From positions 48,524 through 112,523 of IMG/VR virus record IMGVR_UViG_3300009175_000009: a stretch of DNA of 64,000 nt; one strand, written 5' to 3'. The translations under genes were made by a program, and so were the position numbers. This DNA is from a virus. Taxonomy: Duplodnaviria > Heunggongvirae > Uroviricota > Caudoviricetes. The notes beneath the pieces were generated by a model. It searched no databases. It saw only the letters and a program-made list of their open reading frames with translations, and was not told where the DNA came from. This document shows, one piece after another, positions 1 to 64,000 of the stretch (positions are counted from its first letter, which is position 1; every line of letters begins with the position of its first letter).

Positions 1-78
1 TACCTGCGACGCGTGGTCGGGGGTGACGAGAAGGTGATGGCCATAGCCCTTGCCTATATGGGCATTGAGGACGAGTAG
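1..78 (+). CDS. 3' end of an upstream gene, partial (…YLRRVVGGDEKVMAIALAYMGIEDE*)
   Basis: open frame running into the window start and ending at TAG 76-78. Confidence 0.3.
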   Translation, partial: YLRRVVGGDEKVMAIALAYMGIEDE

Positions 79-80
79 CC

Positions 81-278
81 GTGTATGTAGTGAAACGCAA
101 ACCGGGCGAAAGCATAGTGATCGACGACCGAATTACCGTTACGGTTTTAGAGTCGACCGATTGCCGCGTCAAGCTCGGAGTCGAGGCTGCCGGTGACGTA
201 TCGGTTCGCCGCGTGGAACCTGAAAATTTAACCGAAGCACCCGCCGATGCGGGAGCAACCAACCAAGGAGAAGTTTGA
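81..278 (+). CDS. csrA: carbon storage regulator CsrA homolog
   Basis: 65 aa; KPGESIVIDDRITVTVLE…VKLGVEA..DVSVRRVE matches the CsrA fold signature (VGE.i.Igd.I.itVl..g..vrlGi.AP..v.v.R.E). Confidence 0.7.
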   Translation: MYVVKRKPGESIVIDDRITVTVLESTDCRVKLGVEAAGDVSVRRVEPENLTEAPADAGATNQGEV

Positions 279-280
279 TC

Positions 281-928
281 ATGTCGATTGAAAGTGAACT
301 GCTGAAGGCCACAGGCCAAAAGGTGCGAGGGTCAAAGGAAGCGGAGCAGACGTACTTGACCCGCATTGCTCTGGAGTCCAACAACCTGGGCGACGACGAC
401 TGGAAGAAGCTGTCGGTCGAGGCTCAGGAGTGGATGAACGTCGCGTCCGAATCCTACGACAGCAAGCGTCCGATTCCGGGATTCGGCGGCAAGGCCGCAC
501 CCGCCGACGCCGCACCCGCCGACGCCGATCCTGCCGAGGCCGAAGCCGAGGGCGATGAGGTCGAAGGTGACGAGACCGACGCCGCCGAGGAGGCCGCAGC
601 CGAAGAAGCTCCCGCGCCCGCCAAGGCCAAGCCCGCCAAGGCTGATAAGTCAGCCGTCACCAAGGCCGAGAAACCGGCCAAGGCCGAGAAGCCGAAGAAG
701 GCCGAGAAGGCTCCCGCCGCGGACGGCGAGAAGCGTGGCGGATCCCGTCGCATGCGTGAGCTGATCTGCGAAGACCCGACCTTGGAGCAGCCCGCCCTGA
801 AGGCGAAGCTCGACGAGGAAGGTTACAAGATCAGCGATATCACCTTCAACGCGACGTACTACGACGTCAAGTCGACCATCCGCCTGCTCTCCGACCTGGG
901 CAAGCTCAAGGCCAAGGTCAGCGTCTGA
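281..928 (+). CDS. hypothetical protein with acidic linker and KAEKP/AKPAK histone-H1-like low-complexity repeats
   Basis: ATG 281 preceded by AAGGAGA; ORF track started at TTG 275; repeats PAKAKPAKADK…KAEKPAKAEKPKKAEK. Confidence 0.55.
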   Translation: MSIESELLKATGQKVRGSKEAEQTYLTRIALESNNLGDDDWKKLSVEAQEWMNVASESYDSKRPIPGFGGKAAPADAAPADADPAEAEAEGDEVEGDETDAAEEAAAEEAPAPAKAKPAKADKSAVTKAEKPAKAEKPKKAEKAPAADGEKRGGSRRMRELICEDPTLEQPALKAKLDEEGYKISDITFNATYYDVKSTIRLLSDLGKLKAKVSV

Positions 929-1017
929 CGAAACGTGTTTCTGGCCGGGAGGTGTCGCAGCCGAATATGCGGTGCCTCTCGGCCCGTTCGCGTTCCGCTA
1001 ATCGCAAGGAGACAATC

Positions 1018-2298
1018 ATGTCGAAGCGTATGTTTGATGCTACCCGTGCTGAAGTGTGGGTGGCGATAGACGTTCCCGACTCCGATGCGATGATCGAAGC
1101 CCTGCACGAATTGGACAGGGCCAATCGACCGTTCGGTGTCAAAGTCGGCCTGGAGGTGGTGACCGCACTGGGGCTGCCGCACGTGGTCAGCATCGTCCGC
1201 AACAGGCCGATGTTCATCGACCTGAAGTTCAAGGACATCCCCAATACCGTGGGAGGAGCATCTCGTGCCCTTCGGCGGTTTCATCCCACGATCTTCAACG
1301 TGCATGCCAGCGGTGGCGTTCGTATGATGAAGGCCGCCGTTGAGAATCGCGGTGAATCGGCGGTCTTCGCCGTCACTGTGCTGACCAGCCTGTCCGAACA
1401 AGAGGCTGGCATCAGCTACGGCGTGATATCTACGGGCTACGCAGTCGAAACGTTCGCCAAGCTGGCTGCCGAGGCCGGTGTGCAGGGGCTGATCTGTTCG
1501 GCAGCCGATCTGGCTGTGCAGGTAAGCCCCGACCTGCTGAAGCTGACGCCCGGCATTCGCCCGGATTGGGCTTCGGACAAGGGCGACCAGAAACGCGTCA
1601 CGACGCCCGCCGAGGCCGCTGTGGCGGGTGCTGACGGCATCGTGGTAGGCAGGCCGATACTTTCCCCGCCCAACGGCATCTTGCGGTGGCGAGCCCTACA
1701 GCGGGTTCACGACGAGTTCTGGTTGCTATCTGCACTGAAGGAACTGGGTGGGCTGCTGAACGGGCACTACGTCTACAAGTCTGGTCGGCACGGGCCGCAG
1801 TACTTTAACAAGGACGTGTTGCTCAACGATGCCGATGCTGTACGTCAGGTGGGCCAGATGATCGTCGACAGTCTTCCTGACGGCTACCGCTTCGATGTGG
1901 TGGTCGGCCCGGAGACGGGCGGTGCAAAGCTCGCTCGCGCGATTGGCGATATCATGGGTCAGCCGTGGGTTGGTGCGGAGAAGACGACCGATGGATTCTG
2001 GTTCCAGTCATGGAGCGATAAGTGGAAGGAGGTTCTCATCGTCGAGGATGTCCTGACCACGGGCGGCAGTCTGGACAAGGTAGTCGCCGAGGTGAATCGT
2101 CTGGTTCGTGGCAGTAGCGACGCAGGTGGGCTGGTACAGGTCAAGCGAGCCGTATTGAACCGCGGTGGCGTGGAGATGGTGAGCCTGGAGACCATAGCAT
2201 CCCTCGATGCTGTAAGTTATTCCGCCGAGGAGTGTCCGTTATGTAAGGCCGGCGCGCCTATCAGCACCGACGCCGGTCACGCAAAACCAAAGGTGTAG
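1018..2298 (+). CDS. bifunctional orotidine-5'-phosphate decarboxylase (N-terminal) / orotate phosphoribosyltransferase (C-terminal) fusion
   Basis: ODCase signature FIDLKFKDIPNTV; PRPP-binding OPRTase signature VLIVEDVLTTGGS plus VVGPETGG; RBS AAGGAGA before ATG 1018. Confidence 0.85.
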   Translation: MSKRMFDATRAEVWVAIDVPDSDAMIEALHELDRANRPFGVKVGLEVVTALGLPHVVSIVRNRPMFIDLKFKDIPNTVGGASRALRRFHPTIFNVHASGGVRMMKAAVENRGESAVFAVTVLTSLSEQEAGISYGVISTGYAVETFAKLAAEAGVQGLICSAADLAVQVSPDLLKLTPGIRPDWASDKGDQKRVTTPAEAAVAGADGIVVGRPILSPPNGILRWRALQRVHDEFWLLSALKELGGLLNGHYVYKSGRHGPQYFNKDVLLNDADAVRQVGQMIVDSLPDGYRFDVVVGPETGGAKLARAIGDIMGQPWVGAEKTTDGFWFQSWSDKWKEVLIVEDVLTTGGSLDKVVAEVNRLVRGSSDAGGLVQVKRAVLNRGGVEMVSLETIASLDAVSYSAEECPLCKAGAPISTDAGHAKPKV

Positions 2299-2413
2299 CT
2301 TCTCCGGACGGGCTGTGGGCAAACAGCAAGTCGCCGGTCAAAAGCTGGAGGTGCGGGGTGAAAGTCCCTGCTGGCCCGTTCTTTAGAATCAATAACAATC
2401 AAGGAGATAGATC

Positions 2414-3487
2414 ATGCGGTTAGTGGATGCAGTGGCTCGATTGAAGATGGTCGGCCTGGGGTTGAGCGGAGACGCCAACGATGACACGGGGCAGTTCGTG
2501 TTCCGAGATGGGCGGGTATCAACCCACAACGGCGTGTTCGGCCTATGGGCCAACATGGACATCGGCATCGAGACGGCCCTGCCGGGCGACAAGCTGACGT
2601 CCCTCCTGTCGAAGTGCAACGGCACCGATGTGGAGTTCACGAACGTCGGCGATTCCGTTCGCATCACCTGCGGACGCACCAACGTCACGATGCGGAAGCT
2701 GGAGATCACTTCCAAGGAGATGCCCGAACTCGCGGGCGTGACCGTCGACTGGCGACGGGCGTGGACCGAGGCACTGGAGCGAGCTTCGTGGTCGATGAGC
2801 GATGACCCACAGCGACCTGACCTCGCGGGCATCACCATGAGCGCGGTCGAGAACGCGATGGTCTTCTACAGCACAATTGGCATGGGTATCACCCGCAGCA
2901 TTGTGCCGGGAGCCAGCGACGACGTTCTGGTCGGCAGTGCCCTGATCATACCGTCCCGGTTCATGTGGGCGGTGCAGCGGGTGGTCGGCAGCCAACCATG
3001 CTCGGCGATTCAGTTTGCCGACGAGTATCTGCACGCCGTGTTCGGCGAAGGTGATAGTGCAGCACACCTGTACGGCAGCTTCCCGTCCGAGGCCAAGCCC
3101 GAACGATACGACGAGATCATCGCCGCCATTATCGATGGTCTGGAGTGGGTGGCCGTGCCCGCAGGGCTCGCACCGACTCTGGATCGCGTGGAGGCAGCCG
3201 GTGGCCGCGATACGATCACGGAGATCACCGTAGCCAACGGCAAGATGCGTCTGCATACCGACGAGGACTTTGGCACCGTCGACGACGAATTGGACTTCCC
3301 TGGTGAGGGCGGACCCATTAAGGTGAAAGCCGCTGTGTTGCGGAAGGCGGCGTCGGTGTCCAACGAGATAGCCATCAGCGCGAACTGCGTCGGCCTACGC
3401 AGCGGTGATGGTTTCATGTACGTTCAGGCCACCGTGACGGATGCCACGGCAACCCCAGCACCACAAGAGGAAGAAACGCAATCATGA
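2414..3487 (+). CDS. putative DNA polymerase sliding clamp (beta-clamp-like)
   Basis: 357 aa; overall size and weak C-terminal resemblance to DnaN domain III; located between pyr gene and polymerase; RBS AAGGAGA. Confidence 0.4.
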   Translation: MRLVDAVARLKMVGLGLSGDANDDTGQFVFRDGRVSTHNGVFGLWANMDIGIETALPGDKLTSLLSKCNGTDVEFTNVGDSVRITCGRTNVTMRKLEITSKEMPELAGVTVDWRRAWTEALERASWSMSDDPQRPDLAGITMSAVENAMVFYSTIGMGITRSIVPGASDDVLVGSALIIPSRFMWAVQRVVGSQPCSAIQFADEYLHAVFGEGDSAAHLYGSFPSEAKPERYDEIIAAIIDGLEWVAVPAGLAPTLDRVEAAGGRDTITEITVANGKMRLHTDEDFGTVDDELDFPGEGGPIKVKAAVLRKAASVSNEIAISANCVGLRSGDGFMYVQATVTDATATPAPQEEETQS

Positions 3488-3927
3488 TTCCCATTTTGGG
3501 CGAAGAGCGAACAGTGTATTCCGCCGACGAAGTGAAGGAGATGCTCAACCAGAGCCTTCAGCAGCAGGCGGAGCGGATCATGAACGACCAGTTCGTGAGC
3601 CTGTACTTTGCCTGCATTCAGTTAGGTTTCAGCGAACGCATCAAGGCCCACAGGTCTTGGTCGAACGACGTCGCGACCGGCCTGGCTGAGCAGGCCCACC
3701 AGACCGTGACGGCAGCGTTTGAACGCCTGGGCAAGAGCCAGCGTGAGAAACAGGCTATGCTGGAGAAGGCGATGGCCGAGGCCGACCGCCGCAAGCGAGC
3801 CAAAGACCCAACGTCCGTTGAGGCTACCGGCCAGACCGGACCGCAGGAAGCCGCGTGTGCGGCGGGCTGCGATTGCTCGCAAGAACAGCCGCCCGCCGCA
3901 GAGAAGCCCGCCGGCGAGGCAACGTGA
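3484..3927 (+). CDS. hypothetical protein
   Basis: ORF with ATGA overlap to the upstream gene. Confidence 0.45.
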   Translation: MIPILGEERTVYSADEVKEMLNQSLQQQAERIMNDQFVSLYFACIQLGFSERIKAHRSWSNDVATGLAEQAHQTVTAAFERLGKSQREKQAMLEKAMAEADRRKRAKDPTSVEATGQTGPQEAACAAGCDCSQEQPPAAEKPAGEAT

Positions 3928-3938
3928 CGCGTTCAGTG

Positions 3939-3958
3939 GCAAGCCTGCGGGCTTGCCG
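3939..3958 (+). terminator. GC hairpin GCAAGCC-tgcg-GGCTTGC (no U-tract) immediately before promoter-like motif
   Basis: perfect 7-bp stem / 4-nt loop directly after the stop of the 3484 gene. Confidence 0.3.
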
Positions 3959-3965
3959 TGTCTGG
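3958..3965 (+). promoter_or_regulatory. GTGTCTGG upstream motif (candidate phage promoter core) before DNA polymerase
   Basis: cGTGTCTGG + GGAGACTACAGGAGG; 26 nt before ATG. Confidence 0.45.
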
Positions 3966-3990
3966 TGGAGACTACAGGAGGAAAGTAACA

Positions 3991-6630
3991 ATGGGCGACG
4001 GTAAGTTTTTCACCAGAATAGACCTGAAGGCCCCGACAACGGGGAGGGTCAAGCCGCGGACGACTGGCCGCGACGAGGCGTACTATAACGAGAGGGGCTG
4101 CGACGCATGCCCGCTGGTCGATACCTGCGGTGGAATCGAGGATTCCCAGGTGAAGCCATCGGGAACGTCGCGGCCCCTCATCTACGTTCTGGGCGAAGCC
4201 CCAGGCAAAGATGAGGCTGAAGCGGGTGAACCGTTTGTTGGCAAGGCGGGCCAAGAGCTACGCCGCCATCTGCCCGATATCAGTATCTGTAGATTCAACA
4301 ACCCGGTGCGAGCACGGCCCGAGAACAACCGTGTGCCGACGATGTCCGAGGTGGAGTCATGCCGACAGCACCTCGTGGCTGATATCGAACGCACCAAGCC
4401 TGCGGCAATCCTTGCCTGCGGAGCAACTGCCCTGAGTTGGTTCATCGGCGGTGAGCCACGAATCACAACGTGGCGTGGGCGTCGCCTGCCCGTGCAGGTA
4501 GGGAGTCATCGGTGCTGGATGTATCCGGTGATGCATCCGTCCTTTATCATACGGCAGGGCGGTGACAAGGGTGGACCCGACCGCGAGGCTCGCCAGCATG
4601 CCGTCATGTTCAAGCACGATATCAAGCGGTGTTTCGCCGAGACCAAGAAGGGTATCGACCTGGGTGACCTGCCCTGGAACATCGATGCTCTGGAGGATGG
4701 CGTGGAACTGGCGACGCCCAAGCTCGGCGTCAAGTGGGTGGTGAAGATGCTAGAGGACGCCGCGAAGGCGAAGATCTGCGGCCTCGACCTGGAAACCAAC
4801 CGCGTGCGTCCCTACGCCAGCGGATCCCGAATTCTGAGCATGGCCATCAGCACGCCCAAGACGGCGTTTGCATTCCCGATAGGCCACAGTGATGCGTGGT
4901 GGTCGGCAGAGGACGAGATCGTACTGACGAGTGCCATCCGAGGATTCCTGCTAACCAAGATGATGAAGGTTGTCCACAACGCCAGCTTCGATATGGAGTG
5001 GCTGCTGCGGTTCTACGGCGTGCAAATCCTGAAGGATGATCTGTGGAATACGTGGGGTTGCACGCAGAACCAAGCGTACACCCTCGACGAACGCAAAGAG
5101 GACAGGATGCAAAGCCTCGATAGCCTGTGCCTGGAACGCTTGGGCACGCGGCTGAAGAAGTACAGCGACGTCGATGCCAAGCGTGGTGAGGTGGCCGAGA
5201 TCGGGAAGCTCCTGCGGTACAACGCCCTTGATGCTAAGTGCCATAGGCTTCTGTACGAAGAGCAGAACCGGGCACTGAAAGCGACGGGTATGCTGAACAC
5301 GTATCTCGATCATGTTCGTCGCGTACCGTTCCTCGTCTTGATGCAGCACAAGGGCGTTCCCGTCAGCCAGCCGGTGGTCGAGGAACTGCTGACAGACACT
5401 AACACCAAGATCAGGTTGGTAACGCAATCCGCCCTTGATACGCCCGAGGCTCATCAGTATCGCAATACATGGGGCACGCCGTTCATCATCAACGGTAAGG
5501 GCAGCCGCGAATGCCTGGAGAAGGTGTTCGGGCACATCGAAGCCCTGTACCGCAAGGACGCCAACGGCGAGGAAGTTTTCACGACCGATAGCAGCGTATT
5601 CAGCACTATTGATTCGCCACTGGCCCACAGTATCAGCGAGTTCCGCGAGTGGACGAAGATACGCGATACTTATCTTCTGCCCATGCGTGCCGGTGCGGGT
5701 AGCTTGGTTTACGAGGACGGCAATCTGCATGCCAACTTCAATGGGACGTTCACCGATACCGGGCGGCTGTCGTCTGACGGCCCGAATATGCAGAACTTTC
5801 CCAAGCGTGAACACGCCGAGGTGCGGAAGATGGTATCGGCCCCTGAAGGCTGGCTCATTGTATCCGCCGATATGAAGCAACTGGAAGTCTGCGTGGCGGC
5901 CCAAATGTCGGGCGACAAGCGGTTGCTGAAGGCTGTCCGCGAACGGGCCGACATTCACATGAAGTACGCGATCATGCTCAGCGAGGGCGTGCCGTTGTAT
6001 TTGGAACTGGTCGGTCACGGTGATATCAAGAAGGCACGCTCGGCGATCAAGAGCCTGATCACCTTCCCGTTTCTGTACGGTGCCATCCATACGACTGCCT
6101 CCCGCAACGTTCTGGCCAGCATGTCACAGTTCGACCGCGACAGGGCCGAAAGCGTCCGCAAGAAGGTGGAGAGAACCTGCGAGGACATCGAAAAGGAATT
6201 CTGGATTGAGTATCGTGATGTCAAGGCATGGCAGAACAAGCTGATGTCGGACTACGAGAAGAACGGCTATGTCACCTGCATGAACGGGCGTCGCCGCCGC
6301 GGGCCGCTGTCGATCAACCAGATCGCTAATACGCCTATTCAGGGCAGTGCCAGCGACCTTGTGGTGGACGCCGGCAATCGGCTGGCTCAGAAGGGCCTGC
6401 GGGACAATAACATGGCCCTGGTGATGAATATGAATATTCACGACGACCTGACGACCTTCGCCAAGAAGGAGGCCGCCGACGACGTGATGGCCGAAATGGT
6501 TGAAACCATGTTGCACCCCGGTTACGAGAACTGGGACATCAAGGCATGCCCGCTGGGCGTGGAGGTTTCTATCGGTTCCAACTGGTCGAATCAGAAGGCT
6601 ATCGGGACGTGGTATAGCGACGAAGCCTGA
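3991..6630 (+). CDS. family-A DNA polymerase with N-terminal family-4 uracil-DNA-glycosylase-like domain and 3'-5' exonuclease domain
   Basis: UDG4 motifs CDACPL, GEAPGKDE, PFVGKAG; exo motif DLETN; PolA motif A SADMKQLEV, motif B RSAIKSLITFPFLYG, motif C IHDDL; RBS GGAGGAAAG before ATG 3991. Confidence 0.9.
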   Translation: MGDGKFFTRIDLKAPTTGRVKPRTTGRDEAYYNERGCDACPLVDTCGGIEDSQVKPSGTSRPLIYVLGEAPGKDEAEAGEPFVGKAGQELRRHLPDISICRFNNPVRARPENNRVPTMSEVESCRQHLVADIERTKPAAILACGATALSWFIGGEPRITTWRGRRLPVQVGSHRCWMYPVMHPSFIIRQGGDKGGPDREARQHAVMFKHDIKRCFAETKKGIDLGDLPWNIDALEDGVELATPKLGVKWVVKMLEDAAKAKICGLDLETNRVRPYASGSRILSMAISTPKTAFAFPIGHSDAWWSAEDEIVLTSAIRGFLLTKMMKVVHNASFDMEWLLRFYGVQILKDDLWNTWGCTQNQAYTLDERKEDRMQSLDSLCLERLGTRLKKYSDVDAKRGEVAEIGKLLRYNALDAKCHRLLYEEQNRALKATGMLNTYLDHVRRVPFLVLMQHKGVPVSQPVVEELLTDTNTKIRLVTQSALDTPEAHQYRNTWGTPFIINGKGSRECLEKVFGHIEALYRKDANGEEVFTTDSSVFSTIDSPLAHSISEFREWTKIRDTYLLPMRAGAGSLVYEDGNLHANFNGTFTDTGRLSSDGPNMQNFPKREHAEVRKMVSAPEGWLIVSADMKQLEVCVAAQMSGDKRLLKAVRERADIHMKYAIMLSEGVPLYLELVGHGDIKKARSAIKSLITFPFLYGAIHTTASRNVLASMSQFDRDRAESVRKKVERTCEDIEKEFWIEYRDVKAWQNKLMSDYEKNGYVTCMNGRRRRGPLSINQIANTPIQGSASDLVVDAGNRLAQKGLRDNNMALVMNMNIHDDLTTFAKKEAADDVMAEMVETMLHPGYENWDIKACPLGVEVSIGSNWSNQKAIGTWYSDEA

Positions 6631-6648
6631 ACATGATATTCCGTAGCC

Positions 6649-6656
6649 GTGTCTAG
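6649..6656 (+). promoter_or_regulatory. GTGTCTAG + ATAGGCATGGGAG motif
   Basis: 22 nt upstream of ATG 6678. Confidence 0.45.
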
Positions 6657-6677
6657 ATAGGCATGGGAGTAACAACC

Positions 6678-7379
6678 ATGAACTATCAGCGAACCCGCCC
6701 AATTCGGCCACCGAGGTACGATTCACGTGCGTGTAGCACGACCTACCGTCCCCGTTCCATGAGGCGTGAGCTACGCAAGGGCAGCCTCGTGGACTTGCTC
6801 GACGCCGAACCGGCCCTGGTGGATTTGGCCGACGCCGACCTTATTCAGGCGTGGGAAGACAACGACCAGCAACTGCGGCATAACGGCAACTGCGAAGATC
6901 ACGACACGGTTCAGCAGCGACAGCGGGAAATCGAGGCCGAGTGGGAGAAGCGATACCCCGGTATCCCCATCAGCGATCCCGAGCCGCCCGCCCTGACGGC
7001 CAGCGATATCATGGCCGAGACCGGCATTAGCCGCAGTGCAGCGAACCACAGGCTACGCCTGGGCCTGCCCCGCGATCTTCTCCTGCACCCCGGTAAGTTG
7101 CCCCGCGGCGAATACAACCTGCCCGAATCTGAACGTGCCCGCAAGGGCAAGGTCATTCGTAAGTATCACCTGTACAAGATCGCCGAGGCTGCCACCGACC
7201 TGTTCTGTTCCAAGGATCCCACGGCGGATAAGCTGATACGACTGCGGGATGCCTTGGAGGCCAGCGGTGTCGACCTGATGGCCGAGGCCATCGGTGAGGT
7301 TGACGCCGAGGGTGAAGCATTCAACGCGTACTGGCACAGGCAGGCACTCAGCATGGGAATGATTGACGAGGAGTTATGA
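6678..7379 (+). CDS. hypothetical protein (possible HTH: DIMAETGISRSAANHRL)
   Basis: ATG 6678 with GGGAG RBS; track start 6663 lies inside the promoter-like motif. Confidence 0.5.
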   Translation: MNYQRTRPIRPPRYDSRACSTTYRPRSMRRELRKGSLVDLLDAEPALVDLADADLIQAWEDNDQQLRHNGNCEDHDTVQQRQREIEAEWEKRYPGIPISDPEPPALTASDIMAETGISRSAANHRLRLGLPRDLLLHPGKLPRGEYNLPESERARKGKVIRKYHLYKIAEAATDLFCSKDPTADKLIRLRDALEASGVDLMAEAIGEVDAEGEAFNAYWHRQALSMGMIDEEL

Positions 7380-7711
7380 TGATTGACGCCACAAATAGAT
7401 TCCGCGATTTGGTCGACTTCCTGTGCGAGGTTCCGATGACCGTGTCGCAGCGGTCGAAAGTATCGGAGATGCTGAACGAGCTAGGCCCGAACGATCCGCC
7501 GCCGTACTGGTCGGATCGTGTACGGTCTATCGAGCACACGTGCAAACAGGCACGCAGCGATTACAACGCTGTGAAGGCCGAACGCGACCAGGCCCGCCGC
7601 CTTGCCAATCAGCTTGAGTTTATGCGTGCAGCCAGTCATGTGGAGGAGAGCCGCCGGAGATCAACCGTAGTCCTGGCTGACTGGAAGATCATGGAGGCAA
7701 AGTTCAAATGA
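7376..7711 (+). CDS. hypothetical protein
   Basis: ORF, ATGA overlap. Confidence 0.45.
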   Translation: MMIDATNRFRDLVDFLCEVPMTVSQRSKVSEMLNELGPNDPPPYWSDRVRSIEHTCKQARSDYNAVKAERDQARRLANQLEFMRAASHVEESRRRSTVVLADWKIMEAKFK

Positions 7712-7968
7712 AAGTTATCTTAGGATATTCCGATGACCGTACCGACAGCGTGAATCAGGACTCCCCGCCGCGGATCGGTGAAGGTGTCCAGATAGACGGT
7801 GATAAAAGAAACTACCTCGTGGCCGATGTCGTCCACGTATACAGCAGAGACCAATACGGGCAATTGCGGCATGTAACCGTTGTCGCTGAACTTAAGGAGA
7901 TACCCAATGGCGGAACGCCGCAAACTGACACGCAACACGCAGGAATCGTTGATACCGGCCAAGGCTGA
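7708..7968 (+). CDS. hypothetical protein (3' end overlaps clamp-loader start by ~60 nt)
   Basis: ORF with ATGA overlap upstream. Confidence 0.35.
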   Translation: MKVILGYSDDRTDSVNQDSPPRIGEGVQIDGDKRNYLVADVVHVYSRDQYGQLRHVTVVAELKEIPNGGTPQTDTQHAGIVDTGQG

Positions 7969-8929
7969 GAAGCCTGCACCATCGCCCGAAGCGGACTTTT
8001 GTAACATCTACCGTCCCGGCACGTTCGATGATATCCTCGGCCACGAGTCTATCAGTACCAGCGTCAAGGCAGTTCTGGATTCACGAAGCAAACGATGCTT
8101 CGTGTTCACCGGGCCGAGCGGCCTGGGCAAGACCACGTTCTCCCGCGCTATCAGGAATTATGTGTGCGGCGGCAACGACCTGCTCATGGACTACAAGGAG
8201 GTCGACGGCCCGGTCTACAGCAGTGCCGAGAAGGCCCGCGAACTGGTCGAGTGGATGCGGTACAAGCCCATGATCGCCGGCGGCAAGAAGCTGATCTGCG
8301 TGGACGAGGCACATGCTTTGTCGGGGCAGGCCTGGCAGTGCCTGCTGAAGTCAGCCGAGGAGCCGCCACCCTACGGGTACTGGATCTTCTGCACCACGGT
8401 CAGTGGCAAGGTGCCGGCCACCATCATGACCCGCGGAGCGAGCTACAATCTCGAACCGCTGGATGCCAAGACCCTGTTCGTCCTGCTGCAAATCGTGAAC
8501 GAAGAGCAGAAGCTGAACCTCGACGACGATATCCTTGATCTTATTGCCCACGAGTCGGACGGCAGTCCGCGTATGGCCTTAACGAATCTCGACAAGTGTC
8601 GAACTGCCGAGGATCGCCGCGAGGCAGCGGTGCTGTTGCAGGGTGCGTATGAGAACCCCGACCTGCGAGAGCTATGCCTTGCCATGAGCAAGGGCGGAAT
8701 CTCCTGGGAGAAGGCCATGAAGGTGCTAGGCGGCCTGAGCAACCTCGACCCCGAGGGCATCCGCATCCAGATCGTGCAGTACTTCGCGTCCATCGTCCGC
8801 AACGCCAAGAACCCAGCCGCGGCTGGTGCGGCCATCGAGGTGATGGACTGCTTCCTGCCGGGGCCGCTTTACTCTGCCAACAAACATGCCGAACTGTACG
8901 TCATGCTGGCCCGCGTACTGCTGAAATGA
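7907..8929 (+). CDS. clamp loader ATPase (DnaX / RFC small-subunit-like AAA+)
   Basis: IYRPGTFDDILGHE, Walker A GPSGLGKTT, DEAH, sensor KSAEEPPPYGYWIFCTT…TIMTRG; RBS AAGGAGA; N-terminus MAERRKLTRN carries the Arg tag. Confidence 0.8.
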   Translation: MAERRKLTRNTQESLIPAKAEKPAPSPEADFCNIYRPGTFDDILGHESISTSVKAVLDSRSKRCFVFTGPSGLGKTTFSRAIRNYVCGGNDLLMDYKEVDGPVYSSAEKARELVEWMRYKPMIAGGKKLICVDEAHALSGQAWQCLLKSAEEPPPYGYWIFCTTVSGKVPATIMTRGASYNLEPLDAKTLFVLLQIVNEEQKLNLDDDILDLIAHESDGSPRMALTNLDKCRTAEDRREAAVLLQGAYENPDLRELCLAMSKGGISWEKAMKVLGGLSNLDPEGIRIQIVQYFASIVRNAKNPAAAGAAIEVMDCFLPGPLYSANKHAELYVMLARVLLK

Positions 8930-9369
8930 TCAACAGCCTTACTGCTATCGAATGGACTCGCGTGCGGGCGTTCTGCCGGGACAAACGCCCGGATGAGATT
9001 ACACCAAACGCCTTGTACCGGGCGGCACGTGGTTTGAAGGCTGGTAGCCGGAACACGAACATGGTGACCGATAGCATCATGCTGGACGCTGTGCGTATGT
9101 GGTGCGTGAAGCCCGAACCTCCCAAGGAGAAACCTGTGCCGAAGCACTTATACATTACCGTGACTGGCCCCGCGATGTCGGGGAAGTCGACTGTCGTTGA
9201 GGTGATCGCTCAGGCTCTGGCTCGTGCTGGGTTGAAGTGCGATGTGAATTACGGGGATGACGGTCAGCCAACATCACCGTTGTCCCGACGCATTGATGCC
9301 ATGAAGATTGCCGCACCGAATATCACTATTAACCAACGGCAGACCCAGCGTGAGCCTTCCAAAGATTAA
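8926..9369 (+). CDS. small P-loop NTPase-like protein
   Basis: ITVTGPAMSGKSTVV Walker-A-like; ATGA overlap with clamp loader stop. Confidence 0.45.
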   Translation: MINSLTAIEWTRVRAFCRDKRPDEITPNALYRAARGLKAGSRNTNMVTDSIMLDAVRMWCVKPEPPKEKPVPKHLYITVTGPAMSGKSTVVEVIAQALARAGLKCDVNYGDDGQPTSPLSRRIDAMKIAAPNITINQRQTQREPSKD

Positions 9370-10207
9370 GACCGTCGTGCCTTGGTTCGGATCCGCGAGA
9401 ACGGTTGCCGAACGCATCGGTGAGCATCTGACCGGCTTCAAGTGGGTGGGTATACCGTTCTGCGGCGGATTGTCGGAGGTGCTGTACATCCAGGCCCGAT
9501 CCATCGTCTGCAATGATATGCACCGGCACATGATCAACCTCGCCCAGGTGCTGAAGGACGCGACGCTGGGACCGGCCATGATCGAAAGTCTGCGGGACGA
9601 ACTGTTCCATCCGGAGACGCTGGCACACGCTCAGGCTACCTCGGCTGACACGGACAATGATCAGTTGATTCCTATGGGTGCCCGCGCGCTGAACTACGAG
9701 GCTGCGAGGCAGTACTTCATCGCCTGTTGGATGGGCCGCAGTGGGAATGCTGGCGGCGACAGGGAGTTCACGGGCAACCTGTCGGTGCGGTGGAACGCGA
9801 ACGGTGGTGATTCTAATACGCGGTATCGCTCCGCCGTCGAGAGCCTGGCTGCGTGGCGGAAGGTCATCCAGCGATGTAACTTCACGTGTATGGACTGCTT
9901 CGAGTTTCTAGAGACCTGCGAGGATGATCCCGAGCACGCCATCTACTGCGACCCGCCGTGGCCCGAAGATGGTGATGTGTATAGGCACAAGTTCACGCGA
10001 GAACATCATACGCGGCTGGCCCAAATCCTGACGCGGTTCCAGAACGCACGCGTGGTGGTACGAATCAACACGTGTTCATTAGTGGATGAGTTGTACCCTC
10101 GTGGGTTGTGGAATTGGAATCAGCAAACGAGTCGCACGCAGGGCAACAATGATAAGGTAGAGGTGATTTTGGTTTATCGACCCCGAAGAAAAATTCAACG
10201 TGTCTAG
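9350..10207 (+). CDS. dam: DNA N6-adenine methyltransferase (Dam / D12 class)
   Basis: PWFGSAR…FCGGLS (motif I region) and YCDPPW (DPPY motif IV); start uncertain (TTG 9308 or GTG 9350). Confidence 0.7.
   Translation: MSLPKIKTVVPWFGSARTVAERIGEHLTGFKWVGIPFCGGLSEVLYIQARSIVCNDMHRHMINLAQVLKDATLGPAMIESLRDELFHPETLAHAQATSADTDNDQLIPMGARALNYEAARQYFIACWMGRSGNAGGDREFTGNLSVRWNANGGDSNTRYRSAVESLAAWRKVIQRCNFTCMDCFEFLETCEDDPEHAIYCDPPWPEDGDVYRHKFTREHHTRLAQILTRFQNARVVVRINTCSLVDELYPRGLWNWNQQTSRTQGNNDKVEVILVYRPRRKIQRV
10200..10207 (+). promoter_or_regulatory. GTGTCTAG + TGTAGGCAGAGGAG motif
   Basis: 22 nt upstream of ATG 10229. Confidence 0.45.
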
Positions 10208-10228
10208 TGTAGGCAGAGGAGAACGGTT

Positions 10229-10738
10229 ATGCCAACCAACGAACGAACGACAACGCGAAGCAACCTTCGCATCGACAAGCACGCCCTGGATCGCGAGGTC
10301 TGCGAGCAGCCGGAGAAATCACTGAATGCCGGCCAGGAAGCTGCGAGGCTCGCCTCGGTGCGTGATTTTGCGAAGGACAGAATGAAGGTGGTCGCAGCCG
10401 AACGTGCCCTTGCTATCCGCGAGGAACTGACCGCCGAGGGTGGACGTGTTACGGAGGCTCAGATCGATGCTCGTCTCACGACAGACTCCGAACGAATCGA
10501 TGCACATCACGAGTATATTCGAGCTGAACGTGACGCCGCGATGGCTGAGGCCGAACGTGATGCATGGAAAGAACGAGGCTACATGCTCAAGTCTCTCGGC
10601 GATCTGTACGCCGCAGGCTATTGGGCCAACGCAAGCCTCGCCGGTGACCGACGTGCCGCCGAAGAACGTGCAGGTGACGAGGCCCGCCAAGCCGTGGCGG
10701 ACCAGCGACGTCGCATGAACAGCACCTCGCGAGAATGA
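10229..10738 (+). CDS. hypothetical coiled-coil protein
   Basis: ORF preceded by GTGTCTAG motif plus GAGGAGAA RBS. Confidence 0.5.
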   Translation: MPTNERTTTRSNLRIDKHALDREVCEQPEKSLNAGQEAARLASVRDFAKDRMKVVAAERALAIREELTAEGGRVTEAQIDARLTTDSERIDAHHEYIRAERDAAMAEAERDAWKERGYMLKSLGDLYAAGYWANASLAGDRRAAEERAGDEARQAVADQRRRMNSTSRE

Positions 10739-10759
10739 TCGCGGAAGCCAACGGCAGAT

Positions 10760-10767
10760 GTGTTTAG
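10760..10767 (+). promoter_or_regulatory. GTGTTTAG + TGTAGGAG motif (variant)
   Basis: 77 nt upstream of SSB-like gene. Confidence 0.35.
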
Positions 10768-10843
10768 TGTAGGAGTAGCAAGCGGGACGATAAGGCGACC
10801 CGTAACGCTGGAACCAAGAACCTGTAACCAATGAGGTGAACCC

Positions 10844-12166
10844 ATGCCTACAAGAGGCAACGACCGAAATCGCGGCGGTTTTCAATACCGCGAACGCTCA
10901 TCGGCCACCGTACAGCGGCGTGCCAACCAGAGCGGTGGTGCTTTCGACTCGCTGTTCCGCAGCGATGTTGACGTCGTCTCCATCAAGGAGGGCGACTGGC
11001 GGCTGCGTATCTGCCCGCCGTCGTGGAACGATCATCTGCTGGAAGAACTGGGGATCGTCCATCCCACACGTTCCGACGACTGGGATCCGGAAGGTGCCGA
11101 TGACTTTGGCCTGGAGGTCTATGTTCACTTCAGCGTGGGCGCGGACAATCAGAAGTACTTCTGCCTGAAGAAGATGAAGGGCGAAGCCTGCCCGGTGTGC
11201 GAAGAGCGTGAACGCGTCGCCGCACTGGGTGCTGCTGGGATGTCGATGGCGGATAAGGACTTCGACGATTACATCCGCAACCTTCAGCCGACAAAGCGGG
11301 TGATCGCATACGTGATCGACCGCGACGAACGCAACAGTGGCCCGCAGCTTTGGAACATGGCGTGGTCGATGGACCGCGACTTGAACAAGCTGAGCATGGA
11401 CAAGGAAACCCGCGAAGCCGTGTGCATCGATCATCCCGAGGAGGGATTCGACATCGAGTTTTCTGTGACCGGCACCGGCATCAAGACGAAGTACGGTGGC
11501 ATCGCCATTGCTCGCCGCAGCACGCCGCTGAGCGACAACCCTGACCGTCAGGACGACTGGTTGCGTACCATCGCCGAGAATCCGATTCCCGAGCTTCTCA
11601 CCTTCCACGACTATGAGCACATCAAGGCTGCTCTGGCCGGGCAACGCCGCAACCGCGACGAAGGTGGAGATGATCGCCGAGGCGGTGGAAATCGCGGTGA
11701 CGACCGCAGGCACGCCCGCGACGACGACGATGGTGATCGCGGCAGCCGTAGCCGAGCACGCGATATCGCCGACGACGATGACGACAACCGAGCCCGCCGA
11801 CCGGCGATCCGGGGACGCGACGCTGACGTTGATGATGATCCGCCGCCCGCACGTGGGCGAGGACGCGACCGCGACGACCACGACGATGACCCGCCACCGG
11901 CCCGTGCTGGCCGCAACGGGGGCCGCAGCCGAGAAGCCGACGCGGACGTCGATGACGACCGTGACCCGCCGCCAGCCCGCGACACGGGCCACGACGACGC
12001 CCCGCCAGCCCGCCGCCGCAGCAGCCGTGCTGCCGAGGAGGCTACTGACCCACCGGCCCGCGAGACCCGCAGCCGAAGCCGCGACGCCGATGCCGACGAC
12101 GCCCCGCCCGCACGCACGAGCTTGCGGGATCGCGTGGCCGAGGGACGCCGCCGCAGCGAAAGCTGA
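10844..12166 (+). CDS. putative Zn-containing ssDNA-binding protein (gp32-like) with long repetitive acidic/Arg C-terminal tail
   Basis: GDWRLRICPPSWND and CLKKMKGEACPVCEER resemble the gp32 N-terminal/zinc region; C-terminal ~170 aa of DDDPPPAR/RDRDD repeats. Confidence 0.45.
   Translation: MPTRGNDRNRGGFQYRERSSATVQRRANQSGGAFDSLFRSDVDVVSIKEGDWRLRICPPSWNDHLLEELGIVHPTRSDDWDPEGADDFGLEVYVHFSVGADNQKYFCLKKMKGEACPVCEERERVAALGAAGMSMADKDFDDYIRNLQPTKRVIAYVIDRDERNSGPQLWNMAWSMDRDLNKLSMDKETREAVCIDHPEEGFDIEFSVTGTGIKTKYGGIAIARRSTPLSDNPDRQDDWLRTIAENPIPELLTFHDYEHIKAALAGQRRNRDEGGDDRRGGGNRGDDRRHARDDDDGDRGSRSRARDIADDDDDNRARRPAIRGRDADVDDDPPPARGRGRDRDDHDDDPPPARAGRNGGRSREADADVDDDRDPPPARDTGHDDAPPARRRSSRAAEEATDPPARETRSRSRDADADDAPPARTSLRDRVAEGRRRSES
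11640..12130 (+). repeat. in-frame degenerate tandem coding repeats (DDDDPPPARGR…) in SSB-like tail
   Basis: repeated gatgatccgccgcccgcacg / gacgatgacccgccaccggcccgt-type units. Confidence 0.6.
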
Positions 12167-12987
12167 ACCGAATGATTGCGACTACCTGCACTAGAAGGAA
12201 AACCCGGCGACGGGTAGACTGGTGGGTAGCCGCAAGGCTTCGCCTCTCAGTCCCAGTGGGGGAGAGGCGGGTGGTGAGGGCTGGCCGGAATCAGGACGGA
12301 TTGGGATGGACGCGCTTGAGCACACCTGATGGGCGTTCCACTCGACCGCAGCATGGCCTGTCAACGCAAGGCGGCAGGGTTGCCTGCGAGACCAGCCTTC
12401 ACCACCCGATTGCGAAGCGACGGGTTTGTTCTTGGATCAGACGACGATGTGCTCGTAGACGCGCTGGGTTTGCACTCCTACCTAGCATACTACGGTGATA
12501 GCGGAGGTGGTTAGATACGAACGATGCAGTAGGTAGCTCGTAGCGACCGATGGTATCGAAAACGGTTAAGCCAGCAATGCGTCAACGACATGCAGGCGCG
12601 AACGATATGATCGTTCTACGGCAGAATGAACAAGTGCAGGCATGCAGATGACGACGGTCTCTGAGGGGCCTGCACGTGCCCCGCCCGGCGGCGATTCCGA
12701 AATAGCCGGGCTCGCTTTATATGGAGATCATGAGCTATGGTTCCAGCGAGTCCGGTCACCTCGCCTGTCGATAATGACGATGCCGAGATCGATCTACTTC
12801 TTCGACAGGCGAGTGCTGACCGGATGGATCCAGGCGAACGCCTCCGTGGCCTACCGCATCCGTGCTTCTTCATGCCGTACTGGTTCAAGTACGATTCCAT
12901 CAGGCAACGCTGTCCTCGCTGTGGTATGTCAGGCGTCGAGATGCGGATGCGGTATCAGACTACGGAAACGGGAAAGCAACCGTGATC

Positions 12988-12995
12988 GTGTCTAG
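12988..12995 (+). promoter_or_regulatory. GTGTCTAG motif
   Basis: ends the 0.85-kb gene-poor region, 16 nt before ATG 13011. Confidence 0.4.
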
Positions 12996-13010
12996 TCAGC
13001 CGAGGTAACT

Positions 13011-13169
13011 ATGAACTGGTTTTTAGACGTATGCGACGAGGCGGAGAAAGTTCACAAGATTTGGACTTTCCCGTTCATCATTTTGACCGCACCCGGAATG
13101 TTGTATGTCTTCTTCATAGGACTGTGCATACGGGGCATCAGGAAGGTTAGATCATGGCGAAGAAAATAG
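13011..13169 (+). CDS. small membrane peptide (52 aa, MNWFLDVCDEAEKVHKIWTFPFIILTAPGMLYVFFIGLC…)
   Basis: ATG 15 nt after the GTGTCTAG motif with GAGG RBS; below the track's size cut-off. Confidence 0.3.
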   Translation: MNWFLDVCDEAEKVHKIWTFPFIILTAPGMLYVFFIGLCIRGIRKVRSWRRK

Positions 13170-14347
13170 TTCGACGACGTCTCGTAACGGCAACGCCCCC
13201 ACCTCCGCAGCGTGAGGAAGAGGACGAAGACGTCGAGTCAACCGAAGATGAAACACCGGCCCGCGGGTCACGTGCAGCCCCACGTCGCACGGCTAAGGCT
13301 ACTCGCCGCAAGACCGCCCGCGATACCGATGACGAGCCGTTGGTACGCGACGGTGGGGCCTACGGGCTCACGGGCGACATGGAGGATATCCGTGTTAAAC
13401 GATTCGGTTCGGGCTGTACCCTTCTGGACTGCGAGATTGGTGGTGGTGGTGGCGGAGCGTTCCCTGAAGGCCGCGTGGTGAACTTCGCTGGCTGGCAGTC
13501 AACGAACAAGACAGGCGTATGCATCGAGGCGTGTGCCAACTTTTCCATCGCCTATCCGACCGGCATCACGCGATATAACGACGCCGAGGCCGCGTTCGAT
13601 GTGAATTATGCCCGCCGCATGGGACTGCCGATGGACAGAATCAGCTTCGTCGAGGAGTGCCGTATCGTCGAGGTGTTCTTTCAGGACGTGAAGGACTTCA
13701 TTGCCGAGTGTGAACGCCGTCGCGTGCCAGGCTTGTATATCATCGATAGCCTTGATGCCCTGAGCGATCAGGCCGAACTGGATGGCGGTATGGACAAGGC
13801 CAGTTACGGTATGGCGAAGGCCAAACGCATGTCACAGTTCTTCCGCACCCTGGCCGGCCCTTTGAACTCCGCCAAGGTGACCCTGATAGTCATCTCGCAG
13901 CTACGCGACAAGCTGAATGTATCGTTCGGCGAGAAGGCGACGCGTGCCGGCGGCAAAGCCCTGGACTTCTACGCTTCGTGGGTGGTGTGGCTGTCGCATA
14001 TTGGCCAGATCAAACGCTCGGTCAACGGCATCGAACGCGTGGTCGGTGTTCGCATCAAGGCCAAGTGCAAGAAGAACAAGTGTGGCCCGCCGTTCCGCGA
14101 GTGCGAGTTCCCCGTGATCTTTGACTACGGCATCGATGACATCGAATCGATGGCAGACTGGTTAGTTGAGGTGAAGAAGTGGGAACTGTTCGATGAACGA
14201 AAACCTGGAACGTACCTGAAGTGGCTGGACAAACAGCCGCGTGAAATGTACATTAGCGAATCCAAGCGTATGTCCGCAGTGGTGCGGGCCGAGTGGGACA
14301 AGATCGAGGAGTCATTCTCGCCGAACTTCTCGAAGTACGGTAGCTAA
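13154..14347 (+). CDS. RecA/UvsX/RadA-family recombinase with degenerate Walker A
   Basis: RecA-core layout: GWQSTNKTGV (Walker-A-like), YIIDSLDAL (Walker B), loop regions GGKALDFYAS; N-terminus MAKKIVRRRLVT Arg tag. Confidence 0.7.
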   Translation: MAKKIVRRRLVTATPPPPQREEEDEDVESTEDETPARGSRAAPRRTAKATRRKTARDTDDEPLVRDGGAYGLTGDMEDIRVKRFGSGCTLLDCEIGGGGGGAFPEGRVVNFAGWQSTNKTGVCIEACANFSIAYPTGITRYNDAEAAFDVNYARRMGLPMDRISFVEECRIVEVFFQDVKDFIAECERRRVPGLYIIDSLDALSDQAELDGGMDKASYGMAKAKRMSQFFRTLAGPLNSAKVTLIVISQLRDKLNVSFGEKATRAGGKALDFYASWVVWLSHIGQIKRSVNGIERVVGVRIKAKCKKNKCGPPFRECEFPVIFDYGIDDIESMADWLVEVKKWELFDERKPGTYLKWLDKQPREMYISESKRMSAVVRAEWDKIEESFSPNFSKYGS

Positions 14348-14375
14348 GGCGAATTTCACCATTAGGAGGAAGAAG

Positions 14376-14948
14376 ATGATGAAGTCAGTTTTGTTCTTTG
14401 TGGTCGTATGCATTGCGGGCATTGCCAATGCCGCGACCGATGCTCTCGATGAAGTGAACGCAATTCGTGCCCAGCACGGTATGCCTGCATTCCAGCGGGA
14501 CGCAGCGATGACGCAGGGTGCGATGGCCTGCGCCGACTATCGTGCCAGTTACGGCATGCATCACCACACCGGGAACGACTTCGCGTTCCTGCCCAGGGGA
14601 TCATGGGCCGACTTCGGCGGCTGCGACGGCGGAGCTATCAGCAGTGGCTGGCTGGCGTGCAATACAACCGGCAACTTTACCTACGCCGGGGCCGCAGCGT
14701 CATACAACAACGGGGTCAAGTTCTGCCAGTTATTCGTGGGCAATCGACCCAACGGCCCTGTGGCAAACGCTGTGCGGGCTATCACGCATCCCCTGCAAAC
14801 AGCCGAGGCCCGACGCGAAGTCGGCCAGACGCCCCCAGCCGTCGCCCCTGAAACGACACCGCAGGGTGATCAGTACGGATCGTCACGGGGCGGGCGCGAA
14901 CGCCAGGGCCTATTTGCTCGCTGGGCGGCACGACGCGGACGTCGCTAG
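14376..14948 (+). CDS. secreted Cys-rich protein, possible CAP/SCP (YkwD-like) domain
   Basis: signal peptide MMKSVLFFVVVCIAGIANA; AGGAGG RBS; NAIRAQHGMP…GMHHHTG weak CAP-like pattern. Confidence 0.4.
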   Translation: MMKSVLFFVVVCIAGIANAATDALDEVNAIRAQHGMPAFQRDAAMTQGAMACADYRASYGMHHHTGNDFAFLPRGSWADFGGCDGGAISSGWLACNTTGNFTYAGAAASYNNGVKFCQLFVGNRPNGPVANAVRAITHPLQTAEARREVGQTPPAVAPETTPQGDQYGSSRGGRERQGLFARWAARRGRR

Positions 14949-14951
14949 GAG

Positions 14952-15206
14952 GTGACGGCCATGTGGATCGTAACCGGAATTGCGGTGGCTGTAGGATACG
15001 TGGTGGGCTTCGTCGTCCGCGGCGTGCTGGAGTCATCACCGGAGATTTACGATAGCACGCGTCCCGATTCTCATATCGTGTTGGGCAAAACCACGGGCGA
15101 GGCGATGGAGCAGGCGAAGGCCATGTTTCCCTTCGCCCATTCTATTAGCATCACATCAGTTCAGGGCCGACCCGACCTGTGGTTAATAAAGCCGAGGTAC
15201 GAATGA
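14952..15206 (+). CDS. small membrane protein
   Basis: N-terminal TM helix WIVTGIAVAVGYVVGFVV. Confidence 0.4.
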   Translation: MTAMWIVTGIAVAVGYVVGFVVRGVLESSPEIYDSTRPDSHIVLGKTTGEAMEQAKAMFPFAHSISITSVQGRPDLWLIKPRYE

Positions 15207-15207
15207 T

Positions 15208-15420
15208 ATGGACGACGACCCGTTGAACTGCCAGGCCGAGGACGACGAACGGCGTTACCAGAATGATCCGAAGATTCATGAGGCGGCGATGCACATGATT
15301 CAGCTTGTACAGCAAGGTATTCTGTCGCCCGAAGATCTGGACTGCGCATCGCGTGTGGCCCGACGTATCATCGACCGTCGCATGAGATTAAACCACAGAG
15401 GTGAACCGTGGACTCGCTGA
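15208..15420 (+). CDS. hypothetical protein
   Basis: ORF. Confidence 0.4.
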   Translation: MDDDPLNCQAEDDERRYQNDPKIHEAAMHMIQLVQQGILSPEDLDCASRVARRIIDRRMRLNHRGEPWTR

Positions 15421-15579
15421 GAACCATGTGGGCATTTATCCGGGCCGTTAACGGCCTGAAGCTCAGCGAGCAACAATACGACAGGCTGTGGGGTCTCGTT
15501 CACCATATCCCAGGTCAGCCCGAACGCCGTCCCTGGTGGTTCCTACGCCCATTCATCAGGAATACCAAGGGATGAGACT

Positions 15580-16140
15580 ATGGCTCAAGGCTGCCGCTGT
15601 CTGCCGGGATGTAGAACCCGGAGTAACTACGTTTGCACGCGGCGGTTCGTGGCTACATCGACGACCGGCGACGAGGTGGCCAGTAAGTATTCCGAGGTGA
15701 AGTGCCTTGCCTGCGGCGGCAAATGGCGAACCGACGCAGTCTACGTCGAGAAGCTGCGAAACTACCGCGAGCGCAAATACCGCAGGATGACCGATGATCA
15801 AATACTACAACTGATCGAGGAAGGTCATCTCAAGGTCAATCCGATAACCGGCGTGGTTCGTAAGCACCGCAAGGTTTGTCACGAGTGGACGAAGCAGTGG
15901 GTCATCCTCAAGCAGGATTTAGACCGTAATGGTTACCCCAGCGTCCGCATCTACTGGAACGGTCACCGCAAGGGTGCTATGGTTCACAGATTAGTTTACA
16001 TGGCCGTTCGCCGAAAACTAATACCGGATGGTTACGATGTAGATCATCGAGATAAGAATAGGGCGAACTGTTCTTATAGGAATCTTAGGCTGCGAACCAT
16101 AGCCGCGAACCGTGGTAGGGTGGACGATGTCCCATTTTGA
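15580..16140 (+). CDS. HNH homing endonuclease
   Basis: HNH motif GYDVDHRDKNRANCSYRNLRL; N-terminal Cys cluster. Confidence 0.8.
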   Translation: MAQGCRCLPGCRTRSNYVCTRRFVATSTTGDEVASKYSEVKCLACGGKWRTDAVYVEKLRNYRERKYRRMTDDQILQLIEEGHLKVNPITGVVRKHRKVCHEWTKQWVILKQDLDRNGYPSVRIYWNGHRKGAMVHRLVYMAVRRKLIPDGYDVDHRDKNRANCSYRNLRLRTIAANRGRVDDVPF

Positions 16141-16144
16141 ACGT

Positions 16145-16618
16145 CTATTCAAGCTGTCGTGTATAGCCCTTGATGATGTTACGAATCGTTGTGGGGTTGA
16201 CGTTAAATCGTATTCCGAGTCGGTAGTACCCAAATTCACCAGTCGCGTAAAGGAGACGAGCTTCAATAACCTGGGGTGTAGTCATCTTAGCGTTATAGTG
16301 GGTGGCTCCGTGCATGTGCCGTCTTTTGGAAACACAGTCGTCTTCGTTATCTTGCTGTGTTCCGAGGAACAGGTGTGTAGGCTCGACGCACGGTGGGTTA
16401 TCACAGTGGTGACAGACATACATACCATCCGGTATTGGGCCGTAAGCGAGTTCATAAGCGACGCGGTGGGCGTACAGTGGCTTCGAGTTCGTGCCACCGG
16501 ATCCTATCATTCCATAGCCACTTCTGGTTCCGCCCATCCAGATCAAACATCCTCCGATTCTTCGGCGTTTGGGCACAGTGTGGAATCTAACATCAAGTGG
16601 TATGGCGTGGCGGGACAT
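16145..16618 (-). CDS. HNH endonuclease (HNH_3 type)
   Basis: CLIWMGG…YVCHHCDNPPCVEPTHLFLGTQQDN; GGAGATAA RBS on minus strand. Confidence 0.8.
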   Translation of the reverse strand: MSRHAIPLDVRFHTVPKRRRIGGCLIWMGGTRSGYGMIGSGGTNSKPLYAHRVAYELAYGPIPDGMYVCHHCDNPPCVEPTHLFLGTQQDNEDDCVSKRRHMHGATHYNAKMTTPQVIEARLLYATGEFGYYRLGIRFNVNPTTIRNIIKGYTRQLE

Positions 16619-16640
16619 AGTTATCTCCTTTGCTTTATTG

Positions 16641-16657
16641 TAGCAAAGCTATTGCTA
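16641..16657. promoter_or_regulatory. palindrome TAGCAAagctaTTGCTA in divergent intergenic region
   Basis: perfect 6-bp arms between divergently oriented genes. Confidence 0.3.
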
Positions 16658-16689
16658 ATACGCAAGAGTTGTTACGGAAAGACGATATC

Positions 16690-17388
16690 ATGAGGCTGAA
16701 TCGACACCAACTCCCGAAGCCGAGATCAGTTGAACGTCAACGTATGATGTTTGATACGCAAGAGATGACGCACGGTATGTGTCGCGTGATGGTGGGCGAT
16801 TTCATGGAGGAAGCAACCGCATGCCTCACCAGCAGCGTGCGACTCCGGACGGACTGCCGCTGCGAGATTTGTCCAGACATCCAGTATTCCCGCCGGCTGT
16901 TCTTCGAGAGCAAGTCGGTCGGCAACACTGACCAGGCGATCATCTATCAGAGCCGCCTGCGCAAGGACGCCGACTTCTGCCTCCGCGGCTACCAGTTATG
17001 CTACTGGTTCTGGCATCACCACTGCCAGGTCTCGAAGGCTGAGAGTAAGACCGAGCTATATCATGAAATTGCCAGGCTAATGCAAGACGTGATTGTGGTT
17101 CCGCTGCGAATGATCTGGAAGGCTTACGGACATCGCGGGCCGAAGCTGCTGAACAACGCACTGTCCCGCAACGGCAAGACCATCGGATGGGGCAGTTTTG
17201 GATATGGTTATGGGTGGAATATCCCACTCCAACAATGGCGTGCGATGGGTGGTACGCGAGTGATCGTACCAAAGCTGAAGGTCTATGATGTTGAGTTTAC
17301 GAATCTTAGGATACAACTGCTTCCAGACGTGCCGAGCGACGTGGTGATGTCGGTCATTCTAAGCGGCGGGTGTAGCCTTTGGCGTTGA
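16690..17388 (+). CDS. hypothetical protein
   Basis: ATG 16690; track start was TTG 16630. Confidence 0.45.
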   Translation: MRLNRHQLPKPRSVERQRMMFDTQEMTHGMCRVMVGDFMEEATACLTSSVRLRTDCRCEICPDIQYSRRLFFESKSVGNTDQAIIYQSRLRKDADFCLRGYQLCYWFWHHHCQVSKAESKTELYHEIARLMQDVIVVPLRMIWKAYGHRGPKLLNNALSRNGKTIGWGSFGYGYGWNIPLQQWRAMGGTRVIVPKLKVYDVEFTNLRIQLLPDVPSDVVMSVILSGGCSLWR

Positions 17389-17838
17389 ATGTTTAGTCTG
17401 TTTGTTCCGAAGAATGATCTTATCCTTGATAGTTTTCAGAGCATGGCAGTTTGGGCACATGAGTTGGTAGAGTTCGGGGTTTTTATAGGCCCTGACCGTG
17501 TTATCACCAGTTCTATGACGTCCGCCGCCGATAGCAACAATATGATCTGCTTGTAATATTTCAGGATGTTTGTTGTACCCACATTTGCAGCAACATCCGC
17601 CGAGCATTTGTAGTACAGCAACCCGTACCTGACGTCGCCACTCGTTTTTCCTTTTTGTGCAGCACGTTTTACATCTATACGAACGGTTGCGTAGTCCCGA
17701 AAATTCGGTGGTCGGTTGAGGAACGCCGCAGAGGTTACACGTGATATCCATAGCAGACACTATACCACGTATCTGCAACGCGTACAACGCCACCGTGTCT
17801 GGACTGGTTGTGTATGACGTACCGTTCCCCGACTTCAA
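17359..17838 (-). CDS. HNH endonuclease
   Basis: Cys4 pairs plus LQADHIVAIGGG…DNTVRAYKNPELYQLMCPNCHALK. Confidence 0.75.
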   Translation of the reverse strand: MKSGNGTSYTTSPDTVALYALQIRGIVSAMDITCNLCGVPQPTTEFSGLRNRSYRCKTCCTKRKNEWRRQVRVAVLQMLGGCCCKCGYNKHPEILQADHIVAIGGGRHRTGDNTVRAYKNPELYQLMCPNCHALKTIKDKIILRNKQTKHSTPKATPAA

Positions 17839-18059
17839 GGTGCGTCTGGCCCGCGAAGTGCCGGGTGATTTAGCAACAACCCTGTGGATGCGATGATGAA
17901 ATGGTTTAGTTTAAGTTGGTGGCTATACCTGTTCGACGGCTGCACGGGTTGGACGAATTTCTGGTGCCGCGTGCGAAATCATCCAGGCGGCGTGGTGTGG
18001 TATAACGTGAACGCCCTGGAGCCTGACATGCGCTGTAATAACTGTGGAGAAGACTTAGG

Positions 18060-18599
18060 ATGATTACCTTACCGAAACCCGGCGATACGGTTCACGTGAT
18101 CGTGGACGGTGAATACATCATGCCCTTCTACGTGTGGGGCGTATCGCAGCAGACCTATGTCGGTGCCGGCAACGAGACGCCGCACGTGCCCGCCGACCGG
18201 CAGGTCGCCTTGTGCCGTAACGAGCGCATCGGCTACAAGCTGATCGAGGTGCCGAAGCTGTCTCTGGAGACCGTAGCAACCAGGAACAGCAAACTGCCGA
18301 AGAAACGGCGGTGCGAGATGTGCAAACGACAGCGGAAGCGGTTAGGAACACATCACATCGATGGCGACAAAGAGAACAACGATCCGTCTAACCGAATGAC
18401 GCTATGCCCGCGATGTCATACTAAGTGGCACTGGCAGCACGGGAAACGAGGAAAGCGGAAAACTAGTGTAGTATGTTTTTGTGGTGATCAGTCCTTTGAA
18501 TTAGGAATGTGTCGGAAGCACTACCAGCGGTTCAAGCGGCACGGTGACCCGATGCTGGTGAAGATACGAAACGGTGGTTTAGTGCGAGCAGATTCGTAA
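18060..18599 (+). CDS. HNH endonuclease
   Basis: GTHHIDGDKENNDPSNRMTLCPRCHTKWH; RBS GGAGAAG. Confidence 0.7.
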   Translation: MITLPKPGDTVHVIVDGEYIMPFYVWGVSQQTYVGAGNETPHVPADRQVALCRNERIGYKLIEVPKLSLETVATRNSKLPKKRRCEMCKRQRKRLGTHHIDGDKENNDPSNRMTLCPRCHTKWHWQHGKRGKRKTSVVCFCGDQSFELGMCRKHYQRFKRHGDPMLVKIRNGGLVRADS

Positions 18600-18610
18600 G
18601 GAGGTCGAAG

Positions 18611-18928
18611 GTGAGAAGTAAGAACGATAGCGTGGTGAAGGCCCTGCTGGATGAGATGGGTTACCATGACCCGGTACGCTGCTGTTCGACCTGTGTTCAT
18701 TACAGGGAGAGCGACTGTAGCGGCAACCACAACGCCGAGGCCGAGCACTGCGAACTGAACCCAGCCCTGCATCTCCCTATCGATGGTGCGGGCTGGTGCC
18801 GGCATCACGTGGCCAAGACTGATGGCATTCGTACCTTCGCCAACGTAGGCAAGGCACAGGAGGCGATCAACGCCATGCGTGATCGTGAAGTTCCGAGCAA
18901 CCGAACCCCAAGGGATGAGATAGGATGA
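18611..18928 (+). CDS. hypothetical Cys-rich protein
   Basis: GTG start, AAGGAGG RBS; CCSTCVHY…C motif. Confidence 0.45.
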   Translation: MRSKNDSVVKALLDEMGYHDPVRCCSTCVHYRESDCSGNHNAEAEHCELNPALHLPIDGAGWCRHHVAKTDGIRTFANVGKAQEAINAMRDREVPSNRTPRDEIG

Positions 18929-19176
18929 TACCAACAGCCGAAGAGAATCCTAACGGACTTCACCAGCGGTATAAGGTCACCAAGGCCGATGGTACGACGT
19001 GCGACCCGAACGCCGTGTACTTCGTACTGCGTCTGGACAGTGGTGGCAGCATAGGCCACATCGCCTCGTGCCGCGAGGCTGCTGTGGCCTATGCTGCCGC
19101 AAGCCAGCACTACCCAGACCTGAAGGACGTCGGTATCGAGCTTCTACGGCTGGTGCATAAACTGGAGACCGCGTGA
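18925..19176 (+). CDS. hypothetical protein
   Basis: ORF, ATGA overlap. Confidence 0.45.
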   Translation: MIPTAEENPNGLHQRYKVTKADGTTCDPNAVYFVLRLDSGGSIGHIASCREAAVAYAAASQHYPDLKDVGIELLRLVHKLETA

Positions 19177-19790
19177 CCGAACGCCGCCGCATTAAAACTA
19201 CCGACTGGCGTGAGGTGATCACTCCCGAACGCAGACTGATCATGGGTATCGATCCCGGCATGAACGGTGGCTTGGCTGTCACCGAGACCGGACCCAACGC
19301 GATCATGTTGGTCAAGCGGATGCCCGAAGGGAACGACGAACTGTGGGCTTGGCTGCGGCAGCATATCGCGGATCCAAGCAACGTCAGCGTCTACATCGAG
19401 GCCGTGCATGCCTATGCGATGGGCGTGGCTGGGGCATTCAAGTTTGGCGTAGGTTACGGGCGACTTCTGGCGTTCATGACAGCTCTGGATATCATCCCGG
19501 TTAAGGTGCAGCCCGCCACTTGGCAGCGGGCCATGAACATCCCGACGACCCGCAAGCCAGTGCCCGTGGACTTCCGCAAGCAGGACGGCAGCACACGGAC
19601 GACCAAGGCGGTCAAAGCACTGCTCCAGGCTGAACACAAAGAGGATATCCGCAAGCGGGCTCAGGAACTGATGCCCGATCTGGACGTGTGGCAGAAGACG
19701 AAGAAGGAGCAAATGGCGGTATGCGACGCCCTGCTGATCACATACTATGGCGTGGTGACGAATGGCGGAATCAATTCAGCCGCGATGTGA
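19173..19790 (+). CDS. ruvC: RuvC-family Holliday junction resolvase
   Basis: IMGIDPGMNGGLAV (RuvC motif ILGIDPG) and C-terminal DALLITYYG (DAADALAIA); 20-aa N-terminal extension MTERRRIKTT carries the Arg tag. Confidence 0.65.
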   Translation: MTERRRIKTTDWREVITPERRLIMGIDPGMNGGLAVTETGPNAIMLVKRMPEGNDELWAWLRQHIADPSNVSVYIEAVHAYAMGVAGAFKFGVGYGRLLAFMTALDIIPVKVQPATWQRAMNIPTTRKPVPVDFRKQDGSTRTTKAVKALLQAEHKEDIRKRAQELMPDLDVWQKTKKEQMAVCDALLITYYGVVTNGGINSAAM

Positions 19791-19799
19791 ACGGTGCGG

Positions 19800-19807
19800 G
19801 TGTCTGT
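19800..19807 (+). promoter_or_regulatory. GTGTCTGT + TAGTAC motif (variant) followed by hairpin CGGGTGgacagCACCCG
   Basis: 130 nt upstream of sbcD. Confidence 0.3.
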
Positions 19808-19937
19808 TAGTACGGGTGGACAGCACCCGATACAACAAGTATCGTGAATGTATCCGCCACCTGAACACGCCCGAACTATGCGAAGGAACTGACGGCTACA
19901 TCACAAGCCCGTTCCGCTACGGAGTTAAGGAACCATC

Positions 19938-21008
19938 ATGAACTTACTGATAGCCAGCGACCTGCACGAGACCGATAACCTGCGAGACGCCTATCGATTG
20001 AGAATCTTTGAGTGGCTGGCGGGTGAGGCGACGCGGCGGCACGTGAACTATATCATAATCCTTGGGGATTTGACGGAATCCAAGGATCGACACTCTTCGG
20101 CCCTGGCGAACGCTATTGCCGATGGGCTGAAACTCCTCGACGACGCCGCTCCGACTATCGTTCTGATGGGCAACCACGATTACGTGAACCCCGACGTGCC
20201 CTACTTCCGTTGGCTGCGGCATACGGGCGTGGAGTTCTTTCTGGAGCCTACCAAGCGCACCCTCGGCGAGTCCAAGTGCCTGTTCCTGCCTCACACGCGG
20301 GCTGTGCGGCAGTACGCCGAAGGCTACAGGATGTCCGACTTCGACTACATATTCGCCCACCAGACATTCCACGGGGCCAGTATCGGCGGCGGGAAGCGTT
20401 TAGATGGCCTGCCGACTTCGACGTTCTCGGGTACGCGGGCGAGGGTATACTGCGGGGACGTTCATGTTCCGCAGCGGCTGGCGAACATCGAGTATGTCGG
20501 GGCACCGTACCACGTTGACTTCGGCGATGAATACATACCGCGGGTGATCTTCGACAGTGGTCGGGACTACGAGGATATCAACCCGCCGTTCCCGGCCAAG
20601 CGGAAGCTGGTCATCGATGGCACCGACCGGCTTACCGATATGCGGGTGAACCCCGGCGACATGATCAAGATCGAGGTGCGGCTGAAGCGGGCCGAGTTTG
20701 ACACCTGGAACGAGTGCCGCCGGCGGGTGCAGGAGTTTGCCGAACGCCAAAGGGCCGTGCTGTGCGGGTGCAGGCTCGTGGAACGCGATGTTCACCACAT
20801 GAGCCCGATGGACTTGGCCGCCCGGCGTCTGCCGCCCGGTGACCTGTTCAATCACTACTGCGCCAGCAACGCCGACCAGATCAGCGACGACCTGAAGGCA
20901 GCGGGCAAGGCGTGCTTGGCCGGCCCGCAGTTTCCACGGGCCAACCCGGAGGAAACCGTAGGCCGGCAATTGACGCGGCGACGTCTAGAATCATCTGTGT
21001 CTGAATGA
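19938..21008 (+). CDS. sbcD: SbcD/Mre11-family nuclease (calcineurin-like phosphoesterase)
   Basis: phosphoesterase motifs ASDLHETD, ILGDLTE, GNHDY. Confidence 0.8.
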   Translation: MNLLIASDLHETDNLRDAYRLRIFEWLAGEATRRHVNYIIILGDLTESKDRHSSALANAIADGLKLLDDAAPTIVLMGNHDYVNPDVPYFRWLRHTGVEFFLEPTKRTLGESKCLFLPHTRAVRQYAEGYRMSDFDYIFAHQTFHGASIGGGKRLDGLPTSTFSGTRARVYCGDVHVPQRLANIEYVGAPYHVDFGDEYIPRVIFDSGRDYEDINPPFPAKRKLVIDGTDRLTDMRVNPGDMIKIEVRLKRAEFDTWNECRRRVQEFAERQRAVLCGCRLVERDVHHMSPMDLAARRLPPGDLFNHYCASNADQISDDLKAAGKACLAGPQFPRANPEETVGRQLTRRRLESSVSE

Positions 21009-21112
21009 TCAGCCGGGCGTAACGTAACGCGAGGCACACCAGACCCAAGGAGATCATTACGCGTTCCTATCAGTCCCCCAGACGCCTCGACGGCAATGCC
21101 AAGCTGGGCATC

Positions 21113-21472
21113 GTGGTTATTATCGCAGCCCTAATTCTCATCCCGTCCTGTGCCGCCATCAAGCTAGGCGGCGGTTTCATGCCCGAGTATTCGGATGGTT
21201 CGCGTACAGGCGAGCTTTACAAGATCAGTAATAAGGGCGTGATCTGGAAGTCCTGGGAGGGCGAACTGAAGCTGTCCGACTTCAACTTGCGGAAGTCCGG
21301 CGAGGACAAGGGCACGAATGTGTTCGAGTTCTCCAGCCGCGACGACGGCATCGGCCAGCAACTGGAAGCCCTGGACGGACACAAGGTCAAGATTCATTAT
21401 CACCAGTACATGATTGCACCGGCCCAGCAGGGATCGCAGTACACTGTGGACAAGGTAGAACGGTTGGATTAA
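21113..21472 (+). CDS. secreted/lipoprotein-like small protein
   Basis: N-terminal hydrophobic signal IIAALILIPSCAA. Confidence 0.45.
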   Translation: MVIIAALILIPSCAAIKLGGGFMPEYSDGSRTGELYKISNKGVIWKSWEGELKLSDFNLRKSGEDKGTNVFEFSSRDDGIGQQLEALDGHKVKIHYHQYMIAPAQQGSQYTVDKVERLD

Positions 21473-21474
21473 TC

Positions 21475-21837
21475 ATGCCCAGGGGAATGTGCGACGGAGA
21501 GCAGCATGTAGTTGACGCCGCAACAGTGGTGGCGTGGTCGAGGCATCGCCAGTTTGCCTGTGCCCTGTGCGGGCATGACTTCGTGGAGGGCGATGTACTG
21601 CGGTTCATCATGACCAATACGCCGCAGTGTTGCCAGCTTGGCGTTCCGGGCGGCAACCCGTTCGTTTGCCTGGAGTGTGATGGGACGAATGATGAAGTGT
21701 ACGCCAAGCTGATTGCTGGTGAGACGGCCTGGCAGGAAATCAAGAAGAAGTACTGGTGGTTTCTACAGGACGTGATTGCCGAGGGCAACGCGGCTGGCTA
21801 CAATGAAGCCGCCCGCGACTATCGGCGTGGCGGCTGA
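21475..21837 (+). CDS. hypothetical Cys-rich protein
   Basis: CALCGHD…CLECDG motifs. Confidence 0.45.
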   Translation: MPRGMCDGEQHVVDAATVVAWSRHRQFACALCGHDFVEGDVLRFIMTNTPQCCQLGVPGGNPFVCLECDGTNDEVYAKLIAGETAWQEIKKKYWWFLQDVIAEGNAAGYNEAARDYRRGG

Positions 21838-21850
21838 CGCGGACAGCCAA

Positions 21851-21858
21851 GTGTCTGG
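21851..21858 (+). promoter_or_regulatory. GTGTCTGG + ATAGCATAAG motif
   Basis: upstream of ATG 21892. Confidence 0.4.
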
Positions 21859-21891
21859 ATAGCATAAGAAATAACCTGTAAGGTGTCGGCA

Positions 21892-22140
21892 ATGGGAACA
21901 AGTAGACGGGCACCAGCCAACGAGATCAACAGCATCAAGCGGCAGTGCATGAAGCTGCCCGGATTCTCTAATTACGATATTACGCGGTACGCCAACGGTC
22001 GGTATTGGGTTTATGTCGCGTGGAGCGACGGCTTGAAGGATCAAGGGTTCATGGCCGATACCGAACTTCAGGCGTGGCGTGGGTTAAAGGCTAAGCTCGA
22101 TGAACTGGACGCGATAGCAAAGAGACTGAAGTCATGCTGA
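21892..22140 (+). CDS. hypothetical protein
   Basis: ATG 21892 downstream of the GTGTCTGG motif. Confidence 0.4.
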   Translation: MGTSRRAPANEINSIKRQCMKLPGFSNYDITRYANGRYWVYVAWSDGLKDQGFMADTELQAWRGLKAKLDELDAIAKRLKSC

Positions 22141-22478
22141 TCGACTGGGAGGTGGGACATGCATTCGACGACAACGACAATGTCGTCCCTATTCCTGCTG
22201 AATGGCGACGCGGCGTGCGGGACAAAACTACCCGTCAGCAGGTCGACGTGCTTCGTTACGACACCGTGACGCATTTGCTTGCCCGCCCGGCGAAGAATCG
22301 AAACGGTAACATCGTGGGCGGGCCTCCGATCACCGAGGAACGGGAACTGGAACCAATACCGCCGATGACGAATTCATCCGGTTTGCGTCCAGGGAACATG
22401 ACCCCGTTTCGGAATGTTGGTAACACGATTAGTGGAGTTTCCGACATCCGTCGCATACTAGGGAGGCGCGGGCTGTGA
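22134..22478 (+). CDS. hypothetical protein
   Basis: ORF. Confidence 0.4.
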   Translation: MLIDWEVGHAFDDNDNVVPIPAEWRRGVRDKTTRQQVDVLRYDTVTHLLARPAKNRNGNIVGGPPITEERELEPIPPMTNSSGLRPGNMTPFRNVGNTISGVSDIRRILGRRGL

Positions 22479-22780
22479 TTGTAACACACACCACCGACCT
22501 GAGATGCATCAGTCCCATCAACGATGACGTTGACTGCTACGAGGTGGACATCACCCTCACCAGAGAAATCATGGTTGAGGAGATTCGCAAGGTGTTGAAG
22601 TTATACACGAGCAAGAAGGCAACGCAGGAGGAGGTTACCGAGAACCTCGCCAGTTACCTGGGATCCAAGGTTACGACGCGTGGGCAGCACAGCGAGTTCC
22701 ACACGGTCTGCACCGTCGATCATTTGCCCGTACCGCCATGCGTAAGGCCGGGCATGGGATTAGGGAGTAACGAAGAATGA
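22475..22780 (+). CDS. hypothetical protein
   Basis: ORF. Confidence 0.4.
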   Translation: MIVTHTTDLRCISPINDDVDCYEVDITLTREIMVEEIRKVLKLYTSKKATQEEVTENLASYLGSKVTTRGQHSEFHTVCTVDHLPVPPCVRPGMGLGSNEE

Positions 22781-23223
22781 CAGGGAAGCTGATCTACCTA
22801 TCGTCGCCGTACACGCACAAGGACGCTGATGTGAGGCGACGGCGGTTTGAGATCGTGACGCACTGCGCATCGATTCTGAAGCGGGCCGGGTGCTTCGTGT
22901 TCGCACCTATCGTGCATGCTCACCCAATTGCTGTGGCCCACGGGCTGCCTCTGGACTGGGAATACTGGAAGCGGTTCGACCACATGATGCTGGAACGTAG
23001 CCAGGCGATGCTGATCACGGAGATCGAGGGATGGCAGGAATCGGTCGGTCTGCGAGAGGAGCGACTCTTCGCTGCGGAACTGGGCCTGCCGATAGGTTAC
23101 CTGCCCGAACCTGAGAACGACTTGCTGGTGACGCATTACGTTCGCAAGGCAGGATTAATCAGCATGGATATGACCGGCGTGGCCTGGGGAGATTCCACAA
23201 CTTACGTCGAGAGGCAAGTATGA
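22777..23223 (+). CDS. nucleoside 2-deoxyribosyltransferase-like protein (DUF4406/YtoQ-like)
   Basis: N-terminal KLIYLSSPYTHKD…D and FAPIVH pattern typical of the NDT superfamily. Confidence 0.45.
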   Translation: MTGKLIYLSSPYTHKDADVRRRRFEIVTHCASILKRAGCFVFAPIVHAHPIAVAHGLPLDWEYWKRFDHMMLERSQAMLITEIEGWQESVGLREERLFAAELGLPIGYLPEPENDLLVTHYVRKAGLISMDMTGVAWGDSTTYVERQV

Positions 23224-23444
23224 TCATCGGCGACGGCACAGCACCTTCGGGTTTCCCATCGTACCGGGCCTGCAAGCTGGATGACGGCAGCACCGGCGTG
23301 CAGTGCATGTATCTAGGCTGTGGCCACAAGGGCTATATCGGTCATCCTGGCAACATGCCGTGCCAGCCTGCGTGCATGTGCCCGTGCTGCCGCTGCCTGC
23401 ACGGTGAAACCATGTTTGGCGTGAACATCGGAGGCAAACGATGA
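23220..23444 (+). CDS. small Cys-rich protein
   Basis: ORF; 10 Cys in 74 aa. Confidence 0.35.
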   Translation: MIIGDGTAPSGFPSYRACKLDDGSTGVQCMYLGCGHKGYIGHPGNMPCQPACMCPCCRCLHGETMFGVNIGGKR

Positions 23445-23794
23445 ATACCTTGGTCATCACGCAGGAGTTCGGCAACGATCCACTACGGGAGGGCAAACCA
23501 GCGGTCATTGAACTGCCGATAGGACACTATCGTGTATGGCGTGGTGCGGTGAAGCCCGGCGATCTGTACCTGAACTGGGACGTGTGGTGTGCGAGCCGCG
23601 GAACGTCCGAATACTGGATCGCCGTGGATGATCTAACGTCCAACGCTGACGGCTACGAGTGTCTGATAAGGCGTGGAGTTTCTGTAGACGAGACCTGTGT
23701 TCGATGTGGGTGCGTGAACGCCGTGTTTTACTCCCACACATGTAGTTTTTGCCGCGAAATCATTATGGCCGAATCGACCCGGAGTAGCCGCTGA
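23441..23794 (+). CDS. hypothetical protein
   Basis: ORF. Confidence 0.4.
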   Translation: MNTLVITQEFGNDPLREGKPAVIELPIGHYRVWRGAVKPGDLYLNWDVWCASRGTSEYWIAVDDLTSNADGYECLIRRGVSVDETCVRCGCVNAVFYSHTCSFCREIIMAESTRSSR

Positions 23795-24159
23795 TGTTCC
23801 TGCACCTGTCCCGCTACGATTTGCTGACGACGCTTGCGGCCCTGCAACAAGCCCGAGCTTATCGGCGACACTCGAAGCGATACGTCCGGAAGGATCTCGC
23901 CGCTGGCAAGACCAGCGAGGAGGTGGCTGCGGGTAGGATTGCTCATGCTGATCTTATTGCGGCCCGCTACACCGAATTGGCTGTCCGCATCGTAGAACTT
24001 CTGGATGCCGGCGACCAGGCGAAGATCAGCAAAGCACGCAAGACCCGCCGCCAGGAGTCGAAGGATGCTGTCGAGAAGGTCAAAGACCCACAGTCGCCTG
24101 CCCGGCATGCTTTGCATAAGCTGATAGCAGCCCGGCGAGAGAAGAAAGACCAATCATGA
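23794..24159 (+). CDS. hypothetical protein
   Basis: ORF. Confidence 0.4.
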   Translation: MFLHLSRYDLLTTLAALQQARAYRRHSKRYVRKDLAAGKTSEEVAAGRIAHADLIAARYTELAVRIVELLDAGDQAKISKARKTRRQESKDAVEKVKDPQSPARHALHKLIAARREKKDQS

Positions 24160-24452
24160 CGAACTACGTTACAGCCGAGGTGGCCGCCTATATTCTGGAC
24201 GCACTTGGGTGCGGCCAAGACCCGATCTACTATCGGGGTAAGGAATATCAGGTTGGCGACTTTTGCAACGAGACACCGTTCTTCGATCACAACGGCTGCT
24301 CGCCTCCGGCAACCCGACTGAGAATCGAGTTCTTCGCCAAGCGGTCCTGGGTTAAGGGCACGCTGGCTGATATGGTGCTGGAACGTATGGGTGAACGGCA
24401 TCGGGCAGTGCGAACTGGTAATCCGGAACAGAAAAAGCGGGGCAGATCATGA
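24156..24452 (+). CDS. hypothetical protein
   Basis: ORF. Confidence 0.4.
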   Translation: MTNYVTAEVAAYILDALGCGQDPIYYRGKEYQVGDFCNETPFFDHNGCSPPATRLRIEFFAKRSWVKGTLADMVLERMGERHRAVRTGNPEQKKRGRS

Positions 24453-24745
24453 AGATCAGCGTTGATTCTAGCAAACGAACCAGCGTGGTCACCTTGACCA
24501 TGACTCTGTCGCAGTTGAACACCATCCGTTACGCTCTGGCTGAGGGAGTGGGTAAGCTCGCGAGCCATGCCAGCTACATGCGAATCATGGCCAAGCACGG
24601 CGACGTGATCGCCAAGAAGATGACGAAGGACGTGACCCGCATAGCGAAGGAATCCAAGCTGGCTAGTGAGGCTCTGGAGAATGTGACTCGGAAGTGGGCT
24701 ACAGGCTGGATTGAGGAACGCCGAGGTGGGAAAAAGAAATCATGA
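24449..24745 (+). CDS. hypothetical protein
   Basis: ORF. Confidence 0.4.
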   Translation: MKISVDSSKRTSVVTLTMTLSQLNTIRYALAEGVGKLASHASYMRIMAKHGDVIAKKMTKDVTRIAKESKLASEALENVTRKWATGWIEERRGGKKKS

Positions 24746-24981
24746 CTACGTTCAGTGTAGGCGAAGAAGTCCTATGCGATCCCGCGGAACATCGTGGGCT
24801 ACATGGCGTTATCGATGAGTGCGGACCTAGCGGTAAAACTTATGTAGTAAAAACCGATAGTGGGAAGAATGTATCGTTCATGTGGTGTAGCCTACAACGA
24901 GGTAATACATGGGACGTCGAGCTTGGTTTACGAAACCAGGCCGAGGAGGACGCCGCATACGCGGCTGAGGTGAAATCATGA
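24742..24981 (+). CDS. hypothetical protein
   Basis: ORF. Confidence 0.4.
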   Translation: MTTFSVGEEVLCDPAEHRGLHGVIDECGPSGKTYVVKTDSGKNVSFMWCSLQRGNTWDVELGLRNQAEEDAAYAAEVKS

Positions 24982-25277
24982 ATGAAGACGAACGCATTGC
25001 TTTCCTGCGTGGCCGGTCGAACCAGGACATGGCTCTGGAGGAGCTACGCAGCGTCTGGGAGAAAACAGATGATGCTGTGCAGGACTTCCTATTTAACTGG
25101 CTGGCTACCGAGGACGTGGAATCAGTACGCCGGCGGTTCACGGAGTTCCCCGACCAGGCAATTAGGTTCTTTCAGCAGGCGGCTGCATGCGGCATACGTG
25201 AGGCCGTGCTACTGCACGCGTCTGCGGGTGGAGATGACGACGATAACGAAATAAACTACCGCGACGGTAGTGGTTGA
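24978..25277 (+). CDS. hypothetical protein
   Basis: ORF. Confidence 0.4.
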   Translation: MNEDERIAFLRGRSNQDMALEELRSVWEKTDDAVQDFLFNWLATEDVESVRRRFTEFPDQAIRFFQQAAACGIREAVLLHASAGGDDDDNEINYRDGSG

Positions 25278-25323
25278 TTGAACGCCGGCGGCAGTCGGTC
25301 TATACTAACTTGTGGAGGTCATC

Positions 25324-25659
25324 ATGAAGTGGTTTGCTGGTTTGATTTGTGCCATGATGCTGCTTTGCGGAACGGCGAATGCGGCGTGGCAAGAGGTGTG
25401 GGACGAGACGACATACAACGTCACCGTCTATCCGGCCCCGGTGTGGGTGGAATCAACGTATGAGATCACCGTGGTTCCTGCTCCCGAGTGGCGGAAGTGC
25501 GGCGAGTGCGGTGTCTGGCATCAGGTACAGCCGCCGTCCCGTATCGAGCAGCGAAACTGCAAGAAGCAAGTTCAGCCGCCGTCTTACATCGAGCAACGTC
25601 ACGGATATACCCGCCGCGTGGTGTGGGTGGACGACCCGATCATCTACCGCACGTGGTAG
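25324..25659 (+). CDS. secreted protein with internal peptide repeats
   Basis: signal peptide MKWFAGLICAMMLLCGTANA; repeats VQPPSRIEQRNCKKQVQPPSYIEQRHG. Confidence 0.5.
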   Translation: MKWFAGLICAMMLLCGTANAAWQEVWDETTYNVTVYPAPVWVESTYEITVVPAPEWRKCGECGVWHQVQPPSRIEQRNCKKQVQPPSYIEQRHGYTRRVVWVDDPIIYRTW

Positions 25660-25674
25660 TCGGTTCAAGGAGAA

Positions 25675-27534
25675 ATGATGCATATACAGGAAGTCACCCT
25701 GAAGGGATTCAAGTCGTTCGCCGAGGAAACACGCTGGGTTCTTCCTGAACGTCCCGGATTATACATGATTGGGGGTGACAACACCGTCGCCCCCCAGCTA
25801 CATTCCAACGGTGCGGGCAAGTCTACCCTCGTCGAGTCCATCCCGTGGTGTTTCTATGGCAAGACGTCACGCGGCCTGCGTGGCGGGGAAGTGGCATCGT
25901 GGAACGGGCCGCGATCATCTGCGGTCGAGGTGAAGTACCTGAAGGGCAACCAGCAGCATATCATGCGGCGGTCTACGCAGCCCGGAAGCATCACCCTCGA
26001 CGGCCAGGAAATCGATCAGGACGCAGCGAACCAAGCCATCGGTCTGAACTTCGATTGCTTCAGCTTCGCAGCATTGGTTGGGCAGTTCGCCCGCCACTTC
26101 GTTGACCTGCTACCCGCCGAGAAACTGGCCCTGTTCAGTTTCGTTCTTGGCCTGGACTATTGGCAGGAGTGTGCTGCCCGAGCCAGGGACGCCGCTAACG
26201 CCGCAGCCATCAAGGCGGCGGAGGCCAGCACCAACCAAGCCCAGGTGAAGGGCCGTTACGAGGAGGTGGCCGACCGATTGGCGAGCCTCGACGCCATTAT
26301 CACCCGCAGCCGCCGTCAGCTTGAGGAAGACCGTACACGCCTGGAGGCCGAAGCGACCCAATACGAGGCCGACATAGCCTCTATGCGGCGGGACGTGGCC
26401 TGGATGCGGCGAAAGGTACACATAGCCCAGCGGGCCGTAGACGAGGCCACAGCGGCGAGACGTGAGGCCCAGATACAGGTGGAAGACCTTGTGGCGGCAC
26501 AGGCCGGGGCGTCGGCCAAGGTAACCGCCCAGAAAACCGAGATCATACGCCTGAGCGGCGAGGTAGAACGCCTGAAGCGGGCATTCCCCCGCTGCGTGGA
26601 GTGCGGGCAGGTGGTGTCGCGAGATCATTTCGACACCGAGCTTGCAACGCGGGCGAACAAGGTGGCCGCGGCCAAGACCAAACGGCAGGAACTGGAGACC
26701 GTTGAAACTGAGGCCCGCCGATCCCTCACCGAAATCCGCCAGACGGTGGCGGGGCATGACCGCACGGTCAGTACCCTCCAGCGGTCCCGGCAGGAGATGG
26801 AGACCCAGGTACGCCGCACCGATTCCGCCCGCGAGCAATCCGAGGCCGATCTGCGTCATGTGCGGGCCGATATCGCGAGGCTGGAGGCGACTGCTAGTGC
26901 CAGCGGTGAACGCACCCTGGAATATGAGGAAACTCTGGAGAACATGCGAGCCCTCGGCGAAAGCATGCGGGACTGCCTGTTCGACCTGCGGGTGGCGAAG
27001 CGGAATGAGCGGTTCATGGAGTTCTGGGCCACCCGCGGCTTCAAGAACCTGCGGCTGAGCATCATGGAGGACGCTCTCCGTCAGCTTGAAACGCACGTGA
27101 ACAGCGACGTGGCGACCCTCGGCCTGGACGGATGGAATGTGGAGTTCGTCGTCGAACGCAAAACCAAGGCCGGCACTTTATCCCACGGCATGCAGACCAT
27201 GATCGCACCTCCGGGTTCGGAGATTGCGTCGAAGTGGGAATCATACTGCGGCGGCGAGGTGCAGCGTCTGCGGATAGCGACTACGGTTGGCATGATGAAG
27301 CTGGTCAGCGACTACGCAGGCGTGATGTGCGACTGCGAGATATGGGACGAGCCGACAGCACACCTGAACGTGCAGGGTGTTGCCGACTTGCTGGACTTTC
27401 TACGCACGCGAGCCCGCGTGGAAAACAAACGAATCTTTATCGTCGATCACCGCAGCCTGGACAGCGGGTTGTTTGATGGTGTACTTACCGTGACCCGCGA
27501 CGAAAGCGGATCCCACCTTGGACAATGGATGTAA
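25675..27534 (+). CDS. sbcC: SbcC/Rad50-family ATPase
   Basis: Walker A GAGKST, coiled coil with CxxC zinc hook (CVECGQ), ABC signature GGEVQRLRIA, Walker B IWDEP, FIVDH. Confidence 0.85.
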   Translation: MMHIQEVTLKGFKSFAEETRWVLPERPGLYMIGGDNTVAPQLHSNGAGKSTLVESIPWCFYGKTSRGLRGGEVASWNGPRSSAVEVKYLKGNQQHIMRRSTQPGSITLDGQEIDQDAANQAIGLNFDCFSFAALVGQFARHFVDLLPAEKLALFSFVLGLDYWQECAARARDAANAAAIKAAEASTNQAQVKGRYEEVADRLASLDAIITRSRRQLEEDRTRLEAEATQYEADIASMRRDVAWMRRKVHIAQRAVDEATAARREAQIQVEDLVAAQAGASAKVTAQKTEIIRLSGEVERLKRAFPRCVECGQVVSRDHFDTELATRANKVAAAKTKRQELETVETEARRSLTEIRQTVAGHDRTVSTLQRSRQEMETQVRRTDSAREQSEADLRHVRADIARLEATASASGERTLEYEETLENMRALGESMRDCLFDLRVAKRNERFMEFWATRGFKNLRLSIMEDALRQLETHVNSDVATLGLDGWNVEFVVERKTKAGTLSHGMQTMIAPPGSEIASKWESYCGGEVQRLRIATTVGMMKLVSDYAGVMCDCEIWDEPTAHLNVQGVADLLDFLRTRARVENKRIFIVDHRSLDSGLFDGVLTVTRDESGSHLGQWM

Positions 27535-27538
27535 TATC

Positions 27539-27739
27539 ATGGAAATAGAGTTCACACCGGAAGCCGAAGCCTTCATCGACCACATGTGCGATGCTTACGA
27601 CCTTACACCATCCCTGGTGATTCAGAAGGGCCTGAGCCTCCTGCAAGCATACGTGGTCGGCCATGAACGCGGCGACACGTGGAGCAGTACGACGCCGAAC
27701 GACACGGTCTGCTCTATTCAGGTGCCGGGTATAGGTTAG
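27539..27739 (+). CDS. hypothetical protein
   Basis: ORF; start ambiguous (27518 or 27539). Confidence 0.3.
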   Translation: MEIEFTPEAEAFIDHMCDAYDLTPSLVIQKGLSLLQAYVVGHERGDTWSSTTPNDTVCSIQVPGIG

Positions 27740-27741
27740 TC

Positions 27742-27924
27742 ATGGAACATGTATCGCGGCAGCGGAAGTACCAGATACTGCACCAGCGGGCCGGTCTGTG
27801 CATCAAGTGCCCAGAGAAGGCCGTGGCCGGGCGGTACTGCCAGCGACACCACGACATCGAGCGTCGCCAGCGACGGGTACGCCGGGCGACATGGGTGACG
27901 AGACATGCCGAAGCTGGCGAGTAA
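27742..27924 (+). CDS. small Cys/His-rich protein
   Basis: CIKCPEK…CQRHH. Confidence 0.3.
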   Translation: MEHVSRQRKYQILHQRAGLCIKCPEKAVAGRYCQRHHDIERRQRRVRRATWVTRHAEAGE

Positions 27925-27963
27925 CATCATCAAGCACGACCATGCAAACAGCAATATGTACGG

Positions 27964-28185
27964 TTGCCAACCTTGCCCTGTATGCAAATCACTATATCGA
28001 GCCCCGTACAAGAAGAAAGGCGAGGAACGTCGACTGTGGTCACAAAGAAATCTGTAACGAAGAGGATTCCGATGAGTAGTATCATCGACAACATTCAGAA
28101 GAACTGTCTGAGCTACTGGTATCCCAAGATCGCAGCCGCGGGCCTGACCGAAGCAGTCAGGCGATGGAATAGGAGATCACCATGA
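27964..28185 (+). CDS. hypothetical protein
   Basis: ORF. Confidence 0.3.
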   Translation: MPTLPCMQITISSPVQEERRGTSTVVTKKSVTKRIPMSSIIDNIQKNCLSYWYPKIAAAGLTEAVRRWNRRSP

Positions 28186-28412
28186 AGCCCAGGCCGCAGC
28201 CGCACAAACCCACGAACAGAATTCACAGTGAATCTCTGTGGCCCACCGATCCCCTTGATATGGCTCGGATGGCCAAAACCGATGTTGAGTTTGTTGAAGT
28301 TATGCAGGCCAGCCGGTTTGATTCGGCTGAGCTACGACGCATCGCTCGCGTCGCCCAGGATCGACTGGAATGGGCCGCGTCTAAACTAGGGAGTAAAGGA
28401 AAGCCGAAGTAA
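28182..28412 (+). CDS. hypothetical protein
   Basis: ORF. Confidence 0.35.
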   Translation: MKPRPQPHKPTNRIHSESLWPTDPLDMARMAKTDVEFVEVMQASRFDSAELRRIARVAQDRLEWAASKLGSKGKPK

Positions 28413-29627
28413 ATGGAACGCCGAAATATCGAAACCGTACCTACACGACGCCGCATCATCTCGTCCGTGGAGGTTCCCGTCGCGGAAGAACCGACATCCG
28501 ACCAGCGTACCCTCGTCCGTCGCTCGATTGCGACCCCTGCTCGCAGGCATATTGGTGATAGCGGGAACGTGGACGAGAAGCTACTTGTTGCCCCCTATCC
28601 GTACTTCGGCGGAAAAAGCGGTGTCGCTAATGAGATATGGAGTCGCCTGGATCCCAAGACCCTCGACTGCTATATCGAGCCGTGCATGGGATCCGCAGCA
28701 ACGTACCTCGTGCGACCACAGCCGTGGGTGGGCCGTGAAGTCCTCAACGACTACGATGCCCTCCTGGTGAACGCGTGGAGGGCCATCAGCCGTCATCCCG
28801 ACGAGGTGGCTGAGATCTGCAACGGTATCATGCTGGCCGAGATGGAACTGCACGCCATCCACTCGCACCTCACGCGATCCAGGGATCGCATGCGGAAGCT
28901 CGTGGGCGGCAGTACCGACTTCTGTGACGTGAAGCTCGGCGCGTGGTGGCTGTGGGGCATCTGCATGAAGCTGGGCGGTGGGTTCTGTAGCGGCGACGGC
29001 CCGTGGTACGTCATCAACGACGAGCTTGTGTGCCTGGAGAAGGACGACCCGCGACGGGACGGCAACGGCATCACCTGTAGCGTGCCCTGCGTGGGGAACC
29101 GGGGCGTGCTGCGGCAGGAGCTTGACTACCTCAAGTCGTGGATGCGAGCCCTGTCGTACCGCATGCGACAGACATTAGTCCTCAGCGGTGACTGGTCGCG
29201 GGCCGTGACGCCCGCGTTCACGGGAACGGGCAAAATAGGCATCATGTTCGACCCGCCCTACGGTGCTGATGCCAACTTCAACGGCACCCTATACACAAAT
29301 CAGGATGCCGACATCAGCACCAAGATCAAGGAGTGGTGCATCCAGCATACCGACCCCGCGTGGTGCCGAGCGAACAAAGACACGAATATCTACCGCATCG
29401 CGTACTGCGGCTATACACCGGAAGGTGATATCCTTGAGCAGAACGGATGGGCAGTTCACGCGTGGACAGCCGCAGGAGGCTACGGAAACCAGGGTCAGGA
29501 TGGGGCTAACAAGAAGGTAGAGAAGGGCGGGCAGTTTCTTCGCGGGAACGCGGGCCGCGAGCGTGTTTGGTTCAGCCCGGCCTGTGGTAGTGGCAGTGAT
29601 ATTTGGCTTAGATTCGGAAAGAAGTAA
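28413..29627 (+). CDS. DNA N6-adenine methyltransferase (second Dam-like, D12 class)
   Basis: PYPYFGGKS (motif I region) and FDPPYGAD (motif IV). Confidence 0.7.
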   Translation: MERRNIETVPTRRRIISSVEVPVAEEPTSDQRTLVRRSIATPARRHIGDSGNVDEKLLVAPYPYFGGKSGVANEIWSRLDPKTLDCYIEPCMGSAATYLVRPQPWVGREVLNDYDALLVNAWRAISRHPDEVAEICNGIMLAEMELHAIHSHLTRSRDRMRKLVGGSTDFCDVKLGAWWLWGICMKLGGGFCSGDGPWYVINDELVCLEKDDPRRDGNGITCSVPCVGNRGVLRQELDYLKSWMRALSYRMRQTLVLSGDWSRAVTPAFTGTGKIGIMFDPPYGADANFNGTLYTNQDADISTKIKEWCIQHTDPAWCRANKDTNIYRIAYCGYTPEGDILEQNGWAVHAWTAAGGYGNQGQDGANKKVEKGGQFLRGNAGRERVWFSPACGSGSDIWLRFGKK

Positions 29628-29628
29628 T

Positions 29629-30108
29629 ATGACCAAAAAACCAACAAGATCTGAAGTACTGCAAAAGTTCGGCACGGCGATCTCCGTGCTGGGCAAAGAC
29701 GCTGTAGTGATTCATCTCAGCAAGATCACCTATCGCGAGCGTGAGATACTCAAGCTGCGGTTCGGTTTTGGCGATGGCTACTGCTACACATTTCAGGAGG
29801 TGGCCCACATCTTCAAGACCACCGTCGCCCGCATCCGCCAGATCGAGGAGAAGGCCATCCGTAAGATGTGCGCCCTGATGAACGAGGTCAAAGTACCGGA
29901 AATCCAAAGCATGAACATCGACGAGGCCAAGCGAGCCAAAATAGCGTTAGCTGAATCGGTGGGCACGCTGGTGCGAGAGTTCGAGCTACGGACCGGCCTG
30001 ACCGTGCTGAGCATATCGCTGGGCCGCAAGGAATATTCAAGCTCCGAGATGCCGGCGGGAGTGACCAAGTCGCTGCTGACCGGAGTTCACGTATCCGTGA
30101 GGATATGA
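29629..30108 (+). CDS. sigma-70 region-4-containing protein (putative phage sigma/transcription factor)
   Basis: REREILKLRFGFGDGYCYTFQEVAHIFKTTVARIRQIEEKAIRKM matches the sigma70_r4 HTH. Confidence 0.55.
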   Translation: MTKKPTRSEVLQKFGTAISVLGKDAVVIHLSKITYREREILKLRFGFGDGYCYTFQEVAHIFKTTVARIRQIEEKAIRKMCALMNEVKVPEIQSMNIDEAKRAKIALAESVGTLVREFELRTGLTVLSISLGRKEYSSSEMPAGVTKSLLTGVHVSVRI

Positions 30109-30968
30109 TGGCAATCCGCCGCCCGGATCGATCATTGTTCGATGTCGCTACCACACGGGCCAGCCGTCAAGTCTATCTCGGCATCGACGGTACGAACTGG
30201 CTGCACACTATCTACCATGCCAACAACGGGCACGATGTGCTGGAGACTGTGGTGCGCCGCATCGACGCCCTGACGCGGAACCTACAGCCGAAGCTGGTGG
30301 TGGTGTGCCTCGACCGCAGGAGCTTCCGGCATGATCTCTATCCGCCCTATAAGGCCAAACGGGGCGAACGCCCGCACGACGAGAACCTGCACTTCGTACT
30401 GGAGAATGCTCTGGGCGTGCTGAAGGACTGGGCCGTGGTGGTTCAGGTAAACGGTTTTGAAGCGGATGATTGCCTAGCTGCCTTAGCCGCCAGGGCGGTC
30501 GCCGTGGGCAGTGATGCCGTGCTCGCGTCGCCCGACAAAGACCTCAACCAGTGCTTGGTTGCCGACCGCGTAACGATCATCAAGAAGTTCCACCTGTTGG
30601 GATCGGGTATCACAAACATTGAGTGGATGACGCCGCAGCTTCTTCTCGATCAGAAGGGCCTGACGCCGCGTCAGTGGATTGATTATCAGACCCTCGCTGG
30701 TGATTCTGGAGACGGTGTGCCTGGTTGTCCGGGATGGGGCGAGAAGACGGCCAGCGAGGCTATTCGGCAGTGGGGCAGCATCGACGCTATTTACGATAAC
30801 ATCGATTCAGTTAAGGTCAGCGCGTCCCGCAGGGCCGCCCTGCTGAAGTTCCGCGATGATGGACTGGCAATCATGCGGCAACTGGTTACGCTCCGCACCG
30901 ATGTGGACGAAGTAAAGCGAATCTTCGTGTCTAGACGTCGTATAGGAGCAAGTCATGCCCGAACGTAG
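30105..30968 (+). CDS. 5'-3' exonuclease / flap endonuclease (Pol I 5'-nuclease-like)
   Basis: LGIDGTNWLH, EADDCLAALA, SPDKDLNQ, H3TH GDSGDGVPGCPGWGEKTA. Confidence 0.8.
   Translation: MMAIRRPDRSLFDVATTRASRQVYLGIDGTNWLHTIYHANNGHDVLETVVRRIDALTRNLQPKLVVVCLDRRSFRHDLYPPYKAKRGERPHDENLHFVLENALGVLKDWAVVVQVNGFEADDCLAALAARAVAVGSDAVLASPDKDLNQCLVADRVTIIKKFHLLGSGITNIEWMTPQLLLDQKGLTPRQWIDYQTLAGDSGDGVPGCPGWGEKTASEAIRQWGSIDAIYDNIDSVKVSASRRAALLKFRDDGLAIMRQLVTLRTDVDEVKRIFVSRRRIGASHART
30927..30934 (+). promoter_or_regulatory. GTGTCTAG + ACGTCGTATAGGAGCA motif (inside FEN gene 3' end)
   Basis: 20 nt before ATG 30955. Confidence 0.4.
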
Positions 30969-31884
30969 ACGCATCCAGACACCGCCTGTAGTTCGACGAC
31001 GTATGAACACAGGTGGTCCGCCACCCGTTCCGCCGTCCCTACGCCCCGAACCGATGCGTGCCGGTCAATTCGGTATGAGGATCGCGAGCCCTGACCCGGG
31101 CAACATCAACGTCGACTTGATGAACCGATTCATCAACATCAACGGTGAGCCGGCGACGGTTAGGAACTGTACAGCTTATGTGTGTAACGGTCAGGTGGTG
31201 CTGAACATGGAGGTGGCCTACCCGCCAGGGCAGCGTGCCGGTATCGCCGGGCTGTGGGTTCCACCGGATAACGTACCGCTTCGCGGACAGGAGATCAGCG
31301 GCGTAGCCTTTGACGAGGCCGTAAACCTCGACAGGCGGCTTCAGTGGCATAGTACGGAAACGGGCCGCGTATCTTCCGCAAGGCCCAACGTGAGCAACGT
31401 GCCGCGTTCAGGCGGGCGGGCAGCCCCGTTACCGCTGGGTGGCCCCGAGAACCTAGCGTTCCACATGGGAAACGGTCAATCGGGAGTCATCTGCGAGGCC
31501 CAACCGCGATGCCCCGCCATCGGTGAAGATTTGCGTGGCGTGGCCCGCGGGCGAGTCATGGACATGTCCCATGCCCCCAACCGGGAACGCCGCGAGATGA
31601 TATACTACATCCGCGAGCGAGAACTGCTGATCGCCTTCTACCGCGAGGATCCCGACTACATCGTGGTCGGCATCGACCCCGAATTGCCGCACGGGGCTGT
31701 CATACGCAGCGTTCACCACGAGCCGCATCGTGCGGCGTTTGCGTTCATTGTATATCATCCATCGTTCGATATCGTACCCGATAGCCAATCCCCGCCCAAC
31801 GCTGGCGTAATGCCGTTTCAGTACCGCACCCTGACGCGAGCCGGTGACGGGAGATATGATATCGGAAATGCACCGCTTGAGTAG
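30955..31884 (+). CDS. hypothetical protein with N-terminal MPERRRIQT tag
   Basis: ORF; GTGTCTAG motif plus TATAGGAG upstream. Confidence 0.5.
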   Translation: MPERRRIQTPPVVRRRMNTGGPPPVPPSLRPEPMRAGQFGMRIASPDPGNINVDLMNRFININGEPATVRNCTAYVCNGQVVLNMEVAYPPGQRAGIAGLWVPPDNVPLRGQEISGVAFDEAVNLDRRLQWHSTETGRVSSARPNVSNVPRSGGRAAPLPLGGPENLAFHMGNGQSGVICEAQPRCPAIGEDLRGVARGRVMDMSHAPNRERREMIYYIRERELLIAFYREDPDYIVVGIDPELPHGAVIRSVHHEPHRAAFAFIVYHPSFDIVPDSQSPPNAGVMPFQYRTLTRAGDGRYDIGNAPLE

Positions 31885-31891
31885 TGTCTGG
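31884..31891 (+). promoter_or_regulatory. GTGTCTGG motif
   Basis: 46 nt before lipoprotein ATG 31938. Confidence 0.4.
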
Positions 31892-31937
31892 TGACGTGAT
31901 GCAGGTTTACATCTCCACTAACTCGAAAGGTAGTATC

Positions 31938-32423
31938 ATGAAGTTTGCGAGTCTCGTACTTTTGTTGATCGTTGCCGGATGCTCGTTCGAGACATCCGTA
32001 ACGTCGACACCCAACGCCAAACAGTCTGCTGATCCTGTCCTGGTTTCCGTTCCGGTCAAACCCGATCCAGTCTCGGCCATGAAGGATATTCTGGCTCGCG
32101 TGGCACGCGGCACGCCGCGTGGTGCGACTGCTCATGACTTGCATTATGATGTCAAGAAGACGGATTCGATGATAACGCCGTACACGGCGACGGTTACGTT
32201 CCGCGACGAGTACTCTATACCGTCATCCGAATGGAAAGACGATGCTCGTGCGGCAAGCCTTAAATCACCAATTACAGTTCAGTTGGCGTGGCAGGATGAA
32301 CACTGGGTGGTCAAGGAGCTGTATGTGAATGCCCTCGGGCTAAAAAGCCAGCAAGTTTATGTAGCTAACGTATCGTCAGGCAGTTCATTGCACGACTGGA
32401 TTATTGTGTTTTCCGGTATGTAG
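31938..32423 (+). CDS. lipoprotein
   Basis: MKFASLVLLLIVAGC lipobox; RBS AAAGG. Confidence 0.5.
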   Translation: MKFASLVLLLIVAGCSFETSVTSTPNAKQSADPVLVSVPVKPDPVSAMKDILARVARGTPRGATAHDLHYDVKKTDSMITPYTATVTFRDEYSIPSSEWKDDARAASLKSPITVQLAWQDEHWVVKELYVNALGLKSQQVYVANVSSGSSLHDWIIVFSGM

Positions 32424-32426
32424 TTC

Positions 32427-32434
32427 GTGTCTGG
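32427..32434 (+). promoter_or_regulatory. GTGTCTGG motif with 150-nt leader
   Basis: leader contains hairpin GGCCTTCGGGCC. Confidence 0.35.
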
Positions 32435-32583
32435 TGATGCATGGTGCGGGCGGCGTTACGACGCAGGGATGGTTGGGATCGCTACGCACGGCATCCCTTA
32501 GAATGGCGTGGCCTTCGGGCCTAGTGACTCTCTGTGATTCGGAGGCGTCGCTCGCCCGTTCCGCCCTTATCAAGGAGACCGAT

Positions 32584-33273
32584 ATGAACCGTGAAAAACC
32601 AACCGAGACCCGATTTGGCCTGACGCACAAGGCCACCATCCTCGCCATGTCCGATGACGGCACGTCGCCCGATCCGGTCGAATTCTTCATCATCTCGAAC
32701 ACCTTTCCTGACGGCAGGCTGTGCGAGATCTTCCTGACGACGCGGAAGGAGGGCAGCACCATCGACGGCCTGCTCGACGGCATCGCCACCCTGACCAGCT
32801 TCTGCCTGCAAAGCGGGTGGCCGCTGTACAAGCTCGTGGAGAAGTTCAGCCACACGAAGTTTGAGCCTATGGGTTACACCAAGGGCGAGACGTGCGTGCG
32901 GTATGCCAAGAGCATCCTCGACTACGTCTTCCGCTACCTGGGCGAGACGTTCGGTGATATGCCCGCCGAGATGGAGCATAGCCACAGCAGCGGCGACGAT
33001 CAGACCGAACTGCCGGCAACCGACCCGGATACCGAGGCGGTTGTGGAGATCGCCCCCGACCTGGATGAAGAGGCGAAGAAGGAGGAGGCCCGCCTGGAAC
33101 TGATCGAGGCCCACAAGCGTATTACACAGGCCCGCGACGACGAGGATCGCAAGAATCAGGAGGCTGCTGTTGCATGGCACGCCGCCCATCCCAAGACGTA
33201 TCCCGAATACCCTGAGAACCGACCCATGCCGCTGGGCGAAGCTGTCGTTCCCGGCGACGAACCCCGTGGATGA
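32584..33273 (+). CDS. hypothetical protein with acidic C-terminal half
   Basis: ATG 32584 with AAGGAGA RBS; 150-nt leader after GTGTCTGG at 32427. Confidence 0.5.
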   Translation: MNREKPTETRFGLTHKATILAMSDDGTSPDPVEFFIISNTFPDGRLCEIFLTTRKEGSTIDGLLDGIATLTSFCLQSGWPLYKLVEKFSHTKFEPMGYTKGETCVRYAKSILDYVFRYLGETFGDMPAEMEHSHSSGDDQTELPATDPDTEAVVEIAPDLDEEAKKEEARLELIEAHKRITQARDDEDRKNQEAAVAWHAAHPKTYPEYPENRPMPLGEAVVPGDEPRG

Positions 33274-33917
33274 TCATGAAACGCATTCTCGTTCTGGAAG
33301 AAAAGCACGGCACCCGCCACTTCGACGCATCGACCGACAAACTGCTGGCCCAGGCTGCACTGTCAGTCCTGAAGGCCCGTTTCGATGAGGGCGGCTGGTA
33401 CTACGCCCCTGGCGTCGCTCCCACGAAGCCCGACTTCGCGGAGGCCGACATCGAGAAGATGCCAGCGTCCATGCAGGCTGCGGCGAAGGAGACGTTCAAG
33501 CAGTACCGGCGGTCGCTGAACGCCTGGCAGCAGGAGACCGATGATTACAACCGCATCAAGCGGGCCATCGACACCAACAACGGCTGGCTGGCCTGGCACA
33601 TCCTGCGAGATCGTTCCAGCTATGAATACGAACGGGCCGAACTGGAGACGCTGGAGGACGCCAGCGATGTTGAGGTGATGTGGCCCCCGATACCGCTGGG
33701 CACGCGAGTCGTGACGACGAGGTCGCGTACCGTTCGCACCGAGACCGAGAATCAGTTGTTTGCCGATCTTCTCGGCGAACGTAAGTGGGGCGTACCTGGC
33801 GAGATCGTGGGGTTCAACGAGATGATCGGTTTGTTGTACACCATCCGTTTCGACGATGGCACCCGCGGTGGTTACAAGCCCGAAGAGTTCAAACTACTTC
33901 CCAAGGATAAATCATGA
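33270..33917 (+). CDS. hypothetical protein
   Basis: ORF. Confidence 0.5.
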   Translation: MIMKRILVLEEKHGTRHFDASTDKLLAQAALSVLKARFDEGGWYYAPGVAPTKPDFAEADIEKMPASMQAAAKETFKQYRRSLNAWQQETDDYNRIKRAIDTNNGWLAWHILRDRSSYEYERAELETLEDASDVEVMWPPIPLGTRVVTTRSRTVRTETENQLFADLLGERKWGVPGEIVGFNEMIGLLYTIRFDDGTRGGYKPEEFKLLPKDKS

Positions 33918-34354
33918 GCGATACCGTCAAGTCATCGTTGCAGCAGGCCATCGAGTTCCTGCGGGCACGCAACCGCACTGGCGTTCTCCAGTGCGCTTCG
34001 GATCACTGCCTCGCCGTCGATACGATCATCAAGGCTTATGACTCGCAGGAGTTCGCCCTGTGCTTCACGCGGGCCGACGCCATCCGCGTGGTCGAAGAGG
34101 CGGTGCGGCACAGCGACATCACCCTTGACTTCTGTGCGGACGGCATCCTGGCCAACACCGAAGATTACGATCTTCCGGTCAGCGTCACGCCCGAGGAGGC
34201 CGACAAGCTGCTGGCCCGTATGCCCTACCCGAATCTTGTAAAGGAGACTGCTATGAATACATGCCCAACCTGTCACGGGCCGATGACCCCGCACGGCTGT
34301 CTGCACCGGCGGATGCTCGCACTGCGGCAGGACCGTGGCCGACCTGATCGATGA
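33914..34354 (+). CDS. hypothetical protein
   Basis: ORF. Confidence 0.45.
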   Translation: MSDTVKSSLQQAIEFLRARNRTGVLQCASDHCLAVDTIIKAYDSQEFALCFTRADAIRVVEEAVRHSDITLDFCADGILANTEDYDLPVSVTPEEADKLLARMPYPNLVKETAMNTCPTCHGPMTPHGCLHRRMLALRQDRGRPDR

Positions 34355-35486
34355 ACCAGAGAAGACGACCGCTGAGTTACAGGCCGAGGGCTGCACGGTA
34401 GCCCACATCGACCTGCCGCCGAACATCTGCGACGGCTGTAACGTGCGGGACGGCTGGGAGCATCGCTGCCACGGCATGCAGGCTACGGTGCGTGGCGAGC
34501 CTACGGGCAGGCCCTGCGAGTGCCACGAGTGCATGGACGAGAAGGTGATCTGTGCCTCCCTGCTCAACCTGGAACCGGAAGCCCGCGTGAAACCTCTGGA
34601 GGCTTTGAACCGTATCATTCGTCGAGCTATCGGCCTGGAGGAGAAGCAGCAGCCTGCGTTCATGCAGCCGGTACGCGACCCGAAGACTAGCGTATGCTGC
34701 ACGTGCGGCTACGCGTGGCCCACAGGCACGCACGGTGGGCATTCCTGCTCCGACGTCCTGTTCAAGAAGCTGCATGCAGCCCTGGGTGTGCTGAACAGCA
34801 TCGACAAGATTTGCGACCAGTACGTTGCCAGCAAACCAGGCAACCCGACGCTGGGTCGCGTGCTGACGATGGTTCACGGCCTGAAACTCAGTCGTGACAC
34901 TTGGGAAAAGAAGTGCCACGAGATTACGCGGAAGATGGCGGCACTGGAGACAGATTACAACGCTACACGAGTAGAATACGAAGCAGTGCGGGCTAAATTC
35001 CAGGCTATCGCCCACGGCCTGCGAGGTGACGAGATCGATCTCCAGGAAGGTCAGCACGGTTGGTCTATCGAGTTCCACAACCTCATGGTGTTTATGCAGG
35101 AACGTCAGAAGCTGGATGGCGAGGCGAAGAAGCTGCGGGAGAACGCCGTGTTCTGGTGGCGGAACTGCCGCAAGCTCCAGGACAAGGATCCGAACATCGA
35201 GATTATGGTGGACGATCTCATGCAGGAGGTTCACCTCAGTATCACCGAGGTGGAACGCATGAATGAAGTGTATCATCGTGAACGGCAGGAGATTCGCAGT
35301 CTGTTTCTAGAGCATCTGCAAAGCGAGGGCTGCGTTACCCTACTGGACGGCATCAAGCAGCATCTGGCCGCTTTGCGAGACTTGAAGCTGATCGACGCTC
35401 TGGTGATGATATCGGAAGCCTCGCATGAGGACGTTACGGCCCTTGGCTGGGATGCTTATGCACGGCGGGGTCCAGATGCCACGTAA
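34335..35486 (+). CDS. hypothetical protein with N-terminal Cys/His cluster
   Basis: GTG start; CDGC…HRCHG…CECHEC. Confidence 0.45.
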   Translation: MADLIDEPEKTTAELQAEGCTVAHIDLPPNICDGCNVRDGWEHRCHGMQATVRGEPTGRPCECHECMDEKVICASLLNLEPEARVKPLEALNRIIRRAIGLEEKQQPAFMQPVRDPKTSVCCTCGYAWPTGTHGGHSCSDVLFKKLHAALGVLNSIDKICDQYVASKPGNPTLGRVLTMVHGLKLSRDTWEKKCHEITRKMAALETDYNATRVEYEAVRAKFQAIAHGLRGDEIDLQEGQHGWSIEFHNLMVFMQERQKLDGEAKKLRENAVFWWRNCRKLQDKDPNIEIMVDDLMQEVHLSITEVERMNEVYHRERQEIRSLFLEHLQSEGCVTLLDGIKQHLAALRDLKLIDALVMISEASHEDVTALGWDAYARRGPDAT

Positions 35487-35515
35487 GGCGACAACACAAC
35501 TGCCTCATATCCCCC

Positions 35516-35734
35516 ATGAACCCTCGACGATACATGAACGGCAGCGAACGCCGGCGGACGTGGAGAGACTACCGTCGTATGATGAAGAAGCGAAAGGCCA
35601 AATTGAAGAAGGAACGGTTATGTTCTTGTGGTAGGCCCGGTCAGTGGCGTATCGACAACGGACTGGTTGCTGGTGTACACTGTGATGCATGTTGGCAGAG
35701 GCTGGTGACCGAATGTCGCCAGAGAAGCTGGTGA
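35516..35734 (+). CDS. small basic Cys-rich protein
   Basis: ORF. Confidence 0.35.
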   Translation: MNPRRYMNGSERRRTWRDYRRMMKKRKAKLKKERLCSCGRPGQWRIDNGLVAGVHCDACWQRLVTECRQRSW

Positions 35735-35742
35735 GGTATAAT

Positions 35743-35940
35743 ATGATAATCGTATGCGTCGCCGTTCTCTCGTCTGTGACCTTAGCCTTGATACTGAGTA
35801 TCTATGCCCTGGTGCAGATCAAACGTCATCCTGATTGTGACTGTCGTCATGCGTGCGTGTTAGGTGCAGTAGTGCTCTGCGTGCTATCCGCCGTAATTCT
35901 GACGTCGATACGCCTGGGGCTGTACTTGGCAGGACAATAA
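35743..35940 (+). CDS. small membrane protein (two TM)
   Basis: ATG 35743 with GGTGAGG RBS. Confidence 0.35.
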   Translation: MIIVCVAVLSSVTLALILSIYALVQIKRHPDCDCRHACVLGAVVLCVLSAVILTSIRLGLYLAGQ

Positions 35941-35942
35941 AT

Positions 35943-36215
35943 ATGATCGAGAACATCTTGGAACATGGCACCGCTGGCTTCTGGTCGTTTTGCGGGACGT
36001 TCATGATATTGGCCCTGTTTGCTGGTGTTATCACCGCCGTTTGTAATACGTTACTCAAGTGCTGGAACCGCATGATGCTTTCCGTTCGCAAGCACGGATG
36101 GCCCCCGTCGCACCTGGATGCAGACGGTGACAGCGTAGAGATGACGAAGTACACCTCTGCCGCGAGGGAGATGGAGGCCAAGGCCCGCGTCGCCGAGGCG
36201 AAGTACGAAGCATGA
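35943..36215 (+). CDS. small membrane protein
   Basis: TM FWSFCGTFMILALFAGVITAV. Confidence 0.4.
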   Translation: MIENILEHGTAGFWSFCGTFMILALFAGVITAVCNTLLKCWNRMMLSVRKHGWPPSHLDADGDSVEMTKYTSAAREMEAKARVAEAKYEA

Positions 36216-36397
36216 GCCCGCGATACGATGACCTTCTGAGACAAGCATCGCAGCAGCAGGAGGGTGGGCATTACGCCGACGCCCTGGTGACCCTGCGGCT
36301 GGCGATGCGTTACACTGATGATGCTGGTGAGCGAGACGGTATCGCACGCTGGATGGAAAGCCTATCGGACAAAACCGAAGGCGAGGAAGAATCTTAA
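36212..36397 (+). CDS. hypothetical small protein
   Basis: ORF. Confidence 0.35.
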   Translation: MSPRYDDLLRQASQQQEGGHYADALVTLRLAMRYTDDAGERDGIARWMESLSDKTEGEEES

Positions 36398-36413
36398 CAC
36401 AAGGAGACACGTC

Positions 36414-37040
36414 ATGTTTACCTCGATCTTTGTCCTCGGCAGCCTAGCATTCTACTTGCTGCTGGTGGTGGCAACCGCCATGTTCTTTTTCTGTGCCGAG
36501 AACGATGATGCTCCCGGCTGGACCGTATTCGGTGTGGTCGCATTCCTGTTGGCCTGGCTGTTATTCGGCAATCTGTGGCCGCTGATGCTGGAGCATCCCT
36601 GGCACTTTGTGCTTTATCCGATTGCCTGGGTGGTTCTTGGAATGCTCTGGAGCTTTCCCCGATGGATCATATTCCTGAAGCGGGTGCTGAAGGAATATAA
36701 CGCTGCACACGCTGCGTATCTGAACGGCGTGTCACGTAACTACGTCAACGATCACTACGTTGATAACCCCAACACCGAGGACGGTTGGGTCAAGAACGGA
36801 TCCTATCGGTTCATTAATAACTACGGCATGAAGTGGTCGGAGGACAAGCCACCGCACATTCAGCCGCCGTCGTTCGCTCCGAACCGCAAGAGGCTCGTGG
36901 CCTGGGTGACCCTGTGGCCCTGGAGCTTCGTGTGGACGTTTGCCAGCGAGGTGGTGATGAAGGGCATTCGACACGTCGTTAATATGTTCGGCGGAACGTA
37001 CCAGAGGCTGTCGGCGTGGGTATTTTCTGGCGTGAAGTAA
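36414..37040 (+). CDS. integral membrane protein (multi-TM)
   Basis: AAGGAGA RBS; several hydrophobic helices. Confidence 0.5.
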   Translation: MFTSIFVLGSLAFYLLLVVATAMFFFCAENDDAPGWTVFGVVAFLLAWLLFGNLWPLMLEHPWHFVLYPIAWVVLGMLWSFPRWIIFLKRVLKEYNAAHAAYLNGVSRNYVNDHYVDNPNTEDGWVKNGSYRFINNYGMKWSEDKPPHIQPPSFAPNRKRLVAWVTLWPWSFVWTFASEVVMKGIRHVVNMFGGTYQRLSAWVFSGVK

Positions 37041-37598
37041 ATGCCGAGTCACTATATAATATGCCCGCAACGGAACGGTGACATAACCGAAGCCCGTATG
37101 CTAGTGCAGAACTACGGTTTGGTGGTTGGTGAATACGACGTATTCATGCCAACAGCCAATTATGTAGGTGACTGCGTGTATCTGAGCGTGTTGCCATCGA
37201 GTGAAGCCTACCAGAAGATGCGGGAGTGGATCGACCGCCGGCGGCACACGAACAGGCCAGAGTCGGCAATCGCCGCAGCCTGCCCGTCGAACCAGCGTGC
37301 CTGGGTGCTGTACTATCCGCCCGGCAGATCTTATCAGGGTGGCAGGGAAGTCGAAAACTGTGAATTATCGGTTCAAATACTACAGGCCCTGGAAAGCTGC
37401 GACCGCTGGCCGGTGGGTGTAGCCCTTCCTGCCTCCGAGCCTGGTGAAATAGGATGGCGGCTGGAGAGCGTAGGTCCGCCTGTGATTCCGCAGTGGATCG
37501 AAACCAACGGTGGCCAGTTATGGACGCCAGCGATGGAAGACGCACCCAGGCCGGTGCGGCGACGTATTCAAACATTACCCGATAGTGGTGAAATCTAA
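37041..37598 (+). CDS. hypothetical protein; paralog of the 40015 gene; C-terminal …VRRRIQTLPDSGEI tag
   Basis: shared blocks GLVVGEYDV / WVLYYPPG…SVQILQAL with the 40015 product. Confidence 0.5.
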   Translation: MPSHYIICPQRNGDITEARMLVQNYGLVVGEYDVFMPTANYVGDCVYLSVLPSSEAYQKMREWIDRRRHTNRPESAIAAACPSNQRAWVLYYPPGRSYQGGREVENCELSVQILQALESCDRWPVGVALPASEPGEIGWRLESVGPPVIPQWIETNGGQLWTPAMEDAPRPVRRRIQTLPDSGEI

Positions 37599-37611
37599 GG
37601 AGAAATTAAGC

Positions 37612-38622
37612 GTGAGCGACGTGATTGTGGTTACAGGGTCCGGTGGGTTCATCGGCGGATCATTAGTGCGACGACTTAACGAGAAAGGTCATGTTCACAT
37701 CAGGGCTGTGGATAAGAAGCCACTGCCCGACTGGTATCAGGTCAGCGACGGCGTCGAGAACCTGAGTCTTGATGTGAGCATCGAGGAGAACTGCCATCGC
37801 GTATGTGAGGGCGCGACCGCAGTCTACAACCTGGCAGCCGATATGGGTGGCATGGGCTTCATCGAGAGGTTCCGTATCCAGTGCCTGCGAAGCGTGTTGA
37901 TTAATACTCACATGATCGAAGCCGCCTGGCGTGCTGGTTGCCAGAAGTATTTCTACTCATCGTCAGCCTGTGCCTACAACATCAACTTGCAGAAGACTGC
38001 CGAGTGCCTGGCACTGAAGGAGACTGATGCCTACCCCGCGATGGCGGAGCGTGGTTACGGCTGGGAGAAGCTCCTCTCGGAGATGTTCTGTCAGGAGTAT
38101 TGGGCCGAACGCGGCATGAAGACCTTCATCGCCCGCTTCCACAACGTCTACGGCCCGCACGGCACGTGGGACGGTGGCCGTGAGAAGGCACCAGCAGCTA
38201 TCTGCCGCAAGGTGATCGAGGCCAGGGAAACCGGCAAGCACGAGATCACGATATGGGGCGACGGCACGCAGAATCGCAGCTACATGTGGATCGAGGACTG
38301 TCTGGACGGCATCGACCGTATTACGCAATGCAGTGATCTTATCGCGACGCCCATCAACCTCGGATCCAATGAGTCGATCTCTGTCAATGACTTGGTGGAT
38401 ATCGCCGAGGAAATCGGAGGCGTGAAGCTGAAGCGACTGTACGATCTCAGTGCCCCCAAGGGTGTGGCTGGTCGCAACAGCGACAACACGATGATTCAGC
38501 ACTACCTGGGCTGGCAGCCACGGACATCGTTCCGCGTCGGCCTGGCACGAACATTTGCTTGGATAGAAGCTCAGTATCACGACCGCAAGGCCGGCAAACG
38601 CACGGTGCATGACACGATATGA
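37612..38622 (+). CDS. GDP-mannose 3,5-epimerase homolog (NAD-dependent epimerase/dehydratase, SDR family)
   Basis: TGSGGFIGGSL Rossmann; NLAADMGGMGFI, YSSSACAY, RFHNVYGPHGTWDGGREKAPAAICRK, WGDGTQNRSY, GVAGRNSDN — near-identical blocks to plant/bacterial GME; GTG 37612 after AAGGAGAAA. Confidence 0.85.
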   Translation: MSDVIVVTGSGGFIGGSLVRRLNEKGHVHIRAVDKKPLPDWYQVSDGVENLSLDVSIEENCHRVCEGATAVYNLAADMGGMGFIERFRIQCLRSVLINTHMIEAAWRAGCQKYFYSSSACAYNINLQKTAECLALKETDAYPAMAERGYGWEKLLSEMFCQEYWAERGMKTFIARFHNVYGPHGTWDGGREKAPAAICRKVIEARETGKHEITIWGDGTQNRSYMWIEDCLDGIDRITQCSDLIATPINLGSNESISVNDLVDIAEEIGGVKLKRLYDLSAPKGVAGRNSDNTMIQHYLGWQPRTSFRVGLARTFAWIEAQYHDRKAGKRTVHDTI

Positions 38623-38801
38623 CCCGCCGGCAGCTACAAATCCTGCGGGATACGGCCAAGTACGGCTGGGACATGGCCTATATCTGGGACAGTGTCTACG
38701 GACTGCGATTCAGGCAGATGATACGGGTGTCTCGATTTGAGTCGCGGTGTCTGGATGAGTTGCTGCAACGCCGAACCGTGGATATGTGTTGTACTGTTTG
38801 A
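38619..38801 (+). CDS. hypothetical small protein
   Basis: ORF. Confidence 0.3.
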   Translation: MTRRQLQILRDTAKYGWDMAYIWDSVYGLRFRQMIRVSRFESRCLDELLQRRTVDMCCTV

Positions 38802-38833
38802 TATGATAAGCTATACTGAGTTGTTAACTCGAC

Positions 38834-38921
38834 GGTAGCCGCGAACTCCCGTACACGCCAAACGCCCCACCAGCGATCTAACTTCGCGGCTACTTCTGCT
38901 GGTGGGGCGGGCGGCGTTTGG
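38834..38921. repeat. interleaved inverted repeats (A-B-A'-B', pseudoknot-like topology) upstream of HNH gene
   Basis: A GGTAGCCGCGAA/ A' TTCGCGGCTAC; B CCAAACGCCCCACCAGC / B' GCTGGTGGGGCG(GGCGGC)GTTTGG. Confidence 0.5.
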
Positions 38922-38930
38922 AGAACAGTC

Positions 38931-39368
38931 GTGGTTGAACGACAGAAAATAGCAACGAAGCGATGTGCTAAATGTGGGTACACTAAACCGATTACGGGCA
39001 ACTTCTGTATGTCACGCGGTCGGCCCGTATCCACGTGTCTATCATGCCGAAGAGAGGCTGCGAGGATTTATGTAAGAACGAGCTATGCACGGGAATCATG
39101 TCGTATACGTTATCGGAAGCGTAGCGAGAACATGAAGTTACGTCTACTTGCTGTGCTCGGTGTTGATAGATGCTCGTGTGGGGAAACGCATATTGCGTGT
39201 TTAGATTTTCATCATGTTACTGGCGAGAAAGTTGATAGCGTTAGGCACATGATAAATACTAGTGTTCCCATTGATCTAATCATAGCCGAGGTTCGGAAGT
39301 GCATAGTGCTTTGTTCAAACTGTCATCGCAAAGTACATTACCGTGATAGAAGTGCAGTGTCTGGTTAA
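38931..39368 (+). CDS. HNH endonuclease
   Basis: CxxC…CLDFHHVTGEK…CSNCHRKVH. Confidence 0.7.
   Translation: MVERQKIATKRCAKCGYTKPITGNFCMSRGRPVSTCLSCRREAARIYVRTSYARESCRIRYRKRSENMKLRLLAVLGVDRCSCGETHIACLDFHHVTGEKVDSVRHMINTSVPIDLIIAEVRKCIVLCSNCHRKVHYRDRSAVSG
39357..39364 (+). promoter_or_regulatory. GTGTCTGG motif overlapping HNH stop
   Basis: 84 nt before GTG 39449. Confidence 0.35.
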
Positions 39369-39448
39369 ACGGTGGGTGCGGCGACGATACTGCAGCATCA
39401 CGATTACCGAACGTGGCCGCCGTGTGCTGGCCCAAAAGGAGAAACGCC

Positions 39449-39859
39449 GTGGAACCGCCCATCGACAATGCCGATCCGGTAGATGAAGCTAACGAACTTC
39501 TCTTGCAAGCCCTGGCCGAGATCGCCCGCAAGGGGCCGTTGTACGGGGCACACTGCTCCGAGATGGCTCAGGCCGCCCGTAACCGCATCGAGGAACTGGA
39601 AGGGCTCCTGGCGGGCGTGACCTTGCGGTACGGCGGCATACCCTTGGTCGAGGCTCTGGAGGAGATCAAGGATGAGAACTTTCAGCTTCGTGCCATTCTC
39701 AATCGTCGCCGCGACAAAAGCCTGGAAGATCTGCGAGCCATTCAGCGTCTCCAGAACCGGGCGGTGAAGGTCGACCCCACGACCGTGCCGGTTGAGCTGT
39801 ACCGGCAGGCCCAGGCCCGTATCCACGAATTGGAACGACAGATTGCGGTGAAGCCGTGA
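39449..39859 (+). CDS. hypothetical coiled-coil protein
   Basis: GTG after AAAGGAGAAA. Confidence 0.45.
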   Translation: MEPPIDNADPVDEANELLLQALAEIARKGPLYGAHCSEMAQAARNRIEELEGLLAGVTLRYGGIPLVEALEEIKDENFQLRAILNRRRDKSLEDLRAIQRLQNRAVKVDPTTVPVELYRQAQARIHELERQIAVKP

Positions 39860-40014
39860 AGAGACTCTTACGATGGCTGTTCGGCCCGTGTCCAGAAGAG
39901 TGTCGCGGCTGTCGATGCTCGTACTGGCAAGGACACAACGGAAATCATCGAGGTGGCGGACTAACCTGGGTGCGGGGCAGTGATCTTTCGCGTCGAAGGT
40001 AGGAGCTTAGCGTC

Positions 40015-40998
40015 ATGCCACAGCAGAACCCAAACAATCCTGAACCGATGAACGGGCCGCGGTACGCAGTGCATCCCGGCTACGTCACCAGCATGTCTGA
40101 CGGCGACCGCCATTTCATCGACGCCATGCACCTTGTGTCCCTCTACGGCCTGCGAACCGGAGAATACATCGTTATTCAGGAAGGGCTGCCGTTTGGTCAG
40201 CAGATTAGTGATACTGACAGTATTATTCATCTCTACCCGCAGCGGAACCGTGAGGACTACGGTCATGCGGCCAACATCATCGAAGCCCGTCGACGTGGAT
40301 CCCGACTGGATATTCCGCCTATGTATGGAGCCCGGCCACCCGAGCGGCGACAGCATCGCTTGGGGCCAACACCGCCACCACCGACGCCCGAGGCCATAGC
40401 CGCTGTTACCACCGACGCCGCACGGCGGGCTAATGAGTCGCTGGGAATACCGGGCAGCTTGCTGACGCAGGACAGTAACTATTCGAGCGCACACGCTGAC
40501 GCGATGTCATTCAGCAACCTTTTCGGTCGTGGTGACGTACCGCGAGCGGAGTTTATACGCCGACTGGAAGCAGCAGTTGAGCAGCAACATCAGCCCTATA
40601 TTACAGAAGCCGATCTGCGACGACTGCGATCCCACAGCCAGGTGACGCCCGCCGAGCCGAACGTCCAGCGGCTTCCCGTGGGCTACACGCTGCCGCGAAC
40701 GTTCGTTAATGCTGAACAACGTATTATTGCCCACGTCGAGGCAAATACCGACCGCGTGATATGGGTGCTGACATACCCGCCCGGTGAGTCTCGCCAGGGC
40801 AGCCGAGTTGTCAGCAACAGCCAACTGGCTATCACGATACTTGCCGGCCTGATGGACAGAGAAACCGAGCATGGCATCGTCCTGCCGGTCGGCTGGACGT
40901 TGAACCGTCTTGGTCCGGAACCAGTCAAACGAAGAAAGATTACACGCGGCAAGCGAACCGTCGTGCGACGAAGGATTCAGTCCACGGGAGAACTGTAA
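40015..40998 (+). CDS. hypothetical protein; paralog of 37041; C-terminal …VVRRRIQSTGEL tag
   Basis: shared blocks with the 37041 product. Confidence 0.5.
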   Translation: MPQQNPNNPEPMNGPRYAVHPGYVTSMSDGDRHFIDAMHLVSLYGLRTGEYIVIQEGLPFGQQISDTDSIIHLYPQRNREDYGHAANIIEARRRGSRLDIPPMYGARPPERRQHRLGPTPPPPTPEAIAAVTTDAARRANESLGIPGSLLTQDSNYSSAHADAMSFSNLFGRGDVPRAEFIRRLEAAVEQQHQPYITEADLRRLRSHSQVTPAEPNVQRLPVGYTLPRTFVNAEQRIIAHVEANTDRVIWVLTYPPGESRQGSRVVSNSQLAITILAGLMDRETEHGIVLPVGWTLNRLGPEPVKRRKITRGKRTVVRRRIQSTGEL

Positions 40999-41195
40999 TG
41001 CGTGAGATCATGTGCGTGATGATAGGTGGTGGCCTGGGTCTACTGCTGGTGGTGTTTATAGACGTAACGTATCATCGTATGGTATGGTGGCGGGACGCCC
41101 GTCGAGCCACCAGGGCCAAAGAACGACGCAAGGCCGATCCAGTTTCGACCGACCGCCGGCGTCTAGTGCGGGACAAACGTGAAACCAGGAGATAA
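40998..41195 (+). CDS. small membrane protein
   Basis: TM IMCVMIGGGLGLLLVVFI. Confidence 0.4.
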   Translation: MREIMCVMIGGGLGLLLVVFIDVTYHRMVWWRDARRATRAKERRKADPVSTDRRRLVRDKRETRR

Positions 41196-41238
41196 GGTAC
41201 GGCTGAACGACCACTGCTTCAACTTAGTACGGTGACCA

Positions 41239-41655
41239 ATGGACAAAGAACGCTTACGCGACATCATCAATAATGGAGGAACGATTATTGTGAATACTTC
41301 CGACAGCAGCATACCGCCCGCCAACCTGGAAGATGCCATGCAGGTGGTGAAGGACGAGACTGGCAAAGACGCCGTTATGGTACAGATAGCAGGCCCGCCC
41401 AAGACCGGCATGCCCGTAAAACGACGCCCGATGTCCTTCTCGCCGCTACTGGCTATGGCCGCCGCAGGTATGCCACTGTCGGGCCTGCGTGTGCGACGTG
41501 GGAAGCCGCAACGCCTCCAGTGCCATTACTGCACCCGCCTGCAACGCAAGGACGACCACGAGGCCAAGGGCTGGCAGACCGAAGACCCGGTGCTGTGTCC
41601 CGCGTGCCTCAAGAACAACGTGCCGGGCAGCCGAATCAAACCAGTGTGCGAGTAG
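41239..41655 (+). CDS. hypothetical protein (C-terminal CxxC…CPAC)
   Basis: ORF. Confidence 0.45.
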   Translation: MDKERLRDIINNGGTIIVNTSDSSIPPANLEDAMQVVKDETGKDAVMVQIAGPPKTGMPVKRRPMSFSPLLAMAAAGMPLSGLRVRRGKPQRLQCHYCTRLQRKDDHEAKGWQTEDPVLCPACLKNNVPGSRIKPVCE

Positions 41656-41685
41656 ATTACAAACCCTAGAGTCAAGGATGATATC

Positions 41686-41832
41686 ATGCGGATCGTAGCT
41701 ATTCTGGTTCTGTTAGTATGTGCGGGTTGTGCAGGATCGAAGGTGGTGACGCGGTACGCGATCACCGACACTCATCAGGACGGCCACCCCGATATCGTAG
41801 CGACCACCGTCGCAGTTGAGGTGGCTCGCTAA
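41686..41832 (+). CDS. small lipoprotein (48 aa)
   Basis: MRIVAILVLLVCAGC lipobox; AAGGATG RBS; below track cut-off. Confidence 0.35.
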   Translation: MRIVAILVLLVCAGCAGSKVVTRYAITDTHQDGHPDIVATTVAVEVAR

Positions 41833-41859
41833 ATCATCCAGGCGTCATACGAACCCGAC

Positions 41860-41867
41860 GTGTCTGG
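41860..41867 (+). promoter_or_regulatory. GTGTCTGG motif before SPFH gene
   Basis: 45 nt before ATG 41913; GGAGG RBS. Confidence 0.4.
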
Positions 41868-41912
41868 ATGCTCAATGACGTTTTACCCTATTTCTAGACC
41901 CGGAGGTGATTT

Positions 41913-43340
41913 ATGTTTGCAAAAGTGTTTCTGATAGGATTCATGTTCGTGGCTGCATTGGTGGCTCACAGCTACTGGCACTACGCTGTCGTTCCGGAGG
42001 TGAACGACCAAATGGCTTACAACCAGCTTGATCACAGTCGCTCCCGGCATGAGCAGCAGAACATGCGATTCTGGCAAGTCGCCAAGCAGTACCCAGGCAC
42101 GATCATCTGGACTTCGTTCTCCCTGCTGACCTTGCTGACCTTCATGCCCGAACTGAAGCGCGCCACGAAGGCGGGCAAAACCTTTGCGACCAGTATGTCA
42201 CCAGCGTTGTTGCTGCTATTGCTTGTCGGTGGGTGTCAGTCGCCCTACGATACTCCGGTCTTCGTCGATGTCGGTAATTCCGAGACGGCATTCATGGTGA
42301 AGAAGGAGGACAACAGCAAGCAAACGGCGACGAAGACCACGCAGATGTTCATTCAGCAGACTGCCGAGGGCAAACCCTGGGTGCAGTCGAAGCGCATCCT
42401 TATTCCGTACCGCTGGCAGGACATGGGTCATGGTTGGAACAACGGCAAGTTTATCCCCGACGCTCAGGTTTTCATTGTAGATCGCGTTCCATGTACGCGA
42501 GAGTGGACCGCAGCCCCGCACACAGGAACGTCGTTCAGGGACCAGGCCATTGACGTCGAGTCCAGTGATTCGGTGAACTTCTCCTGCGGCATCTCCATCG
42601 TTGCCCGTATTCTGACTGAGGAAGACGCGGTTAAGTTCTTCTTCAACTATCCGGCGAACAAGGATAGGGTCATCAAGGCGGGCGGCGGATACAAGGATGA
42701 CTACGTCGTTAAGACCGTAGGGCTTGAAGACGTCATGGATACCGAGGTGCGAGCCGTTCTCCAGCGGGTTTTCTCCGACGAGGCGGCCAAGTACACGATG
42801 GATGAAGGTCGCAATAGGAAGACCGAGTTCCTGAAGGCGATGCGAGACGAGGCTCAGAAGTACTTCGTCGAGCGAGGAATTACCATCACAAGCATTGGTA
42901 TGAAGGGTGGTTTGACCTACGCAAATCCTAACATCCAGACATCCATTGACAAGGTCTTCCAGCAGCAGCAGGACAAGAACGTCGCCAAGGCCGAACAGGA
43001 AGCCGCCACGGAGCGTAAGAAGGCTTTGCAGGCCGTGGGCGAGGGCGAGGCAGCCAAGGTGCTGGCCATCAAGCAGGGCGAAGCCAAGGGCATCCAGGCT
43101 GTCGCCGACGCCAAGGCGTATGAGCTACAGAAACTTCAGGAGAACCCGCAGGCGTACCTGATGCTGAAGCAGCTTGAAATCCAGAGCCGCATGCTGGAGA
43201 CCTGGGATGGCCGCATGCCGGTGTACCTAATGAACGGCAGCAGCGGTGCAGGGCCAACCATGCTATTGTCGATGCCCACAGCGGACGTGCCGCCCGCGAA
43301 GGCCAAGGCTGCGGTCAAGACCGCCGAGGCCGTGAAGTAA
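41913..43340 (+). CDS. SPFH/band-7 (flotillin/HflKC-like) membrane protein
   Basis: N-terminal TM, SPFH core, C-terminal EA-rich coiled coil KAEQEAATERKKALQAVGEGEAAKVLAIKQGEAKGIQAVADAKAYELQ. Confidence 0.7.
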   Translation: MFAKVFLIGFMFVAALVAHSYWHYAVVPEVNDQMAYNQLDHSRSRHEQQNMRFWQVAKQYPGTIIWTSFSLLTLLTFMPELKRATKAGKTFATSMSPALLLLLLVGGCQSPYDTPVFVDVGNSETAFMVKKEDNSKQTATKTTQMFIQQTAEGKPWVQSKRILIPYRWQDMGHGWNNGKFIPDAQVFIVDRVPCTREWTAAPHTGTSFRDQAIDVESSDSVNFSCGISIVARILTEEDAVKFFFNYPANKDRVIKAGGGYKDDYVVKTVGLEDVMDTEVRAVLQRVFSDEAAKYTMDEGRNRKTEFLKAMRDEAQKYFVERGITITSIGMKGGLTYANPNIQTSIDKVFQQQQDKNVAKAEQEAATERKKALQAVGEGEAAKVLAIKQGEAKGIQAVADAKAYELQKLQENPQAYLMLKQLEIQSRMLETWDGRMPVYLMNGSSGAGPTMLLSMPTADVPPAKAKAAVKTAEAVK

Positions 43341-43372
43341 ACAAGCCGCGAATTGTATTCGCAGCATTGTCA

Positions 43373-43400
43373 GGGGAGTAGTATCTCACGTTCTACTCCC
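43373..43400 (+). terminator. hairpin GGGAGTAG-n12-CTACTCCC downstream of SPFH gene
   Basis: 8-bp perfect stem; weak T-run after it. Confidence 0.3.
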
Positions 43401-43426
43401 TGCCCTCATTTAGCATGTGTCTGGTA

Positions 43427-43434
43427 CAGCATAA
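43427..43434 (+). promoter_or_regulatory. GTGTCTGG + TACAGCATAAGGAGAA motif
   Basis: 12 nt before ATG 43447. Confidence 0.45.
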
Positions 43435-43446
43435 GGAGAACAAACC

Positions 43447-44160
43447 ATGAGCGATAGTAGCGTAGGACCGGCCCACGACCTTTCCAAGATACTGAAGGAG
43501 GTGCGGGACGTTCTGATACCCGAGCCTGACGACAGCATCGTCGACATCGTGGACGCCGCCAAAGCGGTGATGTCTCGTTTGAAGAACGCCGAACGCCTGA
43601 AAGATCATCACAGCTTCGAGTCCAACCTGCGTGGCATGGAACTCGACAAGGCGAACGAGCAGTTGGCCGCGGCCAAGCACTGTAGCGTCGAGGCCATGTA
43701 CCGGGCGAAGGCGATCATGGAGCATCACCTCAACCCGAAGGACGTCCCGCCCGGCACGGGCGTGAAGGAACTGGCCGAGATGCTGGTGGCGAAGAACATC
43801 GCGTGCTGCAACATCGTCGTCAAGGCTACCGGCGTTAAGGGCGAAGGTTACCCGGATTTGCGGGATATCATCCATGCCCTGGTGTGGGGCTGCGACACAG
43901 ACAAGCCCGAAGCCTTGCAACTGGTGAAGCTCATCGGCCTGCACGAGAAAACCATCACCGACCTGAAGAAGAAGGTGGCTGAACTGGAAGAGGTGGCCGA
44001 GGGTAGCCGCAAGAAGATCACGAAGTGGGCCAACGCCTGGCTGGAGGAGCTTCTGGACCGCTGCGATGCCGACGATGAGTTCTTCGCCGAGGTGCAGGGT
44101 GGCCTCCAGCATGTCTACACCAAGCTCATGAGCAAACGGAGAATGACAACGATGCCGTAA
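43447..44160 (+). CDS. hypothetical protein
   Basis: GTGTCTGG…CATAAGGAGAA directly upstream. Confidence 0.5.
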   Translation: MSDSSVGPAHDLSKILKEVRDVLIPEPDDSIVDIVDAAKAVMSRLKNAERLKDHHSFESNLRGMELDKANEQLAAAKHCSVEAMYRAKAIMEHHLNPKDVPPGTGVKELAEMLVAKNIACCNIVVKATGVKGEGYPDLRDIIHALVWGCDTDKPEALQLVKLIGLHEKTITDLKKKVAELEEVAEGSRKKITKWANAWLEELLDRCDADDEFFAEVQGGLQHVYTKLMSKRRMTTMP

Positions 44161-44213
44161 GCCTTGCACGGCTTGCGGATGACTGTTAACCTGAACGTAG
44201 GAGGTTAACAAAC

Positions 44214-44450
44214 ATGAGCACGCTATCGATCATACTAGCGAGCATCTGTTGCACGGCGGTCGTTCTGTCCGTGGGATACGATGCTTTGGCGTTTTACTTT
44301 GGGTGGTCAACGATTAGTTGGGCACTCTATCAATGGGATAAATCTTGGGCACAATTGCCTCGGTGGATCGCTGCTGCCATTTGGATGCACGTGTGCTACG
44401 GCGAAGCATCATATACCGCGGTTAGCCGCTATTTCGGACACATGCCATGA
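44214..44450 (+). CDS. small membrane protein
   Basis: two hydrophobic helices. Confidence 0.4.
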   Translation: MSTLSIILASICCTAVVLSVGYDALAFYFGWSTISWALYQWDKSWAQLPRWIAAAIWMHVCYGEASYTAVSRYFGHMP

Positions 44451-44578
44451 ACAGCCCAGCAGAAGTCGCAGCCGAGCTTGTAGCCATCCTCAACGATGAG
44501 GTGAAGGGTATGGACGACCTTGGTCGGCGTATTGTGGCCAATAGGCTCGCCGAGGTCATCCAGCCCTTCCTGATGTAA
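44447..44578 (+). CDS. truncated paralog (43 aa) of the N-terminus of the 45373 gene
   Basis: MNSPAEVAAELVAILNDEVKGMDDLGRRIVANRLAEVIQPFL vs MSPGEVASELAALVISEVSDMNDLGRRIVANRLGELISPWL. Confidence 0.4.
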   Translation: MNSPAEVAAELVAILNDEVKGMDDLGRRIVANRLAEVIQPFLM

Positions 44579-44830
44579 ACTCTTCGCAGGACTGGCACGA
44601 CGGCTACGTTCAGGGCCAGCTTGACTACGCCGAGGCGTTCCTGCGGGCGACCGCGGCGATGCGGGAGAAGGCGGCGAAAGCGAAGGTGAAGCCGTGAGTT
44701 GCTATCGGCTGTGGTTTAATGTACCATGAGTCTAGTCGAGCATCGCCAATGCCCAAATCATGTCCGCCACGCCCTGTCTGCGTTTGGCGATGCTCCAGGG
44801 CCTCTGGCGGACTGCATAAGGAGCATCGCC

Positions 44831-45376
44831 ATGCTAGAACGACGACGAATTCAAACAAGTCCTGAAGAAATTAGGAAGGCTAGAAAGAGGTACACAAATC
44901 GCCAGTGTTACCTACGGAATCGTGAATCTATAAATATGCGTAGTGCAAAAAGATGGGCAGAACTTTGGAAGAATGATCCAGACAAGGCAAGGGCGATAAT
45001 TGGCAAGAGTCAACGCAAGCATCGAGATCGTCGTCACGTAGATGTTTCCATAGCGTTAGAGTGTATGATGCGAAACGCACGTGCTCGTAGTGCCAGACGT
45101 AACCTGGATTGCAACATATCGCTAGAATACCTGCGTCAGGTTTATGATTTACAGGGCGGTGTTTGTGCTATAACGGCTATGCCGTTTGAGCAAACTACTG
45201 ACTACGGAAAGATGTCGTTAGATCGTATTGATCCATCGTGTGGTTACGTTCAGGGTAACATTAGAATTGTTTGGTTACTAGTGAATAACGCTATGGGTGT
45301 CTGGGGTGAGGGGCCTTTACTTCGAGTTGCAGAGGCGATTGTGGAACGGAATTTAGTAAGGAATCAACCTAAATGA
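44831..45376 (+). CDS. putative freestanding (homing) endonuclease-like protein; N-terminal MLERRRIQT tag
   Basis: AAGGAG RBS; C-terminal SLDRIDPSCGYVQGNIRIVW resembles phage HNH/AP2-type endonuclease DNA-binding modules; lies between truncated and intact copies of one gene. Confidence 0.4.
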   Translation: MLERRRIQTSPEEIRKARKRYTNRQCYLRNRESINMRSAKRWAELWKNDPDKARAIIGKSQRKHRDRRHVDVSIALECMMRNARARSARRNLDCNISLEYLRQVYDLQGGVCAITAMPFEQTTDYGKMSLDRIDPSCGYVQGNIRIVWLLVNNAMGVWGEGPLLRVAEAIVERNLVRNQPK

Positions 45377-45738
45377 GTCCAGGTGAAGTTGCATCCGAGT
45401 TGGCAGCCTTGGTCATTAGCGAAGTTAGTGATATGAATGATCTCGGTCGTCGTATTGTTGCTAATCGTTTAGGCGAACTGATAAGTCCCTGGCTACCAGC
45501 ACCTGTTCGTCCGGAACAGGGAACTGCGGCGACCGTACCCATGAACGATGTCGAGGCCAAAGCCTATGGCCAGACGGCGACCATGAGGTTTGGGAAGTAC
45601 GAGGGTAAGCGTATCGATGCTGTTCCACTGGACTACCTAATATGGCTGACCGATGAGTCCCGCCGCCTGTGGCGTGAGATGCACAGGTACTTGAACAGTC
45701 CCCGCATCAAACTGGAGCGTGATCAGAAGGGGCTATGA
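45373..45738 (+). CDS. hypothetical protein (intact copy of duplicated gene)
   Basis: see 44447 paralog. Confidence 0.5.
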   Translation: MSPGEVASELAALVISEVSDMNDLGRRIVANRLGELISPWLPAPVRPEQGTAATVPMNDVEAKAYGQTATMRFGKYEGKRIDAVPLDYLIWLTDESRRLWREMHRYLNSPRIKLERDQKGL

Positions 45739-46007
45739 TGAGTGACCTGCGGCCTACCTGCAAAGCGTGCCGGTGTAGATTCGATCCATCAAATCGTATG
45801 GATAAGCTATCGCGAGCCGGCATCACGCCGCACTGCCACGAGATGATGTACTGCCGTGAGTGTGCCGACGAACTGTTCCGCGACACGATCAGCAGCCGAC
45901 CGGCCCAGCTATTCTCAGCCGGCCCAGGCTGTCCGATGGAACATGGCGGGAGCGACGATCCAAGCCCGTGGGAAGAAAACAACGTGCGACTGATGGAGGA
46001 CGGGTGA
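45735..46007 (+). CDS. Cys-rich zinc-finger-like protein
   Basis: CKACRC…HCHEMMYCRECADE. Confidence 0.4.
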   Translation: MMSDLRPTCKACRCRFDPSNRMDKLSRAGITPHCHEMMYCRECADELFRDTISSRPAQLFSAGPGCPMEHGGSDDPSPWEENNVRLMEDG

Positions 46008-46222
46008 TGCAAGTTGGACCGAAGCAGTGCGACGATGGGCCGTATTGCTGGGGCTGCGTTCATAACCTGGACAGCCACGGCGGGTTCTCCTGTCATCATC
46101 CAGATCGTGAATACGAGAGGCTGCCCTGGGATAATCATACGCCGCAGCGGTGTCCAGTATTGAAAGCACCATGCACGACATCGACCAAGCTACTGCCGAG
46201 ATCATCTTCCACGGGCTCATAA
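46007..46222 (+). CDS. small Cys/His-rich protein
   Basis: CDDGPYCWGCVHN…CHHPD. Confidence 0.3.
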   Translation: MQVGPKQCDDGPYCWGCVHNLDSHGGFSCHHPDREYERLPWDNHTPQRCPVLKAPCTTSTKLLPRSSSTGS

Positions 46223-46545
46223 ATAAGTCTGGGCCGCCGGTGGTCATGGTTCGGGACAAGTTCGGCCAGTACACGAGGTCCGAGACCGGCGAGGCTCCCG
46301 GCCATTTGCCGTGGGGCGAGGAAGACGCCGGTTTGCCCGCCTGGGACAAGCCCCTGGCCGATGTATCGGCCTTAACTACCCGAACGCCAGCCCAGGCCCC
46401 GTCACGACCCGCTGTGACGCCGCCTGTGGCCGCACGTGAGCCCGTCGCCCGCAGGTCGATAGAACGGCTGGCCAGTGACTTTGACCGCCTGTGGGGCCAA
46501 ACAGCGGCCCCTGCCACCCCAACGCGAAGGAGGATCCAAACATGA
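46171..46545 (+). CDS. hypothetical Pro/Ala-rich protein ending …PTRRRIQT*
   Basis: ORF; start uncertain, overlaps the 46007 ORF. Confidence 0.35.
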   Translation: MHDIDQATAEIIFHGLINKSGPPVVMVRDKFGQYTRSETGEAPGHLPWGEEDAGLPAWDKPLADVSALTTRTPAQAPSRPAVTPPVAAREPVARRSIERLASDFDRLWGQTAAPATPTRRRIQT

Positions 46546-46787
46546 AACGACTTCTAGCTCTAGCCCTGCTGGTTTTATGTATCGGCTGCGGCGAAACCAC
46601 GGTGGCCCCGACCAGTGACACCCTTCCCACGGGAGCGACGAACGTCCGCGAGGTGGGCAACGGCTGGTCTACCTTCGACTGGCAGGGGCATCATATTTTG
46701 TACCACAAGTTCAACTATCAGAACGGTGGCCAGATTTCCCGCAGCGAGTCGTTCTGCGTGATCAGCATGAAGGCGGAGAAGCCATGA
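46542..46787 (+). CDS. lipoprotein
   Basis: MKRLLALALLVLCIGC lipobox; AAGGAGG RBS embedded in the upstream RRRIQT codons. Confidence 0.5.
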   Translation: MKRLLALALLVLCIGCGETTVAPTSDTLPTGATNVREVGNGWSTFDWQGHHILYHKFNYQNGGQISRSESFCVISMKAEKP

Positions 46788-47002
46788 GAATCATCCACTT
46801 CTTGAAGAGGCTGTTCTGCGGCCATCGCACGTGGCGACTGGCGACCTACGGCGAGATCCCGCATCCGCGGGCCAACATGCCGGGGAACGCCAGCATCACC
46901 CTGGTGTGCGTGGACTGCTTGGCGAGTCGCTCATACTGGCTGGCCGATACATTCGCTCAGTACCAGCACAGCAACCGCAAGGCGATGGAGGAGCCCACAT
47001 GA
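46784..47002 (+). CDS. hypothetical protein
   Basis: ORF. Confidence 0.4.
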   Translation: MRIIHFLKRLFCGHRTWRLATYGEIPHPRANMPGNASITLVCVDCLASRSYWLADTFAQYQHSNRKAMEEPT

Positions 47003-47406
47003 GCACTTGCCGCTGCGGAACCGAAGTCACGACGCCCTATTGCCCGGCCTGCGGATTCAAGCAGACTGATGCGGAGAAGGCCCCGGCTATCGGCCTGCTG
47101 ATCTACCTGAAGGCCCAGCGGGCGAAGAGCCAGCAGTGGGCCGACAAGTTTGCGAAGCCGCATAGCTGCCTGAGCGACGGCGAACGTGCCCGCCGGTACG
47201 AGAAGCAGATGGCGACGGTGGCTCGATGGGATAGATGGATTGCCTGGGTGGAGGAGATGTCGAAGCCGCCCGTAGACCTAGCGGTTGCAAATATGGCACG
47301 AGGGACTAACGTCATGAAGGATCAGCCCGACCTCGTATGCGTGTGCGGCAAGACCATCGAAGGCGTATGCCCGCGGTGCGGCCAGAACATGGGAACGTGT
47401 AAATGA
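46999..47406 (+). CDS. zinc-ribbon protein
   Basis: GGAGGAG RBS; CRCG…CPACG … CVCG…CPRCG. Confidence 0.45.
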   Translation: MSTCRCGTEVTTPYCPACGFKQTDAEKAPAIGLLIYLKAQRAKSQQWADKFAKPHSCLSDGERARRYEKQMATVARWDRWIAWVEEMSKPPVDLAVANMARGTNVMKDQPDLVCVCGKTIEGVCPRCGQNMGTCK

Positions 47407-47834
47407 AGTGTCCTCACTGTCAAAAAGAAATCGACGTGCGAGAAATGGCCCATATCGAAAACTACCCCAACACAGTCTCGGCACGCATCATTCATTGCGG
47501 GCGACAGGTGTTCATGATCGACGGCAAGCAGGGCCTGTGGTCTCGGATGCCGCCGGACAAGAATAATCCCGGCGAGGCAGTGATGGCCATGATGAACGTA
47601 GGCAAGGGAGGTAAGGCACACAAGTTCTTTCCTTTGCCAAAACTCGATGCCCTACTGCGGCCCGCCCTGGCCGTCAGCAACCGTCAGGGTGAGCTTGCTG
47701 CGGCTATCGATGAATCTATTGCCGCCTTGAGACGCGACCTGCCTGCTCCGGTGCTGCTGCATGGTGAGAACTGTGCCTGCGGCAGCCATGTTTGCTACGC
47801 GATCCGAACACTAACGAAGGTGATGAAGCGATGA
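47403..47834 (+). CDS. hypothetical protein
   Basis: ORF. Confidence 0.45.
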   Translation: MKCPHCQKEIDVREMAHIENYPNTVSARIIHCGRQVFMIDGKQGLWSRMPPDKNNPGEAVMAMMNVGKGGKAHKFFPLPKLDALLRPALAVSNRQGELAAAIDESIAALRRDLPAPVLLHGENCACGSHVCYAIRTLTKVMKR

Positions 47835-48037
47835 CCCGACGCTACATACAAACCTGGCAGCCGATCACGGACACTTCGCCGCCGATGGATGTAGCCGTCG
47901 AGACCAAAATCAGCGACCACGAGGGCGAACGGAACATCCAGCGGATGCGGCGTGGTGGCTCGAACGGGCGACTGTGGTTCATGGATGGTGGCATGTACGT
48001 TTACTATCAACCGACGCACTGGAGGCATCAACTATGA
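47831..48037 (+). CDS. hypothetical small protein (MTRRYIQT…)
   Basis: ATGA overlap. Confidence 0.35.
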   Translation: MTRRYIQTWQPITDTSPPMDVAVETKISDHEGERNIQRMRRGGSNGRLWFMDGGMYVYYQPTHWRHQL

Positions 48038-48399
48038 TCACGACGCGACATTACAAGCCGGTACTTCCGCCAAAGGCTACCGTGCAAGAACGGGACTGTG
48101 CTGATCGCTGGATTCGCGTCACGGGCCGCAAGGAGTGCCGCACATGGCTTGTGGTTGGCAATCAGTACTTCGACTTCGGTCGCGGGTTCGAGTTCACGCT
48201 TGAAGAAGCGCATTGGCACTGCTGGATGATGGCCAAGGCTCTGCTGAAGATCGAGAGGCGGGCGGAGGGCGTCGTGCGTGCTGAAATCAACGCCATTACA
48301 GTCAAGGCGGCCCGCAGTCAGCGGGATACCGCGAAGTTCCTGAGCGGCCTGCGGAAGTTTGAGGACGCATCACGTAAGGTAAGGATTCATTGCAAATGA
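48034..48399 (+). CDS. hypothetical protein
   Basis: GGAGG RBS. Confidence 0.45.
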   Translation: MITTRHYKPVLPPKATVQERDCADRWIRVTGRKECRTWLVVGNQYFDFGRGFEFTLEEAHWHCWMMAKALLKIERRAEGVVRAEINAITVKAARSQRDTAKFLSGLRKFEDASRKVRIHCK

Positions 48400-48599
48400 A
48401 GGTACGCATGCTGACGCTTGAGTTCAATAATGGCCCGCCGCTGACGATGGTGGTTCCAGACGGATCCGTTCGTGATGGAGCCACCGTCACGGGAGTCATT
48501 CTAACCGAGGCCATCGACGCCCCGGACTTCTCCGATGATATGGTGCAGTCTGTGATCGAGAACGGTCGCCCCGTGCTGAAGCCCGTGAGGTCGAGATGA
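48390..48599 (+). CDS. hypothetical small protein
   Basis: ORF. Confidence 0.35.
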   Translation: MQMKVRMLTLEFNNGPPLTMVVPDGSVRDGATVTGVILTEAIDAPDFSDDMVQSVIENGRPVLKPVRSR

Positions 48600-48793
48600 T
48601 CGACGTACACGATACGATAGTGATCGGTCGCCACGCTAAGGCCACCGAATCTAACGAGATCGTCTTGGCTGCCGGCCCTGATAACCAATTGCGGTTCAAA
48701 GCGGACGGTCGCGTACTGCATAACGGCAGGCTGCTGGCCACCAACGTCGAGATCACCGACACCATGCTGGAGATACTGCGTGACTGCCGATGA
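48596..48793 (+). CDS. hypothetical small protein
   Basis: ORF. Confidence 0.35.
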   Translation: MIDVHDTIVIGRHAKATESNEIVLAAGPDNQLRFKADGRVLHNGRLLATNVEITDTMLEILRDCR

Positions 48794-49295
48794 AGTCGAA
48801 CACGCCGTGCGGAACATGCGGGCCTGGGGAAAAATGATCTGGATGCGGCAGATGCGTGTCGGGTCAGGCTTCGGCGACGACGGCGAGCGCACGATGGACT
48901 TATGGGGAATAGAATCCGACCGTCGCTGCCGGCGGGTATCCATCGAGATCAAAGTATCACGCCCCGATTTTCGCAGCGACGTTAAGAATCGCATGAAGCA
49001 ACGCCGGGCCAGGATGCTGTGCAACGAGTTTTACTACGCAACGCCTGGTGGCCTGCTGACGCACGATGATATCCCACAGTGGGCTGGGCTCATCGAGATC
49101 ATGCCGATCACAACTCGTGGCCAGAGATGGTGGGGAGCCCCTGGTGCTACGGTGTTTGGTAAGGTAACCGTAAGTGCGCCCTGGTTCGATTCCTCGGCCC
49201 CGACGTGGAGATTTGTTGCCAGCCTGGCACGCCGCATCGCCGCCGAGGAGAAGGTGATCGAACGACGCAAAATACAAACCCAAGGAGAATCATAA
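48780..49295 (+). CDS. hypothetical protein, possible PD-(D/E)xK nuclease fold; C-terminal …ERRKIQTQGES tag
   Basis: D…VSIEIKVS (D-x-EIK-like) block. Confidence 0.4.
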   Translation: MTADEVEHAVRNMRAWGKMIWMRQMRVGSGFGDDGERTMDLWGIESDRRCRRVSIEIKVSRPDFRSDVKNRMKQRRARMLCNEFYYATPGGLLTHDDIPQWAGLIEIMPITTRGQRWWGAPGATVFGKVTVSAPWFDSSAPTWRFVASLARRIAAEEKVIERRKIQTQGES

Positions 49296-49586
49296 GTGAC
49301 GAACGTACAACAGCATCTGGCCCTGCTGGGCCACAAGGTCAAAGACAAGGTCACCGGACTGGAGGGCGTCTGCTCGTCGATCTCGTTCGACCTGTACGGT
49401 TGCATCCAGGCGACCCTGGACCTCGGCTTCGACAAAGACGGCAAACGCCTCGACCAGTACTGGATGGATGTGTGCCGCCTGAACGTGATCAGCGAGAAGC
49501 CGGTCATGACGCAGCCCGACTACGTCGAAGGCCCCGTTGCCGAGGGTCATCATGGCCCCGCCGACAAGCCAGCCCCGCGACAATGA
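49296..49586 (+). CDS. hypothetical protein
   Basis: GTG start after AAGGAGAA. Confidence 0.4.
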   Translation: MTNVQQHLALLGHKVKDKVTGLEGVCSSISFDLYGCIQATLDLGFDKDGKRLDQYWMDVCRLNVISEKPVMTQPDYVEGPVAEGHHGPADKPAPRQ

Positions 49587-49726
49587 ACGACCGAACTATG
49601 AAGTGCCAGGAGTGCGGCTACTGGCCGTGCCGCTGCAACGCGATGGGCTGCTGGACGTTTATCGTGATGGTGGTGCTGACTGTAGCCGCTCTGGTTTGCC
49701 TCGTTCTAATGAGTCCGCGATCATGA
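49583..49726 (+). CDS. small membrane peptide (47 aa)
   Basis: CQECGYWPCRC plus C-terminal TM; ATGA overlaps both neighbours. Confidence 0.3.
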   Translation: MNDRTMKCQECGYWPCRCNAMGCWTFIVMVVLTVAALVCLVLMSPRS

Positions 49727-50067
49727 ACACCGATCTACAGAACTACTGCCCCGACAGTAAGTTTCCAAAGGATCACTGTCAGAAGTGTGGTGCCCAGCCG
49801 ACCAGGAGAATCAGCGGCATGCCATACGCATGGGTGTGTGGCAGCCGCATCGATTCCGATGGACGGGACCAACACTCCTTGGAGTGCCAGCTATCGGAGA
49901 TGCACATCATCAACCGCCGGCTGCGGTACGAACTGTTGTGCTGCGCCGTGCTGCCGTGCGAAACCGAGGAGGATTGCAACGCCGTATATGAGAACGAGGA
50001 CTTGCTGCACGTGTCTGAACGTCTGGGCCGATACATCGACGAACTGAAGCAAAAGCCGAAGTCATGA
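49723..50067 (+). CDS. Cys-rich hypothetical protein
   Basis: ORF. Confidence 0.4.
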   Translation: MNTDLQNYCPDSKFPKDHCQKCGAQPTRRISGMPYAWVCGSRIDSDGRDQHSLECQLSEMHIINRRLRYELLCCAVLPCETEEDCNAVYENEDLLHVSERLGRYIDELKQKPKS

Positions 50068-50390
50068 GCACAGATATTCACGTTTGTCAGCACAACCATA
50101 ACTTCTATGGTAAGTTTCTCGGTAAGCCAGGCGAGGAGTGCAGGACCAAACCCACCCTGGCCTTTGAGGAAATTCAGACGCCGGTGTTCTTCAGTGGCCT
50201 GGGCGGCAAGTCGGTTATGGACTATGTGATGGGCTGGACGACGTTCTACTGCGAGGAACACGCCAAGTTATTTACGCACTACACTGGGAGGCAGCCTCGA
50301 CCCATCCTGCCGCGTGACGTGACGAGCTACAACGAAATGATGGCCAGGATGGAGAGGCAGCAGAGTAGTGATGTCGGTCTACGTGGATGA
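50064..50390 (+). CDS. hypothetical protein
   Basis: ORF. Confidence 0.4.
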   Translation: MSTDIHVCQHNHNFYGKFLGKPGEECRTKPTLAFEEIQTPVFFSGLGGKSVMDYVMGWTTFYCEEHAKLFTHYTGRQPRPILPRDVTSYNEMMARMERQQSSDVGLRG

Positions 50391-50652
50391 TCTACGTGAT
50401 ACGTCTATGGCGTTTATCCGCAACTGGCCCTATGCTGAAGCCTGTCATCTTATGGCCGACAGCGACGCGGAACTCGAAGCGTTCGCCCGCAGTATCGGCT
50501 TGCGAAGGGGATGGCGGCACGGCGATCATTACGACCTAACCCGAGCACGGCGGGCAGTAGCTGTGCGAGCCGGGGCCATCGAGGTGACGGCCCGCCGACT
50601 TGTAGAAATAAGGAAGCAGCATGAGCACGGACGTTCTAATCGAAGAAGATGA
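50371..50652 (+). CDS. DUF4031-like protein
   Basis: MSVYVDD…HL.AD..ELEAFARSIGL…HYDL pattern. Confidence 0.45.
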   Translation: MSVYVDDLRDTSMAFIRNWPYAEACHLMADSDAELEAFARSIGLRRGWRHGDHYDLTRARRAVAVRAGAIEVTARRLVEIRKQHEHGRSNRRR

Positions 50653-50833
50653 CGCAGAAGACCTGCCCCCGAAGCGACCGTGTATGCGGTGTTATCAGAC
50701 GTTCCAGCCGAAGGAAAAGTACCACACGCTGTGTCATGGCTGCCGGTCGAAGCCCATCAACCTGAGCGCACGCGAGGCTAATCTAGAGCGAGCCAAACCC
50801 CAGGGCGGGACAGTGCCTGAATCATCTCGGTGA
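50621..50833 (+). CDS. small zinc-ribbon protein
   Basis: CMRCYQ…CHGCRS. Confidence 0.35.
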   Translation: MSTDVLIEEDDAEDLPPKRPCMRCYQTFQPKEKYHTLCHGCRSKPINLSAREANLERAKPQGGTVPESSR

Positions 50834-50836
50834 GCC

Positions 50837-50844
50837 GTGTCTGG
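50837..50844 (+). promoter_or_regulatory. GTGTCTGG + TTAGGC motif abutting ATG
   Basis: ATG 50851 six nt after motif. Confidence 0.4.
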
Positions 50845-50850
50845 TTAGGC

Positions 50851-51207
50851 ATGAACCAAGGCGACACCGACTTTCTGCATAATCTACTAACCCGCCTCGT
50901 CGCGGCCAACGATGCCTATCGTAAGTCAGAGTATCGTGGCCAGATCATGCGGTTCTCCGAGGACTTCGTGCGTGGCCGCGAGGTTATGTCCGACGAAGAC
51001 GTCAAGAACCGCATTAAGCAGATACTGGAAGACAGGCAGGCGGCCTTCATGAGTCGCCGCATGCCCGACGTTGAGACTGCCACAAACGCTATGATCGCCC
51101 TGGTACGGGAACTGACGAGGCCAGTCATAGTACGCCGCCGCATGCAGACACCGCCGCCCGAACCACCTGCACCGCCGCCATCATCGCGGCCTGGCTGGGA
51201 GCTTTGA
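50851..51207 (+). CDS. hypothetical protein; C-terminal …VRRRMQTPPP… tag
   Basis: ATG immediately after GTGTCTGGTTAGGC (leaderless-like). Confidence 0.4.
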   Translation: MNQGDTDFLHNLLTRLVAANDAYRKSEYRGQIMRFSEDFVRGREVMSDEDVKNRIKQILEDRQAAFMSRRMPDVETATNAMIALVRELTRPVIVRRRMQTPPPEPPAPPPSSRPGWEL

Positions 51208-51392
51208 TCATGAGCCTACTAGACTACTTACAGCAACGCCTGACCGCAGGCCAGAACGTCGGCCCAACCGAGATCAGAAACATGATCGATGATTATGCAT
51301 CCGAAAGCGGTGAGACCATCGGCGGAGACGAAGTGTTCTGGTTGATTTACGAGGGCCACATGAGCGACTACCCGCATGTCTGGATAGGATGA
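51204..51392 (+). CDS. hypothetical small protein
   Basis: ORF. Confidence 0.35.
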   Translation: MIMSLLDYLQQRLTAGQNVGPTEIRNMIDDYASESGETIGGDEVFWLIYEGHMSDYPHVWIG

Positions 51393-51583
51393 TGTTCGAC
51401 ATCGACCGCTATCTTGAAAGTCTATCGCCAGCGGCCCGCGAAGCCGTGCAGCGGTACATCAATACGCCGCCTGAACAGCAGCATTTATCCTCGGTGCTAA
51501 CGGTAAATCTGACGTTGGCCTTAGCTTACGAGAAGGAGAAACGCGATGCCCGAACGACGCCGGATGCAAACTATTACTCGTGA
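51389..51583 (+). CDS. hypothetical small protein
   Basis: ORF. Confidence 0.35.
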   Translation: MMFDIDRYLESLSPAAREAVQRYINTPPEQQHLSSVLTVNLTLALAYEKEKRDARTTPDANYYS

Positions 51584-52169
51584 GACGGTTATACGCCAGA
51601 CGCAGGAAGATTACGAGAGACGTCTATGGGACTGCGAGAAGTTTCACTGTGAGGTGTGCGGAGGGCTGTGCTGTCTCTATCCACGGCCATTCGTTAGTGA
51701 ATACTGCTGCATACTGAAGTGGATGCAGGAATATACCGACAATACCGGCGAGGAGTGGATTGAGATTGTCAGGCTAGTTGAGGGTCACGATAACACCACG
51801 AGTGGATCATGGGGCGATTCATCGTATATGCGACACTGGGGTGTAGTCGAGCAGCGATTTGAGTTGATCATTGTGGCCGGGCGCGAGGAACGCGTATTGA
51901 AGAAGGGCTGGTATCGTCTGCGTGATCGAGGACGCAGGTTCATTCGCGGCGAACTTCTTATTCCACGAATAGCTATCATATTTAAGAACGCTCTGTGTGA
52001 CTTCGCCTGTGAGGACGTCTCATTTAGACAGGCCACTGAAGTTCGTTTTGATTACAACGAACTCATGAACGGTCGCGTGGTGCGCAACGAGTTCAGACCA
52101 CCTCGCGTGTCGCACGAAGATATACTTAGGAGTCGAAGGCACATGGAAACTCTGGAGTTCGCACCGTAA
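51546..52169 (+). CDS. hypothetical protein; N-terminal MPERRRMQT tag
   Basis: ORF. Confidence 0.45.
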   Translation: MPERRRMQTITRETVIRQTQEDYERRLWDCEKFHCEVCGGLCCLYPRPFVSEYCCILKWMQEYTDNTGEEWIEIVRLVEGHDNTTSGSWGDSSYMRHWGVVEQRFELIIVAGREERVLKKGWYRLRDRGRRFIRGELLIPRIAIIFKNALCDFACEDVSFRQATEVRFDYNELMNGRVVRNEFRPPRVSHEDILRSRRHMETLEFAP

Positions 52170-52480
52170 TGCTTCTACTCCCTCCGTCCAAGGATATGTG
52201 CCCGGTCTGCGGCCACAAACATGAGCCGCATTTCCCTCATAACGCGAGCAGCATCTACTATCAAATGCGGTTCCGCGAACTGCGTGGCCGTTGGCCGACC
52301 TGGGCTGACGCCGCGGCACACTGCCTGCCCGGCATGATCGAGTTCTGGAAATCGCAACTGGGCGATCAGTGGACCGAACCGCCGCCCGGCATCGAGGTGA
52401 TCGCGGATCCGCCGGCGGAAAGCCTGAACCAGGCGGTCGGCGATCCGAATTCTCCGCATTTCGGCCCCGAAATGAACTAA
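52169..52480 (+). CDS. hypothetical protein
   Basis: ORF. Confidence 0.4.
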   Translation: MLLLPPSKDMCPVCGHKHEPHFPHNASSIYYQMRFRELRGRWPTWADAAAHCLPGMIEFWKSQLGDQWTEPPPGIEVIADPPAESLNQAVGDPNSPHFGPEMN

Positions 52481-52497
52481 TATCATATTGGCGGGCC

Positions 52498-52505
52498 GTG
52501 TCCAG
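52498..52505 (+). promoter_or_regulatory. GTGTCCAG + TGTGATAGGAGG motif
   Basis: 20 nt before ATG 52526. Confidence 0.4.
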
Positions 52506-52525
52506 TGTGATAGGAGGTATGAATC

Positions 52526-52876
52526 ATGTTGCTTTACGCTGTTAAGAACTTGAAAGATGGCTATATGTGTTCGATTCATACGAGCAAATCGGACGCGATA
52601 GCTAACGCCAAAGGACGCCTTAGCGTCGGACTAGATCAGCCGTGGTACGGCCATCGTGGTCGTGACGCCGTTGTTTTCGTTCCAAACGCGGTTGTCGATG
52701 AATACGACACGAGTGTCACCGACGACGTTATGCATAACGCCGTAAAGTACAAGCGTGTGTGGCCGACAGCCGCCGATCTGAAGATTCGATGGCTTGGTAC
52801 TGAATTGGCTGAAGATCAACGTCGTGGTGACCGTTGGCCCGATGAGTTGGCCCACGATATCGTGGAGATGATCTGA
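52526..52876 (+). CDS. hypothetical protein
   Basis: GTGTCCAG…GATAGGAGG upstream. Confidence 0.45.
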   Translation: MLLYAVKNLKDGYMCSIHTSKSDAIANAKGRLSVGLDQPWYGHRGRDAVVFVPNAVVDEYDTSVTDDVMHNAVKYKRVWPTAADLKIRWLGTELAEDQRRGDRWPDELAHDIVEMI

Positions 52877-52890
52877 TAAGGTGACAAATC

Positions 52891-53070
52891 ATGACTGGCC
52901 TGCAACTTCTGCAATGGCTTGAGGCGATACCGCGGCAGGAACTGGATCAGACTCAGGTAATCCTGGAGCTTGGTCGCCTGGACGAGAACACTCTGGTTAC
53001 GGCTAAGTACTACCGTGGCACGCCTGAATCACCTCAGCCGCAGCCGACGATCTATTTGATTCACAAATGA
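52891..53070 (+). CDS. hypothetical small protein (59 aa)
   Basis: AAGGTG RBS. Confidence 0.3.
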   Translation: MTGLQLLQWLEAIPRQELDQTQVILELGRLDENTLVTAKYYRGTPESPQPQPTIYLIHK

Positions 53071-53083
53071 TATTGAACCTCCC

Positions 53084-53091
53084 GTGTCTGG
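53084..53091 (+). promoter_or_regulatory. GTGTCTGG + ATAAGGCATAGGAGAA motif (best full-length example)
   Basis: intergenic between the 52891 and 53237 genes. Confidence 0.45.
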
Positions 53092-53236
53092 ATAAGGCAT
53101 AGGAGAATCACTATCGTGACCAATATTCTTGTAACCAGCGGCCCCGTACACGCTTTTACGACGGCCAGCTTTGGGAACCCGTGGCAAAGCGGTTGATGGC
53201 GGGCGTACTGAAGATCACTTTCCGAGTAAAGGACGT

Positions 53237-53608
53237 ATGATGGCTATGACGAAGAAGGAACAGCAGGCAATGGCAGACCTGCAGCAGGAACTCAGGCTGG
53301 CGAAGGCCATGCGGTTTACCGAGGACGTGAGGCCCGACGTTGCCCCGCCCAGCGGCAGCGGCCTGACCAAGGGCTTTCTCTACAACAACTACATCGGTGG
53401 CCACAGCGGGCCGCATGTTGAGCCCGCCTGTTCAGGCTGCGTCAGCCATGCCTTTGGGCAAGATGATCATACGACGACGCAGGATCCGAAGTTTCTGTAC
53501 TCGACACGGCTGCTGGCCCTGCGTGCCCTGCGTCATTCGGTCGAGATACAGGTAGCGACGCTTCTGGCGGGTATCGACCAGCAGATCGAAGAGGAGCTTG
53601 GAGACTAA
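53237..53608 (+). CDS. hypothetical protein
   Basis: ATG 53237 after AAAGGA. Confidence 0.4.
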   Translation: MMAMTKKEQQAMADLQQELRLAKAMRFTEDVRPDVAPPSGSGLTKGFLYNNYIGGHSGPHVEPACSGCVSHAFGQDDHTTTQDPKFLYSTRLLALRALRHSVEIQVATLLAGIDQQIEEELGD

Positions 53609-53871
53609 TGGAGAACGTTCCAAAACTATCGAAAGACGCTCGAATTCGCAAAACTCGGTATCAAAAGATCGAGGCATATCGTGTTATGCGTCAGGGTCAG
53701 ATCGGCAGGCGGATGTACAGATCACAAGCCATCGATGAACTGCTGGATTCCGCACTAGCGAATATTTCAGTTATTACGGAGACCGCTAGTGCGGACATAC
53801 TTGCACGTATTGATCGTTTGGAACGTGCTGTGTTTCCCGGTGATTTTACGAAAAGGAGTGATGGACAATGA
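53608..53871 (+). CDS. hypothetical protein
   Basis: ORF. Confidence 0.4.
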   Translation: MENVPKLSKDARIRKTRYQKIEAYRVMRQGQIGRRMYRSQAIDELLDSALANISVITETASADILARIDRLERAVFPGDFTKRSDGQ

Positions 53872-54842
53872 GCCGAACCCTGGTACGCAACAAGACGCCC
53901 GAGGATACGAACACTCGCATGTGCCGCCTGCTGCGACGCATGCCGATGATACCTCCCGGCAAGATCGAGGACGTCGAGGTGGTGATCAGTACCATCAAGG
54001 CCGGCGTACCCATCGATCTGGTGTCGATGCGTAACGCGATTCTGATGGGAAAGCGACCAGTCTCGCTGCGGTTCTCCAGTGACGTCATCACGAACGCCCT
54101 GAAGTACGAGGGCGGCACGTGGATGTCCACAGTGCCCTGCGAGCTATGGCAGATGGACGACGCCGTCCAGTATCTGCACGGCAATACCCTGATCGGCGGT
54201 CTGGGCTTGGGAGTTGCTCCCACATACGCGACTTACAATCGCCGGGTCAAGGGCATCACCGTCGTGGAGAACGACCAGCGTATCATCGACTTGGTGTGGC
54301 CGAATCTGTGCCGCATGGCCCTGCGGAAGGAATACCGACGCGTGGTGCGAGCCGACCTGTTCCAGTTCCTGAAGGACTGCCAGCCGGGATCATACGACAG
54401 CGGATTCTTCGATATCTGGCAAGGCACGGGCGAGTTCACGTGGAAGGAGCATGTCGTGCCCCTGCGAAGGCTTGCTCGCGGCAAGGTGCGGGAGGTACAT
54501 TGCTGGCTGGAGGATGAAATGCACGGCCAGCTATACCCGCCCCTGGCGTTCAGTTTGGCCCTGCCTAGCGACACAGGCATTCCGGACTACTATCGGGCCT
54601 TCAGCGACGTGGTGCGGCCACTGCTGCCCGACGTGCCCCGCCTGAGCATCGACGACCTGCGGCCCGGTACGCCAGACGCCGGCCTGTCCCTGATCAAGCA
54701 CCGCGAGGGCCTGCAAACCCGGCTTGACGTGCGATCCTGGGTTGCCCGCTACCTCGATGTGAGCAGCAATGACTGGGAGAGGGTGTTTGGTGAGTCGTGG
54801 GACCGTTGCGTGAAGGTACGAAATAATGATCGAAGCGGGTGA
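53868..54842 (+). CDS. hypothetical protein
   Basis: ORF, 324 aa. Confidence 0.5.
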   Translation: MSRTLVRNKTPEDTNTRMCRLLRRMPMIPPGKIEDVEVVISTIKAGVPIDLVSMRNAILMGKRPVSLRFSSDVITNALKYEGGTWMSTVPCELWQMDDAVQYLHGNTLIGGLGLGVAPTYATYNRRVKGITVVENDQRIIDLVWPNLCRMALRKEYRRVVRADLFQFLKDCQPGSYDSGFFDIWQGTGEFTWKEHVVPLRRLARGKVREVHCWLEDEMHGQLYPPLAFSLALPSDTGIPDYYRAFSDVVRPLLPDVPRLSIDDLRPGTPDAGLSLIKHREGLQTRLDVRSWVARYLDVSSNDWERVFGESWDRCVKVRNNDRSG

Positions 54843-55053
54843 CATAGTGATCCAGATACAAGGCCCGCGTGCGGGATGCGAGTTCATTGTCGGTGACGTG
54901 GACGGCAACCTCCTGCATGTGAAGCCGCGGGTTCACCACGATGGTGAGGATCGTAACTATCACTGGTCGCATCGAGACTACTATCGTGAACTGACGCCGC
55001 GGGAGCGCGGCGACGTGGTATGGCACAACAACCTGGGATGGGTGGCAAATTAA
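54826..55053 (+). CDS. hypothetical small protein
   Basis: ORF. Confidence 0.4.
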   Translation: MIEAGDIVIQIQGPRAGCEFIVGDVDGNLLHVKPRVHHDGEDRNYHWSHRDYYRELTPRERGDVVWHNNLGWVAN

Positions 55054-55105
55054 ATGGGTGGCGTTACTAAACAAGAGATCCACGATTAATTTGTAAGGCG
55101 AAATC

Positions 55106-55390
55106 ATGACAGAAAATGATCGAGTTGTGTTGATGCGTGAGGTGTGGAAGAACCTATCGGGCGTATCGCAGCAGACGCTGATTCGGTTCCAGAACGAGTT
55201 TGACTCGACGAAGCCCTACGATGAGTTCGTCGTCGCCCAAAACGATATTATCCGCACGTGTTTGGAACTGGAGCGTGCCGATATCGGGAAGATTGTGAGA
55301 AGCGAACTACAGCTTCCCGAGTTCCCTGAAGATCTCTACCATCGAGTGATGGCCGCGATAGGCCCAGGAGAAGATCATGTACCCGAGTAG
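55106..55390 (+). CDS. hypothetical protein
   Basis: ORF. Confidence 0.4.
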   Translation: MTENDRVVLMREVWKNLSGVSQQTLIRFQNEFDSTKPYDEFVVAQNDIIRTCLELERADIGKIVRSELQLPEFPEDLYHRVMAAIGPGEDHVPE

Positions 55391-55664
55391 CTGTTGTCAG
55401 AAGTGTGGTGACCAGATCGGCTGGCTGGGCCGGTTCTTCCAGGCACTGGGCCTGCCCCTGCACAAGTGCCAGCCGCACCGCGGCCCGCTACACGATATGG
55501 TGGTGAAGCTGCGGGCCGAACTGAACGCCGACCGGGCGGCGGCCAACGACGCGATTGCTCAGTACAAGGCGGGCAACATCACCTGGGAGCAGTGTCAGGA
55601 TATCTGCGTCAAGCACAACTATCGCTACGATCCAACTCTAGAAAGATTACGGTGTAGTTTATGA
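55377..55664 (+). CDS. hypothetical protein
   Basis: ORF. Confidence 0.4.
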   Translation: MYPSSCCQKCGDQIGWLGRFFQALGLPLHKCQPHRGPLHDMVVKLRAELNADRAAANDAIAQYKAGNITWEQCQDICVKHNYRYDPTLERLRCSL

Positions 55665-56512
55665 CGGGTATGCTCGTGATCACGAAGGCGGGCAAGGTGA
55701 TGATGAAGGTCATCGCCGACAGCCTGGGCCACAACGTCAATGCCCTGGTTATGTACATCAGGCCGCTTCTGGTCGGTGGACGCGTGCCGTCAGTCTACGA
55801 TGTCGAGCTACGATGTGCCTGGTCCAACTTTGGCGGGCCGCGAAACTTGGTGATCATAACCGAGACTGAGATCTGTTTCTCCGATGGTCGTGATGCTCTC
55901 GTGAATGAGAACTACCCAAACCCACGTTATCGCAATACGTTTGCTGACCCACGATTTAACCCGCGGTGTGATCGTGGCACTGTAGAAAACCTCATCGTTA
56001 TCGAGATCAATGACGTTCGGCAGCGTCCGGAGCGACTCCGAATCACGAGAACAGTCGAACGACGCAAAATGACGTCATGCTTCACCAGACGGCGGTCGGA
56101 TTCATATAGCCAGATACTGTCGTGCGTGCTGCTGGAGGAACTGCGGCCACTGGGCGAAGCACACGCCATGATGCTGATGTCCGACCGTATGGAGCCGTCT
56201 GGCGTGCGGATCAAGGTGCGTGATACTGGAGTCATCGTGGAGAACATTCGTGCGGGCCGCGAGTCGCCCAGCACGGTCCGACGCAGCTTATCCCTGGGCA
56301 CGGTCATGCTGGTTGGCCGCAACGGAAACAACAACACTAACGTGTGGGACATCGTAATGATCGGCCTGCGACCGCCCGAGGATTGCATCGAGCTACGCCT
56401 GGCTGAATACTATGGCTGGACAGTAGACCAAGTTCGCAGCATGACTGGCCACCAACGCCGACAGTTTCTGGACTTCATCGACAATCCCGTGGGTGAAGGT
56501 GGTGAACTATGA
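55661..56512 (+). CDS. hypothetical protein
   Basis: ORF, 283 aa. Confidence 0.45.
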   Translation: MTGMLVITKAGKVMMKVIADSLGHNVNALVMYIRPLLVGGRVPSVYDVELRCAWSNFGGPRNLVIITETEICFSDGRDALVNENYPNPRYRNTFADPRFNPRCDRGTVENLIVIEINDVRQRPERLRITRTVERRKMTSCFTRRRSDSYSQILSCVLLEELRPLGEAHAMMLMSDRMEPSGVRIKVRDTGVIVENIRAGRESPSTVRRSLSLGTVMLVGRNGNNNTNVWDIVMIGLRPPEDCIELRLAEYYGWTVDQVRSMTGHQRRQFLDFIDNPVGEGGEL

Positions 56513-56555
56513 TCGTGATTGCGTCATCGTATGATGAAGCCGTCGCCACTGAAAG

Positions 56556-57020
56556 ATGACCATGCCTGAACGACGCAGGATGAGAACCGCCCCGAAGATG
56601 GCCGGGCCTGATCAGATATGCCGACATTTTCGCGGCATGTTAGAGGATCGTCCGTGTGCTATGGACATCGATATCAGGCGACTGATAGGCGGGGTTGACA
56701 TCGGCTGGGCACTGCGTGCACCGTGCCGGAAACTGAGCGACGCATCGGACTCAAACCGCGTGCCGTGTGATCATTTCGCTATGTTCACGCGGGCCGAGGG
56801 CCGAGCCAGGAACATCGAACTAATCCGTATTCTCGAACGTCATGCTATGGCCGCCGATACCGTGGATGCCTTCAGGAGCCGCCACAAACGCCAGAACGCT
56901 CAGGAGACCGTAGATTGCCCGACTGGCTGCGGCGGGCGGCTGACGCTATCGATAGCGGCTATCAACGGGCATTGCTGGGGACGATGTAGCACGCCGGGGT
57001 GTCTGGCATGGATGGAGTAA
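56556..57020 (+). CDS. hypothetical Cys-rich protein; N-terminal MTMPERRRMRT tag
   Basis: ORF. Confidence 0.45.
   Translation: MTMPERRRMRTAPKMAGPDQICRHFRGMLEDRPCAMDIDIRRLIGGVDIGWALRAPCRKLSDASDSNRVPCDHFAMFTRAEGRARNIELIRILERHAMAADTVDAFRSRHKRQNAQETVDCPTGCGGRLTLSIAAINGHCWGRCSTPGCLAWME
56999..57006 (+). promoter_or_regulatory. GTGTCTGG + CATGGATGGAG motif
   Basis: 18 nt before ATG 57025. Confidence 0.4.
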
Positions 57021-57024
57021 AATC

Positions 57025-57777
57025 ATGACGCAAGACGAACGACGAACGCTGGACAGACTGCTGGGGAATTACAACCAAGCCCGACGCAACCATGCGTCGT
57101 CTGAGGAGTATCATGAACTGGTCAACTTCGTCGCCCGCATCACCCAGCATCGCGATGCTCTGAAGGAAGCGGGCGAAGCTGTGATCAGACATTCAAGTCC
57201 TGATCCGTCGTCACCATCGGGATGGAGCAGTTGTATGATCAACTCTTTGCATTGTCTACGGTGGGCTGTGCAGAGCGCAACGCCGCGGCCTGAGCCGCCC
57301 GAACTGCGAGACCCGCCGCAGGGCCGCACCCTGATGGACGTGTTCGCTGGTACGGGCCTGGATACGGCACTGAATGGTGCGTTTGAAGCGATGGAGCCGT
57401 TCCGCGACGCGATGGATCGGCACCGCTATACAGCGGCCCCAATGCATGATTCGGTGGTCGCGGTCATTCCAAGCGTCCACAACGGCGGTAGTATTGAAGA
57501 CGCCCTCGATCTTCGCTACGTCGTACCAACTGGGCCGACGTGTGAGCCGCGCAACCCCAATACGCCGCGAGCCCGAGATATCACCGAGGAGATGCGTGAG
57601 TTAGAACAGCGAGTGATGCGTGCGATGCAGATACCGCCCGCCGTTTTTGCCAGCATTCGGCAAATCGACCAAGAGCCGTGCATTCCCAATCTGCGTGACC
57701 CGCCTGGTGCGACTGCTCCGCAGTTACGCCCGAAGCGACGACGCATCCAGAATCTGCCCAACGGTGGTGAACTGTGA
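57025..57777 (+). CDS. hypothetical protein; C-terminal …KRRRIQNLPNGGEL tag
   Basis: GTGTCTGG…GGAG upstream. Confidence 0.5.
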   Translation: MTQDERRTLDRLLGNYNQARRNHASSEEYHELVNFVARITQHRDALKEAGEAVIRHSSPDPSSPSGWSSCMINSLHCLRWAVQSATPRPEPPELRDPPQGRTLMDVFAGTGLDTALNGAFEAMEPFRDAMDRHRYTAAPMHDSVVAVIPSVHNGGSIEDALDLRYVVPTGPTCEPRNPNTPRARDITEEMRELEQRVMRAMQIPPAVFASIRQIDQEPCIPNLRDPPGATAPQLRPKRRRIQNLPNGGEL

Positions 57778-58016
57778 CCGTTATGTGGTTCGTTTTTATC
57801 GCCGCCGCGTTCATCAACCTGGCATGTGCGTGGCAGTTGATCAAAGCGTGCAAACAACTGCGACGCGTAATCGGTTACCATCTGCGAATGATCAGGAACA
57901 TTTGTGCTATGCAGATCGCAAGCGAACTGCGGGATGCCGAAAGCGTGGAACACTTTCATAGGCAGTACCGCGACGTGGCGTTAGAGTATGATCTTTGGAT
58001 GAAAGATCTGAAATAA
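57774..58016 (+). CDS. small membrane protein
   Basis: TM VMWFVFIAAAFINLACAW. Confidence 0.4.
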   Translation: MTVMWFVFIAAAFINLACAWQLIKACKQLRRVIGYHLRMIRNICAMQIASELRDAESVEHFHRQYRDVALEYDLWMKDLK

Positions 58017-58165
58017 CCGCTAACTTGTATTGACGCAGTCCGGTCCCGATGTAAGATCGATGGTTATGGATGCTGCGTTTTTATCTGTGGGTTGCCTGGC
58101 TGCCGCACGCGGTAGCGATCTACGGCGACCGGAACGCAGCCGGTAATTCAACTGGTAGGACGATA

Positions 58166-58564
58166 ATGAGTATCAATCGAAGGCGTATCACTTCCGACCC
58201 GAATACGAAGCAGGATCCGCCGGCGTTGCCCACCGAAGCAGCAACGTCGACATCATCGGGCAGGGATCCGGTGTCGGGCAAGTTTCTCAGAGGTAATCGG
58301 TGCAGTGGCGGCAATCCGTATGTGCGCGAGCAGAACCGCATCCAGGCGGCTATCCGAGCCCAGATGACGGATGAAGTTCTGGAGGGCTTCGTGGCCGACT
58401 GGATCCGTCATGCCCGCAGTGGCAAGAGCATGTACCTGCTCAGCCTCATGGAACGCATGTGCGGCAGGGTTGCCGACTTTGCTACCGAGGAGCGAGTCCG
58501 CGATCTGGAGGCCGAACTGGAACGCCTGGTTGCGGCCCGCAACGAGGCTCAGGACGGTTTCTGA
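58166..58564 (+). CDS. hypothetical protein (N-terminal MSINRRRITSDP)
   Basis: ATG 58166 after GGTAGGA. Confidence 0.4.
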   Translation: MSINRRRITSDPNTKQDPPALPTEAATSTSSGRDPVSGKFLRGNRCSGGNPYVREQNRIQAAIRAQMTDEVLEGFVADWIRHARSGKSMYLLSLMERMCGRVADFATEERVRDLEAELERLVAARNEAQDGF

Positions 58565-58651
58565 TAGCAGGCTATAATGGGCGGTATCGAAACCACGCAC
58601 GCGACTGGCTACTTAGGCTGGAACGCACCTGAAACCCAAGGGATTTTTAAC

Positions 58652-58999
58652 ATGAGCGAAGCCCTATTCCACCATCCGCTGTTCAGCTTGGCAATGTATC
58701 GGGCGACCCACACGCAGTTGCGGGCGGGCAAGATCACGCAGCAGCAGGCCGACACGGTGCATGAAGCCCTAGCCCGGCCCATGCGGAAGAACGACAAAGG
58801 CGAGACGTGCAACCTGATCGACGTCATGCATGGTAAGGTCGCATCGATGGCCGCCGCTGATAACCTCGGCTACGGCATCGGCGAACTGATGATGGCCACG
58901 TTCAACTGGGGCAGTATCATCACTTGGATCGAGGGTCACTTGCCACAGATCCTATCGGCACTGGAAGCCCTGCTTTCGGTGTTCATACTGTTCGCGTGA
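58652..58999 (+). CDS. hypothetical protein with C-terminal TM
   Basis: ORF; start uncertain. Confidence 0.35.
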   Translation: MSEALFHHPLFSLAMYRATHTQLRAGKITQQQADTVHEALARPMRKNDKGETCNLIDVMHGKVASMAAADNLGYGIGELMMATFNWGSIITWIEGHLPQILSALEALLSVFILFA

Positions 59000-59122
59000 G
59001 GCATATCATGAAGTTGGCTTATGTTATGATCGTGGCTGCGATAGTTTCTATCATGACCTCGTGCCTTACGGTTTATGTGTTGATGCACTGCGAATCTTTT
59101 CGTCGAGTTATCAGCCCGTAAT

Positions 59123-59497
59123 TTGCGATGTGGCGGTTATTTCCTGAAAACGGTAAGATGCTGTCTGAGGCTTCGCACTAAGCCCACAAATCATCAGGAG
59201 GCGAGCCGATACACGGATCCGGAAATCAGGACGTTACGCAAGATTCTATATGCGGTGCTGGGCTTCATGGGTTTGCTCCTCGCGATCCTGTTGATCAATC
59301 TGGCCAGCGACTCGGGATACGTGCCCAGCCAGATGAAGAGTAATGCGGCAGCTATCGCCAAGAATGGCGAGTATATGAAAACCATGCAGGAAGATATCAA
59401 CGACATGAAGAAGGTACTTTCTGATCGAGGCGTGGTCATCTCGAATATGCAGAAAGAAATCGAAGAACTGAAGGGCAAGTCCACTGGAGGCAAATGA
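59123..59497 (+). CDS. TM + coiled-coil protein (holin/spanin-like?)
   Basis: TM ILYAVLGFMGLLLAILLINLA then coiled coil; start uncertain. Confidence 0.35.
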   Translation: MRCGGYFLKTVRCCLRLRTKPTNHQEASRYTDPEIRTLRKILYAVLGFMGLLLAILLINLASDSGYVPSQMKSNAAAIAKNGEYMKTMQEDINDMKKVLSDRGVVISNMQKEIEELKGKSTGGK

Positions 59498-60003
59498 TGT
59501 CGACCGACGCCAACGACGTTGAAATCAAGATGACCAGCAAACACGGCCCAAAGACCAACACCCGTTGGGAATTGTGGTTAGGACTGTTCGGATGCATCGG
59601 TGTGGTCATCGGCTATATCGAGTATCGCAACCATTGCCAGGCCGATCATGACGCGAAGCTCGTGCAGCAGACCAAGGACGAGGTCACGGTGGACAGCATG
59701 AAGACTTGGCTTACTACGGTGAGCACTCGGCAAGTCGAAACATCGGCCAAGGTGGCTGGCATCGAGTCCACTGTTACGGCCATCAAGACCGATGTCGACA
59801 AAGCCCTCGCCAAAGTCGAGGACGGCAACAAGAAGATCGACGCTGCGGCCAGTATCGCCGCGAACAACGAGAAGAAGATCGACGAGGTGCTATCGACCGT
59901 CAAGATCGTGATGTCGCGGCAGGGAACGCATAGCCCGCATCCTACGGTTCCTCTGGTTGATATCCCGCTGGCTCCGGAAATTCCGAAGGCCAACAAGCCC
60001 TAA
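59494..60003 (+). CDS. TM + coiled-coil protein
   Basis: TM WELWLGLFGCIGVVIGYI then helical region. Confidence 0.45.
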   Translation: MMSTDANDVEIKMTSKHGPKTNTRWELWLGLFGCIGVVIGYIEYRNHCQADHDAKLVQQTKDEVTVDSMKTWLTTVSTRQVETSAKVAGIESTVTAIKTDVDKALAKVEDGNKKIDAAASIAANNEKKIDEVLSTVKIVMSRQGTHSPHPTVPLVDIPLAPEIPKANKP

Positions 60004-60016
60004 CGGAGATCATATT

Positions 60017-60619
60017 ATGATCCGCGAGAACAGTATCGTTCGTGATCGTGCCGGCGACGGTACTATGCTGCGAGTCGAAGGCTATCGCGGAGTCGACTGT
60101 ATGGTATGCTCGTGGCCCGCCTGGTTCCCAGAGAAGAAGGCCGTGTTCATTCGGGAGAATCTCGAAGAAGTGCCGGTTCTGGAGCAACTCGACGAGGCGT
60201 CCCGCCAGCACAAAGACGCGGGCCGCTGGATGTCGTGCGACCTGCTACGCGACGCCCGCAATATCATCGAGCATCTCGTCGAGCCGCCTTTTGTAAGCGA
60301 ACAACAGCCCAAGCCCACGGCCCTGGCTCGCATACACGGCTTTCTAGCGGGCCTGCTGGCCTTCGGTGGGCATAAGCACCAACAGGCCGCCTGCCGGGCC
60401 AAGGGCACGCGATACTACGGCGGCAGCGTGCATAGCGAGGGTAACTACCTCGATATCGAGACCCACAACGGCAAGGTCGTGTCGGCCTGGTTCCGATGCC
60501 TGACCCTGCCCTTCAAGCAGACCGAAGTTGACATCCGGCGAGCCAACGAACAAGCCACGATGTACGAAGGCAGCGTGCCCAGGATTGTGGGCATCGAGTT
60601 TCATGAAGGGAAATCATGA
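60017..60619 (+). CDS. hypothetical protein
   Basis: GGAG RBS. Confidence 0.45.
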   Translation: MIRENSIVRDRAGDGTMLRVEGYRGVDCMVCSWPAWFPEKKAVFIRENLEEVPVLEQLDEASRQHKDAGRWMSCDLLRDARNIIEHLVEPPFVSEQQPKPTALARIHGFLAGLLAFGGHKHQQAACRAKGTRYYGGSVHSEGNYLDIETHNGKVVSAWFRCLTLPFKQTEVDIRRANEQATMYEGSVPRIVGIEFHEGKS

Positions 60620-60909
60620 GGCTGAGAGAACTGAACCCGCGGTGGTGGACCTTCGCCGGCGAGACCGTACTTGTGGGCCTGACGTTCGACTGTCCCTGTT
60701 GCAGGAATATCAGGTTGGCGGTACAGTTTCATCATAAGGGACGCGAAGCCATCGACGACCAGTACATCTTGTGCCATCCGGCACGACAGGATCATACGTG
60801 GACGTTGATTGGCGACGAGGACTTTGACACGATAACCATCGAGCCGAGCATCGACGCATCGAGTGCGGGCCACGCTCATTTTCATATCACGAGAGGCGCA
60901 ATAGTATGA
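60616..60909 (+). CDS. hypothetical protein (CPCC, HAHFHITRG)
   Basis: ORF. Confidence 0.45.
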   Translation: MRLRELNPRWWTFAGETVLVGLTFDCPCCRNIRLAVQFHHKGREAIDDQYILCHPARQDHTWTLIGDEDFDTITIEPSIDASSAGHAHFHITRGAIV

Positions 60910-61469
60910 ACCACGAACTGAATTCTTTCCTGTCCCTGCGGCCTGGTCGCGAGGCCGACCTCAAACTGGCCCAGGGCGACGCTCCCGTAGATGCCGCCGC
61001 GATTCCCGAGTCGCCCGTAGTCGACCTCAAACGCGATCCCCGAAATGATCTGTTCACGGGCGAAGACGGCAAGGAGCATTGGGGCTTTCACATGATGGTG
61101 GACTGCTCCGGCTGCAACAAGAACATCGACGACGGCAAGCAGATCAAGAAGTTCATCAAGGATCTGGTCGCGGCCATCAAGATGACCGCCGTGGGCGAGC
61201 CGTTCCTGTATAACTTCGGCACGGATTCCGATGGTGGCTGGAGTGCGTTACAGCTTATCACAACCAGTAACATCTCCATGCACGGCGACAACCGCATCGG
61301 CAGCATGTACTTCGATATCTTCTCGTGCAAGCCGTATGACCAGTCGGTCGTCCTGAAGATGATCGACGAACGATTCAAGCCCAAGTTCAGGAAAGTTAAC
61401 TTCCTGTATCGGGATGCACCTCACGATGACCTGACAGGAAAGACAAATGAACTCACAGTGGGACGATGA
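60906..61469 (+). CDS. S-adenosylmethionine decarboxylase proenzyme (pyruvoyl-dependent, SpeH/SpeD-like)
   Basis: GFHMMVDCSGC…LITTSNISMHG…DIFSCKP parallels SpeH HLIVDLYGC…ESHISIHTWPE…DVFTCG. Confidence 0.65.
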   Translation: MNHELNSFLSLRPGREADLKLAQGDAPVDAAAIPESPVVDLKRDPRNDLFTGEDGKEHWGFHMMVDCSGCNKNIDDGKQIKKFIKDLVAAIKMTAVGEPFLYNFGTDSDGGWSALQLITTSNISMHGDNRIGSMYFDIFSCKPYDQSVVLKMIDERFKPKFRKVNFLYRDAPHDDLTGKTNELTVGR

Positions 61470-62148
61470 CGGATTATCCCTGACTATCTACAGTGAAGAC
61501 CGCGTCGGGCCGGTCAGGTACAAGTTCTCTGGAATTCTCGAAGAGCGCAAGTCGCCTTTTCAGATCATTAGGGTCATGGATCATGAGGCTCATGGCAAGA
61601 CCCTCATCGTGGGCGACGATGTTATGTCGGCCAACAGTGATACTGAGTATGATCGGGCTATGCTCGACCTGCTGCCCGACATGGATCACATGCGGGTCTT
61701 GATCATGGGCGGAGGCGACGGCAGCCTGGCAGCCGAGCTATGCGACCTGCCCAACGTGGCACGAGTCACATGCTGTGAGATTGATAGCGAGGTTCTCGAC
61801 GTTTGCCGGCGGCACTTTCCCATAAGCCTTAACGGCGAGGCCCACAAGCTGCACGTGAACGTAGGTGACGCGTTCCGATACTTGTACGAGAACGCCGACA
61901 AGTACGACGTTGTTTTTGATGATATGACTGTCGAGCCGACTCATGCATCCGAGGATTACAGGCTCAATCTAGCGCGGGCCTTCCGCGGCAAGTGGGTCAT
62001 ATCACAAACCGGCGAGCACAAGTCGAAGTCTGAAACCAGAATCATCAGGCTTCTCCAGGACGAGGCTACGGCGGAGTTTCACAGGTTCTGCCGCTACTGC
62101 CCATTGTTCGAGACCTTCTGGACGTTCACGAAGTACAGGCTGGCGTAA
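61447..62148 (+). CDS. speE: spermidine synthase / aminopropyltransferase
   Basis: VLIMGGGDGSLAAEL (GGGDG signature), VTCCEIDSEVLDVCRRHFP, DVVFDDMT. Confidence 0.7.
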   Translation: MNSQWDDDGLSLTIYSEDRVGPVRYKFSGILEERKSPFQIIRVMDHEAHGKTLIVGDDVMSANSDTEYDRAMLDLLPDMDHMRVLIMGGGDGSLAAELCDLPNVARVTCCEIDSEVLDVCRRHFPISLNGEAHKLHVNVGDAFRYLYENADKYDVVFDDMTVEPTHASEDYRLNLARAFRGKWVISQTGEHKSKSETRIIRLLQDEATAEFHRFCRYCPLFETFWTFTKYRLA

Positions 62149-62152
62149 TATC

Positions 62153-62401
62153 ATGGATCGTAAACTGACCATAGCCAGCTTGCCCGAAAATCCCGTAAAA
62201 CCCGAGCCGGATCCACAAGCCAATTTGAGGGCCGCTCATCTGGCCGCGAATATCGAGGCCGACACAAGGGCCTTAAAAATGATGGATATTAAAGCCGCAT
62301 CCAGCGAGGCCCAGACCAAGTTGAGAAAGGCAGTGCGAGAATTTCAACGAACCGCTTTCCTGTTGTACGATAGTATGACGAGCTTGAAGGGGCCAAAATG
62401 A
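62153..62401 (+). CDS. hypothetical protein
   Basis: ORF. Confidence 0.4.
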   Translation: MDRKLTIASLPENPVKPEPDPQANLRAAHLAANIEADTRALKMMDIKAASSEAQTKLRKAVREFQRTAFLLYDSMTSLKGPK

Positions 62402-62961
62402 ACAAACAATGGATCGAGGCCCAGAGCCATGAGAAGCATCACGGCCAGAACGCTGATGTTAGTCGCCGAAACTATGAGGTTTTCCAGTATCTCGCCATCA
62501 CAGCCGAGGACGTAGCAGACAGAACGATCCTGGAGATCGGCGGTGGAAACTTTCCGGTATGCGGCAACTTGCCGATGTTTCGCAGAGCCGTGAACGTTGA
62601 TCCGCTGTGGGTCGCGTATCATGACAAGCTGCAACGAGACGACGTCGAGATCATCCCCCTGCCGTTCGAGCAGTACGAGGCACCCTCGATTTTCGATGAA
62701 GCGTGGATCTTCAACGTGCTGCAGCATGTAGTCGATCCCAGAATGATACTAAGGAAGGCGAAGTCATGTGCAAAAGTGCTGCGAGTCTTCGAGCCGATTA
62801 ACTGGCCCACAGACAAGTTGCATTTGCACGTATTAACTGAGGCCATGTTCCACGAGGAATTCCCACAGGCCGAAATCAAGATTTACAAGGGCGGAACAAC
62901 AAGGCATTTTCACGAGAGCGATTGTATTTACTTTTCAACATCACAGGAGCCGAAATCATGA
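62398..62961 (+). CDS. class I SAM-dependent methyltransferase
   Basis: motif I ILEIGGGNF, post-II IFNVLQHVVDP. Confidence 0.6.
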   Translation: MNKQWIEAQSHEKHHGQNADVSRRNYEVFQYLAITAEDVADRTILEIGGGNFPVCGNLPMFRRAVNVDPLWVAYHDKLQRDDVEIIPLPFEQYEAPSIFDEAWIFNVLQHVVDPRMILRKAKSCAKVLRVFEPINWPTDKLHLHVLTEAMFHEEFPQAEIKIYKGGTTRHFHESDCIYFSTSQEPKS

Positions 62962-63149
62962 CCATGACCTACAACGTTGTCGCCAAGGACAAGGACAACA
63001 TGATCATCACACAGGCCAGTTACACAGAGGCCCAATTTCACGGCCTAAGTGCCATCGGCCTGTTACGCCAATTGGTCGCCAACGATAAGCCGGTCGTTGA
63101 CGCGGGCGGCAGTATCACTATTACGGCACATGAGGTAGCCAAGCCATGA
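62958..63149 (+). CDS. hypothetical small protein
   Basis: CAGGAG RBS. Confidence 0.4.
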   Translation: MTMTYNVVAKDKDNMIITQASYTEAQFHGLSAIGLLRQLVANDKPVVDAGGSITITAHEVAKP

Positions 63150-63340
63150 ACGAAGGATGGACGTGCCCGAAGTGTGGAAGGGCCAACGCCCCGTGGGTGC
63201 GGTCGTGTGCATGCGGGCCTACAGTGCAGCCTGGGCTAGGGACGTTTCCTGTTGGCCCGCCTATCCAGGACCCACGTGTGCCCAATAGGGTAACGACTGG
63301 AGACCCGCTGCCTGACCAACAACCCAAGATCATCTGTTAG
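63146..63340 (+). CDS. small zinc-ribbon protein
   Basis: CPKCGRANAPWVRSCACG. Confidence 0.4.
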   Translation: MNEGWTCPKCGRANAPWVRSCACGPTVQPGLGTFPVGPPIQDPRVPNRVTTGDPLPDQQPKIIC

Positions 63341-63772
63341 CCACGAGATCACACACGCACATGGGCACACGACGTAAGACCAACGGTAAGCGTAGACGCA
63401 GCGTGCGTTGCACGATGTGTACGTCATACAGATGGCTGGGCAACTCTAAGGGAAGATTTAAACCCAAGGACGAGCGTGAGACGCGTGACAGGACGCGTCT
63501 TCATGAAACGAACGATGAATGAAGATCATACACACGCGAACAGTAACTGTAATCTAATGGACGTGTGCAACGCAAGACATCCAGTGATCGCAGGAGATCA
63601 CGGTTGCGTCGCGTGATCGAAGACGGTGTACAGGAGTAGCGTAATGAACGCACAGCGACGTAACAAGATCTGTATAGACATGTTGCGTGGTTGTGCGTCG
63701 CGTCACACGTTGATTCAACAACAATATGATAAGGATATCATACCGAAGCAAACGGAAGTCATGGGGGCGGAT

Positions 63773-63855
63773 GTAGACAGTATCTATGTAGACAGTATCT
63801 ATGTAGACAGTATCTATGTAGACAGTATCTATGTAGACAGTATCTATGTAGACAG
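63773..63855. repeat. tandem direct repeat, 15-bp unit GTAGACAGTATCTAT x5.5
   Basis: perfect copies at 63773, 63788, 63803, 63818, 63833 plus partial copy. Confidence 0.9.
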
Positions 63856-64000
63856 GAGACGTGATGCTTCTCATGGACTGGGGGTCACGGGGACTACAGC
63901 TTTGAAAATCGGGTCGGACGCGCCAAACACAGCCGCCACTCGCTTTTCCGACCCGGCAACAGATTCAGGCCCCCGCCCCACATTTAAATCTAGAAGCACC

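Follow-up and report, generated by a model that had tools for sequence, protein, structure and literature searches.

The reading frame at positions 1018-2298 (+ strand) of the window, by which we mean the whole 64,000-nucleotide stretch of DNA analysed here, is a fused OMP decarboxylase (ODCase) and orotate phosphoribosyltransferase (OPRT)-like gene, and the reading that we favour, with a probability of roughly three in four, is that it encodes a bifunctional bacterial-type UMP synthase which serves its phage as an auxiliary metabolic gene (AMG), supplying UMP during the replication of a large phage genome. The frame opens with an ATG at 1018 and closes with the stop codon at 2296-2298, giving 426 amino acids, and a ribosome-binding site, AAGGAG (1006-1011, +), can be read directly 6 nt 5' of the ATG. 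A first-pass annotation of this DNA had described a single 426-residue ORF with an ODCase signature and a PRPP-binding signature. That observation is confirmed: IDLKFKDIPNTV occupies residues 67-78 and VLIVEDVLTTGGS residues 339-351 of one uninterrupted frame, in which the domain search proposed at the time detects both PF00215 and PF00156. The annotation had named two outcomes that would count against it, failure to detect both domains and a frameshift splitting the frame. The second is ruled out by the recurrence of the identical gene call, with a 100% identical protein, on about ten contigs from independent ENA, Logan and JGI samples, and by at least nine diverged metagenomic relatives (44-76% identity) that keep a single ORF; with both domains in one unbroken ORF, neither outcome therefore arises. 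Because the identical protein is found on contigs from independent samples, the ORF is not an assembly artefact, and the three loci compared for the fused gene differ at no nucleotide.

The N-terminal half, residues 1-232 (1018-1713, +), is assigned as an OMP decarboxylase (PyrF) domain from PF00215, TIGR01740 and superposition on the structure 1dbt. The Pfam model PF00215 (OMPdecase) covers residues 13-217 with E=1.1e-38 and 133.8 bits against a cut-off of 27, and the NCBIfam pyrF model TIGR01740 reaches 132.8 bits, above its cut-off of 92.3, while the stricter full-length equivalog NF001273 is missed slightly (176.1 against a cut-off of 193). The catalytic motif D68-L-K70-F-K-D73 (DxKxxD; 1219-1236, +) is conserved and aligns with E. 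coli/Klebsiella FLDLKFHDIPNT. Across an alignment of 17 fused relatives K42, K70, D73, Q191, G211 and R212 are invariant, with D18 and D68 conserved in at least 90%; following the established ODCase literature, we take D18, K42 and D68-x-K70-x-x-D73 to be the catalytic Asp/Lys set, and Q191 and G211-R212 to be the phosphate gripper. The best sequence matches among solved structures are bacterial ODCases (E ~1e-30), OPRTs coming next, and this half of the AlphaFold2 model superposes on the B. subtilis ODCase 1dbt with a TM(target) of 0.86, an rmsd of 1.9 A and 35% identity, as well as on 8cso and 1eix. Sequence and model together make the ODCase half convincing as a predicted OMP to UMP decarboxylase. 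A score above cut-off with the pyrF-specific model and an intact DxKxxD set speak against other functions of the ODCase superfamily (HUMPS, KGPDC), which were rejected.

The C-terminal half, residues 233-426 (1714-2295, +), is by its sequence a type-I phosphoribosyltransferase (PRT) whose nearest family is OPRTase, and it was annotated as an OPRT-like domain of Thermus type (PyrE) from TIGR01367 and from the match of a phage-clade profile to 4paw. The general model PF00156 (Pribosyltran) covers residues 275-358 with E=3.7e-7 and 30 bits, just over its cut-off of 26.3. The Thermus-type model pyrE_Therm (TIGR01367) spans residues 238-416 at about 78-79.7 bits (E=2e-22 to 7e-22), below its cut-off of 150.25, and TIGR00336 (PyrE), at 50 bits against 106.8, is not passed either. 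Control proteins score 215.7 (Sporomusa PyrE) and 200.3 (Dialister PyrE) with TIGR01367, compared with 124.5 for the PyrE of a Pseudobdellovibrionaceae MAG (L019), 105.4 for P0129, 105.1 for the fused CPR protein P0011 and 88.6-107.1 for the other members of the phage clade. Since P0011, whose gene adjoins pyrD, itself reaches only 105 bits, scores below this threshold are normal on the branch. The phage-clade profile finds the H. pylori OPRT 4paw at E=3.3e-26 over almost its full length, followed by the OPRTs 2yzk (1.1e-17) and human 2wns (9e-14); the best non-OPRT is 7f06 (2.7e-13), and PyrR chains are matched at ~4e-7.

Residue conservation was read from a PRT alignment of nine phage-clade members, eight other fused proteins and 118 standalone relatives. 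The hood motif (H250, S255, G256, H258 and Y262) is conserved in the phage clade and in the 118 standalone proteins, N264, K265 and D266 are retained, and P298, G301 and G302 of the PPi loop are conserved across the alignment. The PRPP-binding motif (residues 339-351; 2032-2070, +) keeps E343, D344, T347, T348, G349, G350 and S351 in all groups, and N381-R382 is likewise conserved, R382 aligning with R156 of E. coli in an alignment with the E. coli and S. typhimurium OPRTs. Close to the C-terminus C406-P-L-C409 (2233-2244, +), typical of Thermus-type PyrE, aligns with the CPLC of 4paw; C406, C409, H250 and H258 are invariant in 135 sequences.

Two positions of the active site are peculiar to the phage clade. 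In the PPi-loop region GPETGGAK (residues 297-304; 1906-1929, +) residue 304 is a lysine in 9/9 phage-clade proteins as against I/V/L in most standalone relatives. The flexible-loop region, residues 322-338 (KTTDGFWFQSWSDKWKE; 1981-2031, +), is remodelled and has no arginine at 331, the position after the flexible-loop hairpin, and the loop around it is variable within the clade; Arg331 is present in 112 of the 118 standalone proteins (95%) and all eight non-phage fusions, and in none of the nine phage-clade proteins. Lys304 is confined to proteins that lack Arg331 (10/10), and the co-occurrence probably reflects one evolutionary event. Lys304 may compensate for the lost loop arginine. E299 and K254 are further gains of the clade. 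As the PRT half scores below the PyrE cut-offs and has lost the loop arginine, OPRT activity (orotate + PRPP to OMP) is rated only as probable. We think it unlikely, if still worth stating, that the fusion was accompanied by a rewiring of the OPRT active site in which the loop arginine was dropped and a lysine placed on the helix after the PPi loop. Were the swap mechanistic, loop closure might have become unneeded, OMP being passed straight to the rigidly attached ODCase, or PRPP handling or regulation might have been altered; if true, the phage enzyme would be a natural case of domain-fusion-driven active-site remodelling.

The same changes raise the question whether only the ODCase half works, the PRT half being a dead or weak OPRT whose role would be to scaffold a dimer or, as a regulatory module, to bind PRPP/orotate. 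The loss of Arg331 and the variable loop in all nine clade members would fit this, as would the sub-threshold scores with both curated PyrE models and the existence of PRT-fold regulators, of which PyrR is within reach of the clade profile. Selection points the other way. In comparison with the closest relative, the ODCase half has a dN/dS of 0.24 and the PRT half one of 0.12, indicating purifying selection on both and the stronger on the latter, which is also the more conserved in identity (83% versus 71%); these low ratios and the greater conservation argue against decay of the PRT half. All PRPP-motif and hood residues, R382 included, are kept, OPRTs outscore PyrR by some 19 orders of magnitude, the pyrD-adjoining P0011 is sub-threshold as well, and an ODCase with no source of OMP would be of little gain to a phage. 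We therefore consider a protein with a single working half decidedly improbable, and PyrR-like regulation by the PRT half, judged from sequence comparison, ranks low.

A still less probable reading keeps both halves active but shifts the base specificity of the PRT half, perhaps in favour of a 5-substituted orotate or some other pyrimidine, yielding a non-canonical nucleotide for modified phage DNA. It draws on the clade-specific changes (R331 lost; K304, E299 and K254 gained), on the several DNA methyltransferases encoded in the window and the genes for Amidoligase_2 and GATase_6 a few kb upstream of the fusion, and on the fact that in the relative L012 the fusion adjoins a B12-binding radical SAM gene. 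By analogy with E. coli OPRT, however, the changes in the PPi and flexible-loop regions would lie on the pyrophosphate side and not the base side, where Y262-F263, T347-T348 and R382 are unaltered. The window proteins scanned include no thymidylate-synthase-like protein and no hydroxymethylase, and the attached canonical ODCase implies a 6-carboxy-pyrimidine nucleotide as the intermediate. Compared with the rewiring described above, a changed substrate feeding a modified pyrimidine is the more remote suggestion. A role of the PRT in NAD+ reconstitution or another anti-defence function was also considered and is out, the domain being an OPRT-like PRT of type I in fusion with an ODCase.

The fused gene sits in the replication module of a phage-like genome. 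Its neighbours encode a CsrA-like protein, a sliding clamp, a UDG-3'-5' exonuclease-PolA polymerase, a clamp loader, a gp32-like SSB, a UvsX/RecA-like recombinase, SbcCD-like proteins, a FEN nuclease, Dam-type methyltransferases and several HNH endonucleases, and the flanking genes match PHROG families at 1e-18 to 1e-95. The closest polymerases from isolated phages, those of the Vibrio phage MAR10 group, are about 29% identical and likewise adjoin a beta-clamp gene. Every long ORF of the window is on the + strand, no tRNAs were found in it, and there were no matches to Rfam families in the whole window, nor at E<=1 around the fused gene; neither a sigma-70-like promoter nor an intrinsic terminator was detected in positions 1-4000. 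Among about 50 window proteins scanned there are no other pyrimidine-pathway genes, which counts against the reading that we favour.

The source genome is complete, circular, about 192 kb long and phage-like. On the 192,532-bp MEGAHIT contig ERZ27245846 k141_83342 the fusion gene is at position 155,443, and a gene lying 60.4 kb further along in the window falls near position 23,481. The remaining offset of 141 nt matches the k-mer of the assembler, and the contig is therefore a closed circle of about 192.4 kb. PHROG scans of the large downstream proteins were empty, capsid, portal and terminase genes were not found, and a 1250-aa protein had no tblastn match in phages. With no virion or packaging genes found, the case for a phage is built on the replisome set and on genome organisation. 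An artefactual fusion, created in assembly or sequencing, or a cellular and not viral gene is scarcely credible. It is true that all data are metagenomic, that no gene for capsid, portal or terminase came to light and that many fused-looking matches in bacterial genomes are two adjacent genes. Against this stand the identical ORF on about ten contigs from independent samples, a fusion kept in nine diverged relatives, a contig that closes on itself through a 141-nt k-mer overlap at ~192.4 kb, a set of T4-like replisome genes that match PHROGs strongly, a single coding strand with homing endonucleases and with no tRNA or Rfam match, and closest isolate polymerases that are phage polymerases adjoining a beta-clamp gene.

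Related fusions are few. Among 5.8 billion proteins they form nine clusters at 90% identity, and a 50%-identity library holds three full-length phage-clade proteins plus fragments, with about 20 fused representatives overall. Members of the phage clade are found in phage-like contexts. Some are syntenic with the window gene, in the order CsrA, an unknown gene, sometimes an HNH gene, the fusion, clamp and PolA; the non-syntenic members adjoin DnaB/RecA/UDG, a sigma-factor-like gene or a radical-SAM gene. INPHARED (50,697 phage records), a pattern scan of IMG/VR and the tailed-phage entries of BFVD yielded no fused copy, which bears out the first-pass view that a phage AMG of this architecture is uncommon. 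No PHROGs family exists for the fused protein, and megablast of the first 20 kb against the 50,697 phage records returned no match. The tblastn matches to both halves in 'phage' records, which are unannotated Staphylococcus, Enterococcus and Listeria entries, come in two pieces at <=33% identity, consistent with neighbouring host-type pyrF and pyrE genes. All 21 apparent fusions in a scan of GTDB genomes (e.g. Sporomusa, Dialister) proved at ORF level to be adjacent gene pairs, and the same check resolved the IMG/VR candidates spanning both halves (L105, L111, L127, L106) into adjacent genes.

With ODCase residues 13-217 preceding PRT residues 238-416, the window protein does not have the domain order of the animal and plant enzymes. 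The first-pass annotation had set this order against that of eukaryotic UMP synthase in general. The contrast holds for plants and metazoa, in which OPRT is followed by ODC (PMC2705460), but not for kinetoplastids, oomycetes and diatoms. The reversed, ODC-OPRT order, described in PMC2705460 and PMC7052976, is already known from these three groups and from cyanobacteria, and is seen here in CPR bacteria and giant viruses too. The top Foldseek match is the Leishmania donovani UMP synthase 3QW4, a kinetoplastid OMPDC-OPRT that combines the two activities predicted for the window protein in the same N-to-C order and aligns with it over 442 columns covering both domains. It is a eukaryotic glycosomal enzyme, however, of other ODCase and OPRT subtypes, and compared with our predicted monomer it shows 17-18% identity, a TM of 0.40 and a whole-chain rmsd of 15-17 A; this identity and TM point, therefore, to an independent fusion, probably with a different domain packing. 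Cyanobacteria are cited for an ODCase-OPRT fusion (PMC2705460), and the curated prokaryotic family NF004034 (PRK05500), the cyanobacterial-type bifunctional ODCase/OPRTase, also has its ODCase N-terminal and its OPRT C-terminal. The full window protein has no match to that model (cut-off 656 bits) at E<=1, and differs from the family in its ODCase subtype and its Thermus-type PyrE.

Fused PyrF-PyrE proteins of CPR/Patescibacteria (P0011, P0015, P0021) share with the window protein the domain order, the Thermus-type PRT and the CPLC tail, at 34-38% identity over about 97% of the length. They differ in being cellular (the gene for P0011, from a Paceibacterota MAG, adjoins pyrD in a cellular ribosomal-protein operon), in having 4-40 extra junction residues and inserts in the PRT half, and in keeping the loop arginine and lacking Lys304; in neither NJ tree are they sister to the phage clade. 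Unfused pairs with the same gene order and PyrE subtype, making two polypeptides, occur both in bacteria (Sporomusa, Dialister, Elusimicrobia, the Pseudobdellovibrionaceae MAG and others) and on phage-like or viral contigs (L140, L111, L127). The UMP synthases of giant viruses (Marseillevirus LCMAC103 A0A481YUM7, Fadolivirus) are likewise virus-encoded and fused, but come from NCLDV that infect eukaryotes; A0A481YUM7 is co-linear with the window protein over 419 columns at 21% identity and a TM of 0.53. The pyrE AMGs of cyanophages and viromes, where phage OPRT has been read as an aid to nucleotide supply (PMC5083919, PMC4022391), are single-domain and have no ODCase, as is a standalone PyrE from an uncultured tailed phage in BFVD.

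In bacteria a Thermus-type pyrE very often comes immediately after pyrF; the intervals run from -4 to +24 nt, and several pairs have a 4-nt stop/start overlap. On one phage-like contig (L140) an unfused pyrF-pyrE pair with a 1-nt gap is about 45% identical to the window protein in both halves, as close to it as the fused clade members are among themselves. There pyrF ends in ...EEFYSAKGD-stop, a single nucleotide follows and pyrE begins with GTG. The end of pyrF also contains the pyrE ribosome-binding site, AAAGGAG. Precisely nine residues of this junction, FYSAKGDVG, are missing from the fused proteins. In the AlphaFold2 model of the 426-residue protein (pLDDT 94.4, pTM 0.92) the corresponding region, residues 223-242 (1684-1743, +) and nine residues shorter than in L140, is one continuous predicted helix with no linker, its helical blocks having pLDDT values of 95-98. 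The two parental enzymes are each dimeric. An unfused sibling and exactly nine missing junction residues thus trace the route of the fusion, and L140, on sequence comparison, is the apparent pre-fusion state. The ancestral phage lineage would already have carried adjacent pyrF and pyrE genes, and a deletion of ~27 nt would then have taken the pyrF stop codon, the tail encoding the ribosome-binding site and the start codon of pyrE, so that the final helix of PyrF became joined to PyrE's first.

The phylogeny adds some detail to this route. PRT halves of the nine fusions are monophyletic in the NJ tree (95/100 bootstraps), with P0136 and P0158 as sisters, and in the ODCase NJ tree the PyrF of L140 (P0020) is nested within the phage clade (84/100). 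The L140 PyrE has Arg331, the ancestral state, and no Lys304; P0136, a second unfused pair with a 4-nt overlap, is already in the derived state. Among possible donors the best cellular pair, that of the Pseudobdellovibrionaceae MAG, is only 48% (ODC) and 37% (PRT) identical.

Taken as a bifunctional UMP synthase, the fused gene would be transcribed within the replication gene block, its C-terminal domain converting orotate and PRPP to OMP and its N-terminal domain decarboxylating OMP to UMP. One protein would in this way perform the last two steps of UMP synthesis, and these last two de novo pyrimidine steps would be supplied during replication of the ~192-kb genome, free of the regulation of the host's own pyrE and pyrF. 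A boost to the pyrimidine supply of the phage, as first proposed for this gene, is plausible, and phage pyrE genes provide a precedent as AMGs (PMC5083919, PMC4022391).

The compact, linker-free and confidently modelled 426-residue protein may be of use to enzymologists or metabolic engineers as a minimal UMP synthase. The birth of a bifunctional enzyme is unusually clear here, since touching or overlapping pyrF-pyrE pairs, an unfused phage-like sibling and the fused clade can all be set side by side. Views of pyrimidine metabolism and of phage biology are unaltered, as nucleotide AMGs are expected at such a phage size. ODC-OPRT fusions have evolved repeatedly, and the phage case is rare yet unsurprising in principle; it would add the last two steps of de novo UMP synthesis, on one polypeptide, to the nucleotide-supply genes of large tailed phages.

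The C-terminal half of the fused PyrF-PyrE protein (window 1018-2298, +), a phosphoribosyltransferase (PRT) of the Thermus type, carries four residues, His250, His258, Cys406 and Cys409, that are invariant in 135 of 135 aligned Thermus-type PRT sequences, comprising nine from the phage clade, eight other fused proteins and 118 standalone relatives. The two histidines correspond to the codons at window 1765-1767 and 1789-1791 and the two cysteines to those at 2233-2235 and 2242-2244. As judged from this conservation, the four residues could form a candidate His2Cys2 metal site or represent some other subfamily-specific feature.

The second gene upstream of the fusion (81-278, +) encodes a 65-aa CsrA-like regulator (PF02599, E=4e-14; phrog_9500), and its position is kept in related phage contigs. 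Further upstream, 5-8 kb from the fusion and before the window start, the same genome carries genes for an Amidoligase_2 protein and a class-II glutamine amidotransferase (GATase_6), separated by two small ORFs (contig locus L005, 2120-4708), an arrangement also kept in a related contig. The DNA polymerase gene at 3958-6630 (+) is a three-part fusion of a UDG-superfamily domain, a 3'-5' exonuclease and a family A polymerase; a related contig encodes an orthologue of 1779 aa with a faint precomputed match to Intein_splicing. For P0010, a distant fused PyrF-PyrE relative, the gene directly downstream encodes a B12-binding radical SAM enzyme (locus L012, 2287-3930).

The source genome, of about 192.4 kb, appears to be circular and complete, since the window spans the two ends of the MEGAHIT contig ERZ27245846 k141_83342 (192,532 bp), wrapping round, and positions across these ends are offset by 141 nt, the length of the k-mer overlap. 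Just past the window end this genome encodes a 1250-aa protein (locus L138, 13706-17458) with zero matches in Pfam, in PHROG or by tblastn against phages, and the large ORFs that follow it are without a Pfam match; the gene may be the start of a structural module that cannot be recognised as such.

Within the window the G+C content falls to 0.51 at 16001-18000, against approximately 0.58 elsewhere. This dip overlaps a region (15580-18599) containing two HNH endonuclease genes (15580-16140 and 18060-18599, both +) and an ORF without any match (16630-17388, +), and the coincidence suggests that homing elements have been inserted here. Several DNA methyltransferase genes are also present (9308-10207, 28413-29627 and 53868-54842, all +), two of them D12-class and Dam-like and one matching phrog_15480. 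Unusual cargo includes genes for a CAP-domain protein (14241-14948, +), a TSCPD-domain protein (32404-33273, +), an NAD-dependent epimerase/dehydratase (37510-38622, +) and an SPFH/Band-7 protein (41913-43340, +; phrog_200, 'lipoprotein'). Neighbouring genes that together occupy 60906-62148 (+) are assigned by precomputed Pfam matches to an AdoMet decarboxylase (60906-61469, +; PF02675) and a spermidine synthase (61447-62148, +; PF01564), and on these assignments the phage encodes a predicted polyamine-synthesis pair.

Follow-up and report, generated by a model that had tools for sequence, protein, structure and literature searches.

GTGTCTRG, a candidate phage-specific promoter core upstream of gene blocks in the replication region of an uncultivated phage

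The phage examined here is uncultivated and circular, with a genome of ∼192 kb. We analyzed a stretch of 64,000 nucleotides from it (hereafter the window), and gene and protein searches covered ∼79 kb. The phage encodes T4-type replication proteins (clamp, clamp loader, gp32-like SSB, RecA/UvsX and gp46/47-like SbcCD), methyltransferases, a CsrA-family RNA-binding protein (81–278) and a stand-alone σ70 region 4 protein of 159 aa (29629–30108, + strand) that has the region 4 module without region 2. In the DNA-replication region, an 8-base core, GTGTCT(G/A)G, occurs in ∼20 copies, all on one strand and just 5' of gene blocks.

The recurrence of this motif, first noticed in a first-pass annotation, proved to be real. 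The exact 8-mer GTGTCTGG was found 15 times in the window (14 copies on the + strand and 1 on the − strand), compared with an expectation for both strands of 2.67 ± 1.58 (maximum 6) in dinucleotide shuffles, which never attained the observed count, and it was the top over-represented 8-mer of the window (z = 11.5, order-3 Markov model). Counting per strand and relative to starts, a check suggested at that time and run here on the window, gave 18 copies of GTGTCTRG on the + strand versus 1 on the − strand, and 21 versus 1 for PWM hits at ≥12 bits. Thus, the strand bias was confirmed, but not the statement that every copy lies on the + strand: the sole exact minus-strand copy (30975–30982) forms an inverted repeat with the + site at 30927 around the start codon at 30955, and it is probably outside the class. 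The earlier list of positions also required correction. The copy placed at 43427 is at 43417, that at 19800 is GTGTCTGT, which was absent from the variants given, and four exact copies (17795, 25511, 38747 and 45297), all in small upstream ORFs and 76–184 nt before a start, had been omitted. The variant cores differ by transitions (C/U, G/A). Further matches to GTGTCCAG at 7784 and 39888, as well as the GTGTTTGG copies, are probably noise.

The next start was ≤60 nt away in 10 of the 18 strict copies (null 1.86, P<5e-5) and ≤100 nt away in 13, and the median motif-to-start distance was 47 nt versus 280 nt for random positions. Placement near starts was therefore upheld, whereas the claim that nearly all copies sit 6–50 nt before a start was somewhat too strong, those at 10760, 32427, 39357 and 53084 being 84–157 nt away. 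Four or five copies were intragenic, with the next start 76–207 nt off; all three codon phases were represented among them, and therefore no peptide motif is involved. The sites headed 15 of the 38 tightly packed gene blocks. Of 19 gaps measuring 25–120 nt, 9 had a site, compared with 4 of 76 junctions where genes overlap; among clean intergenic gaps, only about half were occupied. No copy was present 3' of 56999, either in the final 7 kb of the window or in the 9 kb beyond. These data support the earlier proposal that the motif, which is also kept in relatives, splits the region into transcription-unit-like blocks.

The individual sites described below are all on the + strand. The core GTGTCTGG at 3958–3965 is intergenic, 33 nt 5' of the polA ATG (3991), and a perfect 8-bp hairpin (3938–3957) lies directly 5' of it. 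GTGTCTAG is the core of the composite site at 6632–6664 (box CATGAT 6632–6637, 11 nt, core 6649–6656, AT, AGGCAT 6659–6664), which leads a 6-gene block whose ATG (6678) is 29 nt away. The same core occurs at 10200–10217, where TGTAGGCAG follows it, its TAG is the stop codon of the gene 9350–10207 and ATG 10229 is 29 nt away; at 12988–12995, 23 nt from ATG 13011, heading the block with UvsX/RecA; and at 30927–30934, within the 3'-terminal part of the 5'-3' exonuclease gene, with ATG 30955 28 nt on. The site at 10734–10767 consists of a box (AATGAT, 10734–10739), 20 nt and the variant core GTGTTTAG (10760–10767), with the ATG of the gp32-like SSB gene (10844) 84 nt 3'.

Most other sites have GTGTCTGG as core. 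The intergenic copy followed by ATAGCATAAG (21851–21868) leads an 11-gene overlapping block, with ATG 21892 at 41 nt. At 31855–31891, a box (TATGAT, 31855–31860) is separated by 23 nt from the core (31884–31891); the stop codon of the gene 30955–31884 overlaps with this core, and ATG 31899 follows it at 15 nt or 31938 at 54 nt. The intergenic copy at 32427–32434 heads a 4-gene block and is 157 nt from ATG 32584 of a TSCPD-domain gene, and that at 39357–39364 lies in the 3' end of a low-GC3 ORF (38931–39368), 56–92 nt before the gene 39413/39449–39859. The site at 41832–41867 (box AATCAT 41832–41837, 22 nt, core 41860–41867) is 53 nt 5' of ATG 41913 of an SPFH/Band-7 protein; the core followed by TACAGCATAAGGAGAA at 43417–43440 precedes a gene with GC3 of 0.80 (ATG 43447, 30 nt from the site); the copy at 45297–45304 is in the 3' end of an HNH/EndoVII-type endonuclease gene (44726–45376), 76 nt from ATG 45373; and the last copy (56999–57006) is 26 nt from ATG 57025. 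Candidate sites were found at 17795–17802 (within the small ORF 17741–17896, next start 89 nt on), 25511–25518 (within ORF 25324–25659, sbcC start 167 nt on) and 38747–38754 (3' part of the small ORF 38619–38801, 184 nt before the low-GC3 ORF at 38931). The variant core GTGTCCAG is part of two composite sites, one at 46133–46157 (box AATCAT 46133–46138, 11 nt, core 46150–46157), which leads a 20-gene block and has 21 nt and no SD sequence between it and ATG 46171, and one at 52481–52505 (box TATCAT 52481–52486, 11 nt, core 52498–52505), with ATG 52526 at 28 nt. In the composite site at 50820–50852 (box AATCAT 50820–50825, 11 nt, GTGTCTGG 50837–50844, TT, AGGCAT 50847–50852), ATG 50851 lies within AGGCATG, and GTG 50830 is an alternative start. 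The best composite site is at 53066–53107 (AATGAT 53066–53071, 12 nt, GTGTCTGG 53084–53091, ATA, AGGCAT, AGGAGAA); the next called gene (53240) is 156 nt on, and a 26-codon ORF from GTG 53112 is possible.

Across sites, most information resides in the 8-mer and the A/T just 3' of it (∼9 bp), with ≤0.4 bit per position in the fixed-register flanks. The first base 3' of the core (+1) was A/T in 21 of 24 sites, and an A/T-rich triplet was found directly 3' of the core. Downstream, TAGG(CAT) follows in a subset, with AGGCA/AGCAT in 6 of 24 sites versus 1.4% background; upstream, a subset has a wAT(G/C)AT box, with AT[GC]ATA again in 6 of 24 sites versus 1.4%. The box is 11–12 bp or about 22 bp (20–23 bp) from the core, a bimodal spacing seen both in the window and in orthologs, and because the two spacings differ by one helical turn, recognition on DNA is favored. 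By itself the box is not enriched (16 on the + strand, 28 on the − strand). The contiguous 22-nt extension described previously could be confirmed in four to six copies only (53084, 6649, 10200, 43417, 50837 and 21851). No TAnnnT was present 11–13 bp 3' of the core, and σ70-consensus promoters did not exceed chance in the window, the single σ70-like excess being found in the 10 kb beyond it and mostly on the non-coding strand.

Three metagenomic relatives of the phage (68–79% protein identity) also have the element at orthologous positions, and the sites stayed in place while neighboring intergenic bases diverged. At the polA ortholog (L002), GTGTCTAG has the identical 33-nt offset, and the hairpin at 3938–3957 is not conserved. 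The ortholog of the 6649 site (L006:498) keeps the box, core and AGGCAT with a rewritten spacer, and that of 10200 (L006:3629) is 30 nt from its own ATG. The two SSB-gene orthologs (L006:4218 and L007:184) both have GTGTCTAG with a box 22 nt 5', and their conservation starts at the motif; the motif-to-ATG distance is 84 nt in the window and 78 and 55 nt, respectively, in these relatives. The site within the gene upstream of csrA is also among the orthologously conserved ones. In relatives of 37–48% identity, no coding-strand copy of the element preceded genes, which is to be expected if the signal co-evolves with its reader.

GTGTCTRG is most likely a phage-specific promoter element that would be read by a polymerase or another factor, and in our best reading the class comprises early/middle promoters. 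We consider the chances slightly better than even that a promoter class specific to the phage has GTGTCTRG as its core, acts on double-stranded DNA and drives the early/middle blocks (replication, recombination and nucleotide metabolism). An RNAP form specified by phage factors (host RNAP carrying a specificity subunit of the phage, or an RNAP of the phage itself whose gene lies outside the ∼79 kb read) would bind the core as a −10-region-like element, and the A/T-rich bases immediately 3' of it would melt. Transcription may start ∼6–9 nt 3' of the core, near the CA of GCAT; leaders would therefore be short (8–38 nt), beginning near the SD sequence, and with this start the proximal box would fall between about −33 and −28, which is where a −35 element lies; the σ region 4 protein could read it there. 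It should be noted that such a start would put the SD within a few nt of the 5' end, which is unusually short and counts against this reading, as do the clean gaps without a site (about half) and the 4–5 intragenic copies.

Searches of Pfam and PHROG in the ∼79 kb revealed no RNAP (including single-subunit enzymes), σ region 2, gp55, gp33, MotA or AsiA-like protein, so that neither the single-subunit RNAP nor the additional σ factor suggested previously was found there. The 879-aa ORF at 3991–6630 is a family-A DNA polymerase, not a single-subunit RNAP. The protein at 29629, proposed previously as an alternative reader of the motif, is a region 4 module and no complete σ factor; its recognition helix is TVARIRQIE versus TRERIRQIE in RpoD, and at most it could be a candidate reader of the upstream −35-like box, not of the core.

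The main rival, clearly less probable although by no means negligible, is that GUGUCURG acts at the RNA level as a 5'-UTR element to which an RNA-binding protein or endoribonuclease of phage or host origin binds. It would be a processing site, a 5' stabilizer hairpin (GUGUCU-loop-AGGCAU) or a translational operator within polycistronic mRNAs and would not initiate transcription. The strand specificity and the position 5' of SD sequences suit this explanation, the transition variants would be tolerable to a wobble-pairing partner, and the CsrA-family protein might be such a binder. At 53084, 6649, 50837, 10200 and L006:498, GUGUCU and AGGCAU could form a hairpin that includes G·U pairs, and stems of ≥6 bp (AGGCAU pairing with GUGUCU) occurred in 7 of 24 sites versus 2.5 expected (P≈0.008). 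However, the hairpin is missing at most sites; of the four orthologous pairs, three (polA, 10200/L006:3629 and SSB) do not retain it, and fold z-scores averaged over sites were unremarkable. Moreover, the distance to the SD/AUG varies from 13 to >150 nt and differs among orthologs, the GGA required by CsrA is not conserved (T follows the core in about half of the sites, and GTGTCTAG variants have no GGA), and the helical-turn phasing of the upstream box is meaningful only on duplex DNA.

The other explanations are weaker still. It appears fairly unlikely that the core is an operator for a phage DNA-binding activator or repressor beside promoters of another kind, without being bound by polymerase itself. 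An asymmetric 8-bp site of ∼14 bits would suit a monomeric helix-turn-helix protein, the recognition helix of the encoded σ region 4 HTH protein is altered relative to RpoD, the reverse complement CCAGACAC includes GACA of the −35 consensus TTGACA, and tandem 15-mers at 63772–63855 read CTGTCTACATAGATA on the minus strand, like the motif and its downstream bases. On the other hand, this tandem array has C at both invariant terminal Gs of the core, the sites are not accompanied by any other promoter signal (hexamers of σ70 type occur at chance frequency, and the wATsAT box at a minority of sites), and the strict single orientation directly 5' of SD sequences better suits a core promoter. We find distinctly unlikely the reading that the first-pass annotation had proposed, a contiguous ∼22-nt promoter, GTGTCTGG(A/T)-TAGGCATAGGAG, for a T7-like single-subunit RNAP that initiates at GGAG, with the SD at the transcript 5' end. 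T7 promoters contain CTATAGGGAGA, which is resembled by a contiguous ∼20-nt string common to the best copies (53084, 43417, 6649 and 10200) that ends in CATAGGAG or similar; the other ∼113 kb of the genome could encode such an RNAP. But the extension is missing at good sites (3958, 12988, 31884, 32427, 39357, 41860 and 56999), the low-information flanks limit conservation to 8–9 bp rather than ∼20, and GGAG, found at a variable distance from the core, is the SD before most genes. A phased upstream box is also foreign to T7-type promoters, and no polymerase of this kind was found in the ∼79 kb. Finally, Chi and KOPS-type signals are typically over-represented, strand-biased 8-mers, and the recombination proteins and methyltransferases of this phage would agree with a Chi-like hotspot, a replication/packaging signal or a restriction/modification target. 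Such a role unrelated to expression, or a compositional or coding artefact, is nevertheless very improbable, considering the clustering in short intergenic gaps a few tens of nt before starts, the gene-relative positions kept in relatives, the associated flanking elements, the occurrence in all codon phases and a count that shuffles never reached.

If the promoter reading is correct, GTGTCTRG would be a further case of a known phenomenon, namely phage-specific promoter-like signals. Like T4 late promoters (TATAAATA, recognized by gp55 together with gp33 and the gp45 clamp), it is a compact 8-bp element for which a −35 hexamer is not obligatory, and its phage has replication proteins of the T4 type; in T4, gene 33 is at an rnh-adjacent place, and here the σ region 4-type module likewise adjoins an rnh-like gene. 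Unlike them, the core is G+C-rich, unrelated to TATAAATA and located before replication rather than structural genes, with an upstream box at a subset of sites and no gp55/gp33 homolog detected in ∼79 kb. T4 middle promoters (a MotA box at −30 plus a σ70 −10, with σ appropriation by AsiA/MotA) are similar in that an asymmetric phage box replaces the −35 logic and the target units belong to the replication-gene class, but here TAnnnT is lacking 11–13 bp 3' of the core, and a MotA/AsiA homolog was not found in ∼79 kb. With the core used as a −30 box, the SD and ATG would coincide with or precede the −10 and the start, because at many sites the ATG follows the core at only 23–33 nt. With T7/T3/SP6 promoters it shares same-strand repetition directly 5' of genes, and the ends of the best copies recall TATAGGGAGA; the short conserved part, variable GGAG distance, phased box and lack of such an RNAP in 79 kb differ. 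The promoters of SPO1 gp28 and gp33/34 and of phiEco32 gp36 also have non-σ70 elements, read there by phage specificity subunits on host RNAP, and in B. subtilis SigO-RsoA, regions 4 and 2 are on separate polypeptides, as a stand-alone region 4 protein would need. These phage-σ and split-σ promoters differ from ours in sequence and in the 11–12 bp box-to-core spacing, and no region 2 partner was found in ∼79 kb. The promoters of the non-canonical multisubunit, non-virion RNAPs of the jumbo phages phiKZ and AR9 have AT-rich motifs, and these phages encode split β/β' homologs (none seen in ∼79 kb here) and other replication proteins; such promoters resemble GTGTCTRG in being short motifs near the start (here the predicted one) and in their independence of the host σ70 consensus.

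The octamer GTGTCTRG is strongly over-represented on one strand of the window. GTGTCTGG occurred 14 times on the + strand and once on the − strand, as compared with a shuffle expectation of 2.67 ± 1.58 for both strands (maximum 6), and ranked first among over-represented 8-mers under an order-3 Markov model (z = 11.5). The variant GTGTCTAG added four copies on the + strand and none on the − strand, and a weight matrix for the motif detected 21 sites of at least 12 bits on the + strand versus one on the − strand. The strand specificity claimed in the first-pass annotation is therefore upheld as a 14:1 bias, although the minus-strand copy (30975-30982) had been missed; in its list of sites, 43427 is corrected to 43417, 19800 proved to be GTGTCTGT, and the exact copies at 17795, 25511, 38747 and 45297 are added. 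A coding or codon artefact could be ruled out, as intragenic copies were found in all three codon phases and most copies were intergenic; the contrast case is CTCTGGAG (10:0), an in-frame Leu-Glu artefact. Thus, the motif is real and well beyond chance, and it is most improbable that it is an artefact or that its role has nothing to do with gene expression. A literature string search for GTGTCTGG returned primer sequences and 'macrophage' matches only. As a separate observation, the sole minus-strand exact core (CCAGACAC on the + strand) and the + strand site GTGTCTAG at 30927 form an inverted repeat (30927-30982), which brackets the SD and start codon of the gene at 30955-31884.

Placement of the motif relative to genes was measured against merged independent gene calls. 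Of the 18 strict copies, ten had a start codon within the following 60 nt, as compared with 1.86 expected (P<5e-5), and the median distance to the next start was 47 nt versus 280 nt for random positions. Sites were present in 9 of 19 gaps of 25-120 nt and at 4 of 76 overlapping gene junctions. The earlier statement that nearly all copies lie 6-50 nt before a start thus holds as an enrichment, the remaining eight copies being farther away. Similarly, the proposed partition into about 17 transcription units is partly retained: a site stands at the head of 15 of 38 tightly packed gene blocks, and several of the other blocks are headed by one-mismatch variants (937, 19800, 20997 and 39888). Copies were spaced by 2.7 kb on average. 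The first ones lie in the upstream flank (L001:49 and L001:5884), beginning 6 kb before the window, and the last is at 56999, with none in the window's final 7 kb or the 9 kb past it. Because the copies stop at 56999, the class looks module-specific, which is consistent with one temporal class of transcription. The motif-free stretch holds a 1250-aa orphan ORF and an intergenic region of ~866 bp, within which lies a 15-bp tandem array of variable copy number. The ORF (L005:12755-16507, in the downstream flank) had no Pfam, PHROG or NCBIfam match. The array, a perfect repeat of TGTAGACAGTATCTA at 63772-63855, has six units in the window versus three in the source contig k141_83342 (L005:11366-11413), so its copy number varies. 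Its unit on the minus strand, CTGTCTACATAGATA, is similar to the motif plus downstream sequence (GTGTCTAGATAGG), with C in place of both terminal Gs of the core; the array may be an iteron/origin or a regulator-binding array.

The window has a G+C content of 57.5% and nearly all of its genes on the + strand, and represents the part of a large phage genome devoted to replication, recombination and nucleotide metabolism. It encodes a CsrA homolog (81-278), a sliding clamp (2414-3487), an 879-aa family-A DNA polymerase with an N-terminal UDG-like domain (3991-6630), a clamp-loader-like protein (7907-8929), a gp32-like SSB (10844-12166), UvsX/RecA (13154-14347), SbcD (19938-21008), SbcC (25678-27534) and an rnh-like 5'-3' exonuclease (30108-30968), as well as many orphan small ORFs. 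Auxiliary metabolic genes include an OMP decarboxylase–phosphoribosyltransferase fusion (967-2298), a TSCPD-domain protein (32584-33273) and AdoMet decarboxylase plus spermidine synthase for polyamine synthesis (60906-62148), and amidoligase and GATase genes lie directly upstream of the window. Likely mobile endonuclease genes are two adjoining HNH genes on opposite strands (15580-16140, +; 16145-16618, −), an HNH/EndoVII-type gene (44726-45376, +; GC3 0.40) with motif copy 45297 at its 3' end, and a low-GC3 ORF (38931-39368, +) with motif copy 39357 at its 3' end. The source is a metagenomic contig of 192.5 kb (ENA ERZ27245846, k141_83342; 192,532 bp, the ends overlapping by 141 bp) whose coordinates wrap around the window, which indicates that the genome is circular or circularly permuted, with a length of ~192.4 kb. 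In the deposited-phage collection there was no megablast match or near-identical DNA, and the best polymerase identity was ~30%; the IMG/VR scan with polA gave no match and the JGI scan no close relative. Scans of the window yielded no Rfam match at the gathering threshold and no tRNA gene.

Nearly all fixed-register information of the element is contained in the 8-mer plus one flanking position, other positions having at most 0.4 bit. In 21 of 24 sites the base next to the core, whose invariant part is GTGTC, is an A or a T, and TAGG, often TAGGCAT, comes 1-3 nt later; AGGCA or AGCAT was found downstream of the core in 6 of 24 sites versus a 1.4% background. A subset of sites also carries an upstream hexamer, wATsAT (hereafter the box), at one of two spacings: 11-12 bp from the core at 6649, 46150, 50837, 52498, 53084 and an ortholog in a close relative (L006:498), and 20-23 bp at 31884, 41860 and 10760 (22 bp at each SSB ortholog). 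By itself the box is neither enriched nor strand-biased (16 on the + strand, 28 on the − strand), and hence only its combination with the core matters. Since the two spacings are one helical turn apart, the arrangement is meaningful on duplex DNA, not RNA.

Homology searches with the polymerase, SSB and σ region 4 proteins revealed a handful of close relatives, all metagenomic. In L002, whose polymerase is 79% identical, just two motif copies were found: GTGTCTAG 33 nt before the polymerase ATG, the same offset as in the window, and a copy at the corresponding position within the gene that precedes csrA. The CsrA-family RNA-binding regulator itself (81-278) is conserved in L002 (2238-2432), its adjoining upstream gene holding a motif copy in both genomes. 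The L002 polymerase (L002:6301-9858) has 1185 aa versus 879 aa in the window, and the insertion could be an intein or homing element. In L006 (SSB 70% identical), three genes are preceded by GTGTCTAG at 28, 30 and 78 nt, and these copies are the orthologs of window sites 6649, 10200 and 10760. The first of them retains the box, core and AGGCAT, with a rewritten spacer. A three-way alignment of SSB leaders from the window, L006 and L007 (SSB 68%) showed that conservation starts at the motif, which stands 84, 78 and 55 nt before the ATG, respectively, an internal hairpin being deleted in L007. This hairpin, GCGGGACGAnnAGGCGACCCG, which is conserved between the window and L006 (leaders at 10768-10843 and L006:4226-4295), could be an autoregulatory operator, as in T4 gene 32. 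In the distant relatives L003, L008 and L009 (37-48% identity), no such element was present upstream of genes, and a search of L003 for another recurrent motif gave coding low-complexity repeats only. Retention in close relatives at variable distances from the ATG, together with loss in distant ones, points to selection in a narrow clade; the varying distance also argues that the element is not tied to ribosome-binding-site geometry. Turnover at larger distances is the behaviour expected of a signal co-evolving with a phage-specific reader.

With regard to such a reader, we carried out PHROG scans of almost every window protein and Pfam scans of the ten largest, consulted precomputed Pfam tables to cover the remaining gene calls, and extended the protein scans 6 kb upstream and 9 kb downstream. 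The single-subunit RNA polymerase or additional σ factor that the first-pass annotation proposed to look for was not detected in the window and its ~15 kb of flanks: the ~79 kb scanned of the 192-kb genome gave no match to RNA polymerase, σ region 2, gp55, gp33, MotA or AsiA families, and the 879-aa ORF, although of the same length as T7 RNAP, is the DNA polymerase. The gene at 29629-30108 (+), directly upstream of the rnh-like exonuclease gene, encodes a 159-aa stand-alone copy of primary-σ (RpoD-type) region 4. Residues 30-80 have ~50% identity to SigA/RpoD region 4.2 and are the only part with a Sigma70_r4 match; the predicted structure can be superposed on region 4 to within 1.0-1.8 Å, and the long helix and β-hairpin modelled after it had no PDB match. 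A full σ70-family factor could be rejected, as region 2, required beside region 4, is absent. The DNA-reading helix is retained (TVARIRQIE versus TRERIRQIE in RpoD). The family comprises only four clusters, its homologs having region 4 only, and in a 57% homolog, located on a 58.7-kb contig of ERZ1426827, the recognition helix is TRDRIRQIE and the MTase–σ4–exonuclease order of genes is preserved. We regard this protein as a lead rather than evidence. It could read at most a −35-like box; the specifics of σ4 recognition suggested earlier, like those of a T7-like promoter, are not supported.

Overall, a phage-specific promoter acting at the DNA level is the favoured and best-supported reading, which we consider somewhat probable. 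At many sites a stretch of 23-33 nt, which includes the SD, separates the core from the ATG, so that the transcription start of such a promoter should fall within ~12 nt downstream of the core, which makes the core −10-region-like or the upstream half of a compact promoter, rather than a −35 or MotA-type box. Initiation might take place at the CA of the recurrent GCAT, 6-9 nt past the core; the core would then span about −15 to −8, the proximal box would span about −33 to −28, and leaders would measure 8-38 nt. At 50837 the ATG is exactly at the proposed start position, which suggests a possibly leaderless transcript; GTG at 50830 is an alternative start. An alternative sub-model, in which the box serves as −10, the start lies 4-6 nt before the core and the core is transcribed, gives more comfortable leaders, but leaves many box-less sites without a promoter and the one-turn phasing unexplained; its version with host σ70 is further weakened by the lack of a −35 or TGn. 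Start geometry and these weaknesses together favour the DNA-level promoter.

It is less probable that the motif works in RNA as a 5'-UTR element. AGGCAU/GUGUCU pairing is possible, with stems of at least 6 bp in 7 of 24 sites versus 2.5 expected (P≈0.008), but is missing at most sites and lost in three of four orthologous pairs; given this weak enrichment and lack of conservation, a general RNA hairpin was rejected. Intrinsic-terminator-like hairpins had no association with sites, and the sole perfect hairpin directly upstream of a site (3938-3957) is not conserved in L002. A CsrA site, which has a conserved GGA that commonly lies in a hairpin loop and overlaps the SD, was also rejected, as GGA is not conserved here: about half of the sites have T directly after the core, and GTGTCTAG variants lack GGA. 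That the motif is an operator for a regulator appears unlikely. A σ factor in pieces, in which the region 4 protein replaces host σ region 4 on the β-flap and reads the phased box while a second, σ2/gp55-like protein reads GTGTCTRG as a new −10-type element, is likewise a doubtful proposal; if true, it would represent both a novel promoter class and a novel form of σ appropriation in which region 4 is provided in trans.

If the motif is a promoter, it provides an immediate transcription-unit map for a jumbo-class lineage without cultured or annotated relative and marks genes of one temporal class. The core, alone or together with the box, would also serve as a defined DNA bait in a search for the specificity factor, and through the stand-alone σ region 4 protein one particular mechanism becomes open to testing. 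Conserved promoter motifs as such are to be expected in phages, and the value of this one therefore lies less in surprise than in annotation and in the lead that it offers.

In T7-like promoters a contiguous stretch of ~20 positions (−17 to +6) is conserved in every copy, whereas here the information is confined to the 8-mer and one flank and a contiguous extension was found in only 4-6 copies; the ~22-nt T7-like promoter proposed earlier is thus not sustained, and a strict T7-like reading is quite improbable. Neither the core nor the sequence around it matches a σ70 promoter; the box, which is located upstream of the core, resembles a −10 but has no accompanying −35 or TGn. Consensus σ70 promoters (TTGACA/TATAAT-like, 16-18 bp apart) were at or below chance throughout the window, the lone excess (9 versus 3.2 expected) being in the 10 kb past it and mostly on the non-coding strand; the best-placed candidate, TTGACG-N16-TAAGAT at 58030-58057 (+), is intergenic in the motif-free 3' part, such matches being at chance. 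An ECF/σE-type −10 (TCTGA-like) with a GAAC −35 was rejected, as the aligned sites on inspection showed no consistent upstream element. T4 middle promoters have a box at −30, a σ70 −10 11-13 bp downstream and a start upstream of the SD, an arrangement absent here; with the observed distance to the ATG, a −10 12 bp downstream would place the start at or beyond the ATG, and geometry thus rules out the core as a −35 or MotA-type box. T4 late promoters carry TATAAATA at −10, whereas the core here is GTGTCTRG. Of the T4 late system, gp55 and gp33 had no PHROG or Pfam match in the ~79 kb scanned, but the clamp is present (2414-3487), and the gene for the σ region 4 protein adjoins rnh, a position taken in T4 by gene 33, whose product is a functional mimic of σ region 4.

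Follow-up and report, generated by a model that had tools for sequence, protein, structure and literature searches.

A short arginine-rich peptide tag at the termini of phage DNA-transaction proteins: a possible docking motif

The window analysed here, a stretch of 64,000 nucleotides, belongs to an uncultivated phage of ~190 kb in which about one sixth of the proteins carry a short tag with the consensus [E/V/T]-R-R-[R/K]-[I/M/L]-[Q/x]-[T/S] and usually a Pro after it. The copies in the window are:

7913–7933, + strand: ERRKLTR, N-terminal tag, clamp loader 7907–8929 (Pfam DNA_pol3_delta2/AAA)
10181–10204, + strand: PRRKIQRV-stop, weak C-terminal copy, Dam-like methyltransferase 9308–10207
10703–10723, + strand: QRRRMNS, C-terminal tag (...QRRRMNSTSRE-stop), 10229–10738
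13169–13189, + strand: VRRRLVT, N-terminal tag, RecA-like protein 13154–14347 (Pfam RecA, 7.7e-40)
19179–19199, + strand: ERRRIKT, N-terminal tag, RuvC-like resolvase 19173–19790 (PHROG Holliday junction resolvase)
20973–20993, + strand: TRRRLES, C-terminal tag (...TRRRLESSVSE-stop), Mre11/SbcD-like nuclease 19938–21008 (Pfam Metallophos)
28416–28463, + strand: ERRNIET ... TRRRIIS, two N-terminal copies (MERRNIETVPTRRRIISS), Dam-like methyltransferase 28413–29627 (Pfam MethyltransfD12, motif scans)
30930–30950, + strand: SRRRIGA, weak C-terminal copy, FEN 30105–30968 (Pfam 5_3_exonuc), uncertain member
30961–31011, + strand: ERRRIQT-PPV-VRRRMNT, two tandem N-terminal copies, unassigned protein 30955–31884
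37554–37574, + strand: VRRRIQT, C-terminal tag, 37041–37598 (motif scan)
40927–40983, + strand: KRRKITR ... VRRRIQS, two C-terminal copies, 40015–40998 (motif scans)
44837–44857, + strand: ERRRIQT, N-terminal tag, EndoVII/HNH-type endonuclease 44831–45376 (PHROG endonuclease, endonuclease VII and HNH)
46522–46542, + strand: TRRRIQT-stop, C-terminal tag, 46150–46545
47834–47854, + strand: TRRYIQT, N-terminal variant, 68-aa ORF 47831–48037 (motif scans)
49260–49280, + strand: ERRKIQT, C-terminal tag, 48780–49295 (PHROG 5429 'DNA repair protein', 4.9e-24)
51130–51150, + strand: VRRRMQT, C-terminal region of 50830–51207, 18 aa before the stop, Pro-rich tail after it
51552–51572, + strand: ERRRMQT, N-terminal tag, Cys-rich protein 51546–52169 (PHROG 2693, no assigned function)
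56030–56077, + strand: ERLRITR-TV-ERRKMTS, internal tandem pair in 55661–56512, the only non-terminal case
56568–56588, + strand: ERRRMRT, N-terminal tag, Cys-rich protein 56556–57020 (PHROG 31210)
57733–57753, + strand: KRRRIQN, C-terminal tag, 57025–57777 (motif scan)
58175–58195, + strand: NRRRITS, N-terminal tag, 58166–58564 (motif scan)

All 16 carriers named in the sequence-only reading are present at their places, at both termini as it had described, and differ solely in the choice of start codon (46150 instead of 46171, 50830 instead of 50851). Four carriers (28413, 10229, 19938 and 9308) and the internal tandem pair in 55661 are additions. Shine-Dalgarno sequences 6–9 nt upstream support the starts chosen for the N-terminal carriers (AAGGAG, 7 nt before ATG 7907, for the clamp loader), the start of 58166 agrees with an independent call in the ENA contig, and the PHROG 31210 match backs gene 56556 on the plus strand. 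ORF 47831–48037 is the weakest gene call of all carriers.

The pattern RR[RK][ILM]x[TSN] matches 18 times in the 118 plus-strand proteins (19,660 aa), compared with 0.49 times on average and never more than 4 times in 2000 residue-shuffled proteomes, and 17 of these matches are terminal, i.e., located ≤15 aa from the N-terminus or ≤30 aa from the C-terminus, where 29% would be expected (binomial 9.4e-9). With the stricter pattern RRR[IM]Q[TSN] there are eight matches versus 0.005 expected, all of them terminal, and a search of the minus strand for RRR[IM]Q found none. The suspicion that the motif exceeds chance and is biased towards protein ends is thus confirmed, and a literature search found no described motif of this form, as had been claimed.

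Ribosome-binding sites account for two look-alikes. What looks like an RRKV ahead of the polymerase was rejected as the polymerase's own Shine-Dalgarno sequence (AGGAGGAAAGTA), the real start being ATG 3991. An ending (L)PxGGE[LI] had been noted as often following the C-terminal tags; it stems mostly from the Shine-Dalgarno sequence of the next gene, since six of eight GE[LIS]-stop endings coincide with an SD-like GGAGAA or GGTGAA 5–10 nt before the abutting downstream start and such endings are also present on untagged genes (e.g., 81–278 and 6663–7379). The tag codons AGG AGG of 46150 likewise serve as Shine-Dalgarno sequence of the next gene, and the weak FEN copy, identical in L031, overlaps that of gene 30955.

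Purifying selection acts on the tag at the peptide level. Between orthologous tags Arg codons are changed synonymously, including switches between CGN and AGA, while the residues are kept (in orthologs of 30955 at all three tag Arg codons), and a nucleotide weight matrix revealed no non-coding or out-of-frame copies scoring above the weak tags, in line with the proposal that the peptide rather than the DNA is conserved. That the Arg codons differ freely is true only in part: CGA, CGC, CGT, CGG, AGA and AGG all occur, but CGA encodes the first Arg in 13 of 20 tags, and GAA encodes the Glu before it in 7 of 7. Part of this bias is not peculiar to the tag, as all genes tend to favour codons ending in A within 10 codons of either end.

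Among orthologs of 41–83% identity the tag is preserved, and the linkers next to it have diverged. RuvC-like orthologs (61–83% identity) retain M[TSP]ERRRI[KI][TL]T in front of a variable linker with a 9-aa indel, and Mre11 orthologs retain [TQ]RRRL at the very C-terminus (LQRRRLGTVSG-stop in L065, IQRRRLDSTVSG-stop in L067) although the 20 aa before it are unalignable. The clamp loaders begin with MAERRKLTRD (L063) and MVERRKLERN (L065), relatives of 10229 end in QQRRRVSTTRSE-stop (L065), TQRRRLNSSQRP-stop (L063) and KKRRRISG-stop (L064), and orthologs of 30955 have two copies at 41% and three at 53% identity. In the RecA-like protein the tag is followed by PPPP and an acidic stretch; the L065 RecA reads MAKKIVRRRPIAA, so that the tag is only partly kept there, and it is absent from RecA relatives at 40–46% identity. 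Likewise, 150 RuvC family representatives (≤40% identity) lack the extension and start at the catalytic IGIDPG. The expectation that relatives carry the tag therefore applies to orthologs of 41–83% identity but not to homologs of ≤40% identity; the tag is specific to one clade and, as the RuvC-like resolvase shows, an added module. The AF2 model of the latter has pLDDT <50 for residues 1–16, the fold starting near residue 21. The tag is real, terminal and situated in disordered regions.

All nine carriers with an assignable function act on DNA, in replication, recombination, methylation or cutting (clamp loader, RecA, RuvC-like resolvase, Mre11, FEN, two Dam-like methyltransferases and nucleases); the other ten, several small Cys-rich proteins among the carrier set included, lack a functional assignment, so that only roughly half of the carriers are known to act on DNA. 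Half of the annotated nucleic-acid-acting proteins are tagged (9/18) versus none of eight annotated metabolic, membrane or other proteins (Fisher one-sided P ~0.016, hand arithmetic), which agrees with the enrichment for replication and recombination factors noted before. Protein 10229, encoded directly upstream of the SSB gene 10844, is possibly a mediator, and a D...E.K pattern read by eye makes 48780 a putative PD-(D/E)xK nuclease. The proteins 37041 and 40015 are indeed paralogs (35% identity). Selfish endonucleases also have the tag: a GIY-YIG homing endonuclease in L032 starts with MERRRIRT, an HNH enzyme inserted in RuvC in L065 ends in RRKIQTV-stop, and next to endonuclease gene 44831 the 5' end of the downstream gene is partly duplicated (44447 and 45373, 65% identity), which suggests a mobile insertion. 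One member per complex is tagged (Mre11 and not Rad50, the clamp loader and not the clamp).

Two proteins are candidate receptors for the tag:

10844–12166, + strand: gp32-type SSB (Pfam gp32), leading candidate
2414–3487, + strand: beta-clamp-like processivity factor (PHROG 947, 1.6e-18; weak Pfam DNA_pol3_beta_2), alternative candidate

Both had been recognized as such from the sequence. For SSB, AF2 predicts a confident core and a disordered tail, and Foldseek matches the core to RB69/T4 gp32 (probability 1.00). The tail, formerly described as extremely poly-acidic, is nearly charge-balanced: its 172 aa comprise 49 D+E and 41 R+K (net charge -8), forming a D/R polyampholyte that contains six D(D)(D/A)PP(P)AR units and ends in a basic tip (...SLRDRVAEGRRRSES-stop).

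The best reading is still recruitment to a hub, as initially put forward. We infer, with somewhat less than even confidence, that the tag is a portable docking motif by which DNA-transaction proteins are tethered to a single partner encoded by the phage, the likeliest candidate being the gp32-type SSB. As a short linear motif on disordered N- or C-terminal extensions, it would hold its carriers at replicating or recombining phage DNA. Classical gp32/SSB interactomes include UvsX/RecA, mediator, RNase H/FEN and clamp loader, and the tagged set matches these. SSB bound to DNA would offer an acidic site to the tag, which is basic and ends in Ser/Thr; this site could lie on the core or in the acidic blocks of the repetitive tail. 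Where the tag occurs in tandem, avidity along an SSB filament would increase, and the spacing of 9–13 aa between tandem tags, a further point in favour of SSB, could bridge adjacent protomers or adjacent acidic tail blocks. Core docking would resemble that of the N-terminal Lys-Arg-Lys-Ser-Thr 'LAST' peptide of T4 gp32, a basic KRKST segment that binds an acidic patch on the core of the adjacent gp32, while the C-terminal domain has other replication, recombination and repair proteins as partners (PMC12893549).

Several observations speak against this assignment. The long D/E/R tail and basic tip are found throughout the SSB family, tagless relatives included; SSB and tag therefore do not vary together. 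The tail is not only nearly charge-balanced but also includes basic blocks that resemble the tag (PPARRRSSR; RRRISR and RRRMCR in P0005 and P0006), and SSB could accordingly be one more carrier and not the receptor. To our knowledge, classical SSB partners do not include methyltransferases or homing endonucleases, and the DNA-acting proteins PolA, sigma-like 29563 and those of HNH genes 15580, 16145 (minus strand) and 18060 are untagged in the window. Rival readings are that the tag binds the clamp, binds DNA directly, targets its carriers to a compartment or is a degron. Binding to the clamp, also suggested earlier, is less likely since the polymerase lacks the tag and has instead a C-terminal tail, conserved and hydrophobic/acidic, like those that classically bind clamps. 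A free-terminus degron or a virion-packaging signal agrees poorly with the set of carriers and with the varying distance of the tag from the termini. If docking is true, a portable tag would bring the DNA enzymes of this phage to one shared partner on phage DNA.

The Arg-rich peptide tag proved to be a genuine property of the proteins encoded in the window. The sequence-only reading had placed it on many unrelated proteins and at their ends, and both points hold. In the six-frame translation, RRR[IM]Q occurs eight times, and all eight copies are in-frame parts of + strand genes located at one end of the encoded protein. The looser pattern RR[RK][ILM]x[TSN] gave 18 matches in the 118 + strand proteins compared with a mean of 0.49 and a maximum of 4 in residue-shuffled proteomes (2000 shuffles), and 17 of these 18 matches were terminal (no more than 15 residues away from the N-terminal or 30 from the C-terminal end), as against 29% expected (P = 9.4e-9). 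The comparison with shuffled controls and of termini with interiors, which had been put forward as a check, thus yielded a strong terminal excess for the 118 + strand proteins. When sites were ranked with a weight matrix, 20 terminal sites scored above the first internal one; the ranking is circular for the training sites, but the gap is visible. The consensus of the 20 copies is x-R-R-[RK]-[IML]-[Qx]-[TS], with one hydrophobic position and no aromatic residue, and natural examples are MPERRRIQTPPVV and PRPVRRRIQTLPDS. The starts of the N-terminal carriers are backed by SD sequences. Carriers additional to those originally listed are the Dam-like methyltransferase 28413 (two copies), 10229, the Mre11-like protein 19938 and, weakly, the second methyltransferase, 9308, and one internal tandem tag pair is present in 55661. 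Altogether, about 19 of the 118 proteins, or ~16%, are tagged. The (L)PxGGE[LI] extension originally described as part of the tag was discarded: the GE[LIS]* endings are mostly the SD sequence of the next gene (GGAGAA or GGTGAA directly before an abutting start) and are found on untagged genes too. The polymerase was also rejected as a carrier, as the 'RRKV' ahead of PolA is its SD sequence, AGGAGGAAAGTA.

The window represents an early/middle region with a G+C content of ~0.58, in which nearly all genes are on the + strand and tightly packed with SD sequences. The 192.5-kb ENA metagenome contig k141_83342 of ERZ27245846 wraps around the window with exact protein matches, from which we infer a circularly permuted genome of ~190 kb. 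A megablast search with 24 kb did not retrieve any match among GenBank phages, and tRNA and Rfam scans of the window were empty. The following features are of relevance here:

952-2298, fusion of OMP decarboxylase and phosphoribosyltransferase, an auxiliary metabolic gene
2414, beta-clamp-like processivity factor, in the same module as the polymerase and the clamp loader
3991-6630, family A polymerase (PolA) with an N-terminal UDG-superfamily (UDG-like) domain fused to 3'-5' exonuclease and polymerase domains
7907, 9308 and 28413, 10844, 13154 and 19173, further genes of the module: clamp loader, two Dam-like methyltransferases, gp32-type SSB, RecA and RuvC-like resolvase
19938 and 30105, Mre11 (with Rad50) and FEN, also in the module together with a sigma-region-4 protein and several HNH endonucleases
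15580-18600, low-G+C island (0.51 vs. 0.58) with HNH endonuclease genes, none of them tagged
16145-16618, - strand, inside this island, the only convincing - strand gene of the window
41913-43340, phage-encoded 475-aa SPFH/Band-7 protein with a hydrophobic N-terminus

Auxiliary metabolic genes are located at 952-2298 and 60906-62148 in the window and at 724-3312 and 7668-7865 of locus L062; besides the fusion they comprise AdoMet decarboxylase and spermidine/spermine synthase, an amidoligase, a glutamine amidotransferase and a CsrA homolog. A PHROG scan of the region downstream of the window gave no hits. Just past the window (L060, 17373-17876), a 167-aa protein with ...TSSRRRIIREQPQYTPPP... 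close to its N-terminus is encoded in a block of large genes (1250, 249, 355 and 512 aa) that have neither an annotation nor a PHROG hit, and this string may be a further tag, outside the replication region.

All carriers with an assignable function act on DNA, namely the clamp loader, RecA, RuvC, Mre11, FEN, the two methyltransferases, an EndoVII/HNH nuclease and a PHROG 'DNA repair protein'. The tag is present on 9 of the 18 annotated nucleic-acid proteins and on none of the eight annotated metabolic or membrane proteins, which bears out the proposed enrichment on replication and recombination factors. Ten carriers, several of them Cys-rich, have no assignable function, and PDB sequence searches with four of these were not informative. 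PolA, the clamp, the SSB, Rad50, the sigma-like protein and three HNH genes are non-carriers, and a complex contains one tagged subunit: Mre11 but not Rad50, the clamp loader but not the clamp. In relatives, a GIY-YIG endonuclease starts with MERRRIRT and an HNH endonuclease inserted in RuvC ends with RRKIQTV*. The tagged endonuclease 44831 lies between duplicated fragments of a neighboring gene, as expected of a mobile insertion.

Several observations were made in and around the carrier genes. A 43-aa open reading frame (44447-44578) upstream of 44831 is 65% identical to the N-terminus of the downstream gene 45373-45738. In the 81-kb relative L065, the HNH gene ending with RRKIQTV* (10602-11180) directly follows the RuvC gene and is succeeded by an open reading frame (11146-11559, P0121) that duplicates the C-terminal two-thirds of RuvC with 88% identity to the RuvC of the window; the region 10001-11559 has the appearance of a gene split in two or of a site where a homing endonuclease inserted and its target was duplicated. 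The same relative encodes a C5 DNA methyltransferase (7952-9820, PF00145) with a low-complexity insert of ~390 Gly/Arg/Pro/Ala-rich residues, which contains the internal tag-like strings TRRLITS, RRRRITS and GRRRIQS; an intron, an intein-like element or an assembly error could account for it. The protein with the largest number of tags (30955-31884, with homologs P0002 and P0003; two to three tags) has the conserved stretch TETGR[VTI]SS[AG]RPN[VT]SNV[PS]RS, which resembles the family A polymerase motif TGRLSSxxPNLQNIP; searches of Pfam, PHROG and PDB with this protein did not return a match.

Close relatives of the phage were found only in a few ENA lake-type assemblies. Their RuvC orthologs (61-83% identity) all start with M[TSP]ERRRI[KI][TL]T, behind which the linker varies by a 9-residue indel, and the Mre11 orthologs keep [TQ]RRRL[EDG][ST].VS at the extreme end, preceded by 20 residues that cannot be aligned. 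Likewise, M[AV]ERRKL.R[ND] is kept in the clamp loader orthologs, QRRR[MVL].[ST] in those of 10229, and two or three tandem copies in the 30955 family at 41-53% identity. RuvC homologs with at most 40% identity (150 cluster representatives) start at the catalytic IGIDPG without a tag, and tags were found neither in relatives with a 38% identical SSB nor in the 27 IMG/VR loci collected as relatives via RecA (40-46% identical). In the more distant relative L064, whose SSB is 43% identical, the tag is seen in degenerate form only: as KKRRRISG*, as ...SRAKIQTG... in the interior of a protein and as ...AKRRIQVS... close to the C-terminal end of RuvC. The possibility, raised at the outset, that relatives lack the tag on orthologs is thus realized in distant relatives (RecA 40-46%, SSB 38%) but not in close ones. 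In the AF2 model of RuvC, residues 1-16 have a pLDDT <50 and are followed by a confident RNase-H-like fold. Taken together, conservation among orthologs, absence from distant homologs and the AF2 model indicate that the tag is a clade-specific module on a disordered extension and under purifying selection. Gain and loss of tags occur as well: a 132-aa protein of the relative L067 ends with ...ARRRITS*, and its counterpart in L065, matched by N-terminal similarity only, lacks the tag.

Pattern searches in wider data sets were discarded as a source of further tags. The matches to MPERRR[IM]QT (none in IMG/VR, 27 in metagenome contigs, 18 in GTDB genomes) are attributed to chance, and the relaxed form M-x-ERRR[IM][QK]T gave two single, unrelated matches in IMG/VR. 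Three matches in Pirellula go back to one conserved non-coding stretch reading ...ESSRIQT, the degenerate codon MGN also permitting AGC. This apparently non-coding stretch, GATGCCMGAAAGCAGMCGTATTCAAACTT..CGGTCGCAACC, is shared by three Pirellula MAG contigs, matched the degenerate tag pattern by accident and may be a conserved small RNA or regulatory element. Its positions are:

L070, 7147-7172, Pirellula stretch
L071, 495-520, Pirellula stretch
L076, 3720-3745, Pirellula stretch

The distance of a tag from the end of its protein is 1-12 aa at the N-terminus and 0-25 aa at the C-terminus, with one internal occurrence; tags lie on disordered, Pro-flanked tails and frequently occur as tandem copies 9-13 residues apart. 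Placement at either end, at variable distance, on such tails and in tandem argues for a motif that is read by a binding groove rather than for a free-terminus signal, and the strict conservation of Ile/Met, Gln and Thr together with the Glu before most N-terminal copies points to a specific receptor rather than to generic charge. The clients are those of a replication/recombination hub. Known SSB hubs such as E. coli SSB-Ct, the T4 gp32 C-domain and T7 gp2.5 present an acidic peptide on the SSB to a basic pocket on each folded partner. The SSB of the phage (10844) is a gp32-type/OB-fold ssDNA-binding protein with a long disordered tail (Pfam gp32; Foldseek match to the RB69/T4 gp32 core), for which AF2 predicts a confident core (residues 1-266) and a stretch with a pLDDT <50 (residues 269-422). 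T4 gp32 organizes replication, recombination and repair proteins, and its terminal KRKST docks on the acidic region of the neighboring core (PMC12893549). The tag is a peptide of the KRKST kind. The gp32 fold, the organizing role and KRKST docking of T4 gp32, the likeness of the tag and the acidic-PPPAR tail of the SSB together lead us to favor docking of the tag on the SSB, albeit with modest confidence.

This restraint has its reasons in the SSB itself. The tail had been described as extremely poly-acidic, a description that does not fit its composition: the 172 residues are mixed in charge, almost charge-neutral, and contain six acidic-PPPAR units as well as tag-like blocks of their own. 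Furthermore, the acidic C-terminal tip is lacking, the protein ending with ...SLRDRVAEGRRRSES, which is basic (RRRSES), and this basic tip extends across the SSB family (R435 in 89 and R437 in 94 of 108 aligned members). Confidence in SSB docking is only modest because tail and basic tip are shared by the whole family, without co-variation with the tag, and because the tail is almost neutral and has its own tag-like blocks. Members of the gp32-like SSB family (10844-12166; P0005-P0114) have long D/E/R polyampholyte tails built from 'acidic block - PP(P)AR - basic block' repeats and differ from T4 gp32 and E. coli SSB by a conserved basic helix at their very end (consensus ...DRLRRMRRRD); in the protein studied here, AF2 places this helix at residues 427-439 with a pLDDT of about 70-77.

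If the tag docks on the SSB, a portable basic peptide on the clients would be the docking element, with a polarity that is the reverse of that in known SSB hubs. As in the hubs formed by the SSB C-terminal tip or the T4 gp32 C-domain, an abundant SSB with a disordered tail would organize enzymes by electrostatic peptide contact; unlike in these, the portable peptide is basic and resides on the partners, and the tip of the SSB is itself basic. The tag also resembles the LAST of T4 gp32, which consists of three terminal basic residues ending with Ser/Thr and docks on an acidic region of a gp32-type core (PMC12893549). However, LAST, i.e., (Lys/Arg)3(Ser/Thr)2, is part of gp32 itself and serves SSB-SSB cooperativity (PMC12893549), whereas the tag is found on ~19 other proteins, its Thr is separated from the arginines by a conserved Ile/Met-Gln, and its docking on the SSB is putative. 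In the SSB N-domain of the phage, the order (Lys/Arg)3 then (Ser/Thr)2 is not found; this domain contains the loosely similar ...VQRRANQSGG, and the weak similarity of RRANQS to the tag's RRRIQT (weight-matrix score 4.3) is kept as a lead.

As an alternative to a protein partner, the tag could be a direct nucleic-acid-binding arm that inserts the Arg triplet, one hydrophobic and one hydroxyl residue into a DNA groove and would, much as AT-hooks and homeodomain arms do, concentrate an enzyme locally on DNA without a protein receptor. No clade-specific receptor is required for this, in keeping with the absent co-variation with SSB or clamp, the annotated carriers all act on DNA, selfish endonucleases have acquired the tag, and the tandem spacing of 9-13 aa approximates one helical turn if the peptide is extended. 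Nevertheless, we consider such an arm unlikely. Non-specific DNA-binding tails are usually variable K/R-rich stretches, whereas in the tag Ile/Met, Gln and Thr/Ser are conserved as much as the arginines and lysine is rare; the Glu before the N-terminal copies (7 of 10 carriers) is unexpected beside a DNA-contacting arm. The tag also fits no known hook: with three basic residues, no Gly-Arg-Pro and a Pro after them, it has neither the RGRP core of AT-hooks nor the at least 6-8 Arg in a helix of ARM peptides.

The tag might instead be an address that licenses entry or partitioning into a selective replication compartment or condensate holding the phage DNA. Genes in need of DNA access, selfish endonucleases included, would then carry the tag or ride on a carrier, and homing endonucleases would have copied it to reach phage DNA. 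Three kinds of homing endonuclease do carry the tag, metabolic enzymes lack it, one tagged subunit per complex is compatible with piggy-back entry, and the 172-aa polyampholyte tail of the SSB is, by inference, the kind of sequence that drives coacervation. On the other hand, PolA, the SSB, the sigma-like factor and three HNH endonucleases are untagged, and no shell, tubulin or importer gene was recognized among the proteins annotated in ~90 kb of the ~192.5-kb genome. Short peptides at either terminus, also in tandem, are sufficient for targeting in the case of encapsulin or microcompartment cargo peptides, NLS and Tat signals, but here the annotated proteins do not include a recognizable shell or importer, and the Tat pattern ([ST]RRxFLK plus an h-region, N-terminal only) does not apply, since Pro-rich or polar residues follow the tag in place of a hydrophobic h-region and half of the copies are C-terminal. 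Nucleus-forming phages (Chimalliviridae) possess a chimallin shell, PicA/Imp importers and split multisubunit RNA polymerases, hallmarks of which none was encountered among the proteins annotated in the same ~90 kb, and the replication module with PolA, beta-like clamp, clamp loader and gp32-like SSB gives no sign of nucleus formation either. In these phages, cargo is imported through surface patches and a linear signal sequence is reported not to exist (PMC11087766), which also speaks against an address. We regard licensed entry as rather improbable, and an address label for a DNA compartment or an SSB-driven condensate in a phage showing no sign of nucleus formation would be just as doubtful.

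The beta-like clamp 2414 could be the hub if the tag docked on it in the manner of PIP boxes and of clamp-binding motifs in bacteria. In the PCNA interactome, clamp-binding motifs reside on the tails of clamp loader, FEN, methyltransferase, resolvase, Mre11 and nucleases, and the parallel is close: the tag is likewise short, portable between termini and proteins and located on disordered ends of many DNA-transaction proteins, with a very similar client list (clamp loader, FEN, DNA methyltransferase, resolvase, Mre11), and genes for clamp and clamp loader are nearby. However, the tag is Arg-rich with a single hydrophobic residue, without Qxx[LIM]xx[FY][FY] (in short Q...[FY][FY]), QL[SD]LF (QLxLF) or the hydrophobic/acidic features of T4-type motifs; tandem copies 9-13 aa apart cannot span two distant pockets of the ring; and the replicative polymerase, the one obligatory clamp client, is untagged. 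PolA and its relatives have hydrophobic/acidic C-termini clade-wide (GTWYSDEA*, GVFYSDEITTS*, GTYSSNEWFS*, GDFSSDDWFT*); the conserved [FY]S[SD][DN][DE][WFA] is a candidate clamp-binding tail of the classical type. With PolA untagged and equipped with its own tail and with clamp-motif features missing from the tag, the clamp would be less likely than the SSB as the hub, and we rate its role as receptor of the tag as quite improbable.

It is very unlikely that the tag is a regulatory handle for switching off early DNA enzymes, whether as a degron recognized by ClpXP, Lon or an adaptor of the phage or as the site of a basophilic kinase (R-x-R-x-x-S/T). MuA ends with RRKKAI, and RRRIQT*, RRKIQRV* and RRKIQTV*, which end exactly at the C-terminus, resemble it; ClpX signals occur at both termini, and 17 of 20 copies have Thr/Ser at the last motif position. 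Yet one motif at both ends and at variable distance implies that the free terminus is not read, unlike in terminus-dependent degrons (ssrA-like, MuA, N-degrons), which use the extreme free terminus and distinct N- and C-terminal motifs. A degron would hardly account for tandem copies or for the uptake of the tag by selfish endonucleases. Some strong copies (57025, 30105) have Asn or Ala in place of Thr, and no kinase was recognized among the annotated part of the window's proteins.

The claim that conservation resides in the peptide was confirmed by codon usage: all six Arg codons are employed in tags, and orthologs differ synonymously while the residues are kept (for example CGT-AGA-CGC vs. 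CGA-CGC-AGA vs. CGA-CGT-CGC in the 30955 family). Codons are nevertheless biased. The first tag Arg is CGA in 13 of 20 copies compared with about 16-23% elsewhere in the genome, the Glu before the tag is GAA in 7 of 7 cases (e.g., 44837-44857) and in orthologs too, and CAA and ACA are likewise favored. The first and last ten codons of untagged genes show the same preference for A-ending codons, from which we conclude that the bias is mostly the usual low-structure constraint near start codons; the CGA excess beyond this preference may reflect common descent of the tags. A DNA or RNA junction signal (ribosome-binding site, promoter or mobile mini-element; e.g., GAACGACGNCGNATHCAAACA) that merely translates into the peptide is extremely improbable and a DNA-level artifact essentially excluded. 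In favor of such a signal, every copy lies within ~75 nt of a gene start, Arg codons sometimes double as SD (AGGAGG in 46150), the false 'RRKV' ahead of PolA is pure SD and tag codons are biased (CGA, GAA). Against it, the tag never departs from the coding frame, and a scan with a nucleotide weight matrix derived from the tags revealed no comparable site in the remaining frames, the opposite strand or non-coding DNA; moreover, six Arg codons are in use, orthologs swap them with residues kept, and the A-ending bias is common to the ends of untagged genes.

LC8 (dynein light chain), a eukaryotic hub, binds 7-8-residue motifs in disordered regions, often multivalently, with the core [KR]-x-[TIV]-Q-T; the likeness to the tag is confined to the I-Q-T core and serves as a lead. 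PIP boxes, clamp-binding motifs and the SSB tip organize cellular DNA replication and repair, and docking motifs common to the tails of DNA enzymes are therefore a known concept. What appears to be new is the sequence of the tag, the probable reversal of polarity, the breadth of ~16% of the window's proteins and the acquisition by homing endonucleases. A literature search for the tag strings or for a phage-wide terminal tag of this type found neither, and to our knowledge a proteome-wide portable docking tag has not been described for any phage.

If the tag binds one hub, it would supply a list of about 20 clients, half of them of unknown function, and thereby a handle on phage 'dark matter'; a 7-residue peptide could bring any cargo to phage replication sites, and a natural hub interaction of reversed polarity, or else a linear localization signal, would be at hand. 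Should the tag be an address label, it would represent the first case of a simple signal sequence that directs proteins to an organelle or condensate of a phage inside the cell. The selfish endonucleases, which apparently copied the tag, would show mobile genes adapting to the internal logistics of their host virus.
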